DNA of 64,000 nt from Stegostoma tigrinum (taxonomy: Eukaryota), in assembly GCF_030684315.1 (NCBI RefSeq), contig NC_081374.1, forward strand, positions 27,073,978-27,137,977, in the 5' to 3' direction. The position numbers were made by a program, and so were the translations under genes. Each line of letters starts with the position of its first letter. Position 1 is the stretch's first letter. Positions 1-64,000 of this stretch are shown here, one piece after another. A model generated the notes under the pieces. The model searched no databases. It saw only the letters and a program-made list of their open reading frames with translations, and was not told the origin of the DNA.

Positions 1-2090
1 AAGTTTAAAAATGGGGTAATTTGGAACATTACACAATGACGCACAGTAAATTCAAGAATAACTTCCTTTATAAAAGGAAAAACTAATGAACTGAAGACCA
101 TCTTAAAAGCTTAACAGTCATCTTTTCTAAACCAGCAAAAGGTAAGACCTGCAATAAAGTATTACCTCACATTTGCCACTTCTGGCAAAGCATAATAAAT
201 CATTCACAGATGTCCAGGTAATTAAAGAAAGAAAGTGACTGTGGCTGCTGACTCTTTATTCAAAGCTTAAGATCAAAAGAAGAAATACAATCTAAATTCC
301 AAACCATGTCACATGGTGCATCCACAGAAGCAAAATAAGTGGTATTTTTGTCTGAAGTCTTTCATCAACTATCAACAGAGCCTGAAAGATTCTGAATGCT
401 TCTCAATCCAGTTTGATAAATCCATCAATATGGCCAACATAGCCCAGGTGTTTGTGATGTCCTTAAAACCCATGTGCACAAAAAAAACAAAGAAAGAAGA
501 TCTTCACCCTTTTACCCCTTAAAAGGGAGGAGGATATCCATAATGAATTCGAAAGGTATATGCTAGAAAAAAACTATTCCAATCAAGAAAATATTTTTAT
601 CACACCTGAAGATTAAGTCATATTTGGCACAAATGCAGGTTGTTACATTTTGCAGAAATTATCTTCATTCTTTTTTTGAAAATCAACTAACAAGCATTAT
701 CAAAAAAATTATAGATATTTTTCATGCAATGAAAATTGTTAATTTTGTAAATATAATTTCACCACCACTCAGTTTAATCCTCGCTCAACGAACTGAATGC
801 TACCCATGGTAAACTAAGATACCAAGAATTGCAGATGCTCGAGTCAGAGGATAAGAGTGTGGAGCTGGAGGAACACAGCAGGTCAGGCAGCATCAGGTGA
901 GTAGGAAAGTCAACTTTCCTACCACTCTGATGCTGCCTGACCTGATGTGTTCCTCCAGCTGCAGTGTGTCAACCATAGCAAACTAATCCTATGTGTTGAA
1001 ATGAGGTGATTAAGTAACGGAAAGGTGCTGCAAAGACTTTTTAGATCTGATGTCTAAAATTGTCAATTTTCTTAAAATCAAGGAGGACTGAAATGTATAG
1101 TTAGCTGCCAGACAATGCACAATTAATTGACTTCAGGTTCTTTAATAACTTAAAGCTGACCCGTGGGGAAACCATGTGATCAAAGTTGCAAATGCAATTA
1201 AATTGAAAGTCAGTCTGTGGCCCTCCCAATTAATAAATAAAATGCCGGAACGCTTACAGCTCAGAGGAAATACTAGGGAAAAAAAACACCAAATGACAAA
1301 GAAAACAAATGTTCACCCATTAAATCTGTGCACACCAGAGGAATTCAACAGATAACTTCAGGAATTAGATGCAATGGACCATATCATGTCAGTCTCAAAT
1401 CCATTCCTTCTAGCAGACACTGGTGGGCTGGCTTCCAAATTCAATCATGTGTTTGCTTTACAAAACAGTGGAGTTAACATGGAGATAATTAACATGCAAA
1501 GTGATATTGAACTGAAGGTCACATTAGAGGGACAGCGATCTTCGAAGACTCAAAGACAAACATTCCCCGTCATCCTGCACTTTTAAAATTAAAGCTTACT
1601 TTGGTTCCACATACCTGAGACAACGCTCTCTCAAACAAACATTATCAAGTTAAAGAATCACATCTGCCTCTCAGATATGCATTTGTTAGGCTGTACACAA
1701 CTAGTAGCCTCAAACTACACCTCAGATTTCAAGGAACTGGCAGATAATGTGTAACTGTAGAGGTCACATTGAGACTTGAGCAGAGAACAAAGTGAATAAT
1801 TATATATATAATTGATTTAAAATTTATGGAGTAAAGCAAAGCTGTTTATGCTAACGTGGCTAGATAGCCCAGGGCCCAAATGGCTAGGCCAGAAACCAAG
1901 ATGGCCAACCTCTGAGCTGCCAGTCCCGATGGGACTTTCAGGAAGGGTGAAATGCAATCCATCTGCACAAGACAGGCAGGCAAGGGCAAGCCCAAGCTGT
2001 CTCTGAAAAACAAGGCCTGTTTGTATATTGGAGGCATAAATGAAACTTGTCATGGTTGGCAAGACGTAACAAGTGGTTTTCCCACCCCGT
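1..2090 (+). mobile_element. Decayed hAT (Charlie/SPIN/GTF2IRD2-like) DNA transposon
   Basis: Frameshifted fragments read FSIQFDKSIN (FSLQxDESTD), LILCVEMR*LSNGKVLQR (LLLHTEVRWLSRGKVL) and AYFGSTYL...NYTSDFKELAD...SH* ending ~1772 (hAT dimerisation domain). Possible TIR remnant TTCCCACCCC near 2080-2090. The left end may extend outside the window. Confidence 0.8.
818..972. mobile_element. Short fold-back PLE terminus inserted in the hAT transposase
   Basis: Inverted repeat gctggaggaacacagcaggtcaggcagcatcag / ctgatgctgcctgacctgatgtgttcctccagc. TSD ccatggtaaactaa 804-817 / ccatagcaaactaa 973-986. Removing the insert restores ...NATHGKLILCVEMR. Confidence 0.85.
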
Positions 2091-2149
2091 CCCCCCAGGG
2101 ATTGATGCTAGAACCTCAGCTGTTCAATGATTTACATAGATGATAGGAG

Positions 2150-3120
2150 GTTTGTTTGTGGAATTTGCCAGAGTGACAAATACATAAGACAGTAAGTTGT
2201 AAAGAGGACAAATGGAGGCTACAAAAAGATATAGATGGGTTAAGTGAATGGGGAAGGATACAGCAAATAGGATAGAACATAGAACATAGAACATAGAACA
2301 GTACAGCACAGAACAGGCCCTTCAGCCCACAATGTTGTGCCGACCATTGATATAATGTGGAAAAATGTGAGGTTGCCCATTTTGGCACAAAATTATGAAA
2401 ACAGCATATTATCTAAACAATGAGAGATGCAGAGTGCTAAAATGCTTTAGTGATGTGCGCCCTCACGCATGAAATCATAAATTAGTGTGCAGATACAGCA
2501 AGTACCTAGGAAAGGACATGAATTATCTTGAGGGGGTGGAACACAAAAGCAGGGATTTATGCTTCAGTTATACAAATACCGATGTGACTGTATTTGTAGT
2601 ACTTTGCAAAATCACCTTCATCAAGAACGTAAATTGACTGCAAGCAGTTCATAGAAGGCTTCCCAGACAATTACTGTGAATGCAAGGTTTGCCTTGAGGA
2701 AAGGTTGGAAGGTTAGTCTTGTAGCGACTGGAATTTAGTATAGTAAGAGCATCCTGACTGTAATTTAAGATCCTGAGGGCTCTTGACTAGGTAAATGTGG
2801 AGAGGATGTTTCTTCTAATGGGATTATTTTAGACAGGGGTCACTGTTTAAGAATCAGCCATCACATTTAAAAAGAGAGAGGTGAATCAGAATTTCTCAGA
2901 GGGCCACGTGTCTTTGGAACTCACCCTGAAAAGATGTTAGAAGCAGAATCCTTGAATATTTTTGCGGTCTAGATACAATCTTATTAAGCAAGACGGTGAG
3001 AGGTCATCAGGCTAAGCAGGAATGCGGATTTGAGATTATAACCAGATACCTTGATCTTATTGAATAGCAGAGCAGGTTAGTGGGATGAATGGACTATCCC
3101 TGCTCCAAATTCATAATTTC
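2150..3120 (+). mobile_element. Decayed CR1 LINE 3' fragment with a nested minus-strand CR1-type tail at ~2272-2346
   Basis: Recognisable CR1 RT C-terminal and 3' UTR similarity to other copies in the window. The nested piece has a (TAGAACA)n tail. Confidence 0.75.
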
Positions 3121-3199
3121 AAATGGATGTTTGTATTGCATGCTTAAAACAGATGGTTCATTTTTCTGGTGTAACAAAATCAAAACTCCTCTACAAGAA

Positions 3200-3336
3200 C
3201 AAAACCAAGTTACTGGAAAAGCTCAGCAGGTCTGGCAGCTGTGAGGAAAAAAAAAGGTAACGTTTCGGGTCTGGTGACCCTTACTTGGAACATGTTTTTT
3301 TGTTTCTGATTCACAGCATCTGCAGTTCTTTCGGGC
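3200..3336. mobile_element. Short inverted PLE terminus (family B)
   Basis: Perfect 14-bp TSD ctcctctacaagaa at 3186-3199 and 3337-3350. A minus arm with hammerhead-like GGGTCACCAGACCCGAAACGTT is followed by only the terminal ~45 nt on plus. Confidence 0.85.
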
Positions 3337-4854
3337 CTCCTCTACAAGAAACTCAACACACTTTTTCATGGGGAGCAGTTAGTATTTAAAGTAACATAAG
3401 TATTTCACATGGTGATGGATAAACATGGAGATAGGGAACTCTTGTTGAAGGTCGATGAATAATCTAATCCAACAAGCCCCTCATTACCCACTGATACCCT
3501 AAGAGGTTCTGTTCTCAATGTCAAAAGTAATTTATAGTAGTATCTCATCCTCTCTACATAACAAAGCACCCGAGTCATGAATGACCTCAAGCCCAATACC
3601 AAACACCCTCACGCTAAAATATACAGTTCTAAAATTATGTTAGACTTGTTGCATTTCGCTACATGGATGATGAGCATCTTCAACCATTTGAAACAGATGC
3701 AAGAACATATATTCTTAAATACAAAAATAAAAGTGCCAAGTTTTATTGGTTGGATAACTCATTCTTCTGAAACAGAATATCACAGCTGAGATTATGATTT
3801 TACCATAACCTCCCCCACTACCTCACATTGTGTTTATGATATCTAAGTACTTGATAATATCTAAGATTCAAAGTCAAATACATTTCAATCCCTAATGCCA
3901 GGTGCTGCCAGGTTTCCCCAATCAACTAAATACACTGACATTGATTTACAACTTAGAATCTACTTGGCGCAAAATATATTGGGTTGCAAAACATACTTTC
4001 AGAACTCTTTTTTTCAGTCAAAGTAACCTTCCTAAATTTAGGCTACAAGTAGGAACTATTTCAGATAAGAGTAATGCTTGATTCAGCTTCCATTTTATGC
4101 AGGAAAAAAAGAAAAATCTTTGCAGAAATCTAATGGACTCTGCCAAAACATTCGCGACTCAAGCTGTTCAGCGACCTGGGAAGCAAACAGTTGTTGGCAG
4201 GCAGAAAACTTTCAAACAACAACTGATCACTAGTCGGCTGACCAATCAATAACTTACTCCTAGCCACTGGATGTGTATGACGAGAGCTTCGGCTTCAGCT
4301 CATCTGCAAACTCTTTCTACTACTTCTTGAAAAGGCAGCAGCATAAACAGTACTCACGAGTTTCAGATTACTTGCATTTAAAAATTTCAGCAATCCTTCA
4401 ACAATCCTCAGGTGTTTAAAAAAGTTCCTTTCCCATTTCAGTTCATAATCAGACAAAAGGAGCAAAGAGATATATGATCTTTACATGTCAGACTGGATTT
4501 AAATGACAATTGAGGGGATTAGAATTTGGGATGAATTCCTCACACAACCTTTCTCCATTATTTTACTTGTTAGCCGTACAATTATAAATATTAATTTTCC
4601 ATTTTACTTTCCACAGACATGTTTTTTTTGCAGGACACAGTTTCCCCCAGTGATGAGTCTGCAATTCTTAACCTATGAAGAAGTGAATATTTTCCATGAT
4701 TTTGACTTAACTGAGGTGCAAATTCCTTGACTACTTGTTAGAACAATCTTAATTAAAACATGTACATCGCATCAGATTATAAAAGGCTGTTAGTTAGCTA
4801 TGCTAATTCTAACCTCCTTTAAAAATGCCTGCACATTAGTGACTCAAAAATAGT

Positions 4855-6637
4855 ATCAGTGATAACGGGAACTGCAGCTGCTGGAGAATCCAAGATAAAG
4901 TGTGAAGCTGGATGATCACAGCAGGCCAAGCAGCATCTCAGGAGCACAAAAGCTGACGTTTCAGGCCTCGACCCTTCATCAGAGAGGGGGATGAGGAGAG
5001 GATTCTGGAATAAATAGGGAGAGAGGGGGAGGCACACCGAAGATGGAGAAAAGCTGATAGGTGAAGGGGAGAGTATAGGTACGGAGGGAATAGGTCAGTC
5101 CAGGGAAGTCGGACAGGTCAAGGAGGCGGGATGAGGTAGGAGGTAGGAAATGGAGATGCAGCTTGAGGTGGGAAGGAAGGGATGGGTGAGGGGAAGAACA
5201 GGTTCGGAAAGCGGAGACAGGCTGGGCTGGTTTTGGGATGCAGTGGGGGGAGGGGACGAGCTGGGCTGGTTTTGGGATGCAGTGGGGGAAAGGGGAGATT
5301 TTGAAGCTTGTGAAGTCCACATTGATACCATTGGGCTGCAGGGTTCCCAAGCGGAATATGAGTTGCTGTTCATGCAACCTTCAGGTGGCAACACTGTGGC
5401 ACTTCAGGAGGCCCATGATGGATATGTCATCTGAGGGAGGAGGGAGTTAAAACGGTTCGCGACTGGGAGGTGCAGTTGTTTACTGTGAACCCATCAGAGG
5501 TGTTCTGCAAAGCAGTCCCCAAGCCTCCGCTTGGTTTCCCCAATGTAGAGGCAGCCACACCGGGTACAATGGATACAATACACAACATTGTCAGATGTGC
5601 AGGTGAACATCTGCTTAATATGGAAAGTCATCTGGGATGGGGGTGAGGGAGGTGGTGTGGGGGCAAGTGTAGCACTTCCTGCGGTTGCAGGGGAAGGTGC
5701 TGGGTGTGGGGGGGTTGGAGGGGGGTGTGGAGCGGACAAGGGAGTCATGGAGAGAGTGGTCTCTCCAGAAGGCAGACCAGGGTGGGGATGGAAAAAAGGC
5801 TTGGGTAGTGGGGTCAGATTGTAGATGGCGGAAGTGTCGGAGGATGATGCGTTGTACCCGGGAGGTTGGTGGGGTGGTATGTGAGAACAAGGGGCATCCT
5901 CTTGGGGTGGTTGTGGTGGGGGCAGGGCGTGAGGGATGTGTTGCGGGAAATACGGGAGACGCGGTCAAGGGCGTTCTCGACCACTGTGGGGGGAAAGTTG
6001 CGGTCCTTGAAGAACGCGGACATCTGGGAGGTGCAGGAGTGGAATGCCTCATCCTGGGAGCAGATGCGGCAGAGGCGGAGGAATTGGGAATAGGGGATGG
6101 AATTTTTGCAGGAGGGTGGGTGGGAGGAGGTGTATTCTAGGTAGCTGTGGGAGTCAGTGGGCTTCAAATGGACATCAGTTTCTAGCTGGTTACCTGAGAT
6201 GGAGATTCAGAGGTCCAGGAAGGTGAGGGATGTGTTGGAGATGGCCCAGCTGAACTTGAGGTTGGGGTGGAATGTGTTGGTGAAGTGGATGAACTGTTCA
6301 AGCTCCTCTGGGGAGAAAGAGGTGGCACCGATACAGTCAATGCAACGGGGAGGAAGAGGTGGGGTTTGGGGCCTGTGCAGGTGCGGAAGAGGGGCTGTTC
6401 CACGTAACCTACAAAGAGGCAGGCATGGCTGGGGCCCATGCGGGTACCCATGGCCACCCCCTTTGTCTGCAGGAAGTGGGAGGAATCAAAAGAGAAGTTG
6501 TGGAGGGCGAGTATGGGTTCGGCTTGGCGGCTGAGGGTGTCGGTGGAGGTGGATTGATCGGACCTGCAGGACAGGAAGTGGAGGGCCTAGAGGCCTTCTG
6601 TGTGAGGGATACAGGTGTACAGGGACTGGACGTTCAT
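4855..6637 (-). mobile_element. Penelope-like element (Neptune-like, family A), left arm of a 4.1-kb head-to-head inverted insertion
   Basis: Frameshifted RT pieces (MNVQSLYT, AMGTRMGPS, KPTDSHSYL), Cys linker CNRRKCYTC, GIY-YIG VVYCIHC...LYIGET. Complete 3' terminus at 4855. Confidence 0.93.
4952..4984 (-). ncRNA. Minimal type I hammerhead ribozyme-like motif in PLE terminus
   Basis: Minus strand CT-CTGATGA-AGGGTCGAGGCCT-GAAAC-GTC-AG: both catalytic boxes, a stem II, a palindromic ACGT stem III and a GUC site. Activity untested. Confidence 0.7.
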
Positions 6638-8935
6638 CAAATGCCTCAACCTCTCCACCCCTCTCACCCACTCGATCCTCTCCCCCACAGAACGGGCAGC
6701 CCTCCACTCCTTCCGCTCCAACCCCAACCTCACCATCAAACCCGCAGACAAGGGAGGCACAGTGGTAGTATGGCACACTGACCTCTACACCGCCAAGGAC
6801 AAACGCCAACTCTCCGACACCACCTCCTACCGCCCACTTGATCATGACCCCACCCCCGAGCACCAAACCATCATCTTCAACACCATCCGTGACCTCATCA
6901 CCTCAGGGGACCTCCCACCCATAGCCTCCAACCTTATTGTTCCCCAACCCCACGCGGCCCGTTTCTATCTCCTTACCAAAATCCACAAACCTGCCTGCCC
7001 TGGTCGACCCATTGTCTCAGCCTGTTCCTGTCCCACCGAACTCATGTCCACCTATCTGGGCTCCATTTTCTCCCCTTTGGTCCAGGAACTCCCTACCTAC
7101 GTCCGTGACACCACCCACACCCTCAACCTCCTCCAGGACTTCATATTCCCTGGCCCCCAACAACTCATTTTCACCATAGACGCGCAGTCCCTATACACCG
7201 GTATTCCTCATGCAGTAGGCCTCAAGGCCCTCCGCTTCTTCCTGTCCCGTAGGCCCGAACAATCCCCCACCACCGACACCCTCATCAGCCTAGCCGAACT
7301 CGTCCTCACACTCAACAATTTCTCTTTCGATTCCTCCCATTTCCTACAGACTAAGGGGGTGGCCATGGGTACCTGCATGAGCCCAAGCTATGCCTGCCTC
7401 TTTGTAGGTTACATAGAACAGTCCCTCTTCCACACCTACACAGGCCCCAAACTCCAACTCTTCCTCCATTACATTGATGACTGTATCGGCGCCGCCTCTT
7501 GCTCCCCAGAGGAGCTTGAACAGTTCATCCACTTCACCAACACCTTCCACCCCAACCTCAAGTTCACCTGGGCCATCTCCAACACATCCCTCACCTTCCT
7601 GGACCTCCGAGTCTCCATCTCAGGTAACCAGCTAGAAACTGATGTCCATTTGAAGCCCACTGGCTCCCACAGCTACCTAGAATAGACCTCCTCCCACCCA
7701 CCCTCCTGCAAAAATTCCATCCCCTATTCCCAATTCCTCCGCCTCTGCCGCATCTGCTCCCAGGATGAGGCATTCCACTCCTGCACATCCCAGATGTCCA
7801 CGTTCTTCAAGGACCGCAATTCTCCCCCCCACCCCGCAGTGGTCGAGAACGCCCTTGACCACGTCTCCCACATTTCCCGTCATACGTCCCTCACACCCCG
7901 CCCCCGCCACAACCGCCCCAAGACGATGCCCCTTGTTCTCACATACCACCCCACCAACCTCCCGGGTACAACGCATCATCCTCCGACACTTCCGCCATCT
8001 ACAATCTGACCCCACTACCCAAGCCATTTTTCCATCCCCACCCTGGTCTGCCTTCTGAACAGACCATTCTCTCCATGACTCCCTTGTCCGCTCCACACTT
8101 CCCTCCAACCCCGGCACCTTCCCCTGCAACCACAGGAAGTGCTACACTTGCCCCCACACCACCTCCCTCACCCCCATCCCAGGCCCCAAGATGACTTTCC
8201 ATATTAAGCAAATGTTCACCTGCACACCTGACAATGTGGTATACTGTATCCATTGTGGCTTCCTCTACATTGGGGAAACCAAGCGGAGGCTTGGGGACTG
8301 CTTTGCAGAACACCTGACGGGTTCGCAATAAGCAACGGCACCTCCCAGTCGCAAACCATTTTAACTCCCCCTCCCATTTCTCAGACATGGCCATCGCCAT
8401 CATGGACCTCCTGCAGTGCCACAATGATGCCACCCAAAGGGTGCAGGAACAGCAACTCATTCCGCTTGGGAACCCTGCAGCCCAATGGTATCAACGTGGA
8501 CTTCACAAGCTTCAAAATCTCCCCACTGCATCCCAAAACCAGCCCAGTTCTTCCCCTTGCCCCAGAGCATCACAAAACCAGCCCAGCTCATCCCCTTCCC
8601 CACCATCCCCCCACTGCATCCCAAAACCAGCCCAGCCTGTCTCCGCTTCCCTAACCTGTTCTTCCTCTCACCTATCCCCTCCTCCCACCTCAAGCCGCAC
8701 CTCCATTTCCTACCTACTACCTCATCCCGCCTCCTTGACCTGTCCGTCTTCCCTGGACTGACCTATCCCCTCCCTACCTATACTCTCCTCTCCACCTCCC
8801 CCCTCTCCCTATTTATTCCAGAACCCTCACCCCAGCCCCTGCTCTGATGAAGGGTCTAGGCCCAAAACGTCAGCTTGTGCGCTCTGGAGATGCTGTTTGG
8901 CCTGCTGAGTTCGTCCAGCTTCACGCTTTGTTATC
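6635..8935 (+). mobile_element. Penelope-like element (family A), right arm; RT ORF 6615..7685 plus frameshifted GIY-YIG endonuclease
   Basis: 356-aa ORF with IKPADKGG, KIHKP..GRPIVS, DAQSLYT, GVAMG and YIDD. Reverse complement of the left arm over ~1.75 kb. TSD agtgactcaaaaatagt 4838-4854 / agtgattcaaaaaaatagt 8936-8954. Confidence 0.93.
8841..8874 (+). ncRNA. Degenerate hammerhead motif of the right PLE arm
   Basis: GCT-CTGATGA-AGGGTCTAGGCCC-AAAAC-GTC-AGC. The GAAA box is mutated to AAAA, consistent with CpG decay. Confidence 0.6.
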
Positions 8936-9391
8936 AGTGATTCAAAAAAATAGTCAGCTTGTCTCATTTGATCATGCAATCAAAAAAATAAACCTTTTCT
9001 TGCAGCCTTTTCAATAATGTATATTAATAGCAGCAACACAAAAATATAGTGAGAAATAATACAACCAACTCATTTGAAAAGTAATTCAGGAAAGGCTAGG
9101 AGGACATTGCACAAGGCTACAAAGTCAGAAAAATCAATATCAAACTTGATATCCTCCATGATTTCATAATTTTACTAGAACTATCGCTACCCTATTTTGC
9201 AAACAAAAAAGTAGCCATAACAAATCCAACTTTTGGGTTACTGACTACTTTTGCTTTAAAATAAGTTGACTTGCTTAATGAATTGTGTTGGTTAAAGAAA
9301 TGAAATAGATAACAATCTTGCTACATGAAGTCCCGTGTTGGCAAACAATAAGTCCACAAAAAGAATAAGTTTGTAAAGTGAGCACACTTAC

Positions 9392-9450
9392 ACATCAGTA
9401 AAATCTTGTAATGTTGTTGCTGGTGTGAAAACATCCAATAGGCCAATTAC
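9392..9450 (-). CDS. MAPK14: p38-alpha coding exon 3 (59 nt): VIGLLDVFTPATTLQDFTD(V)
   Basis: Manual translation gives VIGLLDVFTPA, which follows KHEN in p38 kinases. Acceptor ...cacctAG at 9452-9451, donor GTAAGT at 9391-9386. The 116/130/59 exon sizes match the vertebrate p38 structure. Confidence 0.95.
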
Positions 9451-10020
9451 CTAGGTGAACACAAACCCAAGTCAAGGGATAAAACGTAAAGATGCAGAGG
9501 TTTTATTTCAGATGCATAAGCTCAATATGTTGGAAAAAGTCTTTTACACTTTCTGATGGGATCAATCGTATTTTTCCTATTAGTTATTCAGGCACTAGTG
9601 ATACCATTTTGTTTATAGTTTCTGAAAGACTTTACCAAAGACAAAACTTACATAAATTGACTTTTCCGTCTACAATGACATGTGGCAAACACAGTTGAAC
9701 AATAATTAGTGATCAATCCCATGAATATCAATCCAGCTGTTTCTTAAAACCCTTGACAGAGCAGATTTGCAAATAAAATTCTGTGCAAGTTTGCTTCCCC
9801 ACTCTAAAAAGGTCACATTGTCCAAGAAAAGCAAAACTTGAAGAACGTGAGTTAAATTGAGTATCCAGCAATTTTAAAACCACATATAAATTGCATATTT
9901 CTGGGCAGTTTAACAATGAGGAAATTGCTGGAATGCTATATAGTCATACTTAATTGACTAAACACAGGCAAGTTCTGCATATATGAAAGCAAATGTTCCA
10001 TATAGAAAGACATCACATTT

Positions 10021-10611
10021 AGCGAGTTTTGGAGAAGATTTGTAGCTCAGGTTGAGGTTCTGGATGTGAGTTTGCTCACCGAGCAGGAAGGTTCGTTTTC
10101 AGACGTTTCGTCACCATTCTAGGTAACATCAGTGAGCCTCCGGTGAAGCGCTGGTCTTATGTCCCGCTTTCTATTTACATGTTTAGGTTTCCTTGGGTTG
10201 GTGATGTCATTTCCTCTTTTTTTTCCCCCCTCAGGAGGATGGTAGGTAGGCTCCAAATCAGTGTTTGTTGACGGAGTTCCGGTTGGAATGCCATGCTTCT
10301 AGGAATTCTCATGCATGTCTCTGTTCAGCTTGTCCTAGGAAGCCAAACACAGACACGCACGAGAATTCCTAGAAGCATAGCATTCCAACCGGAACTCCAT
10401 CAACAAACACTGATTTGGAGCCTACCTACCATCCTCTGAGGGGGGAAAAAAAAGAGGAAATGACATCACCAACCCAAGGAAACCTAAACATATAAATAGA
10501 AAGCGGGACATAAGACCAGCGCTTCACCGGAGGCTCACTGATGTTACCTAGAATGGTGACGAAACGTCTGAAAACGAACCTTCCAGCTCGGCGAGCAAAC
10601 TCACATCCGGT
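10021..10611. mobile_element. ~590-bp palindromic PLE insertion (Poseidon-like, family C) in MAPK14 intron 2
   Basis: Arms 10062-~10335 and ~10336-10608 are near-perfect reverse complements. They encode the GIY-YIG C-terminal motif AREFLEAWHS, as also seen at 46470-46730. TSD catcacattt 10011-10020 / catcacgttt 10612-10621. Confidence 0.9.
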
Positions 10612-11992
10612 CATCACGTTTGACAAGGTGCCCAGGCAAATCAATCTGTTGGCTACAACTTCATCCTGAAGGGGGATCAAAAATTCCTAAGCAAGTACGA
10701 TGAACTGGGAAGTAGGATAGTCAACACCCCACTTATTCGCTTCAAAATAAGTAGTTTTCGAAAACAATTAGTGTGCATGAATACTTCATGAATGATTCAA
10801 AATGTCCAAGAATAGGACAGGAGCCTTCAGTTTACTGGATATTTGTACAAAATCAAAAGATCATTTTTAAAATAAAAACAAATGCAATTTGTTTCCAGAT
10901 TCAACTAGGGGAGGACGTGTCCATATGCACTCCACCAGGACTGAAATTCAAAACAGGGCCATACATTTGATGTAACAAGAGAGAGTGAGACACACAATGA
11001 ATGATTAAATAGCTGCAAGGAAAGATGCTCTCGGGAAATAGGAGGAGTGTGCAGACAGCTCACCAAAATGTGCAACAGTGGGTCGTGTACACTGGCATTG
11101 GAGATAAGTGAGTTATGTTTGGACGTGTCATTGTGGTAGAGAGGATTGCAGGATTTAGCAGAAGTGGGAATGTGATTCAGAAAGAAGAGTTAACTTGCAC
11201 TGCGGGCAGAAACTAGAGTGCTGGTTTGGGATGGAAAAAAAAAATGTTAGGACAGTGGGACATTATGGGGTATGGAACATGTTGCATCCCGATAGGAAAA
11301 CATTCCCAGTATAGGAAATATGGGATGGCAATCCCAAGATCTCTCCAGATTTGAAGCTTTCACTAGACTAGGCGAAAAGAAGCAGCCAGCAGGATCAGTA
11401 ATGAAAGGAACAGATTAAAGCTGAGAAAAGAAACAAAGAAGTAGTGATTTTCTTTAAAGCAGCAAGTTCCTACTATCTGAAATGCACACAGTCTTAAATG
11501 GCATTAATGGCAGATTCAAAATTACTTTCAAAAAGGGAATGGAATATAATTGAAAATAAAACCATCTACAAGGATACAGACAAACAGACAGCAATGCAAC
11601 AAATGAGCTGTTTGACAGCAATGTAACAAATAGCTTCCTTTTCTTCTCAATTATGCTCTGAACAATTTAAGTCACAGATTAAGTTTAGAGTAAATTTACA
11701 CACCTATCAATTTTAGTAAATCTGAGACCATTAAGCTCATCAGATAAAAATAATCTACTTCAAATTGTCTTCAAAATTTCCATAGTGCAGTATTTTATAC
11801 CATTTATAAAATGTTTAAGTAGCAACTTTATAGTATTTACAATATTTTAGAAGTGAAGTTACATACCAAATGGATAAATGTAACAAAGTCCAACATTCAC
11901 AAAAATCAAGTTATTGGTTTCATTATTCGAATAGTTCTTTTAGGTTGGCAGAATAAGTTATCTATTTGTACTCGGTTATATTGAGTACTTAC

Positions 11993-12122
11993 ATTTTCAT
12001 GTTTCATGTGTTTCAACAATCGTAGCTCTCTGTATGTTCGTTTTGCATGAATGATAGATTGAAATGGTCTGGAAAGTTTTTTCACTGCCACACGATAAGT
12101 TGATTGCGTGTCAAATGCAGAG
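11993..12122 (-). CDS. MAPK14: p38-alpha coding exon 2 (130 nt): (C)[43 protein letters not shown]
   Basis: Within ORF 11906..12169(-). Contains the VAVK catalytic lysine and the alphaC RELRLL motif. Acceptor AG at 12124-12123, donor GTAAGT at 11992-11987. Phase matches exon 1. Confidence 0.96.
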
Positions 12123-12661
12123 CTACAAAAATACAAGAAAAATTTATGTTCAACTATCATCACTATCAATATGATTGCAATACAATATGAACTGAAATGA
12201 AGCTGAAGATTAAGCCTCTGAACAATGAACCATCAAGGCTTGTCCAAACACATCTGAGTTTTACACTCAACATCAACTTTCTCATGTTTTCTCCCTTAAA
12301 ATCAATTCTGTCTGACATCGTCATACTCAATGAAAAATATTCAAGATTATAATGGGCGTTGTTACAACTTACAGGAGTAGCATGCAAAATTTAGCTCCAG
12401 TATCTCCGGAGTAACACCAATATGTATTTCTTTCGCATAAAAATCACAGAATCCCAATTGGCCTGATTTTTCAGAACCAAGGTTTCAGTACTAAACCATA
12501 CATAAAGCATATAGATAAATCATTTGGCACATAAATTCTAAATCCCTTATAAACACCACACTCTCACACACACAGAAAATGGGGATTCGCAGAAGTAGAA
12601 AAATCAGGCAAATCAGTTCAGTGCTTTGCTTCCCGATTCAGATGTTGAGATAACCCTTCAA

Positions 12662-12842
12662 GCAGTCTGTCTCCTCTCCACCATCCATTTTCTATCCAAA
12701 CACCCCCCCTCCCTATTTATTTCAGAATCCCCTTCCCCCTCTCCCATTTCTGAAGGAGGGTCTAGGCTCAAAACGTCAGACTTCCTGCTCCCACAATGCT
12801 GCTTGGCCTGCTGTGTTCGTGTAGCTCTGCACCTTGTTATCT
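12662..12842 (+). mobile_element. PLE family A 3' terminal fragment (short-end type)
   Basis: Matches 8790-8935. Degenerate hammerhead CTGAAGGAGGGTCTAGGCTCAAAACGTC. Ends at accttgttatct. Confidence 0.8.
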
Positions 12843-13571
12843 TAGGCAGTCACACCCTTGGTTTTTAACCGTCTTTGTCTGGAAGATTCCACTGGTTGGC
12901 GAGTAGTATGGAACAACTGGTTCGCTTGGGAAAATGTCTGATTTTTTCCAATTTAGGAGTCACAGATCTCAGCAACTGTTGTAGTAAAGGTAACTGGTTT
13001 TCTTCAAGTATAAACTGAGTTGTTTTTACTACAGAAAACATGCAGTTTCTACTGGGAAAAGCAACTGTACTACATACTTGTTAGGGGGAAAAACAAACTT
13101 GTTCTCAGTTCCAAACTAAGTTAGCAGAGAACCAGTTTCACTTGTAAACAGTTCCTCAGCTCCTGATCTGCTACATGTTGCAGGAACCTGTTGATATCAA
13201 ATTCTTCGTGGTGAAATTATGTATGCATCATGGTAAATCTGTTTTTTTAAAAACACTTTTTTCTCACCACAGTCCACTGTTTTTTAAGACACAAAGAGAA
13301 ACAATCCTTAAAAAGTATATTGATCATACTGATTCAAACATCTTAAAATGGCAAGTACATTTCAATGTTGTGGCCTTTCCACATTTTAATGAACTAGATG
13401 GCCAATAGAAAAATGAAATGGAATATCACTCTCAACAGATCTGTTCACATTCAGTCATTCACCATCCGTCACGCAATATCCCTAATAATAAAAGCAATAA
13501 CTCTCATCCCATCTTGAAGTCAATGTTTAAAGTGACTGATTATGCAAAGTCTATAAAGCATGGTCATGGGC

Positions 13572-13655
13572 TTTTGGTAGTGCAGTGGTAGCGCACCTCT
13601 GACCCAGGAGGCCAGGGTTCAAGTCTCACCTGCTCCAGAGATGCATCATCACGTA
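13572..13655 (+). mobile_element. tRNA-derived SINE head
   Basis: A-box-like TAGTGCAGTGGTA and B-box GGTTCAAGTC without a full cloverleaf or acceptor stem. Confidence 0.6.
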
Positions 13656-13949
13656 CTGTTGCACTCATTTGTTAAGTGCAAGTCTCAAGGGTTTAGCCAA
13701 TGTGGAATTGAGAGTGAAGGAAGTGTTCGCTTCTTTGAAGCAAGCCTTCTACCTATGTTGTCCTGTCAGAATTGGTTCTTGCTCCACTAAAGGGAAAGGA
13801 GCTGGGAGACAAGCCATAAAAATATTTTTAAAATTTAAGCAAACAGGGCAGCAACTTCTCCATAAGCTCAGCATTAATCAGGACAAAGGACAAGTAGGAA
13901 TCATTTGCATTCATCTTTCGCCAGAAGTGTCAAGTAGTTGATCCATCTT

Positions 13950-15550
13950 GGTCACCTCTTGAAGTCTGAATATTACAGACTTCAATCTTCAGCTAATTCA
14001 ATTCGTTCCACCTATGGTCAAGAAATGGCTGAAGGCATCCGACAGTGTAAAGACAATTGGGTTCGCCAAATTCCTACAACAGTACTGAGAACATGAGCGC
14101 CAGAAGTGGTTGTGCCCTTAACTAAGCTTTTCCAGTATAACTGCAACACTGCATCTACATAGCATGTGGAAAATTGTCTAAGTATGCTCTGTACATAAAA
14201 AGCAGGATAAATTCACTATTACCACTCAGACTACATTTCATAACGAATAGAGTGATGCAAGGCACCAAACACCAGCTCTATCAAGTGGCACTTCTCAGCA
14301 ATAGCCTGCCCACTCATGCTCAGTTTGGGTTCTGCCAAAGCCAATCAGCTCCTGGTCTCACTGTAACCTTGATGTGAACATGAACTGTAAAGTTAAACTC
14401 TACAGGTCAGGTGAAAATGCCTGTCAAATGCTGCCTTAATGTTTCAGGCACATTTTGACATCAAGAGTCCCAGCGAAACTGGTGTCAATGGAAATTAGAG
14501 TGAGAAAACTCTCCATTTGGTCAGTCATATCTATCGCAACAGAAGTTGGTTGTTGGAAGTTAAATAGTCTCAGGTTCAAGACATCTCTGCAGCAATTCCT
14601 CAGGTTACTATGAGGAACCAATGATTTTCCACTGCTTCAACCATATTTTTCCAATCGAAAAAAAATTGAAAATTGGTGATGTTTGCAGCACTTACAACTC
14701 CTCAGATAGTGAAGTGGCTCATGCAACATGCTTACATCAACACCTAAATAATTTTCAGGCATGGGGAGATAAGTGGAAAATAGTCTTTGCCAAATGCAAG
14801 AATCTAGCCCTCTCCCCACGATATTCAAAAAGCATCATCACCACCACCACCACCACCACTAGGTTCCCAGCCATCTACATCCTACAGGCTACCACTCAGC
14901 AAAACTGAACCAGAATGCCTTGTAAAGAATACGGCTATAACAGCAAAGCAAAGGCCAGAAATTCCATGACATGGAGCTCACATCTATCACCCCAATTAAT
15001 ATGCACCATCTTTGATGCACAAGTTAAAAATGGGATGGAATACCCTTCAGTTACCTGGATAAGTGCAGCTCAGTGATAGACAAGCAGGCCAACATCAACC
15101 AGGACAAAAAAAAACTTGGCCGCACCTCATCCAAAAAACAGACATAGCCTTCTCTCCACCAAAGAGATAGTGGCAATAATATGTATCATTTGAACTTGCA
15201 CTGCAACAACTCACCAAACCTCCTTCAGAAGCGTTTTCTGAATCCACAATCTCTACTACCTAGATGGGCAGGAACACAATGACCTCCAAGCGACACCATC
15301 CTGACTCAGAACTACGTAATCATTAAGATTTTTTTTAGAAGAAACCTTTCCAAAGAGGTCACCACACACCTAAGGACCAGGTGGGACACTACCACTTATC
15401 ATGGAATTCCCTCGCTGTCAGCACTTTGTATTTACCACCACCATGAACTGCAGTGGTTCAAAAGCAGCTTACAGCTGTCTACTCATTAGGAGTTAGGAAT
15501 AAATGATCACCTAGCCAGGAACGCCCACTTCCACAAAACAAATGGAAAAA
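13950..15550 (+). mobile_element. Decayed CR1/L2-group LINE ORF2 3' half
   Basis: AQFGFCQSQSAPGL and QAWGDKWKIVFAKC RT remnants. Same family as 34275-36030. Confidence 0.7.
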
Positions 15551-16200
15551 TACAGTTTCAGACTTCATAGTCAATCCTACAGCAATACAGTCCAACATGC
15601 ACATACAATGCAGATTCATCATAATAAAATTCTCTTGGCACACCAAAAAACAGCATCTCTCTGACTAAGCTCGTGTATTAAGAAATTACACTGTTGATTC
15701 CCAGTTACGACAACGATACTGAAATTCTACCCCAGGATCTTAATGCTAAAGCTAGGCCAAGGACAACAGTGCAATAACAAGACAGCGATCTGCAAATGAG
15801 ACTTGGGCCCAAGATCAGAAGTTAAAAGAACTTGGTAGACCATTAAAACCAGAGAGCCTTTTGGCCTAGATAAAAATGTTACCTCCAAACACCAACAACT
15901 AAAAGATTAATTCATTGATTATTCATAATTTAACCTGGCTACAAAACATTAACTGCAGTTTATTTGCTGTGACATGTTTAAAAGGATTTCAGCAACACTA
16001 AAAAAAGGCTGGTCTGACTGCAACTTTGCAAGGGATAACCTGCAGTGTGGTGGAATGCTCCATTCACCTGAAACACATGGTATCACTATGACATCCTTGG
16101 GGCACCATGGGAAAATGAAATGATATAACCTGTCACATGGTTCTCTAAACAGATTACCAAAGTCAGACAGGATGCCTCATCACTACATCTAAATAAAGCG

Positions 16201-16626
16201 CAAAAACAAAGTTGCTGGAAAAGCTCAGCAGATCTGGCAGCATCTGTGAAGAAGAAAACAGTTAACATTTTGTGTCCAGTGACCCTTCATCAGAACTGGT
16301 GGTGGCTAGGAAAGCATCAGAATTCACCCTCCCAACCCAATCGTTAGCAACTCCTTTGTCTGTCCAACTGTTTCTCTCTCTCTCTTTCTCCCCCCCACCA
16401 CCCCCCACGCTCTATCCTAACATTTACTCCCCACCCCAGCCACCTCCCTATTTCCTGCATATAAAAACTTACGTTTTCCCTGCCATGATCAGTTCTGAGG
16501 AGGGGTCACTGGACCTGAAATGTTAACTGTTTTCTCCTTCAAAAACGCTGCCAGACTTGCTGAGCTTTTCCAGGAACTTCTATTTTTGTTCCTGATTTAC
16601 AGTATCCGCAGTTCTTTTGCTTTTTA
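16201..16626. mobile_element. Fold-back PLE terminus (family B)
   Basis: 16201-16310 is the reverse complement of ~16475-16588. Hammerhead-like CTGA(T/G)GA..GGGTCACTGGAC..AAATGTT in both arms. The right arm has ~36 extra terminal nt. TSD weak. Confidence 0.85.
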
Positions 16627-17761
16627 CAGAACAAAGCCATTAGTTTTCTTTTGACTTCTGAAAAATTAACTTGTTGAATTAAAAACAGGCAAGTGTATTT
16701 GCAGTGGCAATTCAAAACTAAAGTGCAGTGGTCTTTATGAGGTTCATCCAGAGCAATTTTGTAATACAGGATTCTCTGCTCTACGATCTGTTCACAGGAA
16801 GGCAGAGAAAAACATGAGCGCCTGCTAGAAGAATATCAACTCAGAAGGTTATCTCTATCTGCCTGAAACTGTTTTCCAACATGAAGTGCTCCACAACCAA
16901 ATGCTGCAGACTGGCACATTCCATGGTCCAGGATCACGTGCAAAATGACAAAATAAAGCTTGGTGAAGCTGACAACACAGGCTAAACAGGGAAAGGTCAC
17001 AATCTTAGGACTAGCTTAACACACTGAGGGGGTCAGACCCCTTAACTGTTCAAGCCACATGCAAAGACATTGTGTGACATAACATTTATAGCCTTATAAC
17101 ATGATATAACTCAAAAATTAAATGTAGTATGACATCTTAAGCGTGACACATATAGGTAATCTTCATTTAAAGTTGTTTTGCTGTAACAGCTAGACAGTAT
17201 TAGGGTCGAAAACAAGTGGCGTGATGCTGAACCTGATTACGATCTGGTTTATAGCAGCAAATGAGATCCTGCAGACAGCCACAGTCACCAAAATGACTTC
17301 AATTAACAGTTGCTAGGTAAGGTACCCATCAGGCAGCCAGCAGCAGAACACAAAACTACTTCCCAGGCAGCAGAATCCCTCCATTCCCAATTTGGCTTGA
17401 CAGTCGGAGGGTCCAGAATAGAAGACATTGTAAGTAATTGAAGTCATTACAGCACTCACAAGAAATCTAAAAATTTCAAATGGAACAACAATTTAGAGAA
17501 CAGGTGTATGCCTCTAATGGATCACCTCAGCCATTTACAACACAGAGTTCTGGATTTTCGTCACTAGTCCACACTTGCAAAACACCCGATAGCGTCAATG
17601 TTGCATGCGATTCTGCAAACGGACAGTGTGGTCTGAGTTATTCGCTGTTACAATCCTAGCTGATGGGACTTGGGGACAAAGCAAATCCCAGGATAAAAAC
17701 ATATGGCCTATCAGAACAGGTTTTTGTTCAAAACAGATACTCAAGTTGTTTGTCACTGAAA

Positions 17762-18155
17762 CATACAGAATCATTGAGTCTTATAGAATGAAAGCAGACC
17801 CTTCGGGCCAACCAGTCCATGCCAAACATAATCCCAAACTAAACTAGCCTCACATGACTGCTTCTGGCTCATTCCTCCAACCTTCCTTATTCATGTACCT
17901 AAGCAAATGTCTTTTAAATGCTCTAAGTGTGCCCACATCAACCACTTCCAGAGTAAGTTAATTCCACACGTGAACCATCCCGTAAATAATTTGTCCCTCA
18001 TGTCTTCTTTAATTCTCTTTCCTCTCACCTTGAGAATATGCCACCTAGTCTTAAAGCCCTCCATCCTAGGGAAAAGATGCCTACGACTAACCCTATCTGT
18101 AACACTCATGATTTCATAAACCTCTAAGGTAACCTCTCAACTTCGTATGTTCCAT
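17762..18155 (-). mobile_element. CR1 LINE 3' end fragment
   Basis: LFPRMEGFKTRWHILKVRG (CR1 ORF2 C-terminus) followed by a CR1-type 3' UTR and tail. Confidence 0.75.
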
Positions 18156-18523
18156 GTGAATGCAGACATTCTTAAAATAGACCACGTTTATTGCACAAAA
18201 GTTGTGATCTTGATGTAGAATACAGTTTAGGAAGATCTTAGCACAAACAGCAAAACAAAGTTTCAACCCCATTTCTCCAACACTGTTACAGAGCTTCATT
18301 CAGAAAGATATGTCCTATCTCACCTCTAGGTTTCTACTCAATCTTGACCTTCTAGATCTTTTCTTCTGTGGAATGTAGAGACAATTTTCTAATTCCTTTC
18401 TATACCTGTAGGCATGAGGGCCTTTTGTGATTCTGAGGATCTAAATTTGCTCAGTCTCAACCGGAAAACTACTACACAAACTCCTTAGGCTTACAGTTTT
18501 AGACAAGACACCCCCACTGAAGT

Positions 18524-18897
18524 AACAGAGATGAACACAGCAGGCCAAGCAGGAAAGCTGACATTTTGGGCCTGGACCCTTCTTCAGAAACGGGGGAAGA
18601 GGAAGGGGGTTCTGAAATAAATAGACAGAGGGGAGCAGCAGATAGAAGATGGATAAAGGAGAAGTTAGGTGGAGACGACTGGTCTGTCTCCTCTCCGCCT
18701 ATCTTCTCCTTTATCCATCTTCTATCCAGCCCCCCTCTCTCCCTATTTATTTCATAAGCCCCTTCCCCATTTCTGGGGGGGGGGGGGGGGGGGGTCCAGG
18801 CCCAAAACGTCAGCTTTCCTGCTCGGCCAGCTGTGTTTATCCAACTCGACACCTTGTTATCTCAGATACTCCGGCATCTGCAGTTCCTACTATCTCT
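18524..18897. mobile_element. Fold-back PLE terminus (family A)
   Basis: Inverted arms centred ~18680. TSD cacccccactgaagt 18509-18523 / cacctccactgaagt 18898-18912. Confidence 0.88.
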
Positions 18898-19629
18898 CAC
18901 CTCCACTGAAGTGGCTGGTTTCTTGTTTGTTTTTAATCCAACAAGCCGATTCTTCTGAAGTTAAAACAAAACTAATGGATTTGTTTTCATTACCTTGCCT
19001 GCCATAAAATTACAAGCATAAAGCATCTTATCCAGGGGCTCACCGATGTTCTTGGGTTCGACAGAAGTTCTCCAAAGCTCGTGACTGCAATCCCATTGTG
19101 TCTTATCAATGATGTCCATTCATCAAAATTTCAGATTGACTTTCTAACCTTGGGGGAAATAAAATCAAAATACTTCTGCCTCTATTTTAAAGTCTTGCAT
19201 CATGTCAGCATGCACCTGGGCTAAAAATTACACTCGCAGTTACAATCAGTCAGCCTTACAATCTGGCTCACCTACACACAACCTACATATATTCATATGC
19301 AGGGCTCTGTCTCTTGCTCCTCTTTCACTTTAAAGAAAGATGTAGTCAGTAACTAATTTCTGCTGCATTCTCTACAGCACTAGTATGGCCAGAGTCCACT
19401 TGCCAATCAACACTGCTTTCTCATGCAGAGTAAGTTGCTCTTCCTTTGGAAATTTGCTATTCCTCCTTAACCTCACACAACCTGTTCATCTTCTCTCCCA
19501 CCTAATTGACCAATCCCCATCATTCCCTACCTACATTCACCTATCACCAACCTTTCCCAGCTCCATCCCTAATCTCTATTTATTTCAGCTCCGTTCCCCC
19601 TCCCCATTTCTGAAAGTGTCCCAAAATAG

Positions 19630-20577
19630 AAGAATCATATGACAAAGCTTCAACAGCATTTTTCTTCCAGCAATAAACAAGTACTCAACACCAGTCATCC
19701 TGATGGCCACCTGTGTGTGTGGCTGCATCACACTGTGCATAGACCCCGAGTCGTCAAAGTACTGAGGTTCGCCCTGCCCCTGGTGTTTCAAAGGATGGGA
19801 CTGGCCTCAGCGACGCAGAAGGCTCAGGGTAACTGGTCCATTCCATAATTGCTAGTCCTTCATGGGAAAATTTGTGAAGAAAAACACCTTAGCCACAGGT
19901 CTTCAAAGTTATTTGGCAGAATGACTCATCACCAGAGCTTTCCAACAAACACAAAGGCATCGCTTCACTGGTGGTGAGAAGAGCACCACCTGTCAGATAC
20001 TTCCTGTATGCCAAGACACTACGTCACCACACACTATCCTCAAAACGGCTGCGAGGATGTAAAGACCGTCACACATCATCTTTTAACACATACCTTTGCA
20101 AAGGAAGTCGGGAGAGTGATGCAGCAGTTTTCGTCAAGGTACATTCCGAGCAGCACCATGGTGCAGGACTCTGTGCTCTATGGTTTGTTCCCCAGTCAAC
20201 TCGTTGAAAGACACTCTGGTCTGCTCAAAACTTGTTTATCTTCCAGAGCAAGGAGTTGATGTTGACCGAGTGTTACAGACTGGCATATTCCAAAGCCCGG
20301 GAATGTGCGCTATGGGATGCAGTAAAGATTGGGCAACTGCCAAAAAGGCGTAGTTGGAAAAGCACTTAAAGCCTTCCTGCTGAAATTAAATGAGGGGGTC
20401 CATTCAATTATCAAACTCTCCCAGTGCTTCAAATGTGTAAATATAGTCTTAAGTAAGAAATACCTTTGGATTGGTTTATTCTCCAGATGTAAAGACTATA
20501 CCGAATCGAAACACTCTAGAAACTATGTATGTAAATTTTTTTTTATGAATAATGTATATTTTTGAAATAAAATAAAG
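19630..20577 (+). mobile_element. Tx1/L1-clade LINE 3' fragment
   Basis: Decayed zf-RVT-like region (VVRRAPPVRYFL...GCEDVKTVTHHL...FAKEV...QDSVLYGLFP). A-rich 3' end tgaataatgtatatttttgaaataaaataaa. Confidence 0.65.
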
Positions 20578-20704
20578 CAGTAATAGAACCACATTTTGAA
20601 GGACAACAAGCAATTACCATAGTTAACTGACTATATTGCTCAGTAAAGCACATTATCAAAATCTTTTATTTCCTCCTTCTCTGACCCACAAAACAAAAAT
20701 ACAT

Positions 20705-21140
20705 TCCTGTCCATCCTGGGCCTCCTCCAGTGTCACAATAACACCAGCAAACTGGAGGAGCAGCACCTCATATTCCACCTCGGGAGCCTAATGCCTAAAG
20801 GCCTAAACATGGATTTTACTAGTTACAAAATCTTCCACCCCCAGCCACATCCACACCTCCTTAACATGACACAACTTGTCCATCTTCTCTCCCACCTATC
20901 CACCCCACTGACCAATCCCCACCACTCCCTACCTACATTCACCTATCACCAACCACCTACCTTCCCCAGCCCCATCCATCATCTCTATTTATTGATCTCT
21001 GTTCCCCCTCCCCATTTCTGAAAGTGTCCCAACCTGAAACATCAACTTTCCTACTCCTTTCATACTACCTAGCCTGCTGTGTTCCTCCAGCTCCATACTG
21101 TTATCCTCTAACTCCAGCATCTGCAGCTCTTGGTATCTCT
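20705..21140 (+). mobile_element. PLE 3' fragment with complete terminus; a partial direct copy lies at 19462-19623
   Basis: GIY-YIG C-terminus (KLEEQHLIFHLGSLMPKGLNMDF), then 3' UTR and the terminal ...ccagcatctgcagctcttggtatctct. Confidence 0.8.
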
Positions 21141-21704
21141 ACACTGATTTTTTGTTTTCTAAACTAGTTCAAATGTAAGCACCAAAATTAGGCAACTTAA
21201 CCATAGTTATCATTATTCAAAGTTGATACATCTGACTCATCATAACTGGATAGAGAAATAATGTAGATCTTGAAAGGTTGCCAAGAAAGCAAAAAGGTCT
21301 AGATTTTGGGGATTCTTTATTTAATAACAAGGCTCTCGCTTTTTTCCTATTGTAACTATTTGCACGAGCGCAATCTACTTATGCATTAATAAATGCATCG
21401 CTTTAGATAAAAAGATATTAGCAAGTTAAAAAAATTGTATTTCAAAAAAAATGAAACAGACAATGCAGTTTGTAACATTAAAACAAAAGGATCCAAAATC
21501 TCTCAAACATATTTAAAAGACAGACTTTTCTGGTGTCATAATTAGTCTAAAAAAGGCCAGAGCTCACAGTGTTAGAAGTCAGAATTAGATAGACTATAAC
21601 AGTATTACAACCATAAGGCATATCTATCTCATGGACAGAGAATTGAATTAATATACAAACTCTTCTCGCCTCTCTCTTTTGTTAAAAAGGTACAATCAAG
21701 TTAC

Positions 21705-24270
21705 AAACATACAATTGAGCAGAAGAACCAATGCAGCCCTTTAAGCCTACTCCACCATACAATAAAATCACGACTAATGTTTGCATACCAAATTCAATAC
21801 TTCTATCTATCTGCAACACCCATGAACTCTCATGCCCATCAAGAATCTAACTTCATCTTGAAATATTTAGCAGCCTGACATCTACCACCTGAGACAAAGT
21901 TCAAAAGTCCTAGAACTCTGAAAACATTTTCCCTTCATCATTTCTCATTTTTCCCCACATATTCCATCTGCCACGCAAGTGAGCTTATGAAATCCTATCT
22001 ATATCAGACTCTGTTATACCATCTTTGCAACACTGCTGTATCACCTTTTCGCAACCATACCTTTAAACCTATCGCCTGTCATTGATGTATATTGCAGAAA
22101 ATTGAGAAAACCGAGCACAGACCTTTGCAAATCTCAAACTTTTCAATTTGAGGAAAAACAATTTATGCATACTATTGCCTACTAGCCAATCTTTTATCCA
22201 TACAGCTACGTTACCTCCTATGCCAAAAGGTCCTACTTTGTGCAATAATCTTAGTGAACTGTAATATCTTGGCCTCAAATCACCAAGTTCTGAAGTACAG
22301 GCAGACCCTAGATTGTAAACAGAGTCCACTTGCAAGTCGACTTGTAGGCATGTGGGTTACAGGGATGGGGTGGGTCTAGGTGGTTTGCTCTTTGAAGGGT
22401 CCGTGCTGACGCGATGGACCAAATGGCCTCTCTCTGCACCGTAGGGATTCTACGTGCATCACTGACAGAATCAGGAGAATTTATAACGGGGAGTACAGTA
22501 ATAGCAAAGAAGCTAAATGATTGTCACTGACGTAGATGCAAGAAATTTCCCAGAAGAGATCCAAGTGGCCACCAAGATTGCGGATTTGAAAGAAATTAGC
22601 ATCAGTAAAATTACTGTACTGAAGAAATTAATGACACTGAAAGTTGATAAGTCTCCAGGGATTGATATCCTACATCCCAGGATGTTGAAACTGGTAGATA
22701 TATAGTCGATGAATTGACAATTATTTTCCAAAATTCTATAATTCCTGGAATGCTTGCTGCAGATTGGAAAGTATCAAAATATCACTGCACTATTTAAGTG
22801 CATGTCAGCCTTATCATCAAGGACACCTAGATTCCCTTGTAGATCTCGATTTTTCAACTTCCTATGTTTTAAGAAATAATATGCACATCTCAGCTCTTAC
22901 CAAAGTGGATAACCTCACATTTCCAAATATTTCAACGCCCATTCACTATTTAAGTGAATGAGAGCAAATACAGAACTAGAGACCTATTAGCTTTACATTA
23001 GTAGTTGGGAAAATGCTAGTGTCTATTGTAAAGACCACCATAAATAGACATTTGGAAGATAATGATTGGACATCGTGAGCATCGGTGTGTGAATAGGAAA
23101 TCACGTTTGACACACTTGAAGTTTTCTGAAGAGGTTACTAACAAAATTGATAAAGGACTGCTGATGCACGGTGGGGTCTACTTAAGTTTCTGTTAACAGT
23201 CCTCCACAGCAGACTGGTTAGAAAAGTTAACACATTGGATAGGAGGTAATGTACTGGCATGCACTACGGGTTATCTAACAAGCTGGAAACAGTGGGAATA
23301 AATGGGTCATTCTCACATTGGCAGTTGTGGCTAGTAGGGTATCACAAGGATTAGAACCACGGCGTTAGCTATTCACAACAAGTGTCAATGATTTGCGGGC
23401 AAGAATCAAATAAAATGCTTTGTATCATCTGCAAATTTGGAAGCAAGAGAATGTGCATTGTAAGCAAATTGGAAAGCAGTTTCAGAAGAATTTGCGCAAG
23501 CTTAAGTGAATGGGCAGGTGAAATATTTGGAAAAGTGTGAGGTCATCCATTTTGGTAGGAGCTACGGACGTGCAGAATATTTCTTGAGATATAGGAAGTT
23601 GATAAATGGAGATCTGCAAGGGAATCTAGGCGCACCATATGCAGGTGCAGCAAACTTCTAGGAAAGTGAATGTTAATAATAAAACGTTAGCCCTTATTTC
23701 AAGATTTGAGTTCAGGAGTACTGAAGTCTTCCTTCAATTGTACAGGAGCTTGTTTGGACTGCAGCTGGAATAACGTGCATTTTTAGTCTCCTTATCTCAG
23801 AAATGACACTTTTGCACTCTAAGGCTGTAAGGGTTCATCAGACCTTTTTCCTGGAATGGTGGGTTTGTCCAATGAAGAAATTTTGCACAAACTGGCTTTG
23901 AAATCTCTAGCGTTGACTAATGAGAGGTGATCACACTGGCACTTAAATTAGTAAAAGGAATAGATTATAGATTCAGGCAAGATGATTGGGGATCTAGAGC
24001 CAGGGGATACAGTTTGAAAATAAAAGGGAGATGCCAGATGACAGCTTCTTTTCCTCAGAACCTTTAAAATTATGTACCACAGAGGGATCTGGAAGTTCAG
24101 TATTTGAGAACAGCAAAGCCAGAGATTTATAGATTTGTGGCGACCAATGATATACAAGGTTATGGGGGTGAGATGGATAAAAGGCATTAAAGTATTCAAA
24201 CAGCCATTATCATATTTAAATGGTCATGCTGGCTTCATAGGTTGAATGGCCTACACCTGTTCTTGTGACC
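21705..24270. mobile_element. Cluster of decayed CR1 fragments (minus ~21705-22260; SINE/CR1 tail ~22345-22455; plus ~22460-24270)
   Basis: LKVDKSPGIDILHPRMLK and other ORF2 remnants, plus CR1 3' UTR motifs. Boundaries approximate. Confidence 0.7.
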
Positions 24271-25779
24271 CAGTGAATCACATATAAAAAGCAAATAATA
24301 TTAGGATGGAGTGAAAGAAAGTGCTTCAGCAAAATGGCTCTTCAGATAGAATCAAACTCTAACAAAACATTGATACCTGCGTTGGATTTTCAGTCGTATT
24401 CATGTGTAATGTATATAATTGCCAATTGAGAATTCTCAATGGCTCAGAAGTGGATGCTGATATTTCCTGTTACATGTAAGACAATTCATTATTAAAATAA
24501 TGCAAAAAGACAGAAATCCACCATTAACAAATTAGTAAGTCAAAAAGAAATTGTTGGCATTCATTAATTCCACTGGCCAATAACAATCACATTCAGGTCA
24601 GAAATTTCCACATGAATATATGGATTCGGAATATAGATACCAAGGAGGAATTTTGACGCGATCGAATGTATGGCCAAACTTTTCTATTGCTTTCAAAATA
24701 ATGATTCTGCAAACAAAGCTGGATTTGGCCACTGCTCATTGACTGTAACACTGAAAAAAGGAAAATCATTTGTACAGTAAGGGAAAACCATTTCAAGAAC
24801 TTGCAGCTACCGTCATGCAAATCAAGATACCACAGCAAACGCATTGGGTATTTAAGGTAACAATTGCATAGAATAATTTCAAAATGCTTTGAAGCAATAA
24901 AGTGCGAAAGATATGTACTGAAATAATTATATATAATTGTGCAGTAGGAAAACTATCCTATTTGCACAAAAATCCCACAAACATTCAAACAAATTGATTA
25001 TTTTGTTAATGATTTGGTTGAAGGATTAAATATTAACCAAACTAGGAAGCATTTACTCTGCAAATAATGTTGAGGCTTCTTCCATTCACCCAAGTGTCAC
25101 GTGAGCCAAAAGACATTTTCCCACAGTACAGAATTCCCTAACCACTAAACTGTGGGTAGCTGTTGTTAAATTACGTGATTTTGCCTCTAGATTTAAAACC
25201 GCTTGAAACCATAATCTACTGATTTGGAAGCAAGTGTTAACACAGACTAGATTGACACCATAGCCTTGTACATTTATCTATGTTTGCGCATCGTATCCTG
25301 TCTGATGCTTCAATAGAGGTAAGGGTGAAACCACAAGAGAGACAAAGTGAAAAATCCCCTTTCACTGCATTTCTCATGAGGATGAGCAGAATATTTATGA
25401 AGTAGAAGTCTTCAAATCTAATCCCCGCAATTAATTCCACTGTCATATTACATCTGCTTTGCCATCCAATGAACCATCACTTCTGGATCAAAGGATAGCA
25501 AGGTAGCTTTTATATGATCCATCAAAGCCATTTATTTCTACCTGCCATCAATTCCAGTCTGAAAACCACTGTCCAGGGCCATTCCAGTGTCACTGCTAGG
25601 CTTAGGTTTGTTCCAATCCCTTACGGCTGGTCTCTGGTTTTTCATATGAACAACTCACCAAAATATTCAAGGCCCTGTATCCTATCACAGTGATCTTGGA
25701 TCATTCTAATACTTGTGTTATTGAAAAAATAGAGTCAGCTATAAAGGGTGTAATACCAGAGCATTCAGAAATATATTTT

Positions 25780-28340
25780 TTTTTTAAATTTAGAAAGGGA
25801 ATTAGGAGGACAAAGAAGAGCTATGAGATATCTATGCTAGGCAGGATCGAGGAATTCTCCAAGGTTTTTACAAGTATGTTAAAAAAGTAAGAAAAATTTA
25901 CTTGGAAAAGAGAGTGGGATCGAGAGATCAAGGGGCCGACCCGTGCAAGCAGCCAGTGGACAAAGGTAAAGTCTTAATGAATATTTCTCATCTGTATTAG
26001 AGGAAGAAAAAGACAATGTAGTCAGATTTCAGTTGGATAAATTCCCAGGGTGCTATGGGAGGAAAGGGAGGAGATTGCTGAGGGTCTGGCATTTATTTTT
26101 AGCTCATCGCTGGTCACAGGCAAAGTACCAGATGACAGGAGGATGGCTAATATGGTTGCTTTGTTCAAGAAAGGCAGCAAGGCTATACTAGATACTTATA
26201 GACCAGTTAGTCCGGCATCAGTGGTAGAGAAATTGTAAAATATTCTGAAGGACATGGTAATCAATATTTGGACAGGTAAGGATTGATCGTGGATTTGAAG
26301 AGGGAAACCTGTCTGACTAATTTAATTTATTTTTTTGAAAGGTGACTAAATATTTTGATGATGATTGAGCAGCTGATGTGGTTTATGTTGACCTCAATAA
26401 GGCCTTTGACAAGGTTCCACATGGAGGACTGGTCCAAAAGATAAGCCACTATGTAATCCAAGGCAAACTGGATTCAAAACTGGCTTTCAAATAGGAGGCA
26501 ACATGTGATGGAAGGGTTTTTTTTAAAATTGGCCACCTGTGACCAGTGTTGTGTCACAGGGATTGGTGCTGGGACCTTTGCTGCTTGTTATTCCCTTCAC
26601 AACTGGATGGAATGTACTAATTATTAAGTTTACAGAATACATGGAAATTAATGATCTTCATAGTGAGGATGGTGGTCTCAGGCTAGAGTCTGATTTTGAT
26701 CAGTTGGTAAACTGGGCAGAGCAACAGCAGGTAGAATTTATTTTTGATAAGTGCAAGGTGATGCATTATGCAATAAGAGAGCGATATACAAAATGAATAG
26801 TAAGTCCCTAGGGAGTACTGATGAACAAAGAGAAGGGTGTGATTTCACTGGGGAGTGCGCAGAAAAGATTCACCAGATTTCATAGGGAATATATCATATA
26901 AAATTAGGGAAGTTTCACTAAAACTATACAAAGCAAAGTAAGACCACAGCCCCTTGTCTAAGTAAAGGTGTACTGACAGTGGAGTTCACAGAAGGTTCAC
27001 TCAGCTGATATCAGGTATGGAAGGACAGTCTTACGATGAGATGTCAAGTGGTTTAGACCTGCACTTATTGGAATGTAGAAGATTGAATGGCAACCACAAC
27101 CTTATTGAAAGATCTAAGATTCTGACAGGTCTCAACAGGTTATTTGCAAAAAAGTAATTTTCCCTTGTGGGAGAATCCAGGGCCACAGCATACAATCTCA
27201 GAATAAGGGGTTGCATATTTAAGAGTACATGAAAGGAATTTCTTCTCTCAGTAGTCAATCTGTTGAATTCTTTACCACGGAGGCTTATCTAGGCTGGATT
27301 GTTAGTTTATTCAGGGTCGACAGACACATTTGTAATCAGTATGGGAATGTGGGGCTATGGAGAAAAGACAGGAAAGTAGTGTTAAGGATTATCAGATCAG
27401 CCATGATCGCAATGAATTGGGCAAATTGGCATAAGGAAGGACAAGGTATTAGAGGCTATGGCAGGCTTAAAGGCAGACAAATATCCAGGTGTGGATGAAT
27501 TGCATCCCAGGTTGTTGTGGGAGACAAGAAAGGAGATTGCAGGGGCAGTTACACAAATTTTGAAGTCCTCTCTAGCCAGAAGACTGGAAACCAGCTAATT
27601 TGATTCTGATATTTAAGGAGGGTTGAAGAAATAAGCCAGGAGACTATTAAAGAAAGACGCTCCTGTTCAGAATTTTCTCCACTTGGCAAGGGAAGACCAG
27701 GGATGTGGATGAGGGTACTGCAGTTGATGTTTATTGTATGGATTGCAGCAAAATCTTTGATAAAGGTCCCACAAAGGAGACTTACAAAGAATGCAAATAC
27801 ACATGGAATAGAGGATAATTTGATGAAGTGGATTCAAAATTGGCTCTGTTGTCAGAGACAGAGGTCGACGATAGAAAGCTGCTTTGGTGACAGGAAGCCA
27901 GTGTCCAGCGGCATACCACAGGGGTCTGTACTGGTGTCCTATGTCATTTATAGAACTACAAATAATAGGTGATTGCATGGGGGTTGGATTAGTAAGTTTG
28001 TGGGCCATATAAAGATTGGTCAGGTAGTTAACGATGAGGTTGAGTACCCTAGGATACAAGATGTGAATGGGATGGTCAAATGGGCAGGTAAGTGACAGTT
28101 GGAATTCAACCCAGAAAGAGAGAGAAATGATACACCTTGGAAGGAGTAATTTGACAAGGAAGTATTCAGCGAACATCATGACATTCGGAAGTTCCATGGA
28201 ACAAAGGGACTGTAGTGTATTTGTCATAGATCTCCAAAAACACAAGGAGCATGCTAGTAGGGTGGTGAAAAAGATTGGGTCATTTGCCTCTCTCAAGTGA
28301 GGCATTGATTACAAAATCAGAGAAGTCATGATGGAATTAT
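25780..28340 (+). mobile_element. Tandem decayed CR1 ORF2 fragments
   Basis: ANMVALFKKG..YRPVS, KAFDKVPH, SQGLVLGP, WIQNWL and GIPQGSVL motifs in broken frames. Confidence 0.8.
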
Positions 28341-29783
28341 GACATCAGTTATGAAGTTATGACTTTCTTTTTCAGTATTCTAGATACCGTCAGTACCAAG
28401 ATGCTGTCTAATACAGGCCGATGACAACACACAAGATGTTTGTAATTTAATACCTCTTCTACAGGCCACAAAAGAAATTTAAGAAATAGCCCAATCCAGC
28501 TGCTATTTGGATCTTTGAGCAAGACTATCACTGACATTCTATCTGAAATTGCCCCCATACATCCAAATTCCCCATGTACAATGCGAATTGAATATACACA
28601 ACAATTGAGCATCAGATCTCTGAGGCACAGAATTCCAAAGATATTTGATGACAGAAATTTTTGTCATATCCATTCTTAGTGGCATACTTATCTTGAAACT
28701 GTGTTTGTCATAGATTCCCCAGGCAAGGGAACATTGCTTCAACTTCTGTCCCTGAAGAATTTGTGTTTTCCAATTAAATCACCTCTCATTCTTCTATAAC
28801 TCCATGGAATAAAGACCTAATCTAATCCTCACTGTACATCATACCAGAAGCGCTACACCAGAGATTTTCAGAACTGCCTGAAGAATTAGTAAGAAATGTT
28901 ACAAACAAGGAGAAAGTAGAATAAGTGCTTTAGCAGCTTAGTGTGTGCAATAGTGACATAATTTTAAAAAACTCATGAAATATTGCAAAAACATGTAGAT
29001 TTCTCTGCTGAAATTAGGATTATACAACTTAGTTTTCAGAATAAAAGTTTTGGACATGACAATTTCAATGGTGAAATAAAATTTAACCTTAAATATCAAA
29101 ATGTCTACAAGACTGAATTTGTTTGTAATTACCATCAAGCCCAGCAGTGACAGAAGTTGAATTAGCATGCATACTCAAATGAGTCACTGATTTATATTTA
29201 ATTAAAATATTAACAAAGATTAAATGCAGAGATCATAATTCTGAACAGCTTTTTGAATTTTATATAGGTTGTACTCTAACATTAAAATTTTTCTGCAGTG
29301 TCTGTGAATATTTACTGCAACATTTACATCCAAAGGAAACCAAGTGTGATGAGAGAAAACTACTGCTTAATCAATTGCTCTGCTTAACGCACTGCCGGTT
29401 TCCTGTCTCCTAAAAGACTTAACAATACTGATGACAGTATTTTGTTCCCACTTTTGTGGGGGAAAAAATGAATTAAATAGCACAGAAACATTTGGCTCAA
29501 ATGAAATGCAGTTAAGCACTCAGGACAGAATCCTCAAAAGAAAAATCTTATTTCTTTTAAACTGAGGGTTGAAGCATTGATTCAACATTTCATTATTTCA
29601 GCAAAATAGTTTTACTGATGTTCGACTAAAAAAACCCATTTCAGGTTTAGAACAGGTCAAAATTAAGAACTACAGTGGCATGTAGCTCTACTTTCTAATT
29701 TCTTATTCCCTGAATTTCTTTTCACTTTCTAGTCTGCACTTTAAACTAACTCGTCATCTCAAAATAAGACTGCCAAGACCTAT

Positions 29784-29927
29784 GATAACTAGGTGTGGGG
29801 CTGACATTTCGTCTAAGCCTGAAACATCAGCCTTCCTGCTCCTCTGATGCTGCTTGGCCTGCTGTGTTCATTCAGCTCTAATCTTGTTATCTCAGATTCT
29901 CCAGCATCTGCAGTTCCTACTATCTCT
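29784..29927. mobile_element. Short PLE family A terminus with a ~20-nt inverted arm
   Basis: Left stub gataactaggtgtggggctg is the reverse complement of cagctctaatcttgttatc. TSD ctgccaagacctat 29770-29783 / ctgttaagacctat 29926-29939. Confidence 0.8.
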
Positions 29928-31589
29928 GTTAAGACCTATCATGGATTTTACTACATTTAATATATCCATGGATTTGCTGTACTGGCAAATGTGTATATGA
30001 TAATAATAGCAAATAAATGTATGTGCATTCACCACAACACATCACAGCATCTCAGGGCATCATGGGCTGATTGCAAATGATGAAACAACATTACTAGACA
30101 AGCTGACTTATCAACTCACCAGTACCATCCAGCAATGTGACCCAAACACCACCACAAGCACATTAAACAGTACCCCAAGAAATGCCCTGCCAAATGGATA
30201 TTGGATCCTTCAGCAGCTGTCACTCTGAAAAAAAACTACTTTAGATGGTGCTCATCATCATAACCAATTGTGTGAAAAGAAAGTAAGTGACTAACACAAA
30301 TGAGATATCATGCAAAATCAATGCCACAGATAGAGAAGAAATCTAATTTGCAGGCAGAACTAATTTGTCATACTCTTTAATTTCAGTTAAACAATGCATT
30401 AGTTGCCCACAATTAGCTTCCCAATGTTGCAGTCAAAAAAATCACTTAAATTTTCGTATTTCCAAAATGAAAACACCCACGATCTGCTTCTGCACAGCGA
30501 CTTGTTAAGTTTAAAATACTCAGTATTGACACCCAAGCTTCTCAAATCAGAGCGTTGGTAGAACATCAGGACTATTTCAGCCACTGACCCAAGCAGTGAA
30601 GGGTATTCTTTTACTTGCATGATGAATATTGTAGACAGATAGGCATCTATCGGAAGCGTAATGAAATCAATATTTGTGATGCTCAGCACTCGCGTTTACA
30701 TATATATGCACATTTTCCATTTGTGTTTCTGTTTGTTCATAAGGAACCTTAGAGGGTCAACAATCTCAAACTTGACCAAATTTTGTCACTCATCTTTTCA
30801 CATTTTTTCAATTGGTAGAAATGATCCACCTCATTTGTATAAGTCCTTCCGCAACACTACCCAACTCTGTAAGCATCTAGTTCCATACTCCAGCCGTCAT
30901 TGCTGCAGTTAGGCTCCTATTGACCCCACAATTCTACTCCACTGCTAATGGTAGCATTTCATAGTTTTAAACAAAAGCCGTTAGCGAAGAATGTGAATTT
31001 AAGGCTCACGTTAGGTTGAAAAGGATCGCAAGATTCATATTTAATACTCATATACAAAAATAAGAAACTATCCAAATTGTGCAAATCATTAAGTTATAAA
31101 CTGCTATCAAACTACTCGTTATTTCAGTACTGTGCCTATATGGCGAAGCAAGCTACAAAAGGGTCGAAAGCAATGCCGTTCAACAATAGAATTTAGTCAA
31201 TAAAAGTATTCCCATGAAAATGAAACTTGCAACTATAAATGCAATAAAGAGCAATTATTGTGGTTAAGAGACAATCGCTGTATCGACTGAAAGGATTAGA
31301 CATGCTATCAATATACCACAGGGTTTAGAATCAATCCACAAGGGAAACTGATCGGTTAAAATCCAATGGCTTTTCTTAATAAAAACCGGAATTAGAACTA
31401 TACAGTAAACTTTCACTGCTGCTTTACCCCTTTTGTTGCACACGGTAGGCGGCCTCAACAGTGGAGAAAACCAATGCATCATGCAAAAAGTTACTGAGCA
31501 ATTTGTTTTTGACTAGAGTTGAACACGTTTTGTCAAGCCCGCTTAAAGATTTTGCACACAGAAAACGTTAAAAAGTGCAATGCGTGCAC

Positions 31590-32480
31590 CATAGCGTGCG
31601 GGAGTCCCAATGAAACAGACGCCAAACATCCTAATGGCTCATGAAGAAAGTGCGGGCCTAGCTAGGCCTGCAGGGGTGCACAGCTGGCAAGGCTGCTTGC
31701 AGCTCTTGCACAACTTTCCCACAACTTGGGGCAAAAACAGAAACCTGTGCGCGGCTCCGGGAAAAATTAAAATAATTGAAACCAGCGGCGGCACACGTAC
31801 CAGACGGAGCCGTAAGCCCCAGATCCGACGGGAGAGAGGTTCTGGTATCTCTCCGGCACTTCCCAGATTGTCTTATTCAACTCTTGCTTGTAAAAGTGCG
31901 GCCTGACTCCTGACATTGTGCAGGGAGGCTGTTCTCCTCTCTTAGAAAAGGGGAGGGTCGGAGGTGGTTGAGGGAGGCGGGTGGACGGAGAGAGGAAGGG
32001 GAAGGCGTCAGGGTGCGGAGAGGAGTTGCTGCAAAGAAGAATTTAAAATTTTGAAAGAAACCGCCCGTTCCGTATCTCAAAAACGACTGACTTGAGGAGG
32101 TGGGCGGGGCTGTTATGTTACTCCTTTTTACAATCCCGATGTGGAGAAAGTAAAATCCATTCAAATGAAGTGGATCTGTAACATCAACACCCCCCACGGG
32201 GAATGGCATCTGACACCCGACGGCTCGAGCTGCTCCACTTCCCTCTTCGGACGCGCTGGCGTCATAGGCCCCGCCCACAGCCGCGCGCCCTTATGCGCGC
32301 GGTATGGTTCGGTCATTGCGTTATATCATTCGCCCACACCCCGGGCGTCGGCGGAGCGCGGATAGACGGGCACGCGGCTCCGTCCTCCCAACGGCCAGTG
32401 CTGTTGTTCGGCCTCATTCGTGCCTTTCCGTTTCGCTGCTCACTATCCTTCCGTTGTCGGCTGCTGTATATCGAACGCTT
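31590..32480 (-). promoter_or_regulatory. CpG island / TATA-less promoter and 5' UTR of MAPK14
   Basis: Only strongly CpG-rich stretch in the window, spanning exon 1. GC boxes at ~32102 (GGGCGGGGC) and ~32269 (CCCCGCCC). Boundaries by eye; TSS not determinable. Confidence 0.85.
31801..31916 (-). CDS. MAPK14: p38-alpha MAP kinase, coding exon 1 (116 nt): [38 protein letters not shown](C)
   Basis: Manual translation of the minus strand from ATG at 31916. Near-identical to the p38-alpha N-terminus including the GSGAYG glycine loop. Donor TG|GTACGT at 31800. Lies in a CpG island. Not in the ORF track. [13 protein letters not shown] favours MAPK14 over MAPK11. Confidence 0.95.
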
Positions 32481-32491
32481 GCGTTTTAATA

Positions 32492-32592
32492 GAAACAAGA
32501 AGAAATTGCAGATGCTGGAATCCAACGTAGACAAACAGGAGGCTGGAAAAACATAGCCGGCCAGGCAGCATCTGGAGGAAAGGAGTAGTAAC
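32492..32592 (-). mobile_element. PLE terminal fragment at the upstream edge of the CpG island
   Basis: aattgcagatgctggaatc...gctggaaaaacatagccggccaggcagcatc resembles the PLE 3' termini elsewhere in the window. Confidence 0.6.
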
Positions 32593-33394
32593 ACAGAAAG
32601 CCAGGCAGTATAGTCTAACATGCCACTGACACTGTGGAGGTGCCGCTGAAAAATGATTTGTGGCAGAGACAGACAGACAGGCACAAGAGCACAAACGACG
32701 CATTGAGTTATTGCCCGCACAGGTGCAAAAGGATAGCTGTTAAGTTGTGAATTTTAAATCTGAGGCCGATAGGTTTTTGTTCGCGAAGATTGCCTGGGAC
32801 GATCGCAGATAAGATAACAACGTTTAGGGGGCATTTACACAGACACACAGTCAGAGAATAGACAGATGAGATGAGTATAGAATGGAATCATGGTCAGCAC
32901 AGACTTGATGGACTGAGGCATGTGTTCTTATGTTACATTGTTGTATGTTCTATATATTGAGGGTTAAGGGACTAGGTCACTGAACCAGACATGGCTTCAT
33001 CTATAGGCTTACTAGGCTGAGGTGAATTTGATTGCCTTTTCCTGCCCCTATATAACTTTTATAGTCTAATTTTGCAAAGATCAGTTGCTGGATTGAGATT
33101 AATGAATTTATAGCAAGCTGCATTAGACGTACCTGTATGCAAGTATTACTATATAATATATAAAGACTGGATGTCATATCGAACACTTGCCATTTTATAT
33201 TTTTATTAATACTCTGTCCTACATTTCTATTGTGGATTCATTGTAGGTAGGGTTGAGAATAAATACAGCACACTTACAATTCCCTACATTTAGTGAGACA
33301 ATATAAGTAAGCATGCACACTGTTGGAGAAACTGATGATCATCTGGTGTAGTTTGCATCATACTGCAGACTGTCTGCAAGTTTGAATTCCTGAT

Positions 33395-34275
33395 ATCCAA
33401 ACTGATAGGTCCCGCACCCCGCACCAGTTGTTTATGTCTCCTACCCAAGATCATAAATCCAACTGACGACCCATTGTCTCTGCCTACTCCGGCTGCATTG
33501 AGCTCACCTCCCACTATCTTGATTCCATCTTTTCCCCTTTGGTCCAGGAACTCCCCACCTACATTTGGGACAATCCACACCCTCCACCTTTTCCAAACCT
33601 TTCAATTTCCCACCACCCAATACCTCAACTTCACTGTGGGTATGCAGTCTCTGTACACCTGTTTTTACCACAATAATAGCCATAAAGGACTCCACTTCTT
33701 CGTCACCTGTAGGGCCACACAATCCTCGTCCACTGACACTCTCATTCACCTGGCAGAACTGGTCCTCACCCTCAACAATTTTCCTTTGACTCCTCCCACT
33801 TCATGCAAAATAAAGGGGTGGCTATGGGCACTGACATGGGCCTGATTTATGCTTGCCTCTTTGTAGGATTTGTGGAATAGTCCCTCTTCAGCAATTACAC
33901 CGGCGCCATCCCCCATGTTTTTCTCAGTTATATTAATGATTGGTCCTGCCTCATGCTCCCGGGAGGAGCTCAAGCACTTCATCAGCTTCGCCAGCATCTT
34001 CCATTGCACACTCAAATTCACTCGGACCATTTCTGGCACCTCTTCCCCCCCTGGACCTCTTCCTTTCCATCACCAAATAACCAGCTTACCAATGACATCC
34101 AATTCAAGCTCATTGACTCCAACATTTACATCTCCACTCGTCCACCCTCCTGCAAAAATTCTATCCCATACTCACAATTCTTCCACCTCCACCACATCTG
34201 CTGCCAGAATGAGGCATTCAACTCTAAGACTTCCCAGATATCCTCTTACTTTAGAGACTGTAGTCTCCCCTCTCC
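33395..34275 (+). mobile_element. Decayed PLE RT fragment
   Basis: LLPKIINP, MQSLYT, LAELVLTLNNF and PPSCKNSIPYSQF, homologous to 6950-7830. Confidence 0.85.
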
Positions 34276-36030
34276 TCAGGTCAGGAGCTGAGTGGACCTG
34301 GCGGAACCCAAATTGGGCGTCACTGAGCAGGTTATTGCTGAGCAGGTGTTGCTCGATAGTACTGTCAATGACACCTTCCATCAATTTACTGATGATTGAG
34401 AGTAGAGTGATGAGGTGGTAATTGGCCGGGTTGTATTTGTCCTGTTTTTTGTGTACCCCACATTACTGGGTAGAAACCAGTGTTGTAGCATTGCCAGAAC
34501 AGCATGGCTAGAGGAGCAGTAAGTTCCGGAGCGCGAGTCTTCAGTACTATTGCTGGAATGTTGTTTGGGCCTGTAGCCTTTGCAGAATCCAGTGTCCCCA
34601 TCCATTTCTTGATATCACGTGAAGTAAATCGAATTGGCTGAAGACTGGTATCTCTAATCCTGGGAACCACTGGAGGAGGCCAATATGGATCATCATTCAG
34701 CACTTGTGGCTGAAGATTTCTGTGAATGCTTCAGCCTCATCTTTTGCACTGATGTGCTAGGCCAGTGTGGATGGTGATTTTTGTTGTCCCTACTCCTCCA
34801 GTGAGTTGTTTAATTGTTTGTCGCCATTTACGAATGGATGTGGCAGGACTGCAGAGCTTAGAACTGATCTGTTGGTTGTGGGTTTGCTCAGCTCTGTCTC
34901 TCACTTGCTGCTTCCACTGTTTGGCATGCAAGTAGCCCTGTTCGATACCAGGTTGATACCTCATCTTCAGGCATGCCCTCCTACACTTTCCATTGGACCA
35001 GTGTTGATCCCCTGGCTTGATGGTAATGCCTGAGTTGTGGATATCTCGGGCCATGAGGTTACAGATTGTGCTGGAGTACAATTCTGCTACTATTGATGGC
35101 CTATGGTGTCTCATGGAATACCCAGTCTTGAGTTGCTAGATCTGAATGCAGTCTGCCCCATTTAGCAAAGTGATAGTGCCACACATCATAATGGAGATTA
35201 TTCTGAATGTGAAGGCAGGATTTTGTCTCCACGAGGACTGTGCAATGGTCACTCTTACCGATACTGTCATATACAGATGCAACTGCGGCTGGCAGATTGG
35301 TAAGGATGAGGTCAAGTGTGTTTTTCTCTCTTGTTGGTTCCCTCACCACCTGCCGCAGTGCCAATCTAGCAGCTATGTCCTTTAAGGCCCGACCAGTTCG
35401 ATCAGTAGTACTGCAGCTGAGCCATTCTTGTTGTGGACAATGAAGTTCCTCACCCAGAGTACATTTTGTGCCCTTGCTATCCTCAGTACTTCCTCCAAGC
35501 GTTGTTCAACGTGGAGGAGTACTGATTCATCAGCTGAGGGAGAATAGTACATGGTAATCAGCAAGAGGTTTCCTGAAGCCATGAGGCTTCATGGGGTCCG
35601 GTGTCAATGTTGAGGACTCCCATAGCAACTCTCTCTTGACTGTAACCAGTGTGCCACCACCTCTGCCGAGTCTGACCTGCTGGTGGGACAGGACATTTCC
35701 AGGCATGGTGACGGTGGTGTCTGGAACATTGTCTGTAAGATATGATACAGTGAGTATGACTAAGTCGGGCTGTGTCTAAACGATCTGTGAGACGGCTCTC
35801 CTAACATTGTCACTAGCCCCCAGATGTTAGTGAGGAAGACTTTGCAAGGTCAGCAGGGTTATTTTTGCCATTGTCTTTCCTGGTGCTTTGGTCAATGTCA
35901 GGTAATCTGCCCAGTTTCATTTTTTTAAGATGTTGTACCGACTGGCAGAGCTGAGTGGCTTGCTAGGCCATTTCAGAGGGTAGTTGAGAGTCAGCCACAT
36001 TACTGTGGGTCTGGAGTCACATGTAGGTCA
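34276..36030 (-). mobile_element. CR1/L2-group LINE: AP endonuclease and N-terminal RT, 3' truncated
   Basis: LRQVVREPTREKNTLDLILTN...GKSDH (APE), KATGPNNIPAIVLK and AQFGFRQVHSAPDL. Confidence 0.85.
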
Positions 36031-36423
36031 GTGTTAAATGACAACAGTGAATCCACATGAACAAGGGAATTTGCTGCCAAATCTATTAGGCTGTGAGGTG
36101 CAGAGTCCTCGACACAGTATTAAATTATGCCCTTCTCAAGGTCGACAGGGTTGCTCTTGTCGTCTTTTCCGACATCTAGGTCGATGCCAGGTAATCTGTC
36201 TGGTTTCATTTCTTTGAGACGGTGTAGCAATTGGCATAACTGAGTGGCTCGCTAAGCCATTTCAGAAGGCAGTTGAGAGGCAACCACATTGCTGTGGGTC
36301 TGGAGTCACATGTAGGCCAGTGTTAAATGACAACAATGAATCCATATGAACGAGGGATTTTGCTGCCAAAAATTTTCGGCTGTGTGGTGCAGAGACCCCG
36401 ACACAATGTCAAATTATGCCCTT
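35870..36423. repeat. Imperfect ~290-bp tandem duplication
   Basis: 35870-36134 and 36159-36423 align, e.g. ctgtgggtctggagtcacatgtagg.cagtgttaaatgacaac and aaattatgccctt in both. Confidence 0.85.
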
Positions 36424-36689
36424 TGTCTACATTCACAATTAGATTGGATGTGTGGATTAAGTAAAAATATGGAAGGATGCGTGAACAGAGTGAGTAAATC
36501 TGATCAGAATTACTTGCTTTTGTTTAGGATAAACAACATAGAGTGTTTGGGTTTGGTGAATTGTTTTCATGTTGTTTCCTGTGTATATTTCTAGCTAAGT
36601 AGATTTTAAGTGTCTGTCACTATTTAAAATTTCACTGCCATTGAACTTTGCAAGTGCGTTGTTTTATCTTTGATCATGCAACAACAAAA

Positions 36690-37715
36690 ACAAGTTGTAT
36701 CTATATAACAGTAAGGCATTCCGAGGTGCTTCACAGAAGTATTATCATTCAGAATTTTATACCAAACCACAGAACAAGGAAGTAGGACAGATGATCAAAA
36801 GCTTGGTTAAGGAACATCTCACAACAGGGAAAGAGGTCAATAGAAATCAAGGTTTCAAAACCCAAGATTTTTTAAACTTAGCAGCTGAAGTAGTAGAGCA
36901 GTTAAAATTCATGATGCACAAGAGGGCATAATTAGAAGAATGCAGGTATCTCTGAGGTTTGAAGGGCTGGAGGGGTGACAGATATTTGAAAACTTGCAAA
37001 AGAATTTTAAAATTAAGCCAGCGATTAACTGGAAGAAAATGTAAGTCAGTGCCCACAAGAGGTGAATGAGAGTTGATGTGAGTTAAAATAAGCATAGCAG
37101 AGTTTTGAATGAGTTTAAATTTAAGGAGGTCGGAAAGTAGGTAGCTGGAGTTCATTGAAACAATCAAGTCTAAGAGTAGCAAAGGACAGGATGAATGGTT
37201 CAGCAATGCACAAACTGAGATAAAGACAGAATGGAGCCATTAGTATGGAAGTGGAAATAGGCAGTCTTAGGGGTGGAACAAAAGTATAGATAGATACTTA
37301 CCTTGTGTAAAATACTCTGTCGAGGTTGTGCACCATCTCCTGCAACCCCAAGAAGAATTGAGTCAGCGGCTAGCAAATGAGTTTTATAGCAGAGCTGAAG
37401 TCATTTTGTGATCTAATGAATCATTACTAGACACAAAACATTAGTTCTGCTTTCTTCCCACAGATTCTGTCAGACTGCTGAGGTTCACCAGTAATTTCTG
37501 TTTCTGTACAAGTTCATTTTCAGCTTTCCTAATAATTATTTGAAAGAAATTTCTGCTTGCCCAGTATTGGCTGTTAGACATGCAATCAGCCAACTTGAGA
37601 TAATTGAAGGGTTGAGAGGCTGTGTAGGGATAGAACTTGGTGTCATTGACATACATGGGGAAAATGGCATTATGTTGTCAGATGATTTCAGGGGCAGTAC
37701 ATGGATGAGAAATAG
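36690..37715 (-). mobile_element. Decayed L2 LINE 3' fragment with a small PLE-like insert at ~37440-37507
   Basis: MYVNDTKFY (YADDTQLY) and KLIQNSAMLILT...DLHFLPVNRWLNFKILL, a typical L2 ORF2 C-terminus. Confidence 0.75.
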
Positions 37716-38300
37716 AAGCCTATCCTTTAAATATTTCTGAACTACATGTTTGAAAAACGCATATATTTCATATATTGCAAAATGTTATAAAGAAAATGCT
37801 TGACTGTTTTGATATCAAAGCAAACGGTTTTTGAATTGGGTGGGATTGTTGGAATTTCATAATTCTAAAATTATTCCATTTTCTGATCCAGACATTTTTA
37901 ACGTAGCTTTACAAATTGGCACATTATTGCAGGAATTTGTTTTCTATATTATTGTACTGAAATCTCTACCATATAAAACAGTATGTGGAAATTTTCTGGA
38001 TTAAGTAAGCCCCTTTTAGCTATCAATTGACAGGTGTTCATTAACAAGTCATTACATAACAATTCATTAATTTGGAAGCAAACTTTCAGTTTTCAAATAA
38101 CTAATTACTGTTCACTGCGACATTGAAATCTGTTCTTTATCCCTTCCTATATTTAAGCTGATGTTAAAACTTCAGCAGAATGTCACATATTGGAATTGAT
38201 TTTAAAAAGTGTATGTAGAACTTGAACAGATCTGAGTAGTTCCTCAGTTTTATGTTCATTTCTCCTTTCATCCTCTCCAAAAAACAATAATTTCATTGTT

Positions 38301-38611
38301 ACAGAGATAGTAGGAACTGCCAAAGCTGGAGAATCTGGGAATACAAGGCGTAGAGCTGGATGAACATGGCAGGCCAAGCAGCGTTGGACGAGCAGGAAAG
38401 CTGATGTTTCGAATCAAGACCCTTCTTCAGAAATGGGGTAGGAGAAGGGGATTCTGAAATAAATAGGGAGAGGGGGCAGTGCGGATAAAAGATGGATAAA
38501 GGAGAAGATAGCTGGAGAGGAGACAGGCAGGTCAAAGAGGCGGGGTTGGAGCCAGTAAAGGTGAATGTAGGTGGGGAGTTAGGGAGGGGATAGGTCGGTT
38601 CAGGGAGGATG
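38301..38611 (-). mobile_element. PLE family A single-arm terminus with full 3' end
   Basis: TSD atttcattgtt 38290-38300 / 38612-38622. Hammerhead-like CTGAAGAAGGGTCTTGATTCGAAACATC. Confidence 0.85.
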
Positions 38612-38864
38612 ATTTCATTGTTGTCTGTTTTACTTCAACATTTAGACTGTATATTCACAATCACTGGATTACTATTTGTTGTGTAGCAACTTTTGGCCTT
38701 TGATTAATATTCTTTTTACATTGTTTATGAACCATACTTTTGCTTCATGAACTAATTGGTGAGCCTATTATCATGCATTCATATTCGTATGAAAAATGTC
38801 TGTACAATATTCTTCTTCCTCAGTTTTAATTACATACAGTACTACCTTTTATATTGTATATTTA

Positions 38865-39767
38865 TGTTATCAGAATGGTGATAAAATATGGACAAATGAT
38901 TTTTGAACTCCAACATCTGATTTATGACCTGGGACTTTCCTGGACTGAAATACTGTGAAGAAAGGGGTGAAGATACTGATTTTAAAAGACCACAGGAATA
39001 ACTTGACCACTTAAGTTAAGCAAGTTTCATAAAATCGTGTGGAATAAATTAAACTACCTGAAATGAAATTAACGTTCCATCAAAAAACATGAAACAACTC
39101 CTTCCAGATAGGTGGGAAAAGACCCAGTCTATTTTGATTAACAACTGTATTGCAGATGAAATACATCACTCACAATTATCAAGATTGGAAACTTCATAAC
39201 TCAGACAATATATAAAACAGCTTTTATTTCAAGGAACTGATTTTTGGCAGACCAGAGATAATTAAATTTTTGACTCCAGAACTGGAACCAGCTTGAGAAA
39301 GTTCCCTCACCACTTGTGAGGAAGTGCTTGGTGACAGAATGATTAAAAAGAAGCAAAGAGCTCAAAAGACAACTGAAATGTTGTTATATTTGATTTTGAA
39401 GACACTAATTAATCAAAAATGGCCACAGGTTAAAACTTAATATCTCAAAGACACCCTAAGAACTTTAAACTGTATTATCTTTTTATCTTCTTTTTCTCCT
39501 GGACATATACATTTTTAACGTTATGCTTATGCTTGACATCAAGATTTTTTTATCATTTTTTTGTGGCTCGTCGATAACACAATTGCTTTTACTTTCATTC
39601 AAGAAAATCTTAAATTTGGCTCCTTTCTAATGCAGTATATTATGAGTCTATATTTCGATTAGAGAGAAGTATAGCATCATGCTAAAAAGAACATAAATCT
39701 TTGTTGCAGCCAACAAAGAAGGTTGAAAAATAGGTAGCCAATTCATCCTCCTCACCCGCTCGTAAAA
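38865..39767 (+). mobile_element. Candidate solo LTR; a related copy starts at 55157
   Basis: Starts TGTTAT and ends CGTAAAA (degenerate TAACA). Shares blocks acctgggactttc..ggact, caagtttcat and tgaaattaac with 55285-55435. No TSD seen. Confidence 0.4.
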
Positions 39768-40449
39768 AATGTATTCATAACATCATGAGTGCTCTTCCCA
39801 AAGGCAAGCCCTTGGTGCATTGTAGTTTTTTCATATCTCTCTATCCCATGCAGTTCTTTTCATTCATTAATGACAATATTGTTCTCCAACATTGATATTT
39901 TCTTGCTTCGTCTTTTTTCTCAACCCTCTCATCATAATGTCTCTTACGAGTATGTTCCCTCTGCAAATGTGTCCTCTTAACTAACTGTCAATCAACATTA
40001 ATGGGTGCATTCGCCATGGCAATGCTTCTACCTGAGTCCATTTGCAAACAATAGCACTTTTCTGTCAAGCAGTATACATATTGTGTTTTCCCCTTGAATT
40101 GGTATTCTTACAAATTGGCTTGATGAAGGTAAGACAAAAAGCCTTGACAAAGCTTTGTTTTTTGTTTCAGCAATTTTCAAGTTTTGTGCTACCAAATGAC
40201 TATCTAATTTCACTGTTGCACACTCCATGTACAGGTATTGTGTTTCCTAAAATACATGAATTAATTCTATGAATATATGAATATTTGTTGGTGACCTTGA
40301 ATTGTCAATATTCACTTTCATTCCAAATTTCTTCCCTACTGTTATTCATCTGTGTAGTGGTTCTTCTATTCCCTTTTTCCTGCCGCAAGTGCGTTGTCAT
40401 CTTCAAATCTAACTGAGGCTGCCATTCAGTAACCCCAACCTCAACAATC

Positions 40450-40870
40450 AGAGATAGCAAGAACTGCAGATGCTGGAAGTCAGAGTCAGTACATTAGGGA
40501 ACTGGAGGAATAAAGCAGGCCAGGCAGCAACAGAGGAACAGGAAAGTCAGTATTTCTGGCCAGGACCCTTCATCATCAGTCCTGACAAAGGGTCCTGACC
40601 CGTAAGGTTGATTTGCTTGTTCCTTTGATGCTGCCTGACCTGCTGTGTTCCTCCAATTTTAAATAAAAACCAAAAGAACTGTGGATGCTGTAAATCAGGA
40701 ACAAAAACTGAAGTTGCTGGAAAAGCACAGCAAGTCTGGCAGTATCAGAACCTGAGGAAAGGTCACCAGACCCGAAACGCTAACTCTGATTTTTTTGTTC
40801 ACAGATGCTGCCAGAAATGCTGAGCTTTTCCGGCAACTTCTGTTTTGTTCCTCCAATCTTAACACCGGAT
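40450..40870. mobile_element. Nested fold-back PLE termini: family B hairpin (40663-40847) inserted in an older family A-like hairpin
   Basis: Inner TSD ttcctccaattttaa 40648-40662 / ttcctccaatcttaa 40848-40862. Each element has its own inverted arms. Confidence 0.85.
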
Positions 40871-41212
40871 TCTGTGTTCTTTAGTCTTTATTTCTGCTTA
40901 GACTCAAATTAATTAAATAATATGTAATTGTGTGAAATATTTTGATGAAATGTAATAATGTGCTTGCCAGTAACTTTTTCAAATCTGTTTCATTCTATGC
41001 TATCCACAAGTACTCTGAAAAGATAACGGGAAGTTGTATTAAATTTAAACTCTTTCCCCATCTCAAATCCTAAAAGCACTCTTTGGTTCTGTAGATTAGT
41101 TCACCTTGTCTTTTGACTTGAATGCTTCTGCCTCTCAGCAATTCAAATTTTTATTTTAAAAAAAGTTTCTTATTACATGACGAGCAAAATATGGCACTTT
41201 TTGAAAGCAACA

Positions 41213-41420
41213 TTTGCCACAGAATGCAGTGGAGGCCAGGTCGTTGGATGCCTTCAAGGCAGAGATCGACAAATTCTTGATCTCAGAAGCAATCAAGGGC
41301 TACGGGGAGAGTGCAGGGAAGTGGAGTTGAAATGCCCATCAGCCATGATTTAAATGGCGGAGTGGACTTGATGGGCCGAATGGCCTTACTTCCACTCCTA
41401 TGTCTTATGATCTTATGGTC
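41213..41420 (+). mobile_element. CR1 3' end
   Basis: LPQNAVEARSL..FKAEIDKFLI..IKGYGESAGKWS*, then 3' UTR and a tcttatg repeat tail. Same family as 55701-56560. Confidence 0.85.
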
Positions 41421-41664
41421 TAGGATACTTCGCAATGAACTATCTCAAACAGCCCTTACCCAGTACAACATACTGGTGCAAGTGGCAAATATCACAAGAT
41501 AGCAGGAGTGGTCACAGAATGTTGTTGACAGTTGAGTCTCAAAGAAAGCCATGGACACAGAGCCAGTTTAAAATACCCCTGAAGATATTTTGAATCTGCA
41601 AGAGGATATTGAAGATTATACTTCAGTTTTTTTTAGAGGAGAGATCCAAGAAATAGGTCAATAT

Positions 41665-41900
41665 TGAAATAACTGCACAGAAGCTATATTCCATCACCAA
41701 GTTGTCCTTTAGTTAGCCATGAACAGTCTTTGACTTTAGTACTGCCTCATTCAGAGTCAGGTACCAGCCTGTCAATATCTCTGACACTTGCCCCTTTTAT
41801 ATGTCAGCTAGGGCTCCCTGATTGGACCAGATTAACAGCCCCAATCAGGGAACTCATATTCTGTGATGTCCAGCTGGCTGATCTTGTTACAATCACTACA
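41665..41900 (-). mobile_element. Gypsy solo LTR (236 bp)
   Basis: Minus strand runs TGTAGTGATT...TTGGTGA...TTATTTCA, the same termini as the LTR following the Gypsy pol at 49059-49397. Confidence 0.7.
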
Positions 41901-42660
41901 AGAATTAAGTTAATAAAACAGAAGAAAAGCAAGAAGTTACAGTCATATTCATTTTTAAAAGGCTTATAAATTGTGGGAAGAAGATATGACCAAGAAGGAA
42001 AGGAATTATAAATCTTTGAGATGCTAAAAAAAGCATGTGCTAATTCAAGAATTTCTTTCTCAGGAATTTATTTTGGTCTTTTATCTGCAAGTTCCAGTAT
42101 GCAACATCTAATCATGATAAATTAGTTGGACAAATTTTTGGGGAGAGTCATTGAACACAAGTGAGAATCAGGATAGAAGAAAAGTTTCTACAGAGAGCAG
42201 AAATTATTACCTTTGCCTGAGGAAGCAGATTTCAGGGCCTCAAAAGTACAATAATTCCATACATTAATCCACAGACTGCAGACAGTTTCTGCATGTCTGG
42301 CTATGATAATATACAAGTGGGAGGAGGTCATTACCCACTTCTGCAATACATTATAGGAAGTTTTCACAATGTGTAGAATACCCTGGACACTGTGACAACC
42401 CAGGAAATTGTTGCTCGGATTTTTTTTTCACACGTTACGACACAGGGCTTCCAAGTCAGAACAAATCAGATTCGCTAATGCTGGATGTGGCAATACAGTG
42501 AAATTGAAACATTTGATGACCCTCAAAATTGCTCAACTATTTCTAAGCAAACTTCACAAATATTTTACAGATGTTGCCATGAAGGTTATATTGTAACAAA
42601 AAATAACAATTTATTGTTAATAATGTAAATTTGGCAGAGCACACATGAACTACTGGACAA

Positions 42661-44603
42661 CATGGTGTAGAGCTGGATGAACACAGCAGGCTAAGCAGCA
42701 TCATAGGGGCAGGAAAGTTGCTGTTTCGGGCCTAGACCCTTCTTCAGAAATGAGGGAGGGAAGGGGTTTCTGAAATAAATAGAGAGAGGGGGGAGGCGGA
42801 TAGTAGATGGATAGACGATAGGGGGAGAGCAGACAGACTGGTCAAAGAGGCGGGGATGGACCCTGTAAAGGTGAGTGTAGCGGGGGAGGTAGGGAGGAGA
42901 TAGGTCAGTCCAGGGAGGAGGGACAAGTCAAAGGGGGTGGGAAGATATTAGTAGGTAGGAGATGGGGTTGGGGCTTGAGGTGGGAGGAGGGGATAGGTGG
43001 GAGGAAGGACAGGTTAGGGAGATGGGGATGAGCTGGGCTGGTTTTGGGATGTGGTGGGGAGGGGAGATTTTGAAGCTTGTGAAGTCCACATTGATACCAT
43101 TGGGCTGCAGGGTTCCCAAGCTGAATATGAATTGCTGTTCCTGCAAATTTCAGGTAGTATTGTTGTGGCACTGCAGGAGGCCCAGGATGGACATGTCATC
43201 CTAGGAATGGGAGGGGGAGTTGAAATGGTTTGCGACTGGGAGGCGCAGTTGTTTAGTGTGAACTGAGCATAGGTGTTCTGCAAAGCCGTTCCCAAGCCTC
43301 TGCTTAGTTTCCCCGATGTACAGGAGGCCGCAATGCAAACAGCAGATGCAATATACCACATTAGCAGATGTGCAGGTGAACATCTGCTTGATGTGGAAAG
43401 TCTTCCTGGGGCCTGGGATGGGGGTGAGGGGGGAGGTGTAGGGGCAGGTGTAGCACTTGCTGCAGTTGCAGGGAAAAGTGCTGGGTGTGGTGGGCCTGGA
43501 AGGGAGTGTGGAGCAGACAAGGGAGTCACAGAGATAGTGGTCCCTCCAGAAGGAAGGTAAGGGTGGGGAGGGAAAAATGTCTTTGTTGGTGGGATCGGAT
43601 TGCAGATGGTGGAAGTGTTGGAGGATGATGCGTTGGATTTGGAGGTTAGTGGGGTGGTACGTGAGGATGAGGGGGATTCTAGTTTGGTTTTTATTGCGGG
43701 CGGTGTGAGGGATGAGTTGCAGGAAATGCGGGAGACATGTTCGAGGGCGTCCTCGACCACTGAGAAGGGGAGGTTGCAGTACTTAAAAAATGAGGACATC
43801 TGAGATGTACGGGAGTGGAATGCCTTATCTTTGGAGCAGATGCAGCGGAGGCAAAGGAATTGGGAATAAGGGATGGCATTTTTGCAGGAAAGTGGGTGAG
43901 AGGAGGTGTATTCTAGGTAGTTGTGGGAGTCGATGGGCTTGAAATGGACATCAGTTACAAGCTGGTTGCCGGAGATGGAGACAGAGAAGTATTAGAAATG
44001 GACCAGGTGAACTTAAGGTTGGGGTGGAAGGTGTTAATGAAGTAGATGAACAGTTCGAGCTCCTCTTGAGAGCATGAGGCGGTGCTGATATAGTCATCAA
44101 TGTAACAGAGGAAGAGGTGAGATTTAAGGCCAGTGTAGCTATGGAAGAGGGATTGTTCCACCTAACCTAAAAAAAACAGGCATAGCTTGGGCCCATGCAG
44201 GTACCCATGGCCACCCCCTTTGTCTGTAGGAAGTGGGAGGAATTGAAAGAGAAGTTGTTGAGGGTGAGGACGAGATCGGCTAAGCTGATGAGGGTGTCAG
44301 TGGAGGGGGACTGGTTGAGCCTGCGGGACAGGAAGAAGTGGAGGGCCTTTAGGCCATCTGTATGGGGAATGTAGGTGTATAGAGACTGGATGTCCATGGT
44401 AAAGATGAGGTGTTGTGGACCGGGGAATTGGAAGTTCTGGAGGAGGTGGAGGGTGTGGGTGGTGTCACGGACGTAGGCAGGGAGTTCCTGGACCAAGGGA
44501 AAGAAAATGGAGTCGAGATAGGTGGAGATAAGTTCGGTGGGGCAGGAGCAGGCGGAGACAATGGGTCGACCAAGGCAGTCAGGCTTGTGGATTTTGAGAA
44601 GGA
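42661..44603 (-). mobile_element. PLE family A, 5'-truncated 1.9-kb copy (RT + GIY-YIG), short-end type
   Basis: KIHKPDCLGRPIVS, MDIQSLYT, YIDD and LYIGETKQRLG. Hammerhead-like CTGAAGAAGGGTCTAGGCCCGAAAC. TSD aactactggacaa 42648-42660 / aactacttgacaa 44604-44616. Confidence 0.9.
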
Positions 44604-46394
44604 AACTACTTGACAATATAGTTGACATCTATGATATGAGCCCAATCTTTTTGATCACCAACTACCATCAATAGATAGTTAAGGGATTTTTTTTAAATAA
44701 AAGAATTGTAATCACCAGTTTGATAACCATTTCAATAATGAATATCAGACCATCATCCTAGGAATGGGAGGGGGAGTTGAAATGGTTTGCGATGATCATG
44801 AAATCTGAAGAGACTGGTCAATGCGAACAGTTTCCACAGACCTCTGGACACTTTTCCTTCTTTCTTATAGACTGGTCTTTTTCTCAACATTTTCAATAAC
44901 TTGATAACTGAAGAATAACTAGAGAGAGGAAAAACAACAAACCCAGTCCTGTAGCGTCCAAAACAACACTGCTTCCTGCCCAAAATCCCAGTCAAAACCA
45001 GTTCACCCTTGGATATCTCTATTTGTTTGCAATACTCTCTGTAGTTGGCTGACCAGCACTGGTCCTCCCTTGATTGACCAATTCAACATTCACCTACCAT
45101 CTCAGAGCATAACAGTGTCGAGGTGCTGGTCCGTCAATAGTATTCTTAGAGCTGCATCCTTCCTTGCCGGTTCCCAGCAACAAACATTGGTCTTCTGGCC
45201 CCTTTAAATACGAGCTGCTGTTCAAAGTTCAGTTCTTAATGCAAGTTACATGAGGGAGTAAGATAGAGCCAACTGGGCTTACCCATTCTACCTGCACTTT
45301 CGCCACCACTGTCCTCATTTTTCCTCACATCCTCATACCCCCATGCTTTCACTTCAGGAGCTGAGGTGAGTGGTAAATAGGCATGCCTGCCATGCAACCT
45401 TGTGGTGATGTATGCAACCTTAAAATACTTGTCCTCCTGAAGATTGTCAATGAATGTAACGGCCATCAAACAAAAAAAAAGATCATTTTCAGACAGATTT
45501 CTTGATGTCTATGTTGGAAATGGGGGTCATAATAACTTTGTATGAACCGTGTTTAGATACACAGTTATAATGTAAAATCTTTTTTGAGTCAAGGATCCTA
45601 GCTAATTATAATTTAGCAATAAAATATTACAAACATTAGCAGTTTGTAAAACACGGTCATCTTCCAATCAAATTGTCTCTACCTGTACGATATTAAAAAC
45701 AGCACATAAATACTCCAGATGCTACATGTTTACAGAAGAAAAATGATCCAAAGACAGTACATTCTTCTCAACTGCAGTGAGACAGTTTTATGCATATTGG
45801 AGTCTTTACAGTTCTCTGAATAAACATTGGTTTAACTATAAATAATCTGTGCATGTATATTTATTGATTAAAGATCAGGTCAAAAACTGGCTGCATAATA
45901 CAGTTACTGGTGGTGTTAATGGTGCCAGTTTAGAAGAAAAATTGTACCTGCACTGCTCCTGACGACTTCCAATGCAGCCTGCACCTAATGCCACATTGTT
46001 GATAGTCTTAGCGTAAGTGATATGTGTGTTCACAGAAAGAATACAGAACAGGCAGATCACGGTATTAGCTCATTTGATCTGCATCCTGACATTTTTGGCA
46101 TTGTCACTCTAATTAATGTCCTCCCTAAAAGTTTTTCAGCAGCAGATCCTTTTAGTAATCAACAGTTAAACATCTTGCAATTCAATTCTGCACTCCGGAG
46201 ATCACTGAGACTCTGTATATACACAAGGAGAGGGATGTTCATCATCTTCTCTCTAAATAGCAGGGTTATGAGTACAACATGACCTTGCCAGGCAACCAGA
46301 CTTTCCCATTGTGCAAAGTATCATCAACTGCATACATGTGTCTTTGAGGGTGCCACATCGCTGAATTATGGTTTGTTACAGTGCTAAAGAAAGC

Positions 46395-46732
46395 CATTCA
46401 GACCAGAATGCCTACAGTTGTAGACCTGCTGGCCAAGCCGACATATTTGGCTGCAAACATTTTGTCACCCTACTGGGTAACGTTGTCAGTGCATCTCCAG
46501 TGAAGTGTTGGTGTTCTGACCCACTTGTTATTTATATGCCTCAGTTTGCTGGAGTGGTTGGCATTACTTCTGGTTCTGTTCTTCAATAGTTTGTATATCG
46601 GGTCCAGTTCAATGTGGGTGTTGATGGAGTTTTGGTTAGAATGCCAGACCTCCAGGAATTCCCTGGCATTCTGTTTGGCTTGTGCTATTATGGATGTATT
46701 GTCCCAGTTGAATTGGTGTCCGTCATTGTCCG
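46395..46732 (-). mobile_element. PLE family C-like 3' fragment
   Basis: GHQFNWDNTSIIAQAKQNAREFLEVWHS (GIY-YIG C-terminus), followed by degenerate hammerhead CTGACAACGTTACCCAGTAGGGTGACAAAATGTT. Confidence 0.8.
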
Positions 46733-49397
46733 ACTGAATGAGGAGTCCCAGGAGTATGCTACAATTAAAACCCATAAATCTTTCTACCAATATACAAGAC
46801 TGCCATTTGGGGTATCGTCAGCTTGCACCCTTTTCCAGCAAACCATGGAGAACATTTTACAAGTGCTACCTCAGTTTGCCATTTATTTTAATGACATACT
46901 AATAACAGGGAAGACCAATAAAGAGCACTTGGAGAACTTAGACAAAGTGCTTAAATATTTCTCTCAGGCCTACTTGGGTTACAGAGTCAACAAAACCAGG
47001 TTACACCTGTTGGAAGGTTGAGAGGTCAGTCGAAGGAGTCCTGGCTCTCATGTCTCTACTGGATCTTACGTCTTCCCTTTGTTAATGAATTATTATAGAA
47101 AATTCATGCATACCCTGGCATCCATATTGGCTATTGAGAAAGGGTCAGCCTTGAAACTGGTCATGTAGCCAAGAAGCAGCCTTTAGGGAACTGAAAAAGC
47201 AGCTATCATCAGCTCAGATGTTGGCTCACTGTGATCCAAAGCAAGAGGTAGTGCTGACTTGCTATGCCTCCCTGTTCGGTATTGGAGTAGTGTTGGGCCA
47301 CTGGTGCCCCAGTAGAGAGGAATGCCTGATAGCATATGCCCAGATAGAGGAGGAAGGTTTAGTGGTCATCTTTGGTGTGAGGAAGTTCCACCAGTACCTT
47401 TACGGTTGAGAATTGTCATAGTAACAGATCATAAACCCCCGCTAGGATGACTGAAGAAAGTGACGGTAGTGCCACCCATTGCTTCCAGTAGAATTCAGCC
47501 ATGGGCCCTTACTGCCAGCTCATACAAGTACAAGTTAGAACACTGCCCAGGAAGCCAAGCAACTAATGCGGATGCCTTGGGCCGCTTCCCACGAGCAGGT
47601 ACTCCACCAGTGGTGCTACCCTGGAAGCATCCATTTTTGTTTTGAACTTCCTGGACACCCTTCCAGTCACTGCCAACAATATCTGACTGTGGACATAAAA
47701 AGATCCTGTCCTAGCGAAACTAAAACAGCTAGTGGTAATGGGGGTAACAGGAGGGCCACTGCAACCTGGATTGAAACCTTTCTGGACCCGGTGAGACCAG
47801 ATCACCATAGAGGACAGCAAATTACTATGGGAAGTGAGGGTGGTTGTCTCAAGTAAAGGTTGCGCCAGATACTGACTGCACTCCACCAGGATCATCCAGG
47901 GTTTTCCAAGATGAAGATGCTAGCAAGAAGCTATATCTGGTGACCAGGGTTGGATGCTGACATAGTTACATTAGTGAGACAGTGCTCAGAGTGCCAACAA
48001 GAACAAAAATTGGCACTAGCAACACCCCCAAATTTGTGGGAATGGCCGGGTAAACCCTGGACTCAGTTACATGTCACTACGCTGGCCCTTTCATGGACTC
48101 AATGTGGATGCCCATTCAAAGTGGTTGGACGTGTGCAAAGTTCATTTGGCAAACTCAGGGATGAGGATTGAGAAGCTGTGAGCATCGTTTGTAATACATG
48201 GATTCCTGGAAGTATTGGTCACAGACAATGGACATCATTTATAAGCAGGGAATTCGAATATTTCTTCAAGTCAAATGATATTTGACACATAAGAACAGCT
48301 CCATTCCATTCATCGTCCAATGGTCTAGTGGAAAGAGCAGTCCAAACATTGAAGGCAGGCTTAAAAAAACCAATCTACAGCATCAATTAACACCAAACTG
48401 TCCCAATTCCTGTTTGATTATAGGACCATACCACACTCAAAAACAGGAATAGGTCTAACAACGTTGCTAATGTGGAGAAGTCTCCGCATGAGGTTAAACC
48501 TGATATTCCGAGACCTGGGGGAAAGGTGAAACGGCAGAAGGAATGCCAGTGCTGGCCACAAGCTACCTCTAAGCAAGAGAGACAATTTATTTCATAGGAT
48601 GAAGTTTGGTGCCGGAATCATGGAAATGGCCCAATGGTATGAGGCGAGTTTGACGCAAGGTCAGGTCCCATCACTTGCAAAGTTCAGGTGGATGATACAG
48701 CCCTGAACAAAAATATGGATTGCCTAAAAGTCATTACTTTGCAAACAGGGCAGGAGCAAAACATACTTGGTCCCTCAGAATAGCCAGAAGGCCTGTGGGA
48801 AATGATAGGTTCTCCTCCTCCATTTACAGTTGATCAAACCTCAGAGTCTGAGATGGATGCAGCCTTGATACCATTACCACTAGAAGAAGAGGAGGGAATT
48901 CTCCTGAGATGTTCCAGGCGCAAGAGGCAGGCTATGGTCCAGTACAGCCATCCATGTCAGAGTTCAAAGCAGGGCAACCTGAGTTGAGGCAAAAACATTG
49001 CAAGAAAAGCTACAAGCCAAATACTAGGCCTACATCCTTGGACTTAGTCGGGGAGGCATGTAGTGATTTAGCACAAGGTTAACCTCATTAACTACAAGGT
49101 CGTTGGTCCAGGTTAACAACACCAATCAATCAGGAATGACCTAGCCGACCAATATAACCAGGAGAATTGCCCCTGCAGGGATCTGCTTGTCACTGGTTCC
49201 CTGGCCATGTGGGTGTGTTTCCTGGTGGTGGAATATTAATAAAGTTATTTATACAACTGGTTAAAAAAAACAATATAACCAGGAAATTAGCATCTCCTTG
49301 GTGCAAACAACTGACTCTGAACTGGCTGGTCATAGCCAGTGTACTGTACACAAGGGTGACTTGGTGACAGGATACTGGCCTCCATGTGATTATTTCA
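46733..49397 (+). mobile_element. Decayed Ty3/Gypsy LTR retrotransposon: RT-RNase H-integrase, PPT and 3' LTR (49059-49397)
   Basis: YQYTRLPFGVSSA...IYFNDILITG (RT); LTCYASLFGIGVVL and TDHKP (RNase H); HQDHPG..KMLARSYIW..CSEC, VTDNG and SSNGLVERAV (integrase). Purine tract GGGGAGG precedes TGTAGTG; the LTR ends TTATTTCA. Confidence 0.9.
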
Positions 49398-49850
49398 GCC
49401 AGGCTTGTTTCCGGGATGGCAGAACTGTTCTGGGAAGAAAGCTCAGCCAAAGTGAACCAGTATTCTCTAGAGTTTAGAAGAATTAGAAGTGACCTCATTG
49501 AAACTTACAAAATACTAAAAGGGATGGATAGGATAGTTTTAGGTAAGACGTTTTCCCTACTTGGGGAGTCTAAAAATAAACTGGATGCCACATATCTAAT
49601 TTAGGATAACTTCTTTTTATTCAGAGGGTTGTGAATCTCTGGAATTCTCTATGACAAAGGATTACGGAAACTGTCTTTCAAAATGTTTAAGGCAAAGGTT
49701 GTTTGATTTCTGATTACCAATGGTATTTAGGATTATAGAAATGGAGTGGGAAAAAAGGCAATGAAATGTTTGATCAACAAGGATTGTACTGAATTGTGAG
49801 GCAATCTCAATGCTCACAGTCATTAATGATATTGCCTGTTGTTCCTGTTT
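49398..49850 (+). mobile_element. CR1 3' fragment
   Basis: YSLEFRRIRSDLIETYKILKGMDRI. Confidence 0.8.
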
Positions 49851-50351
49851 GTGTCTAGGGTCTTATCAATGTTGTAAGAGGACTGGAAGGTGGTTTGGAA
49901 ACTGGAACAGACCTGATTTGTCCCCATTTCCCTCTCACCTTTGGACAATCAACATATGAAGATTAGATTATTGACTGTATGAATCATGAGTTCAGCTAGA
50001 CATTTGAATCTAGGATAATGTGAAGAAGAAGTAGTATGATAGATATGATATTTCCCATTCTTCTTGGAGTGGCTTACAAATAATTTTTTTTGCCATCTAT
50101 TGTTCTTTGTAATCTCTCTAGGGGAGTTAAATAAACTTATCAAATTTACCTGACAGGTGTGCTTGGCATGTCAGACAAACCTCCTTTCCAAAATTTCTCC
50201 CATGTTTTGAGAAGACACTTCATCTGCTATTATCCAAGTTAAGGGCAGACGCAGCACTTAAATGTTGTGAGCTTTACACTATTGAATTGGTGCTGCTGGT
50301 GGTGGTTGTTGTTGTGAGGACAAGTGGAATCAAAGGAAATGTGAGGAATGA

Positions 50352-50645
50352 TCCCCACCTCCTTGACCTGTCCATCTTTCCTGGACTGACCAAGCCCCAA
50401 CCTAACTCCCCACCTGCACTCACCTTAACTGGCTCCATCCCTTCCTCCTTAACCTGTCTGTCTCCTTTCCACCTATCTGCTCCTTTATCTGTCTTCCATC
50501 CGCCTCCCCCTCTCTCTACCTATATCAGAACGACCTTCCCCTCCCCCATTTCAGAAGATGGGTCCAGACCTGAAACATCAGGTTTTCTGCTCCTCTGATG
50601 CTGCTTGGCCTGCTGTGTTCATCTAGCTCTACACCTTGTTATCTC
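50352..50645 (+). mobile_element. PLE family A terminal fragment (short-end type)
   Basis: Reverse complement of 42661-42940. Ends acaccttgttatct. Confidence 0.85.
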
Positions 50646-53600
50646 ATTGTTACACTGTATGTGTTAATAGCAGGATAAAAGTCAGCTCTGACTCAGTGTT
50701 GAGTCCAGAAAGTTGTGAAGTGCTTAATTAGAAAATGGGGTGCTGTGTCTCCAGTTTGTATTGAGTTTCAGTGGAACACAGCAGTAGGTCCAGAACTGAA
50801 ACTTGAGCATGAGAACAAGATAACGTATTGAACGGCAGTATCTGCATACCTCTCCAACTTGAAGCAACTGCATAAGTGTGCTAATCTGGAAATTAACAAT
50901 CGCACAATTCCAGACCAGGTACATCGTCATGTAAAATTTTGATGTTATATACACAAGCCGAACTGCATATGCACAGCAGTGTGAAATTGAAATGGGGTTC
51001 AGCAGGGATGAGTGAGGACATGGCCATTGGAGAGAGAGCATGAAGGGGAATTGAAGACAAGGGTGGAGTGAGGATATCAGGGAAATGAGGATATGGGGGA
51101 GTGAAGATGTCAGGACAGTAAGGACAGCGAAGGCTTGAGGATGCAGGGAAGAGTGACAACACAAAGGAGTGACGACGTGGGGGGAGTGAGGTTACAGGGA
51201 TAAGATAAATGAGGACATGGATGTGAGTGAGGTCACACAGGGGAATAAGGACTCAGGAGGGAGTTACAGTGAGCCCTATTTATTCCCCCTTTTCTCTTGA
51301 TTCCCACCCCCATCCCCACAACTTTTCCCAGTCTCCATATTCCCCACCTACTCCCCCAGCCCTGTTTCCTTCCTGCCCTACTATTTCCCAAGCCTTCCAA
51401 AACCAATATTGTATATCCTTTCTGAGGTATGTCATTTATGAGATTATACATTTTTATGGATGACCTGTTAAATGTACATTTTGTTCCAAGACCTTTTAAT
51501 TGTGTATTAAGCCTTTGGACTGGCAGACCAACACTTCAAATAAAATTTCAGTCATGACAGACAGCTGTCTCCAAAGATGTTTATTTAACGTTTGTCAGAC
51601 TCTGTAATCTCTACAGCTGGCTACAAACAGTCAATGATATGTGAAATACTTCTCCAGGAATGTCCACTGAATCTTCTGAAAAATGTGAAGATGCCTTGGC
51701 TTCTGAGAAAACAGGAGGCAGGAAGATACTTAAAGGTGATTCCCGCAGAGAAGCCTCTTTGGATGATGGAAAAATGGTTCATTTCAAATTAAAGTAGCAA
51801 ACATTTTGCTTTGTTTGTGATAGATAGGTTGCAAGGGCTGCTTTTGGACAGTTTTCAGAGAACTCAAAGACATCATTAAAGAGGTTCCTTGATCAAGAGA
51901 TCACATAAAGGTAGACATTCAGAAATAGATTGCAGTTGCAGTGAAAAAGTCCAGCAATCTGTAAGTGCCATAATTGCACGTAAACGTTCTGTCTTTCTCT
52001 CCCAAAAACTGCTGAACTGCTGCACCCGGCTTTATAGGCAAACACCAATTATCCAACTCCAGAAGATATCATGGCTGCTGAATCTGTCTTCACGTTTCAA
52101 CGCTTATACTCTGGAAACCAAGTGCACAAAAGACACCTGAAATGATCTTAGACATTGATCTTATTTTTATCCTTTATAAGCATCTTTCATCCTCACCTAC
52201 CTTTTTAATCTTACTATATATTTTTCTCTAGTAATGTTATTTGAGAACCTAAAGTAGTAGTTTTGTGATAAGCTAACATTTTTATTTTATTTAAGACTCA
52301 AGGTTTTCTGCTGATAATTTTAAAATTTAATTATTCAAAGAAAAATAGGACTACATATGAATTTATGCACATTCTTAGTTCACAGACCACTTTGAAGACA
52401 CATCTGGTGTGTTCAAGACGGATGTGATCCCTATGCTATACTCATGCACTAGATGAGATTTAAAACTGAAATCAATAATTGAAGCAAAGCTTCCCAATCT
52501 TTATATTTAAACTCTCTGGTCATAAAAGCTAACATTTCACTAGCTTATTGGATTTTTCATTTATAGCCTACTACTACATTTTAATGCTCTGTGTACATGA
52601 ACATCTACATCTCTTTGGACCACCATTGTTCCTGGCTTTCCACCATTTAAAAGATCTATTGTGGGAAAATTCTCAATCACCTCATAAAAATAGCAATGTG
52701 ATCATCCTTTTCAATGTCACCTGGCGACGATTCTTTCCACGTCCCTTTCCACTTTGGATGACTGATTCATTTCTTTTGCATCCACACCATAATTCACACT
52801 AAACCACTCTTACTCTACGTTTGAACATACAGTTGCTTTTACCTTACACTTTTGACATCAGTACTGCCATTCTCTAGATTCCTAACATGTGTTGAATCAA
52901 AAGTTCTTGTAACTCCCTGTAACTTCAATTCTCACAGCTGTCATTTACTTTTCCTTCATATCATATTCCACTTGTGAAGGGTTATCCCATGTCCTCTAGC
53001 CACCATTATTGTATACTCTAGGATAGGCAAAACTGTGGTCAGAGAGGTAAGTGTCACAGGGCGAAAGTGTTGTCATGGCTATTGTGAAAACATCCTTGTA
53101 GTATGGCATTTATCTACAGTCATAATCATATGTTAATTGCACAATGAAGAAGTGAATGGCCTTCCTGTTGACGAGAGTGCTTGTAAAAACTTGCTAGTGG
53201 GAAAAATGAAAAGATTTTCCACATAGAAACAAGTTCCAGCTGTGGATAAAAAGGGTCATGGGAAACTGTATGGAAGTGTCACTGGTTGAAATTGAATTGC
53301 AGAAATAAATTATTAGTAGCCAAATAACAGCATGTGTATATCAGGAGTAGATATTTTATTGGGCATGACTTTGGGGGCAGCAAATTAGCACTGAAGATTA
53401 AAGAGGCTGGAAAGATTACGAAAACTAACAGGAAGCAGCAGAGAATCTGGGAACAGAAAGAAGTTTGGAACTGACACCAGGGCAAGAGAAAACATTAGAT
53501 TGGAGTGGCTCAAGATGGATCATTTGAATTAACATGGCTGACATAAGGCCAGCAGTGTCAGAAATGGTCAGGGCAAAATCTGGAGAGGTTAACTGGGCGG

Positions 53601-55700
53601 GAATTAGATCAAAAGCCATAAAAGAGGACATGAAAAGATCAGTAAAGATGAGGGGAAGATGACAAGGAATAGCTAGAGGTCTGATTAACAGAAATTATGA
53701 TGATAAATTTCAAAGCTGACCAGAGAAGTCATCAAACAGGAGAAAGTAAAGATGAAGCCTCAGCTACCAGCAGAGCCAGAAGGAATATAGGAGAAACTGA
53801 AATCCACATGTTGGCGGTACTTGTGAATGTGAAACAAATTAGGAGAAAATTCTCACCCAAATCAAAAGGAGAAAGGATGGGAGCATACCCCAGAGCATAC
53901 ACCACTGATGGAGACCACCAAGAGCATACCAGTGAGTTAAAACCAGAGTTACCCACCAGGAGATCCAAAAAAATTGAATCAAGAGTCAAATGTCATCCAG
54001 TCAAATTGATGTATAGTTCACTGAGGCTGTGGTGCACAAGGTATATCTGGAGACCCACCTGGGGCTCTCTGTATTGATAATGCACACTTGTATTGTGAGA
54101 GTTTTATAGTTGGACAAAACAAATATTGAAAGGCATTAATTATCTTTTGGTTTTGAAGAATAAAGAATTCATTTTCTTTGCTGAGGAAAAGCCCATATTT
54201 TGAAAAGCTTTTGGGAAGTGCGCAAAATACCTGGGTGGGTTTAGATGTAAGGACAGATTGTCCCATAGAAGGACTTTAGTTCAGAACAGGTAGGGAATAG
54301 GTTACCACATTGTAAAGGTCTCAGCTTAAAAACGGCAGACCAGAAATATTTGGTTAAGAATTCTCAAGATGTTAATTGAAGCTAAGGAAATTTAAGCTCA
54401 GATTTGTGGATAAACAAGGAAGAGGCTATTAAGGTCTCAAGACTGGGAATTGAAAGAAACAGCTAAGGTAAACCCATTGATGTCATAGTACATGGAACTG
54501 TCTCTCTCTGGTAAGTGAGAACCGTAAAATGTTCTTTTATTCAGTTTTGTGTTTTAAAATCTTTCAGGTTGTGGTATATATAAACAGATTGTTTTTTAAA
54601 ATATATTTTATACGTATTTCTGTTGTGTAATGCAATTCTGTTTTATTGTTAAAGCCAAACCTGCAACAATATGTGCTTAAGCTTCAGTGAAAGACCATCA
54701 GATTAATTAATAATAAAGAAAATCTGTCGTCAGATTTCAATTTGGGATCTCACATTTCCATTAGTAATATCTGCTGGGATCATAACAATAGACACAGGAC
54801 GAAACAAATTAATGAGGGTGGGCAGCAGCAAACTACCTCAAGCTACCCAGTACCACATACTGGTAGAGGTGGTCAATATCACAAGATGTCAGCATTGGCC
54901 ATTTTAGAAGTATCACATCAGAGTGGGGCAAATATCACCAACTCCTAGAAATCAAATTTGTAAAAATTGCTGAATCAGATGCATGGAGTATAAAACTGGG
55001 CAATGAAGGTTTAAAACTCAGATGGCAATGCAGCTCAATGAACAAGTTAATTTGCTAATCCTGAAGCAAGTTTTAAATCCAGGTTAAGGCTAAGAGAGGA
55101 AATGCAGAATGAGTATGATATTATCCCATTTATTTATTAATATTTTGTTTGAACCTTGTTATGGAAGACCCACTGTAAACAAAAGGTTGAATTGTTCAAA
55201 CATTTGGAATTTACTTGGAAAGAAGATGTCACAATGATATAAAACAAGTACTATTTATCTTTGAATCCCATCAGCAATCTCACTACCTGGGACTTTCACG
55301 GACTAAAATGGTTTTGAAAGGACCAAAACAATGACTTAAAATCATTACATCATCTGATCCACATAGGTTGGCCAAGTTTCATGAAACTGATGTGAATTGG
55401 ATAAAGGACGGTCTGAGCTGAAATTAACATTTCACCCAAGGGCAGAAGCCAGTCAGCTAAGTGCCCAGTGGGGCCATAAAATGGCCCGCACCTCCTATTT
55501 GATTTATGTCATTCTGACAATCTTCACATGTTGAAGATGTGACGTTGTCTACAATTATCAAACCTGCACACACAACTTCTGCTGATGTTATTTACAAATA
55601 ACCTGTTATGTAAAGGGGCTTCTGTTGGCAGAGATTAGCTGAGAAGTCTTTCTTTCTCTTTCTCAAAAAGAAAAGAACCTGAAGACAGCATTAACCGAAA

Positions 55701-56560
55701 CCATAAGACCATAAGACATTCGGCCATCAAGTCCACTCTGCCATTTAATCATGGCTGATGGGCATTTCAACTCCACTTACCCGCACTCTCCCCATAGCCC
55801 TTAATTCCTTGTAAGATCAAGAAATTATCAATCTCTGCCTTGAAGACATTTAACGTCCCGGCCTCCACTGCGCTCCATGGCAATGAATTCCACAGGCCCA
55901 CCACTCTCTGGCTGAAGAAATGAGTCCTCATTTCCATTTTAAATTTACCCCCTCTAATTCTAAGGCTGTGCCCACAGGTTCTCGTCTCCCGGGCTAATGG
56001 AAACAACCTTGCAGTGTCCACCCTTTCTAAGCCATGCATTATCTTGTATGTTTCTATTAGATCTCCCCTCAACCTTCTAAACTCTAATGAATACAATCCC
56101 AGGATTCTTAGCCGTTCATCATATGTTAGGCCTACCATTCCAGGGATCATCCCTGTGAATCTCCGCTGGACACGGTCCAGTGCCAGTATGTCCTTCCTGA
56201 AGTGTGGGGCCCAAAATTTGACACAGTATTCTAAATGGGGCCTAACTAGTGCTTTATAAAGTCTCAAAAGCACATTGCTGCTTTTATATTCCAACCCTCT
56301 TGAGATAAGTGATAACATTACATTCGCTTTCTTAATCACGGACTCAACGTGCAAGTTAACCTTTAGAGAATCCTGGACTAGCACTCCCAGATCCCTTTGT
56401 ACTTCAGCTTTATGAATTTTCTCACCGCTTGGAAAATAGTCCATGCCTGTATTCTTACTTACAAAGTGCAAAACCTCGCATTTGCGCATGTTGAATTTCA
56501 TCAGCCATTTCCTGGACCACTGTCCTAAACTGTCCAAATCTTTCTACAGCCGCCCCATCT
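55701..56560 (-). mobile_element. Relatively young 5'-truncated CR1 with an open 256-aa ORF2 C-terminus (55767..56537)
   Basis: WLMKFNMRKC, LVRPHLEYC and YSLEFRRLRGDLI motifs. 3' UTR with a (TCTTATGG)2 tail at 55701-55717. Confidence 0.92.
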
Positions 56561-58249
56561 ATGAACTGAGAACTTAAAGGTAATTATAGCTGCAATATTT
56601 GCTACTTCTAATGATTCAAAAATACAACTACCTTATCATGGCCTCAGATTAAAACATTATGTCTCAAGGTCAACGAAATTGCTCCAAACTATGTATTATT
56701 TTATCTTCCCCTTGACGGGATACTTTCCCTTTTTAAATTTGCGCACGCATGTCCACATGACTGCACAGTGGTTGCATGCTTTGATATTGTGTCTTATAAT
56801 TTTTCCTGAGGTTACATGTAACAAAATTGCTTTTCCTTTCACCCAAGAAAATTGGCTCCTTATTGCATAAAGTGAAAACAGTTAATTATATTTTACCTGG
56901 CAAATGAATGGCATGTGCTAAAAATAAACTGGGATGGTTGAAAAGATGGAAGCTGATTCATTGCTCCTCACTTGGTCATAACGTACATTCTCAATTCAGT
57001 CCATTTTGCTGAGGGAATGAGAAAAGCCACTTACTGCTGCAAACTCCAGAGCACCCTCAGTTTCTGTCAGAATGCAAGATGTTATTTGTTTGCTCTAATA
57101 AAGTGCCTGGGTGTCCAGTTGGATGGATTTGGGCATTGCAGATTGGGCGATTGTTGTTCACATCCCCAGTAGTATTTATAGTGATATTAATAGTGATGAT
57201 GACCTTGACAGCCACTGTCAATGCATTTGTCTATGATTGCTAAATGACCCACTCCTGATTCTTTTATTGGAGACAGGATGGATGTTGGGGTGTGTTGACA
57301 ATTGGAAATCCTGCCACTGCATCTCAGGCAGAAGAGCAGGCTTTAAGCAATTGCATGCCTGACCTCCTTTGGTATTCTGTGCCTTCAATTGACATTGTAG
57401 TAATTTGTCATAACAAAGACTTTTGTGGACTGTAACCACATGTTTTCTATTTTAAGGACATGCACTGTTCTTTGAGAGTTGTTGCTTTGGTCTAATTTCA
57501 TGCATTTGAACTGGCCACACCCCTTAAATGGAGGCAAAGGACTTGTCTCGCTGCTTTTTGATGTCATCATTTGAACAAAAACAGCCCATCCTCACGTGTT
57601 GCCGATTTCCCAATTCTGGAACTGTAGCTGCACTTGATGTGGAAGAAAATTTTTTTGTTTGGCTTTCTTTCCTTATCAAAGATGTACACCACTACCAAAA
57701 TTGTTGTTAGAGATTTTCTTACTTTTGCCCACATAGATTTTAACAAAACTCATATACCAAGTGCTGTGATTGTAGAAAGCAGTTTCTAAATTTGTCCCAC
57801 AGACTACTTTTACATTTTGTACTGATGATTCAATTTCAGTCAGCAACAGGTAAAAATTAAGTGGCAACTGGCCTAAATCTGGAGGTGTTTAATTAGAACA
57901 CAGCTGCATTGCCTCATTCAGTATGTTTGTTCTGGATAATGTTCTTCATCTACAAACTGAAAGCATCAATGTGAATTATACTAGCCTAATCTCAGAGGAT
58001 AGTAAAAGGCAAATATATTTTGAAAGCTTTAGAACAGTTGACAGCAATCAGGAAATCTGAAATTCAAACTCTTTTCCTCCCACTAATAAAAAAGTACTGA
58101 AGTATTTTTGAGAACCATAATTTCCAATGCACAAGATTCAACATTGCATTTACCTGTATCAGGTTGAGATTTTTGAAAGTTGAATCAAATTAAGTGTGGA
58201 GTTACAGATTAATTTGGGAGTGTAAAACCCAAGGGCTAATTAAGCACAA

Positions 58250-58560
58250 TTTAAGATCATAGGATCACAAAAAGTAAGAACAGAAGTAACCCATATAGCT
58301 CCACAAACCTGTTCCATTTTTCAATAAGATCCTGGTTGATCATTTGTCTTAGCTCCACCTTCTTACTTGATCCAAATACCTCTCAATTTCCTAGAGTTCA
58401 AAAATCTGTTTGTCTTTAATATACTCAATAACTGAACATCCACAGACCTTTGTGACAGAGAACTCCAAAGATTCTCAAGTGAAAAATCTTCCTTATTTCA
58501 GCCTTTAATAGTGAGCCCTTGTTCTGAGAGTTTCTCCCCTAGTTCTGGACTCTCCAGACA
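58250..58560 (-). mobile_element. Decayed CR1 3' end
   Basis: CR1-type 3' UTR and tail (gatcatag.atcac) plus ORF2 terminal remnants. Confidence 0.6.
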
Positions 58561-58577
58561 GGATACAAACTTCTCAG

Positions 58578-58693
58578 ATAATAAAATGTGAGGCTGGATG
58601 AACACAGCAGGCCAAGCAGCATCCTGCTGTGTTCATCCAGCCTCACATTTTATTATCTTGGAATCTCCAGCATCTGCAGTTCCCATTATCTCT
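58578..58693. mobile_element. Minimal fold-back PLE insertion (116 bp)
   Basis: Perfect 36-bp inverted repeat 58576-58611 / 58623-58658. Perfect 16-bp TSD gatacaaacttctcag 58562-58577 / 58694-58709. Confidence 0.92.
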
Positions 58694-59523
58694 GATACAA
58701 ACTTCTCAGTTTATTTCAGACAGCATCCACTTCTAACAACAGTTGATGCTGATCTATATAGTTTTATTTTCAAAAATCTCTTCTGCCTATAAATGAATTC
58801 AGAAATAGAACTGTATGCCAAAGGTTTTTGAAAAAAAAGCTATCACCTGTATAACAATAAAAGCAATAATGTGTATAGAACTGCACAACCAGCAATTACT
58901 CATACAAACATAACACAATGTCTGAACAAATTCTCAAAATTCTTCTCCCTTTATTTTAATGTATTAATTCTTTATCTTAAACTTAGTGCCTCTACAAAAA
59001 TAACAGAAAAGAAATAGCACTCCAAATTTTTATGCAATTTTCCACTAATATTATAGCAGTAATTCCTGGAATTAAGCTTAAATATGCCTTCCATCAGATA
59101 TCAGTAAAACAAAATGCAATCATTTCAGTAATAGAAAGTATTCTGAAGTTTTGTGCCAGTCTCTAAGCTGAAGTTCCATGTGGCTGAAATAGAACTTGGT
59201 GAATCTGTAATCCAAACAACAAGGGGCAGAACATTATGATATTATGGCTATTGTCAATTGGGCAAGTTTCATTGAAAGTTTCTCTCTGTAACACCTAGTG
59301 AGATTTCTCACCACATTGTCACTATTCACTGTGACACACACTGGAAAACAAGCTCCATTATTCCCAAGAGTCATCATAGAAGTTAAAGCTTTTTAAAAGT
59401 GCTCAAAATTCTCTAATTTACTCACCTTCTAGATCCGTGTTTACAGAAAGCACAGACTAGGTTTCTGTACTTAACAAAAGCTACAATTTACTGTCAGTAA
59501 TTAGACTCCAGCAATAGGCAACC

Positions 59524-60646
59524 AGTTATGAATTATTGTCATTTATCTCTCCTAATTGGAACTCTTATCTCGTTGTAAACTTCCCTTACATTCACACACA
59601 TAGAGGGGAAAAGAAAGTGAATGGAGGAAAATTAAGAAAGCAGATCAGTGCTTTGAATTCACAGGATTGCTGAGGCGATCCTTAGAATTCTCATGCTGGT
59701 CAGATCATGTTTCTCAGTCATTCTTCTCTGGATTCTTTCACTGGTTTGCAGGAGACACCGGGCAACTGTTTTTTTTCTTATAAGAGGTCTCTGACTTATC
59801 ATTAAAAGCCACAACTTAGAGCACCTGCCAAAGGAAAGATACACTGGTTTTATTCAGGCCTAATGTGGCTGTTTCTGTAGAATACAGAAAGACAGTTCTG
59901 AATTGGTGCTGGTGTAGCAGCCTCCTGGCTGCTAAAACACAGATTGTGAAGTGGGCCAAACAGCAAGTGATGCTGGCTACATTGGCAAAGTAATACCCTG
60001 AAATCATAAACCCACACCAGACACAGTACAAACACAGCAAAACTAGGTGCTAATGACATTAATATAACGTAAAAGGCAACAGTTACTCTGGACAGATGCA
60101 CCCTCATCAACTTATCCACTAAGCAAAGGAGGGCCCAGATTAAAAAGACACCAGGTTGCACTACACAAAGAAACAAACAATAGCAAGCCATCCAAATGAT
60201 TGACAATGTTTAAAACTATTAACTGTGTCTCCCTGATTTGGCCAGAACTATAGAAATTTCCAAAAAACCATCCAAAAATGTACTAAGAACAGGATTCACC
60301 TGCAGACTGCTCTCTTGAATCTTCTGAGGTCTTCTGAGGAGACCAGCATGGCAAGAAGCAGAGACCAGCCAACCACTTAGACAGGAAAAGAGAGAGCAAG
60401 AAAAAAAGTAGTGTTGCAAGGTGACAGAGCCAGAGTGAAAGCTACTGTATAAATCTACGAGACACTCAGAAAGTACTGTAAGTTTGAGGAGCTGAATAAG
60501 ATTAGAGACAGTGTGTTCAGTATTAAAGGTTATTGTAACGTGTTTTCTAATAAAGTTGGGAGTCTTTTTCATTGGCACTGACTTGTGTTCGTATTGATTT
60601 AACTGCTTCAGTATTATGGGACACCTGGGCAAATTCATTCATAACA
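59524..60646 (+). mobile_element. Candidate ~1.1-kb solo LTR
   Basis: Near-inverted termini (A)GTTATGAAT...ATTCATAACA, and AATAAA ~100 nt before the end. No coding capacity; TSD not evident. Confidence 0.4.
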
Positions 60647-60689
60647 TTCTGGGTGGAGTTGTCTAACAGGACAACACTGGTCTGATTAC

Positions 60690-63600
60690 CTCTCTTTGAA
60701 TCTTGTTCACAGCCCAAGGTGCTCAAATACCTGATAACCAATCGTATAACTGTTGGCAGGCAGAAGGCCCTTCTCATTGATAACTGGTTACTCTGGGTGA
60801 AAGCACAAGGGCAGCCTGGGAAGGTAAGCTTTTCAATAATAAAAATCATACCTCACGTGACTGCGGCCTTTCAGTTGTTTCAGTGGCGGGAGTCCGGGAG
60901 AAAGCATGAGGGCAGCCTGGGAAGGTAAGCTTCTTTTCAATAAATTTAGGAGTTAACTAATACCCAAGACACTACACACGGAGTGTCTCCCACACTTCCA
61001 CCTCCTCTAACCTAATAATAATGACTAAATGTGGTGAGCAGGTAAGCTATTTGCATTTTTCTTTCTCATCTCTTTGTTATCTTTCAGGGTGGTCACCTAG
61101 ACACCAAATCATCTGGGAGTGGGTCTGAAGGCAAAGTTGGAATCTGTTTGAGTATATAACGGAGTGAACTTACTGGTGCAGAGAACGCTGCGAAACTAAA
61201 AGAAACAAATTAAATTTAAATAATTAACTAAGTAGAGATGGCAGGCCAGGTGATGTGTTGTAGCTGTATGATGTGGGAGCTTGCTGATCCCATTGAGAAC
61301 GGCAGTGACCACATCTGCAGCAAATGTTGGCTGCTTGAGGAGCACCAGATCAAAATTGATGAGCTGGAATCCAAACTCCAAACAGTGTGGTACATCCGGG
61401 GTGGGGGGGAGAAATGCCTGGATGCTGTCTTCCAGGAGGCAGTCACACCTGGTAGATTAGCTAATGTTAATGCAATCAGTGGGGAGGGACAGCAATGTGT
61501 GACTGCGAATGAGGAAGGTAGAGCAACCTTACCACAGCGTATGAGGCACGTGCTCACTGAACAGGGCTGCAGAAGGATGAGTCAACTGACCATGGCACCA
61601 TGGTCCAGGAGGCCATTCAAGAGGGGGGAGCAAAAAGACACATTGTAGTTGTAGGGCATTCCATCATCAGGGGGATAGCCAGTATCCTTTGCGAACAGAT
61701 AGAGAATCCCGCATGGTGTGTTGCCAGGGTGCAAGACATCTCCGACCAGCTTGAGAGGATACTAGGTGGGGGGTGGGGGGAGGATCCAGTTGTTGTGGTC
61801 CACATAGGTACCAACAACATAGGCAGGACTAGGAAAAAAGACCTGTTTAAGGATTATGAAAAGCTAGGAACAAAATTAAAAAACAGGAACCTATGAGGGA
61901 GCAAGCTATCCTAGATCTAGTCCTGTGTAATGAGGCAGGAATAATTAAAGATCTCACAGTTAGGGATCCTCTCAGAAGGAGCGATCACGGTATGGTCGAA
62001 TTTAAAATACAGATGGAGTGTGAGAAGGTTAAATCCAGTACCTATGTCCTGTCTTAAACAAAGGAGACTACGAAGGAGCAGTTAGCTAAGGTAGAATCGG
62101 AGCAAAATCTTTATGGTAGATCAATTGAGGAACAGTGGAGGACTTTCAAAATGATTTTTCACAGTGCTCAGCAGAAGTATATTTCAGTGATAAGGAAGAA
62201 CTGTAGGAAAAGAGAGAGCCAGCCATGGCTGTCTAAGGAAATAAAGGAAAGTATCAGATTGGAAAAAAAAACGTACAAAAAAGCAAAGAGTAGTGGGAAA
62301 CTAGTAGACTGGGAAATCTTTAAAGGCCAACAGAAAGTCACAAAAAAGTTATAAAGAGAGGTAAGATAGATTATGAGAGTAACCTAGCTCAGAATATAAA
62401 AGCAGGCAGCAAAAGTTTCTATAAATATGTAAATCGTACACGAGTGGCGAAGGTAAACATTGGTCCTTTCGAGGATGAGAAGGCCAATTTAATACTGGGA
62501 ATGAGGAAATAGCCGAGACATTAAACAGTTATTTCATGTCAGTCTTCACAGTGGAAGAGACAAATAGCATACCAAAAATTAATAGCAAGAAGATTATAGC
62601 TGGTGAGGACCTAGAAACTATCATTATCACTAAGGAGGCAGTGCTGGGCAAGCTAATGGGGTGGGGGGGGCGGGGGTGCTAAAGGTAGACATGTCTCCTG
62701 GCCCTGATGAAATGCATCCCAGGGTACTAAAAGAAGTGATGGGGGAAATAGCAAATGCACTAGTAATTATTTACCAAAATTCACTGGACTCTGGGGTGGT
62801 TCCTGCAGATTGGAAAACTGCCAATGTGATGCCACTGTTTAAAAAAGGAAGTAGACAAAAAGCAGGTAACTATCGGCCAGTTAGATTAACTTTGGTAGTG
62901 GGGAAAATGCTTGAATCTATCATTAAGGAAGAAATAGCAAGACATCTGGATATAAATTGTCCCATTGGGGAACACCCAGCATGGGTTTATGAAGGGTAGG
63001 CCATGTTTAATTAATTTGATGGGATTCTTTGAGGACATTACTTGCATGGTGGACAATGGGGAACCTGTCGAAATGGTATATCTGGATTTCCAGAAGGCTC
63101 TTGACAAGGTGCCACACCAAAGGCTGCTACATGAGATAAAGTTGCACGGTATTGCAAGTAATGCATTGACATGGATAGAGGATTGTTTGACTGGTAGAAA
63201 GCAAAGACTTGGGATAAATGGGTGTTTTTCTGGTTGGTGGTCAGTGGTTAGTGGTGTGCCTAAGGGATCAGTGTTGGGACTGCAATTGTTTATAATTTAC
63301 ACAGATGATTTGGAGCTGGGGACTAAGTGTGGTGTGTCAAAATTTGCAGATGACACTAAGGTGAGTGGTAGAGCAAAGTGTGCAGAAGACACTGAAAGTC
63401 TGCAGAGGGATATAGATAGTCTAAGTGAGTGGGCAAAGGTCTGCCCGATGGAGTACAATGTTGACAAGTGTGAGGTCATCCGTTTTGGTTGGAATAACAG
63501 CAAAATGGATGATATTTTAAATAAATAAAAATTGCAGCATGCTGCTGTGCAGAGGGGCTTGGGTGTCCTTGTGCATGAATCGCTAAAAGTAGGATTGCAG

Positions 63601-64000
63601 GTGCAGCAGGGAATTAAAAAGGCAAATGGAATTTTGTCTGTTATTGCTAGAGGGATGGAGTTTAAAAACAGGGAGTCTATGCTGCAGCTGTATAGGGTCC
63701 TGGTGAGGCCACACCTGGAGTACTGTGTGCAGTTTTGGTCTCCTTACTTGAGAAGAGATATACTAGCACTGGAGGGGGTGCGGAGGAGATTCACTCGATT
63801 GAATCCAGAGTTGAGAGGGTTGGATTTTGAGGAGAGACTGAGTAGACTGGGATTATACTCATTAGAACTCAGAAGAATGAGGGGAGATCTTATAGAAACA
63901 TATAAGATTATGAATGGAATAGATAAGGTGGAGGCAGGGAGGTTGTTTCTGTTAGCAAGTGAAACTAAGGCTAGAGGGCATCGCCTCAAATAAAGGGAAG
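60690..64000 (+). mobile_element. CR1 LINE with 5' UTR, ORF1 (zinc finger + SGNH esterase) and ORF2 (RT), internally deleted and frameshifted; runs off the window
   Basis: ORF1: CCSCMMWE...ICSKC, VVVGHSIIRG, VVVHIGTNNIG. ORF2: EQAILDLVLCNE..SDH, SPGPDEMHPRVLKE, LDFQKALDKVPH, GVPKGSVLG, FADD, LVRPHLEYC. Confidence 0.92.

Follow-up and report, generated by a model that had tools for sequence, protein, structure and literature searches.

The head-to-head Penelope (PLE) insertions of Stegostoma tigrinum are probably best explained by asymmetric twin target-primed reverse transcription on one RNA element. In the stretch of DNA analysed (64,000 nt, the window), all nine insertions that a sequence-only reading had described as two PLE arms with their 3' ends toward the flanks were recovered (Table 1). 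That reading also held that they are mostly framed by a TSD and that each joins one long to one short end. Eight of the nine carry a credible TSD, the flanks of 16201..16626 showing only an 8-nt match with 1 mismatch, and eight pair a long with a short end, the exception being 18524..18897, whose left-arm shortfall is probably due to a deletion. A tenth fold-back, overlooked in that reading, is split by the family B insertion at 40663.

The arms are 85.5% identical across 1.8 kb in 4855..8935 and 95% identical in 10021..10611, and the 5' end of the short-ended left arm of 3200..3336 coincides with the putative start site. Single-arm copies, said to end at the same two points, do so with a TSD at 38301 (long) and 42661 (short); the TSD is weak for the copy ending at 12842 and not clear for those ending at 21140 and 50645. 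Among the contigs listed from four DNA runs over 57500-59800, no joint skips the 58578 insertion, a result that is uninformative on an empty allele.

Table 1. PLE insertions and associated features in the window.
Feature	Position	Strand or arms	TSD position	TSD length or remark
Family A (old subfamily) fold-back	818..972	long arm left (-), short arm right (+)	804-817 / 973-986	14 nt, 2 mismatches
Family B fold-back	3200..3336	short-ended arm left, 48-nt tailed arm right	3186-3199 / 3337-3350	14 nt, exact
Family A long fold-back	4855..8935	tailed arm 4855-~6628 (-), short-ended arm ~6606-8935 (+)	~4838-4854 / 8936-8954	~17-19 nt, A-run indel
Decayed PLE reverse transcriptase frame	6606..7685	+		ADKGG motif, YIDD
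TATA-like TATTTAT, family A (putative function)	8810..8816	+		34 nt upstream of hammerhead core
Minimal type I hammerhead motif	8844..8871	+		CTGATGA, stem II, GAAAC, GTC; recognised by eye
Family C (probably Penelope/Poseidon-type) fold-back	10021..10611	tailed arm left, short-ended arm right	10011-10020 / 10612-10621	10 nt, 1 mismatch
Single-arm short-ended family A copy	12663..12842	+		weak TSD
Family B fold-back	16201..16626	short end left, tailed right		TSD unconvincing
TATAAAA and TCAGTT, family B	16460-16466 and 16489-16494	+		directly before hammerhead core at 16495
Family A fold-back	18524..18897	right arm tailed, left arm ends 56 nt short (outlier)	18509-18523 / 18898-18912	15 nt, 1 mismatch
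Single-arm tailed family A copy	20708..21140	+		no clear TSD
Family A fold-back	29784..29930	tiny short arm left (~28 nt, internal deletion), tailed arm right	29775-29783 / 29931-29939	9 nt, exact
Single-arm tailed family A copy	38301..38611	-		11-nt TSD
Old family A fold-back, tenth	40450..~40870 (right end approximate)	tailed arm left
Family B fold-back	40663..40846	tailed left, short right	40646-40662 / 40846-40862	17 nt, 1 mismatch
Single-arm short-ended family A copy	42661..44603	-		13-14 nt TSD
Single-arm short-ended family C copy	46427..46817	-		carries endonuclease C-terminus
Single-arm short-ended family A copy	50354..50645	+		no clear TSD
Young family A fold-back	58578..58693	short left, tailed right	58562-58577 / 58694-58709	16 nt, exact
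Family A tail example (~36 nt, between short and long ends)	58657..58693	+		contains CAGCATC

Families and coding domains

The RT frame at 6606..7685 matches Pfam RVT_1 with E=3e-06, under the curated cut-off, and within the family A copy 42661..44603 (positions 43201-43782) a CX4CxxC linker is followed by a GIY-YIG domain with a CxxC (Pfam E=0.011; residues VVYCICCLHCGLLYIGET...H...H). Both scores lie below the cut-offs because the copies have decayed. A PDB sequence search with the RT frame gave no match. The signature features of EN+ PLEs are nevertheless present: a DKG-motif RT with a C-terminal GIY-YIG domain bearing an internal CxxC (CCHH finger); tandem or inverted pseudo-LTRs with a 30–40 nt tail; a hammerhead motif in the pseudo-LTR, with presumed cleavage; and a short variable TSD (10–18 nt, mode 15, at 35 young loci).

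The linker between RT and endonuclease holds a CX2-5CxxC finger in families A (CNCSKCYTC) and B (CNCRRCNIC), which PMC8557442 gives as the criterion for the Neptune/Nematis clades. This finger points to a Neptune/Nematis-type assignment of both families, and its presence argues against the Penelope/Poseidon clade, which lacks it, for them. For family C, represented by fragments, a Penelope/Poseidon member would be expected to have a CxxC inside GIY-YIG and no linker finger; one decayed copy shows TYEIPCRNCDKHYSGQT, and the 40 residues before it hold no cysteine motif. One 33-mer has 86,914 exact genome matches, and tandem units of ~290–310 nt are present elsewhere in this genome.

3' ends and the tail

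Across 864 kb, the 3' ends are bimodal rather than continuous, more than chance would give and in keeping with the sequence-only reading. Among the first 100 exact matches of a young subfamily, 39 end at -37..-31 and 59 at -7..+12, with none between both zones and 2 running through, in a count whose anchor leaves out ends shorter than -37. The offset, previously called fixed at ~33–41 nt, was overstated as such, being a zone of 24–49 nt with a median of ~35 in 45 family A pairs. Short ends spread over ~7 nt and long ends over ~19 nt, with 1–2 nt of overlap with the target; outliers are found at 18524 in the window (-56), L211 (~-48), and L187 (~-86). The family C sample comprises only 11 termini.

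Pairs supported by a TSD in the 864 kb comprise 50 long/short, 2 long/long, and 0 short/short, counts that rest on the paired remainder of 320 termini, 214 of which were left unpaired. The 50 include a spurious window pair, 32505-40657 (8 kb, 4 mismatches), which was accepted by the TSD script, also entered the subfamily-concordance list, and was dropped from the comparison of arm length and origin; both long/long pairs are artefacts. Of the 138 long/short candidates, 50 had a TSD, compared with 2 of the 74 candidates with like ends (long/long or short/short; p=3e-9). In the young two-arm insertions with a TSD, classified by eye, exactly one arm is tailed in 29/29, and the young single-arm copies with a TSD are 6 long and 3 short. 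Adjacent pairs scored without a TSD (63) include 2 short/short and 5 long/long, and L190 and L191 face each other as short/short, also without a TSD.

The CAGCATC of the tail is complementary to an upstream GATGCTG in the longer arms. A helix of at least 7 bp between tail and upstream sequence was found in 60/95 family A, 4/23 family B, and 2/5 family C termini, versus 2–5% in shuffles, counts that mostly reflect one conserved motif per family, with little covariation within A or B. A full two-helix pseudoknot is not claimed, the second helix having 4 bp and a 1-nt linker, and the minimum-energy folds differ among copies.

[quoted passage not shown] Therefore, both priming sites are internal, and the earlier proposal that one of them is the RNA 3' end is not supported.

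5' ends and the origin of both arms

Hammerhead core boxes and stem II are seen in families A, B, and C, with one core base decayed in the copy at 8844..8871; an Rfam scan gave no hammerhead match, only sub-threshold miRNA hairpins on the fold-backs. About half of the resolved arm 5' ends lie 4 nt before the hammerhead core. Of 61 resolved young arms, 31 fall within 13 nt at its 5' edge, and an unselected sample places 69/136 family A and 26/56 family B arms within 17 nt, a pile-up whose significance is overstated by the non-independence of the two arms of one insertion. The site is located ~30 nt below the TATA-like boxes in A and B; in family B, we take TATAAAA to be the TATA box and TCAGTT to be initiator-like.

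At the base adjoining position -4, the cap-type letter occurs 1201 times versus 467 for the two other letters combined. The C:A:T ratio there is 71:19:10 (first 100 of 325 matches); a control site gives 22:69:9 and the ribozyme cut 33:45:22. Against the plain control, which itself has some excess of C, the cap signal is marginal (C:T 71:10 versus 22:9, p=0.049). This excess of untemplated G suggests a capped RNA end, and hence a start site at ~-4, as far as DNA alone can tell. The ribozyme cut was rejected as the chief 5' end, since the main peak is at -4 and the cut forms a secondary one (5/61 young arms, 2 of them from one palindromic junction; 213 versus 132 pattern matches). Splicing was also rejected as the source of the -4 peak, where there is no AG and the upstream sequence is variable.

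In 12 pairs the short-ended arm reaches the start site while its tailed partner is shorter, and 5 pairs show the opposite arrangement. As either arm may be the longer one, neither was made as a fold-back copy of its partner. Both arms nearly always derive from the same repeat copy, either the 5' leader or the 3' repeat: 11 pairs are start/start, 19 beyond/beyond, and 2 mixed (p=1e-6). Subfamily discordance between arms is 6%, versus 45% in random pairs; in 53 of 71 pairs the arms agree at every diagnostic site, and in some pairs private variants are common to both arms. Another 6 of the 71 differ at three or more subfamily sites, L211 and L212 most clearly, which calls for two templates or for gene conversion afterwards.

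Mechanism, alternatives, and significance

According to the preferred model, the GIY-YIG endonuclease would nick both target strands 10–18 nt apart, and each 3'-OH would prime cDNA synthesis within the element RNA, an upstream site giving the short end and a second site ~35 nt downstream giving the long end. Both cDNAs would extend toward the RNA 5' end and be joined head to head, with 0–4 nt of overlap or a few extra bases, and repair would then leave the TSD; survival of only one cDNA would generate a single-arm copy with either end type. The pair of sites would occur twice: in the 5' leader, ~97 and ~132 nt from a putative capped start that precedes the hammerhead core by 4 nt, and in the 3' repeat. 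Leader priming would yield the abundant 110–240 bp fold-backs, and 3'-repeat priming the long arms. Both arms nearly always use the same copy of the site pair, as would be expected if the two RT protomers of a single dimer sat on one structured RNA element.

The model draws here on end statistics, pairing, TSDs, the 5' pile-up, and arm concordance, and elsewhere on in vitro nicking and extension of two strands from two internal starts (PMC11167929); from these we infer the cap, promoter, dimer, joining step, and use of one RNA rather than two. The pair, TSD, and arm-concordance counts support the earlier claims that reverse transcription starts from both nicks at two defined points, that the products are joined, that only one end of an insertion is full-length, and that the arms duplicate the same sequence, unlike in L1 twin priming. 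In the latter, cDNA synthesis on the element RNA also starts from both target nicks, at the poly(A) end and at an internal site that varies, and the cDNAs are linked through microhomology within a TSD, resulting in non-overlapping inverted segments. Here, on the contrary, both sites are internal and defined; L1-type twin priming was rejected, as there is no poly(A) and the arms overlap in sequence.

Twin priming on two RNAs from the same source locus, within one asymmetric dimeric particle (e.g., via a palindromic hammerhead helix), differs from the preferred model in template number only. It would accommodate the few insertions with mixed-subfamily arms, avoids two RTs on one stretch, and agrees with the proposal that minimal PLE hammerheads work as dimers (PMC4209133). 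However, it appears unlikely, given that leader and 3' repeat are mixed in only 2 of 32 pairs, that most pairs lack discordant sites and some have private variants common to both arms, and that independent RNAs offer no built-in cause for exactly one tail. An improbable alternative, suggested in PMC8557442, is a single start site for both arms, with endonuclease resolution removing or adding the tail at one end. One tail per insertion is also expected from it, and the D. virilis endonuclease has been reported to need the tail for recognition, but two RT start sites bracketing the tail have been mapped directly in vitro (PMC11167929), and the spread of the ends and their target overlap are priming-like.

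Self-priming, in which the 3' end of a reverse-transcribed arm snaps back and a second arm is templated by DNA, perhaps with an antisense template, has already been proposed in print (PMC3846280), and some junctions are indeed short palindromes (L178, L192, L147), the arms usually belong to one subfamily, and their lengths correlate. Nevertheless, it is very improbable: a copy cannot outgrow its template, but in at least 12 pairs it is the short-ended arm that reaches further 5', the tailed arm has a tail missing from its partner, short ends are also found alone with a TSD, and 5' ends halt at a sense-strand promoter position. The very high copy number of the 33-mer mentioned above and the recurrence of some junctions would suit two independent insertions or the amplification of the fold-backs as one MITE-like DNA unit, but these readings are scarcely credible when one TSD frames both arms, junctions vary among copies, and the two arms agree in origin and subfamily.

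The novelty implied in the sequence-only reading is limited by published work, as the tail, the inverted arm, and two internal starts on both strands have been described (PMC8557442, PMC3846280, PMC11167929). EN+ PLEs are known to hold an inverted 5'-truncated copy in head-to-head orientation, a 30–40 nt tail usually at one end, and a short TSD, the tail running on into the 5' part of the element where copies stand in tandem and the promoter lying inside the pseudo-LTR (PMC8557442, PMC3846280, PMC2377424). In these accessible accounts the tail is optional or "often" at one end, without counts, whereas here nearly every two-arm insertion has exactly one; the 5' pile-up, the untemplated G, and the same-copy origin are absent from them.

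In Poseidon PAc from Anolis carolinensis, both strands are nicked and extended in vitro, and two internal RT starts bracket the tail (PMC11167929). The likeness extends to a hammerhead ~90–125 nt upstream, a predicted dimer, and a 7-bp CATGGCC/GGCCATG pair (by eye) around the upstream site of the template, placed like GATGCTG/CAGCATC here. However, families A and B appear to be Neptune/Nematis-type, the family A ORF ATG apparently lies ~40 nt downstream of the tail rather than inside the hammerhead, and the modest surplus of 5' ends seen here at the ribozyme cut has no counterpart in the RNA ends of Poseidon PAc, for which start sites alike on both strands are reported and inverted arms are left unexplained (PMC11167929). 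Non-LTR retrozymes are also short hammerhead-bearing PLE derivatives, but form head-to-tail arrays (10.64898/2026.07.22.740005), whereas the window insertions are head-to-head, TSD-flanked, and mostly without an array; their assignment as retrozymes (arrays of at least two hammerhead units) was rejected on this orientation. Literature listings on Penelope with twin priming, pseudoknot, cryo-EM since 2024, and untemplated G or cap gave no relevant description, and one-tail counts, a capped-start pile-up, and same-copy origin were not found in print, in a search short of older key papers. New here are the one-tail counts, the finding that either arm may be longer, the 5' pile-up with untemplated G, and the same-copy origin of the arms.

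The formation of PLE tandem and inverted structures is named as an open question in PMC8557442, and the steps after initiation were left unvalidated in PMC11167929. For the existing in vitro system, the counts predict that each strand within a molecule uses one site, that both arms come from a single RNA copy, and that synthesis runs off at a capped end; they also speak for twin priming and against the self-priming and endonuclease-resolution schemes in print. Telomerase and the PLE RTs are sister groups, and starting inside the RNA at a point set by its structure may resemble the way telomerase uses its template. The many 110–240 bp hairpin insertions could pass for MITEs or microRNA precursors.

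More tentatively, it is possible that PLE integration is obligately asymmetric twin priming by a dimer on one RNA fold, with the leader as template in vivo. The dimer would dock on a conserved fold in which the tail pairs with upstream sequence in a 7–8 bp helix; the short site would lie in the helix loop and the long site just 3' of the helix, and each target strand would be given a different one of the two. The capped 5' leader would be preferred in vivo and copied from ~100–130 nt inside to the cap, sometimes ending at the hammerhead cut. If true, one rule would account for the tail, the inverted repeats, and the tiny fold-backs across Neptune-type and Poseidon-type clades.

Fold-back insertions in the window

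The host genome is 3.2 Gb and the DNA of the window is rich in repeats. All nine insertions listed in the sequence-only reading hold two Penelope-like element (PLE) arms joined at their 5' ends. Their described flanks and ends largely stand: a credible TSD of 9–19 nt is found in eight of them, 16201-16626 having none, and one long plus one short 3' end is also found in eight, the exception being 18524-18897, whose left arm stops 56 nt short. Insertions near the p38 MAP kinase exon are probably intronic. The 58578-58693 fold-back has a 99% identical copy, junction included, on the same contig (G000:C25:41390885-41391001); either this junction arose more than once or a segmental duplication copied the locus.

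Features of the window beyond the nine listed fold-backs
Feature	Position	Strand	Remarks
p38 MAP kinase exon inside open frame	11906-12232	-	best PDB match MAPK14, E=1e-19
Tenth fold-back, interrupted by 40663 insertion	40450 to ~40870		nested PLEs, family B within family A terminal repeat
Divergent PLE termini, absent from the sequence-only reading	32502-32575; 37507	both -	
Inverted pair, 126 bp, 85% identical	22826-22947; 23505-23630		unrelated to PLE ends; resembles LINE 3' coding fragments
Two-copy tandem, unit ~290 bp, 82% identical	35845-36423		hammerhead core sought, none found
RT fragment, LTR-retrotransposon type	46590-47021	+	Pfam RVT_1, E=1.6e-12; open frame overlaps family C fragment on opposite strand
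Decayed LINE coding fragments	55767-56543; 62634-63993; 27610-28308		presumably CR1/L2-like

Families A and B have terminal motifs in common, and both carry a CX4CxxC linker; since the linker finger marks Neptune/Nematis rather than Penelope/Poseidon in PMC8557442, both are Neptune/Nematis-type by that criterion. Family C, present as fragments only and without this linker, may be Poseidon-type. A minimal hammerhead motif was recognised by eye upstream of the ends in all three families, and an Rfam scan detected no hammerhead. Nesting was also seen in a sampled genome copy (L175), where family A lies within a family B terminal repeat, at the hammerhead.

Pairing of long and short 3' ends

Profile models run over the window and four 200-kb blocks taken without selection found 320 termini, 214 of them unpaired, with bimodal 3' ends. 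The long end lies a median of ~35 nt beyond the short one (range 24–49 nt), so that the proposed fixed offset of ~33–41 nt holds as two end zones but not as a constant. Candidate pairs facing outward numbered 226. Scores of at least 9 for the TSD were obtained for 50 of the 138 long/short pairs (one of the 50 being spurious), 2 of the 38 long/long pairs, none of the 36 short/short pairs and 2 of the 14 remaining pairs (long/short versus same-type pairs, Fisher p=3e-9). Both TSD-supported long/long pairs were rejected: one sits between tandemly duplicated segments, and the arms of the other continue into the ORF and are thus not termini. When TSDs were ignored, the 63 adjacent pairs included 53 of the long/short type, with 5 long/long pairs, 2 short/short pairs and 3 of other kinds making up the rest.

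The young subfamily, whose 33-mer has 86,914 exact genome matches, was analysed in the first 100. Relative to the long terminus, 39 ends fall at -37..-31, 59 at -7..+12 and two run through; none lies between -31 and -7. Exactly one arm is tailed, that is, reaches the long end, in 29 of 29 TSD-flanked two-arm young insertions (by eye), the untailed arm of 27 stopping in the usual zone and that of the other two at ~-48 and ~-86. TSDs measure 10–18 nt (mode 15). Nine single-arm young copies have a TSD (6 long, 3 short), and one facing short/short pair (L190/L191) has none. Three TSD-flanked insertions (L211, L212, L185) each hold arms from different subfamilies.

An internal long end and a putative RNA start

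One priming site had been placed at the RNA 3' end, which is not borne out. Past the long terminus, some copies carry conserved sequence and, ~40 nt on, an ORF beginning MPNLKKL, and the motif across this end has 424 exact matches; because copies continue into the ORF, that placement is unsupported. Of 19 sampled copies passing the tail into the ORF start (L112-L130), 11 depart at +110 to +129, usually jumping to the pyrimidine-rich 3' UTR through a junction different in each, and giving non-autonomous units of roughly 290–350 nt; no splice signals were seen at these departures. Retrozyme-like head-to-tail arrays of hammerhead-bearing units (~310 nt and 293 nt) also occur (G000:C4:89989959-89991847; L129/L130).

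Among 61 young arms with a placeable 5' end (37 longer and 2 run-through arms excluded), 31 end at -6..+6 of the hammerhead core, with a mode of -4, and 5 form a smaller peak at the predicted ribozyme cut. In the unselected blocks, 69/136 family A and 26/56 family B arms end at -8..+8, ~4x the uniform expectation. Position -4 sits ~30 nt below TATTTAT (A) or TATAAAA (B), which we take to be TATA-type boxes; the A of TCAGTT, presumably initiator-like, occupies this position in B. Arms ending at -4 mostly have a G before it, where the element has C; the partner arm accounts for several of these. Genome-wide antisense-strand matches at -4 read C before an A in 1201 cases, versus A or T in place of the C in 467. 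With two following A's required, counts by eye were C71:A19:T10 at -4 (first 100 of 325 matches), C22:A69:T9 at a control site whose A is inflated by transitions (132 matches), and C33:A45:T22 at the ribozyme cut (213 matches); C:T at -4 differs from the control (p=0.049) and from the ribozyme cut (p=0.0004). An extra G is the trace expected from cap copying in LINE work, and the -4 stop is read here as run-off at a putative capped RNA start.

Probable asymmetric twin priming and its alternatives

Subfamily-diagnostic sites differ between partner arms in 6% of comparisons, against 45% for arms paired at random; of 71 pairs, 53 have no discordant site and 6 have three or more. Both arms stop at the start site in 11 pairs and both extend beyond the TATA box in 19, only two being mixed (p=1e-6). 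Independent insertion of the arms fits worse than twin priming, as does endonuclease trimming of one end. In 12 pairs the short-ended arm extends to the start site and its tailed partner is the shorter of the two; in 5 pairs the roles are exchanged. Since each arm can carry sequence missing from its partner, neither is a snap-back copy, and snap-back self-priming of the second arm also fits worse. Both arms were reverse-transcribed, usually from one common repeat copy. The best fit, and quite probably the correct one, is asymmetric twin priming with this geometry, in which an enzyme, probably a dimer, would use two internal sites of one RNA element, present on one molecule or possibly two, and end joining would follow.

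The mid-tail is complementary over 7–8 bp to a stretch upstream of the short site, a lead only towards a helix in the RNA; families A and B have GATGCTG/CAGCATC here, and family C has AGCTCRG/CYGAGCT. By eye, the published template of PAc, the Poseidon element of Anolis carolinensis, has CATGGCC/GGCCATG in the same arrangement; Fig. S1 of that in vitro study (PMC11167929) draws the region as a stem-loop and may already include the helix.

The fold-backs are real, and their core is already known rather than novel, as three papers indicate. PMC11167929 reports cleavage and extension of both target strands, two internal RT starts bracketing the tail, a predicted dimer and a start site alike on both strands; PMC8557442 describes a truncated copy in inverted orientation, with the tail in many cases confined to one end; and PMC3846280 describes one tailed inverted repeat within a TSD, proposing antisense self-priming. 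The pseudo-LTR promoter, 34-bp repeat and dimeric minimal hammerheads appear in PMC2377424, PMC4209133 and PMC8969392, and the part covered of a retrozyme preprint (10.64898/2026.07.22.740005) does not treat element ends. Strict one-tail pairing, PLE twin priming and cap run-off were not found in literature searches whose coverage excludes several older key papers. The new genomic evidence touches directly on an open mechanistic question.
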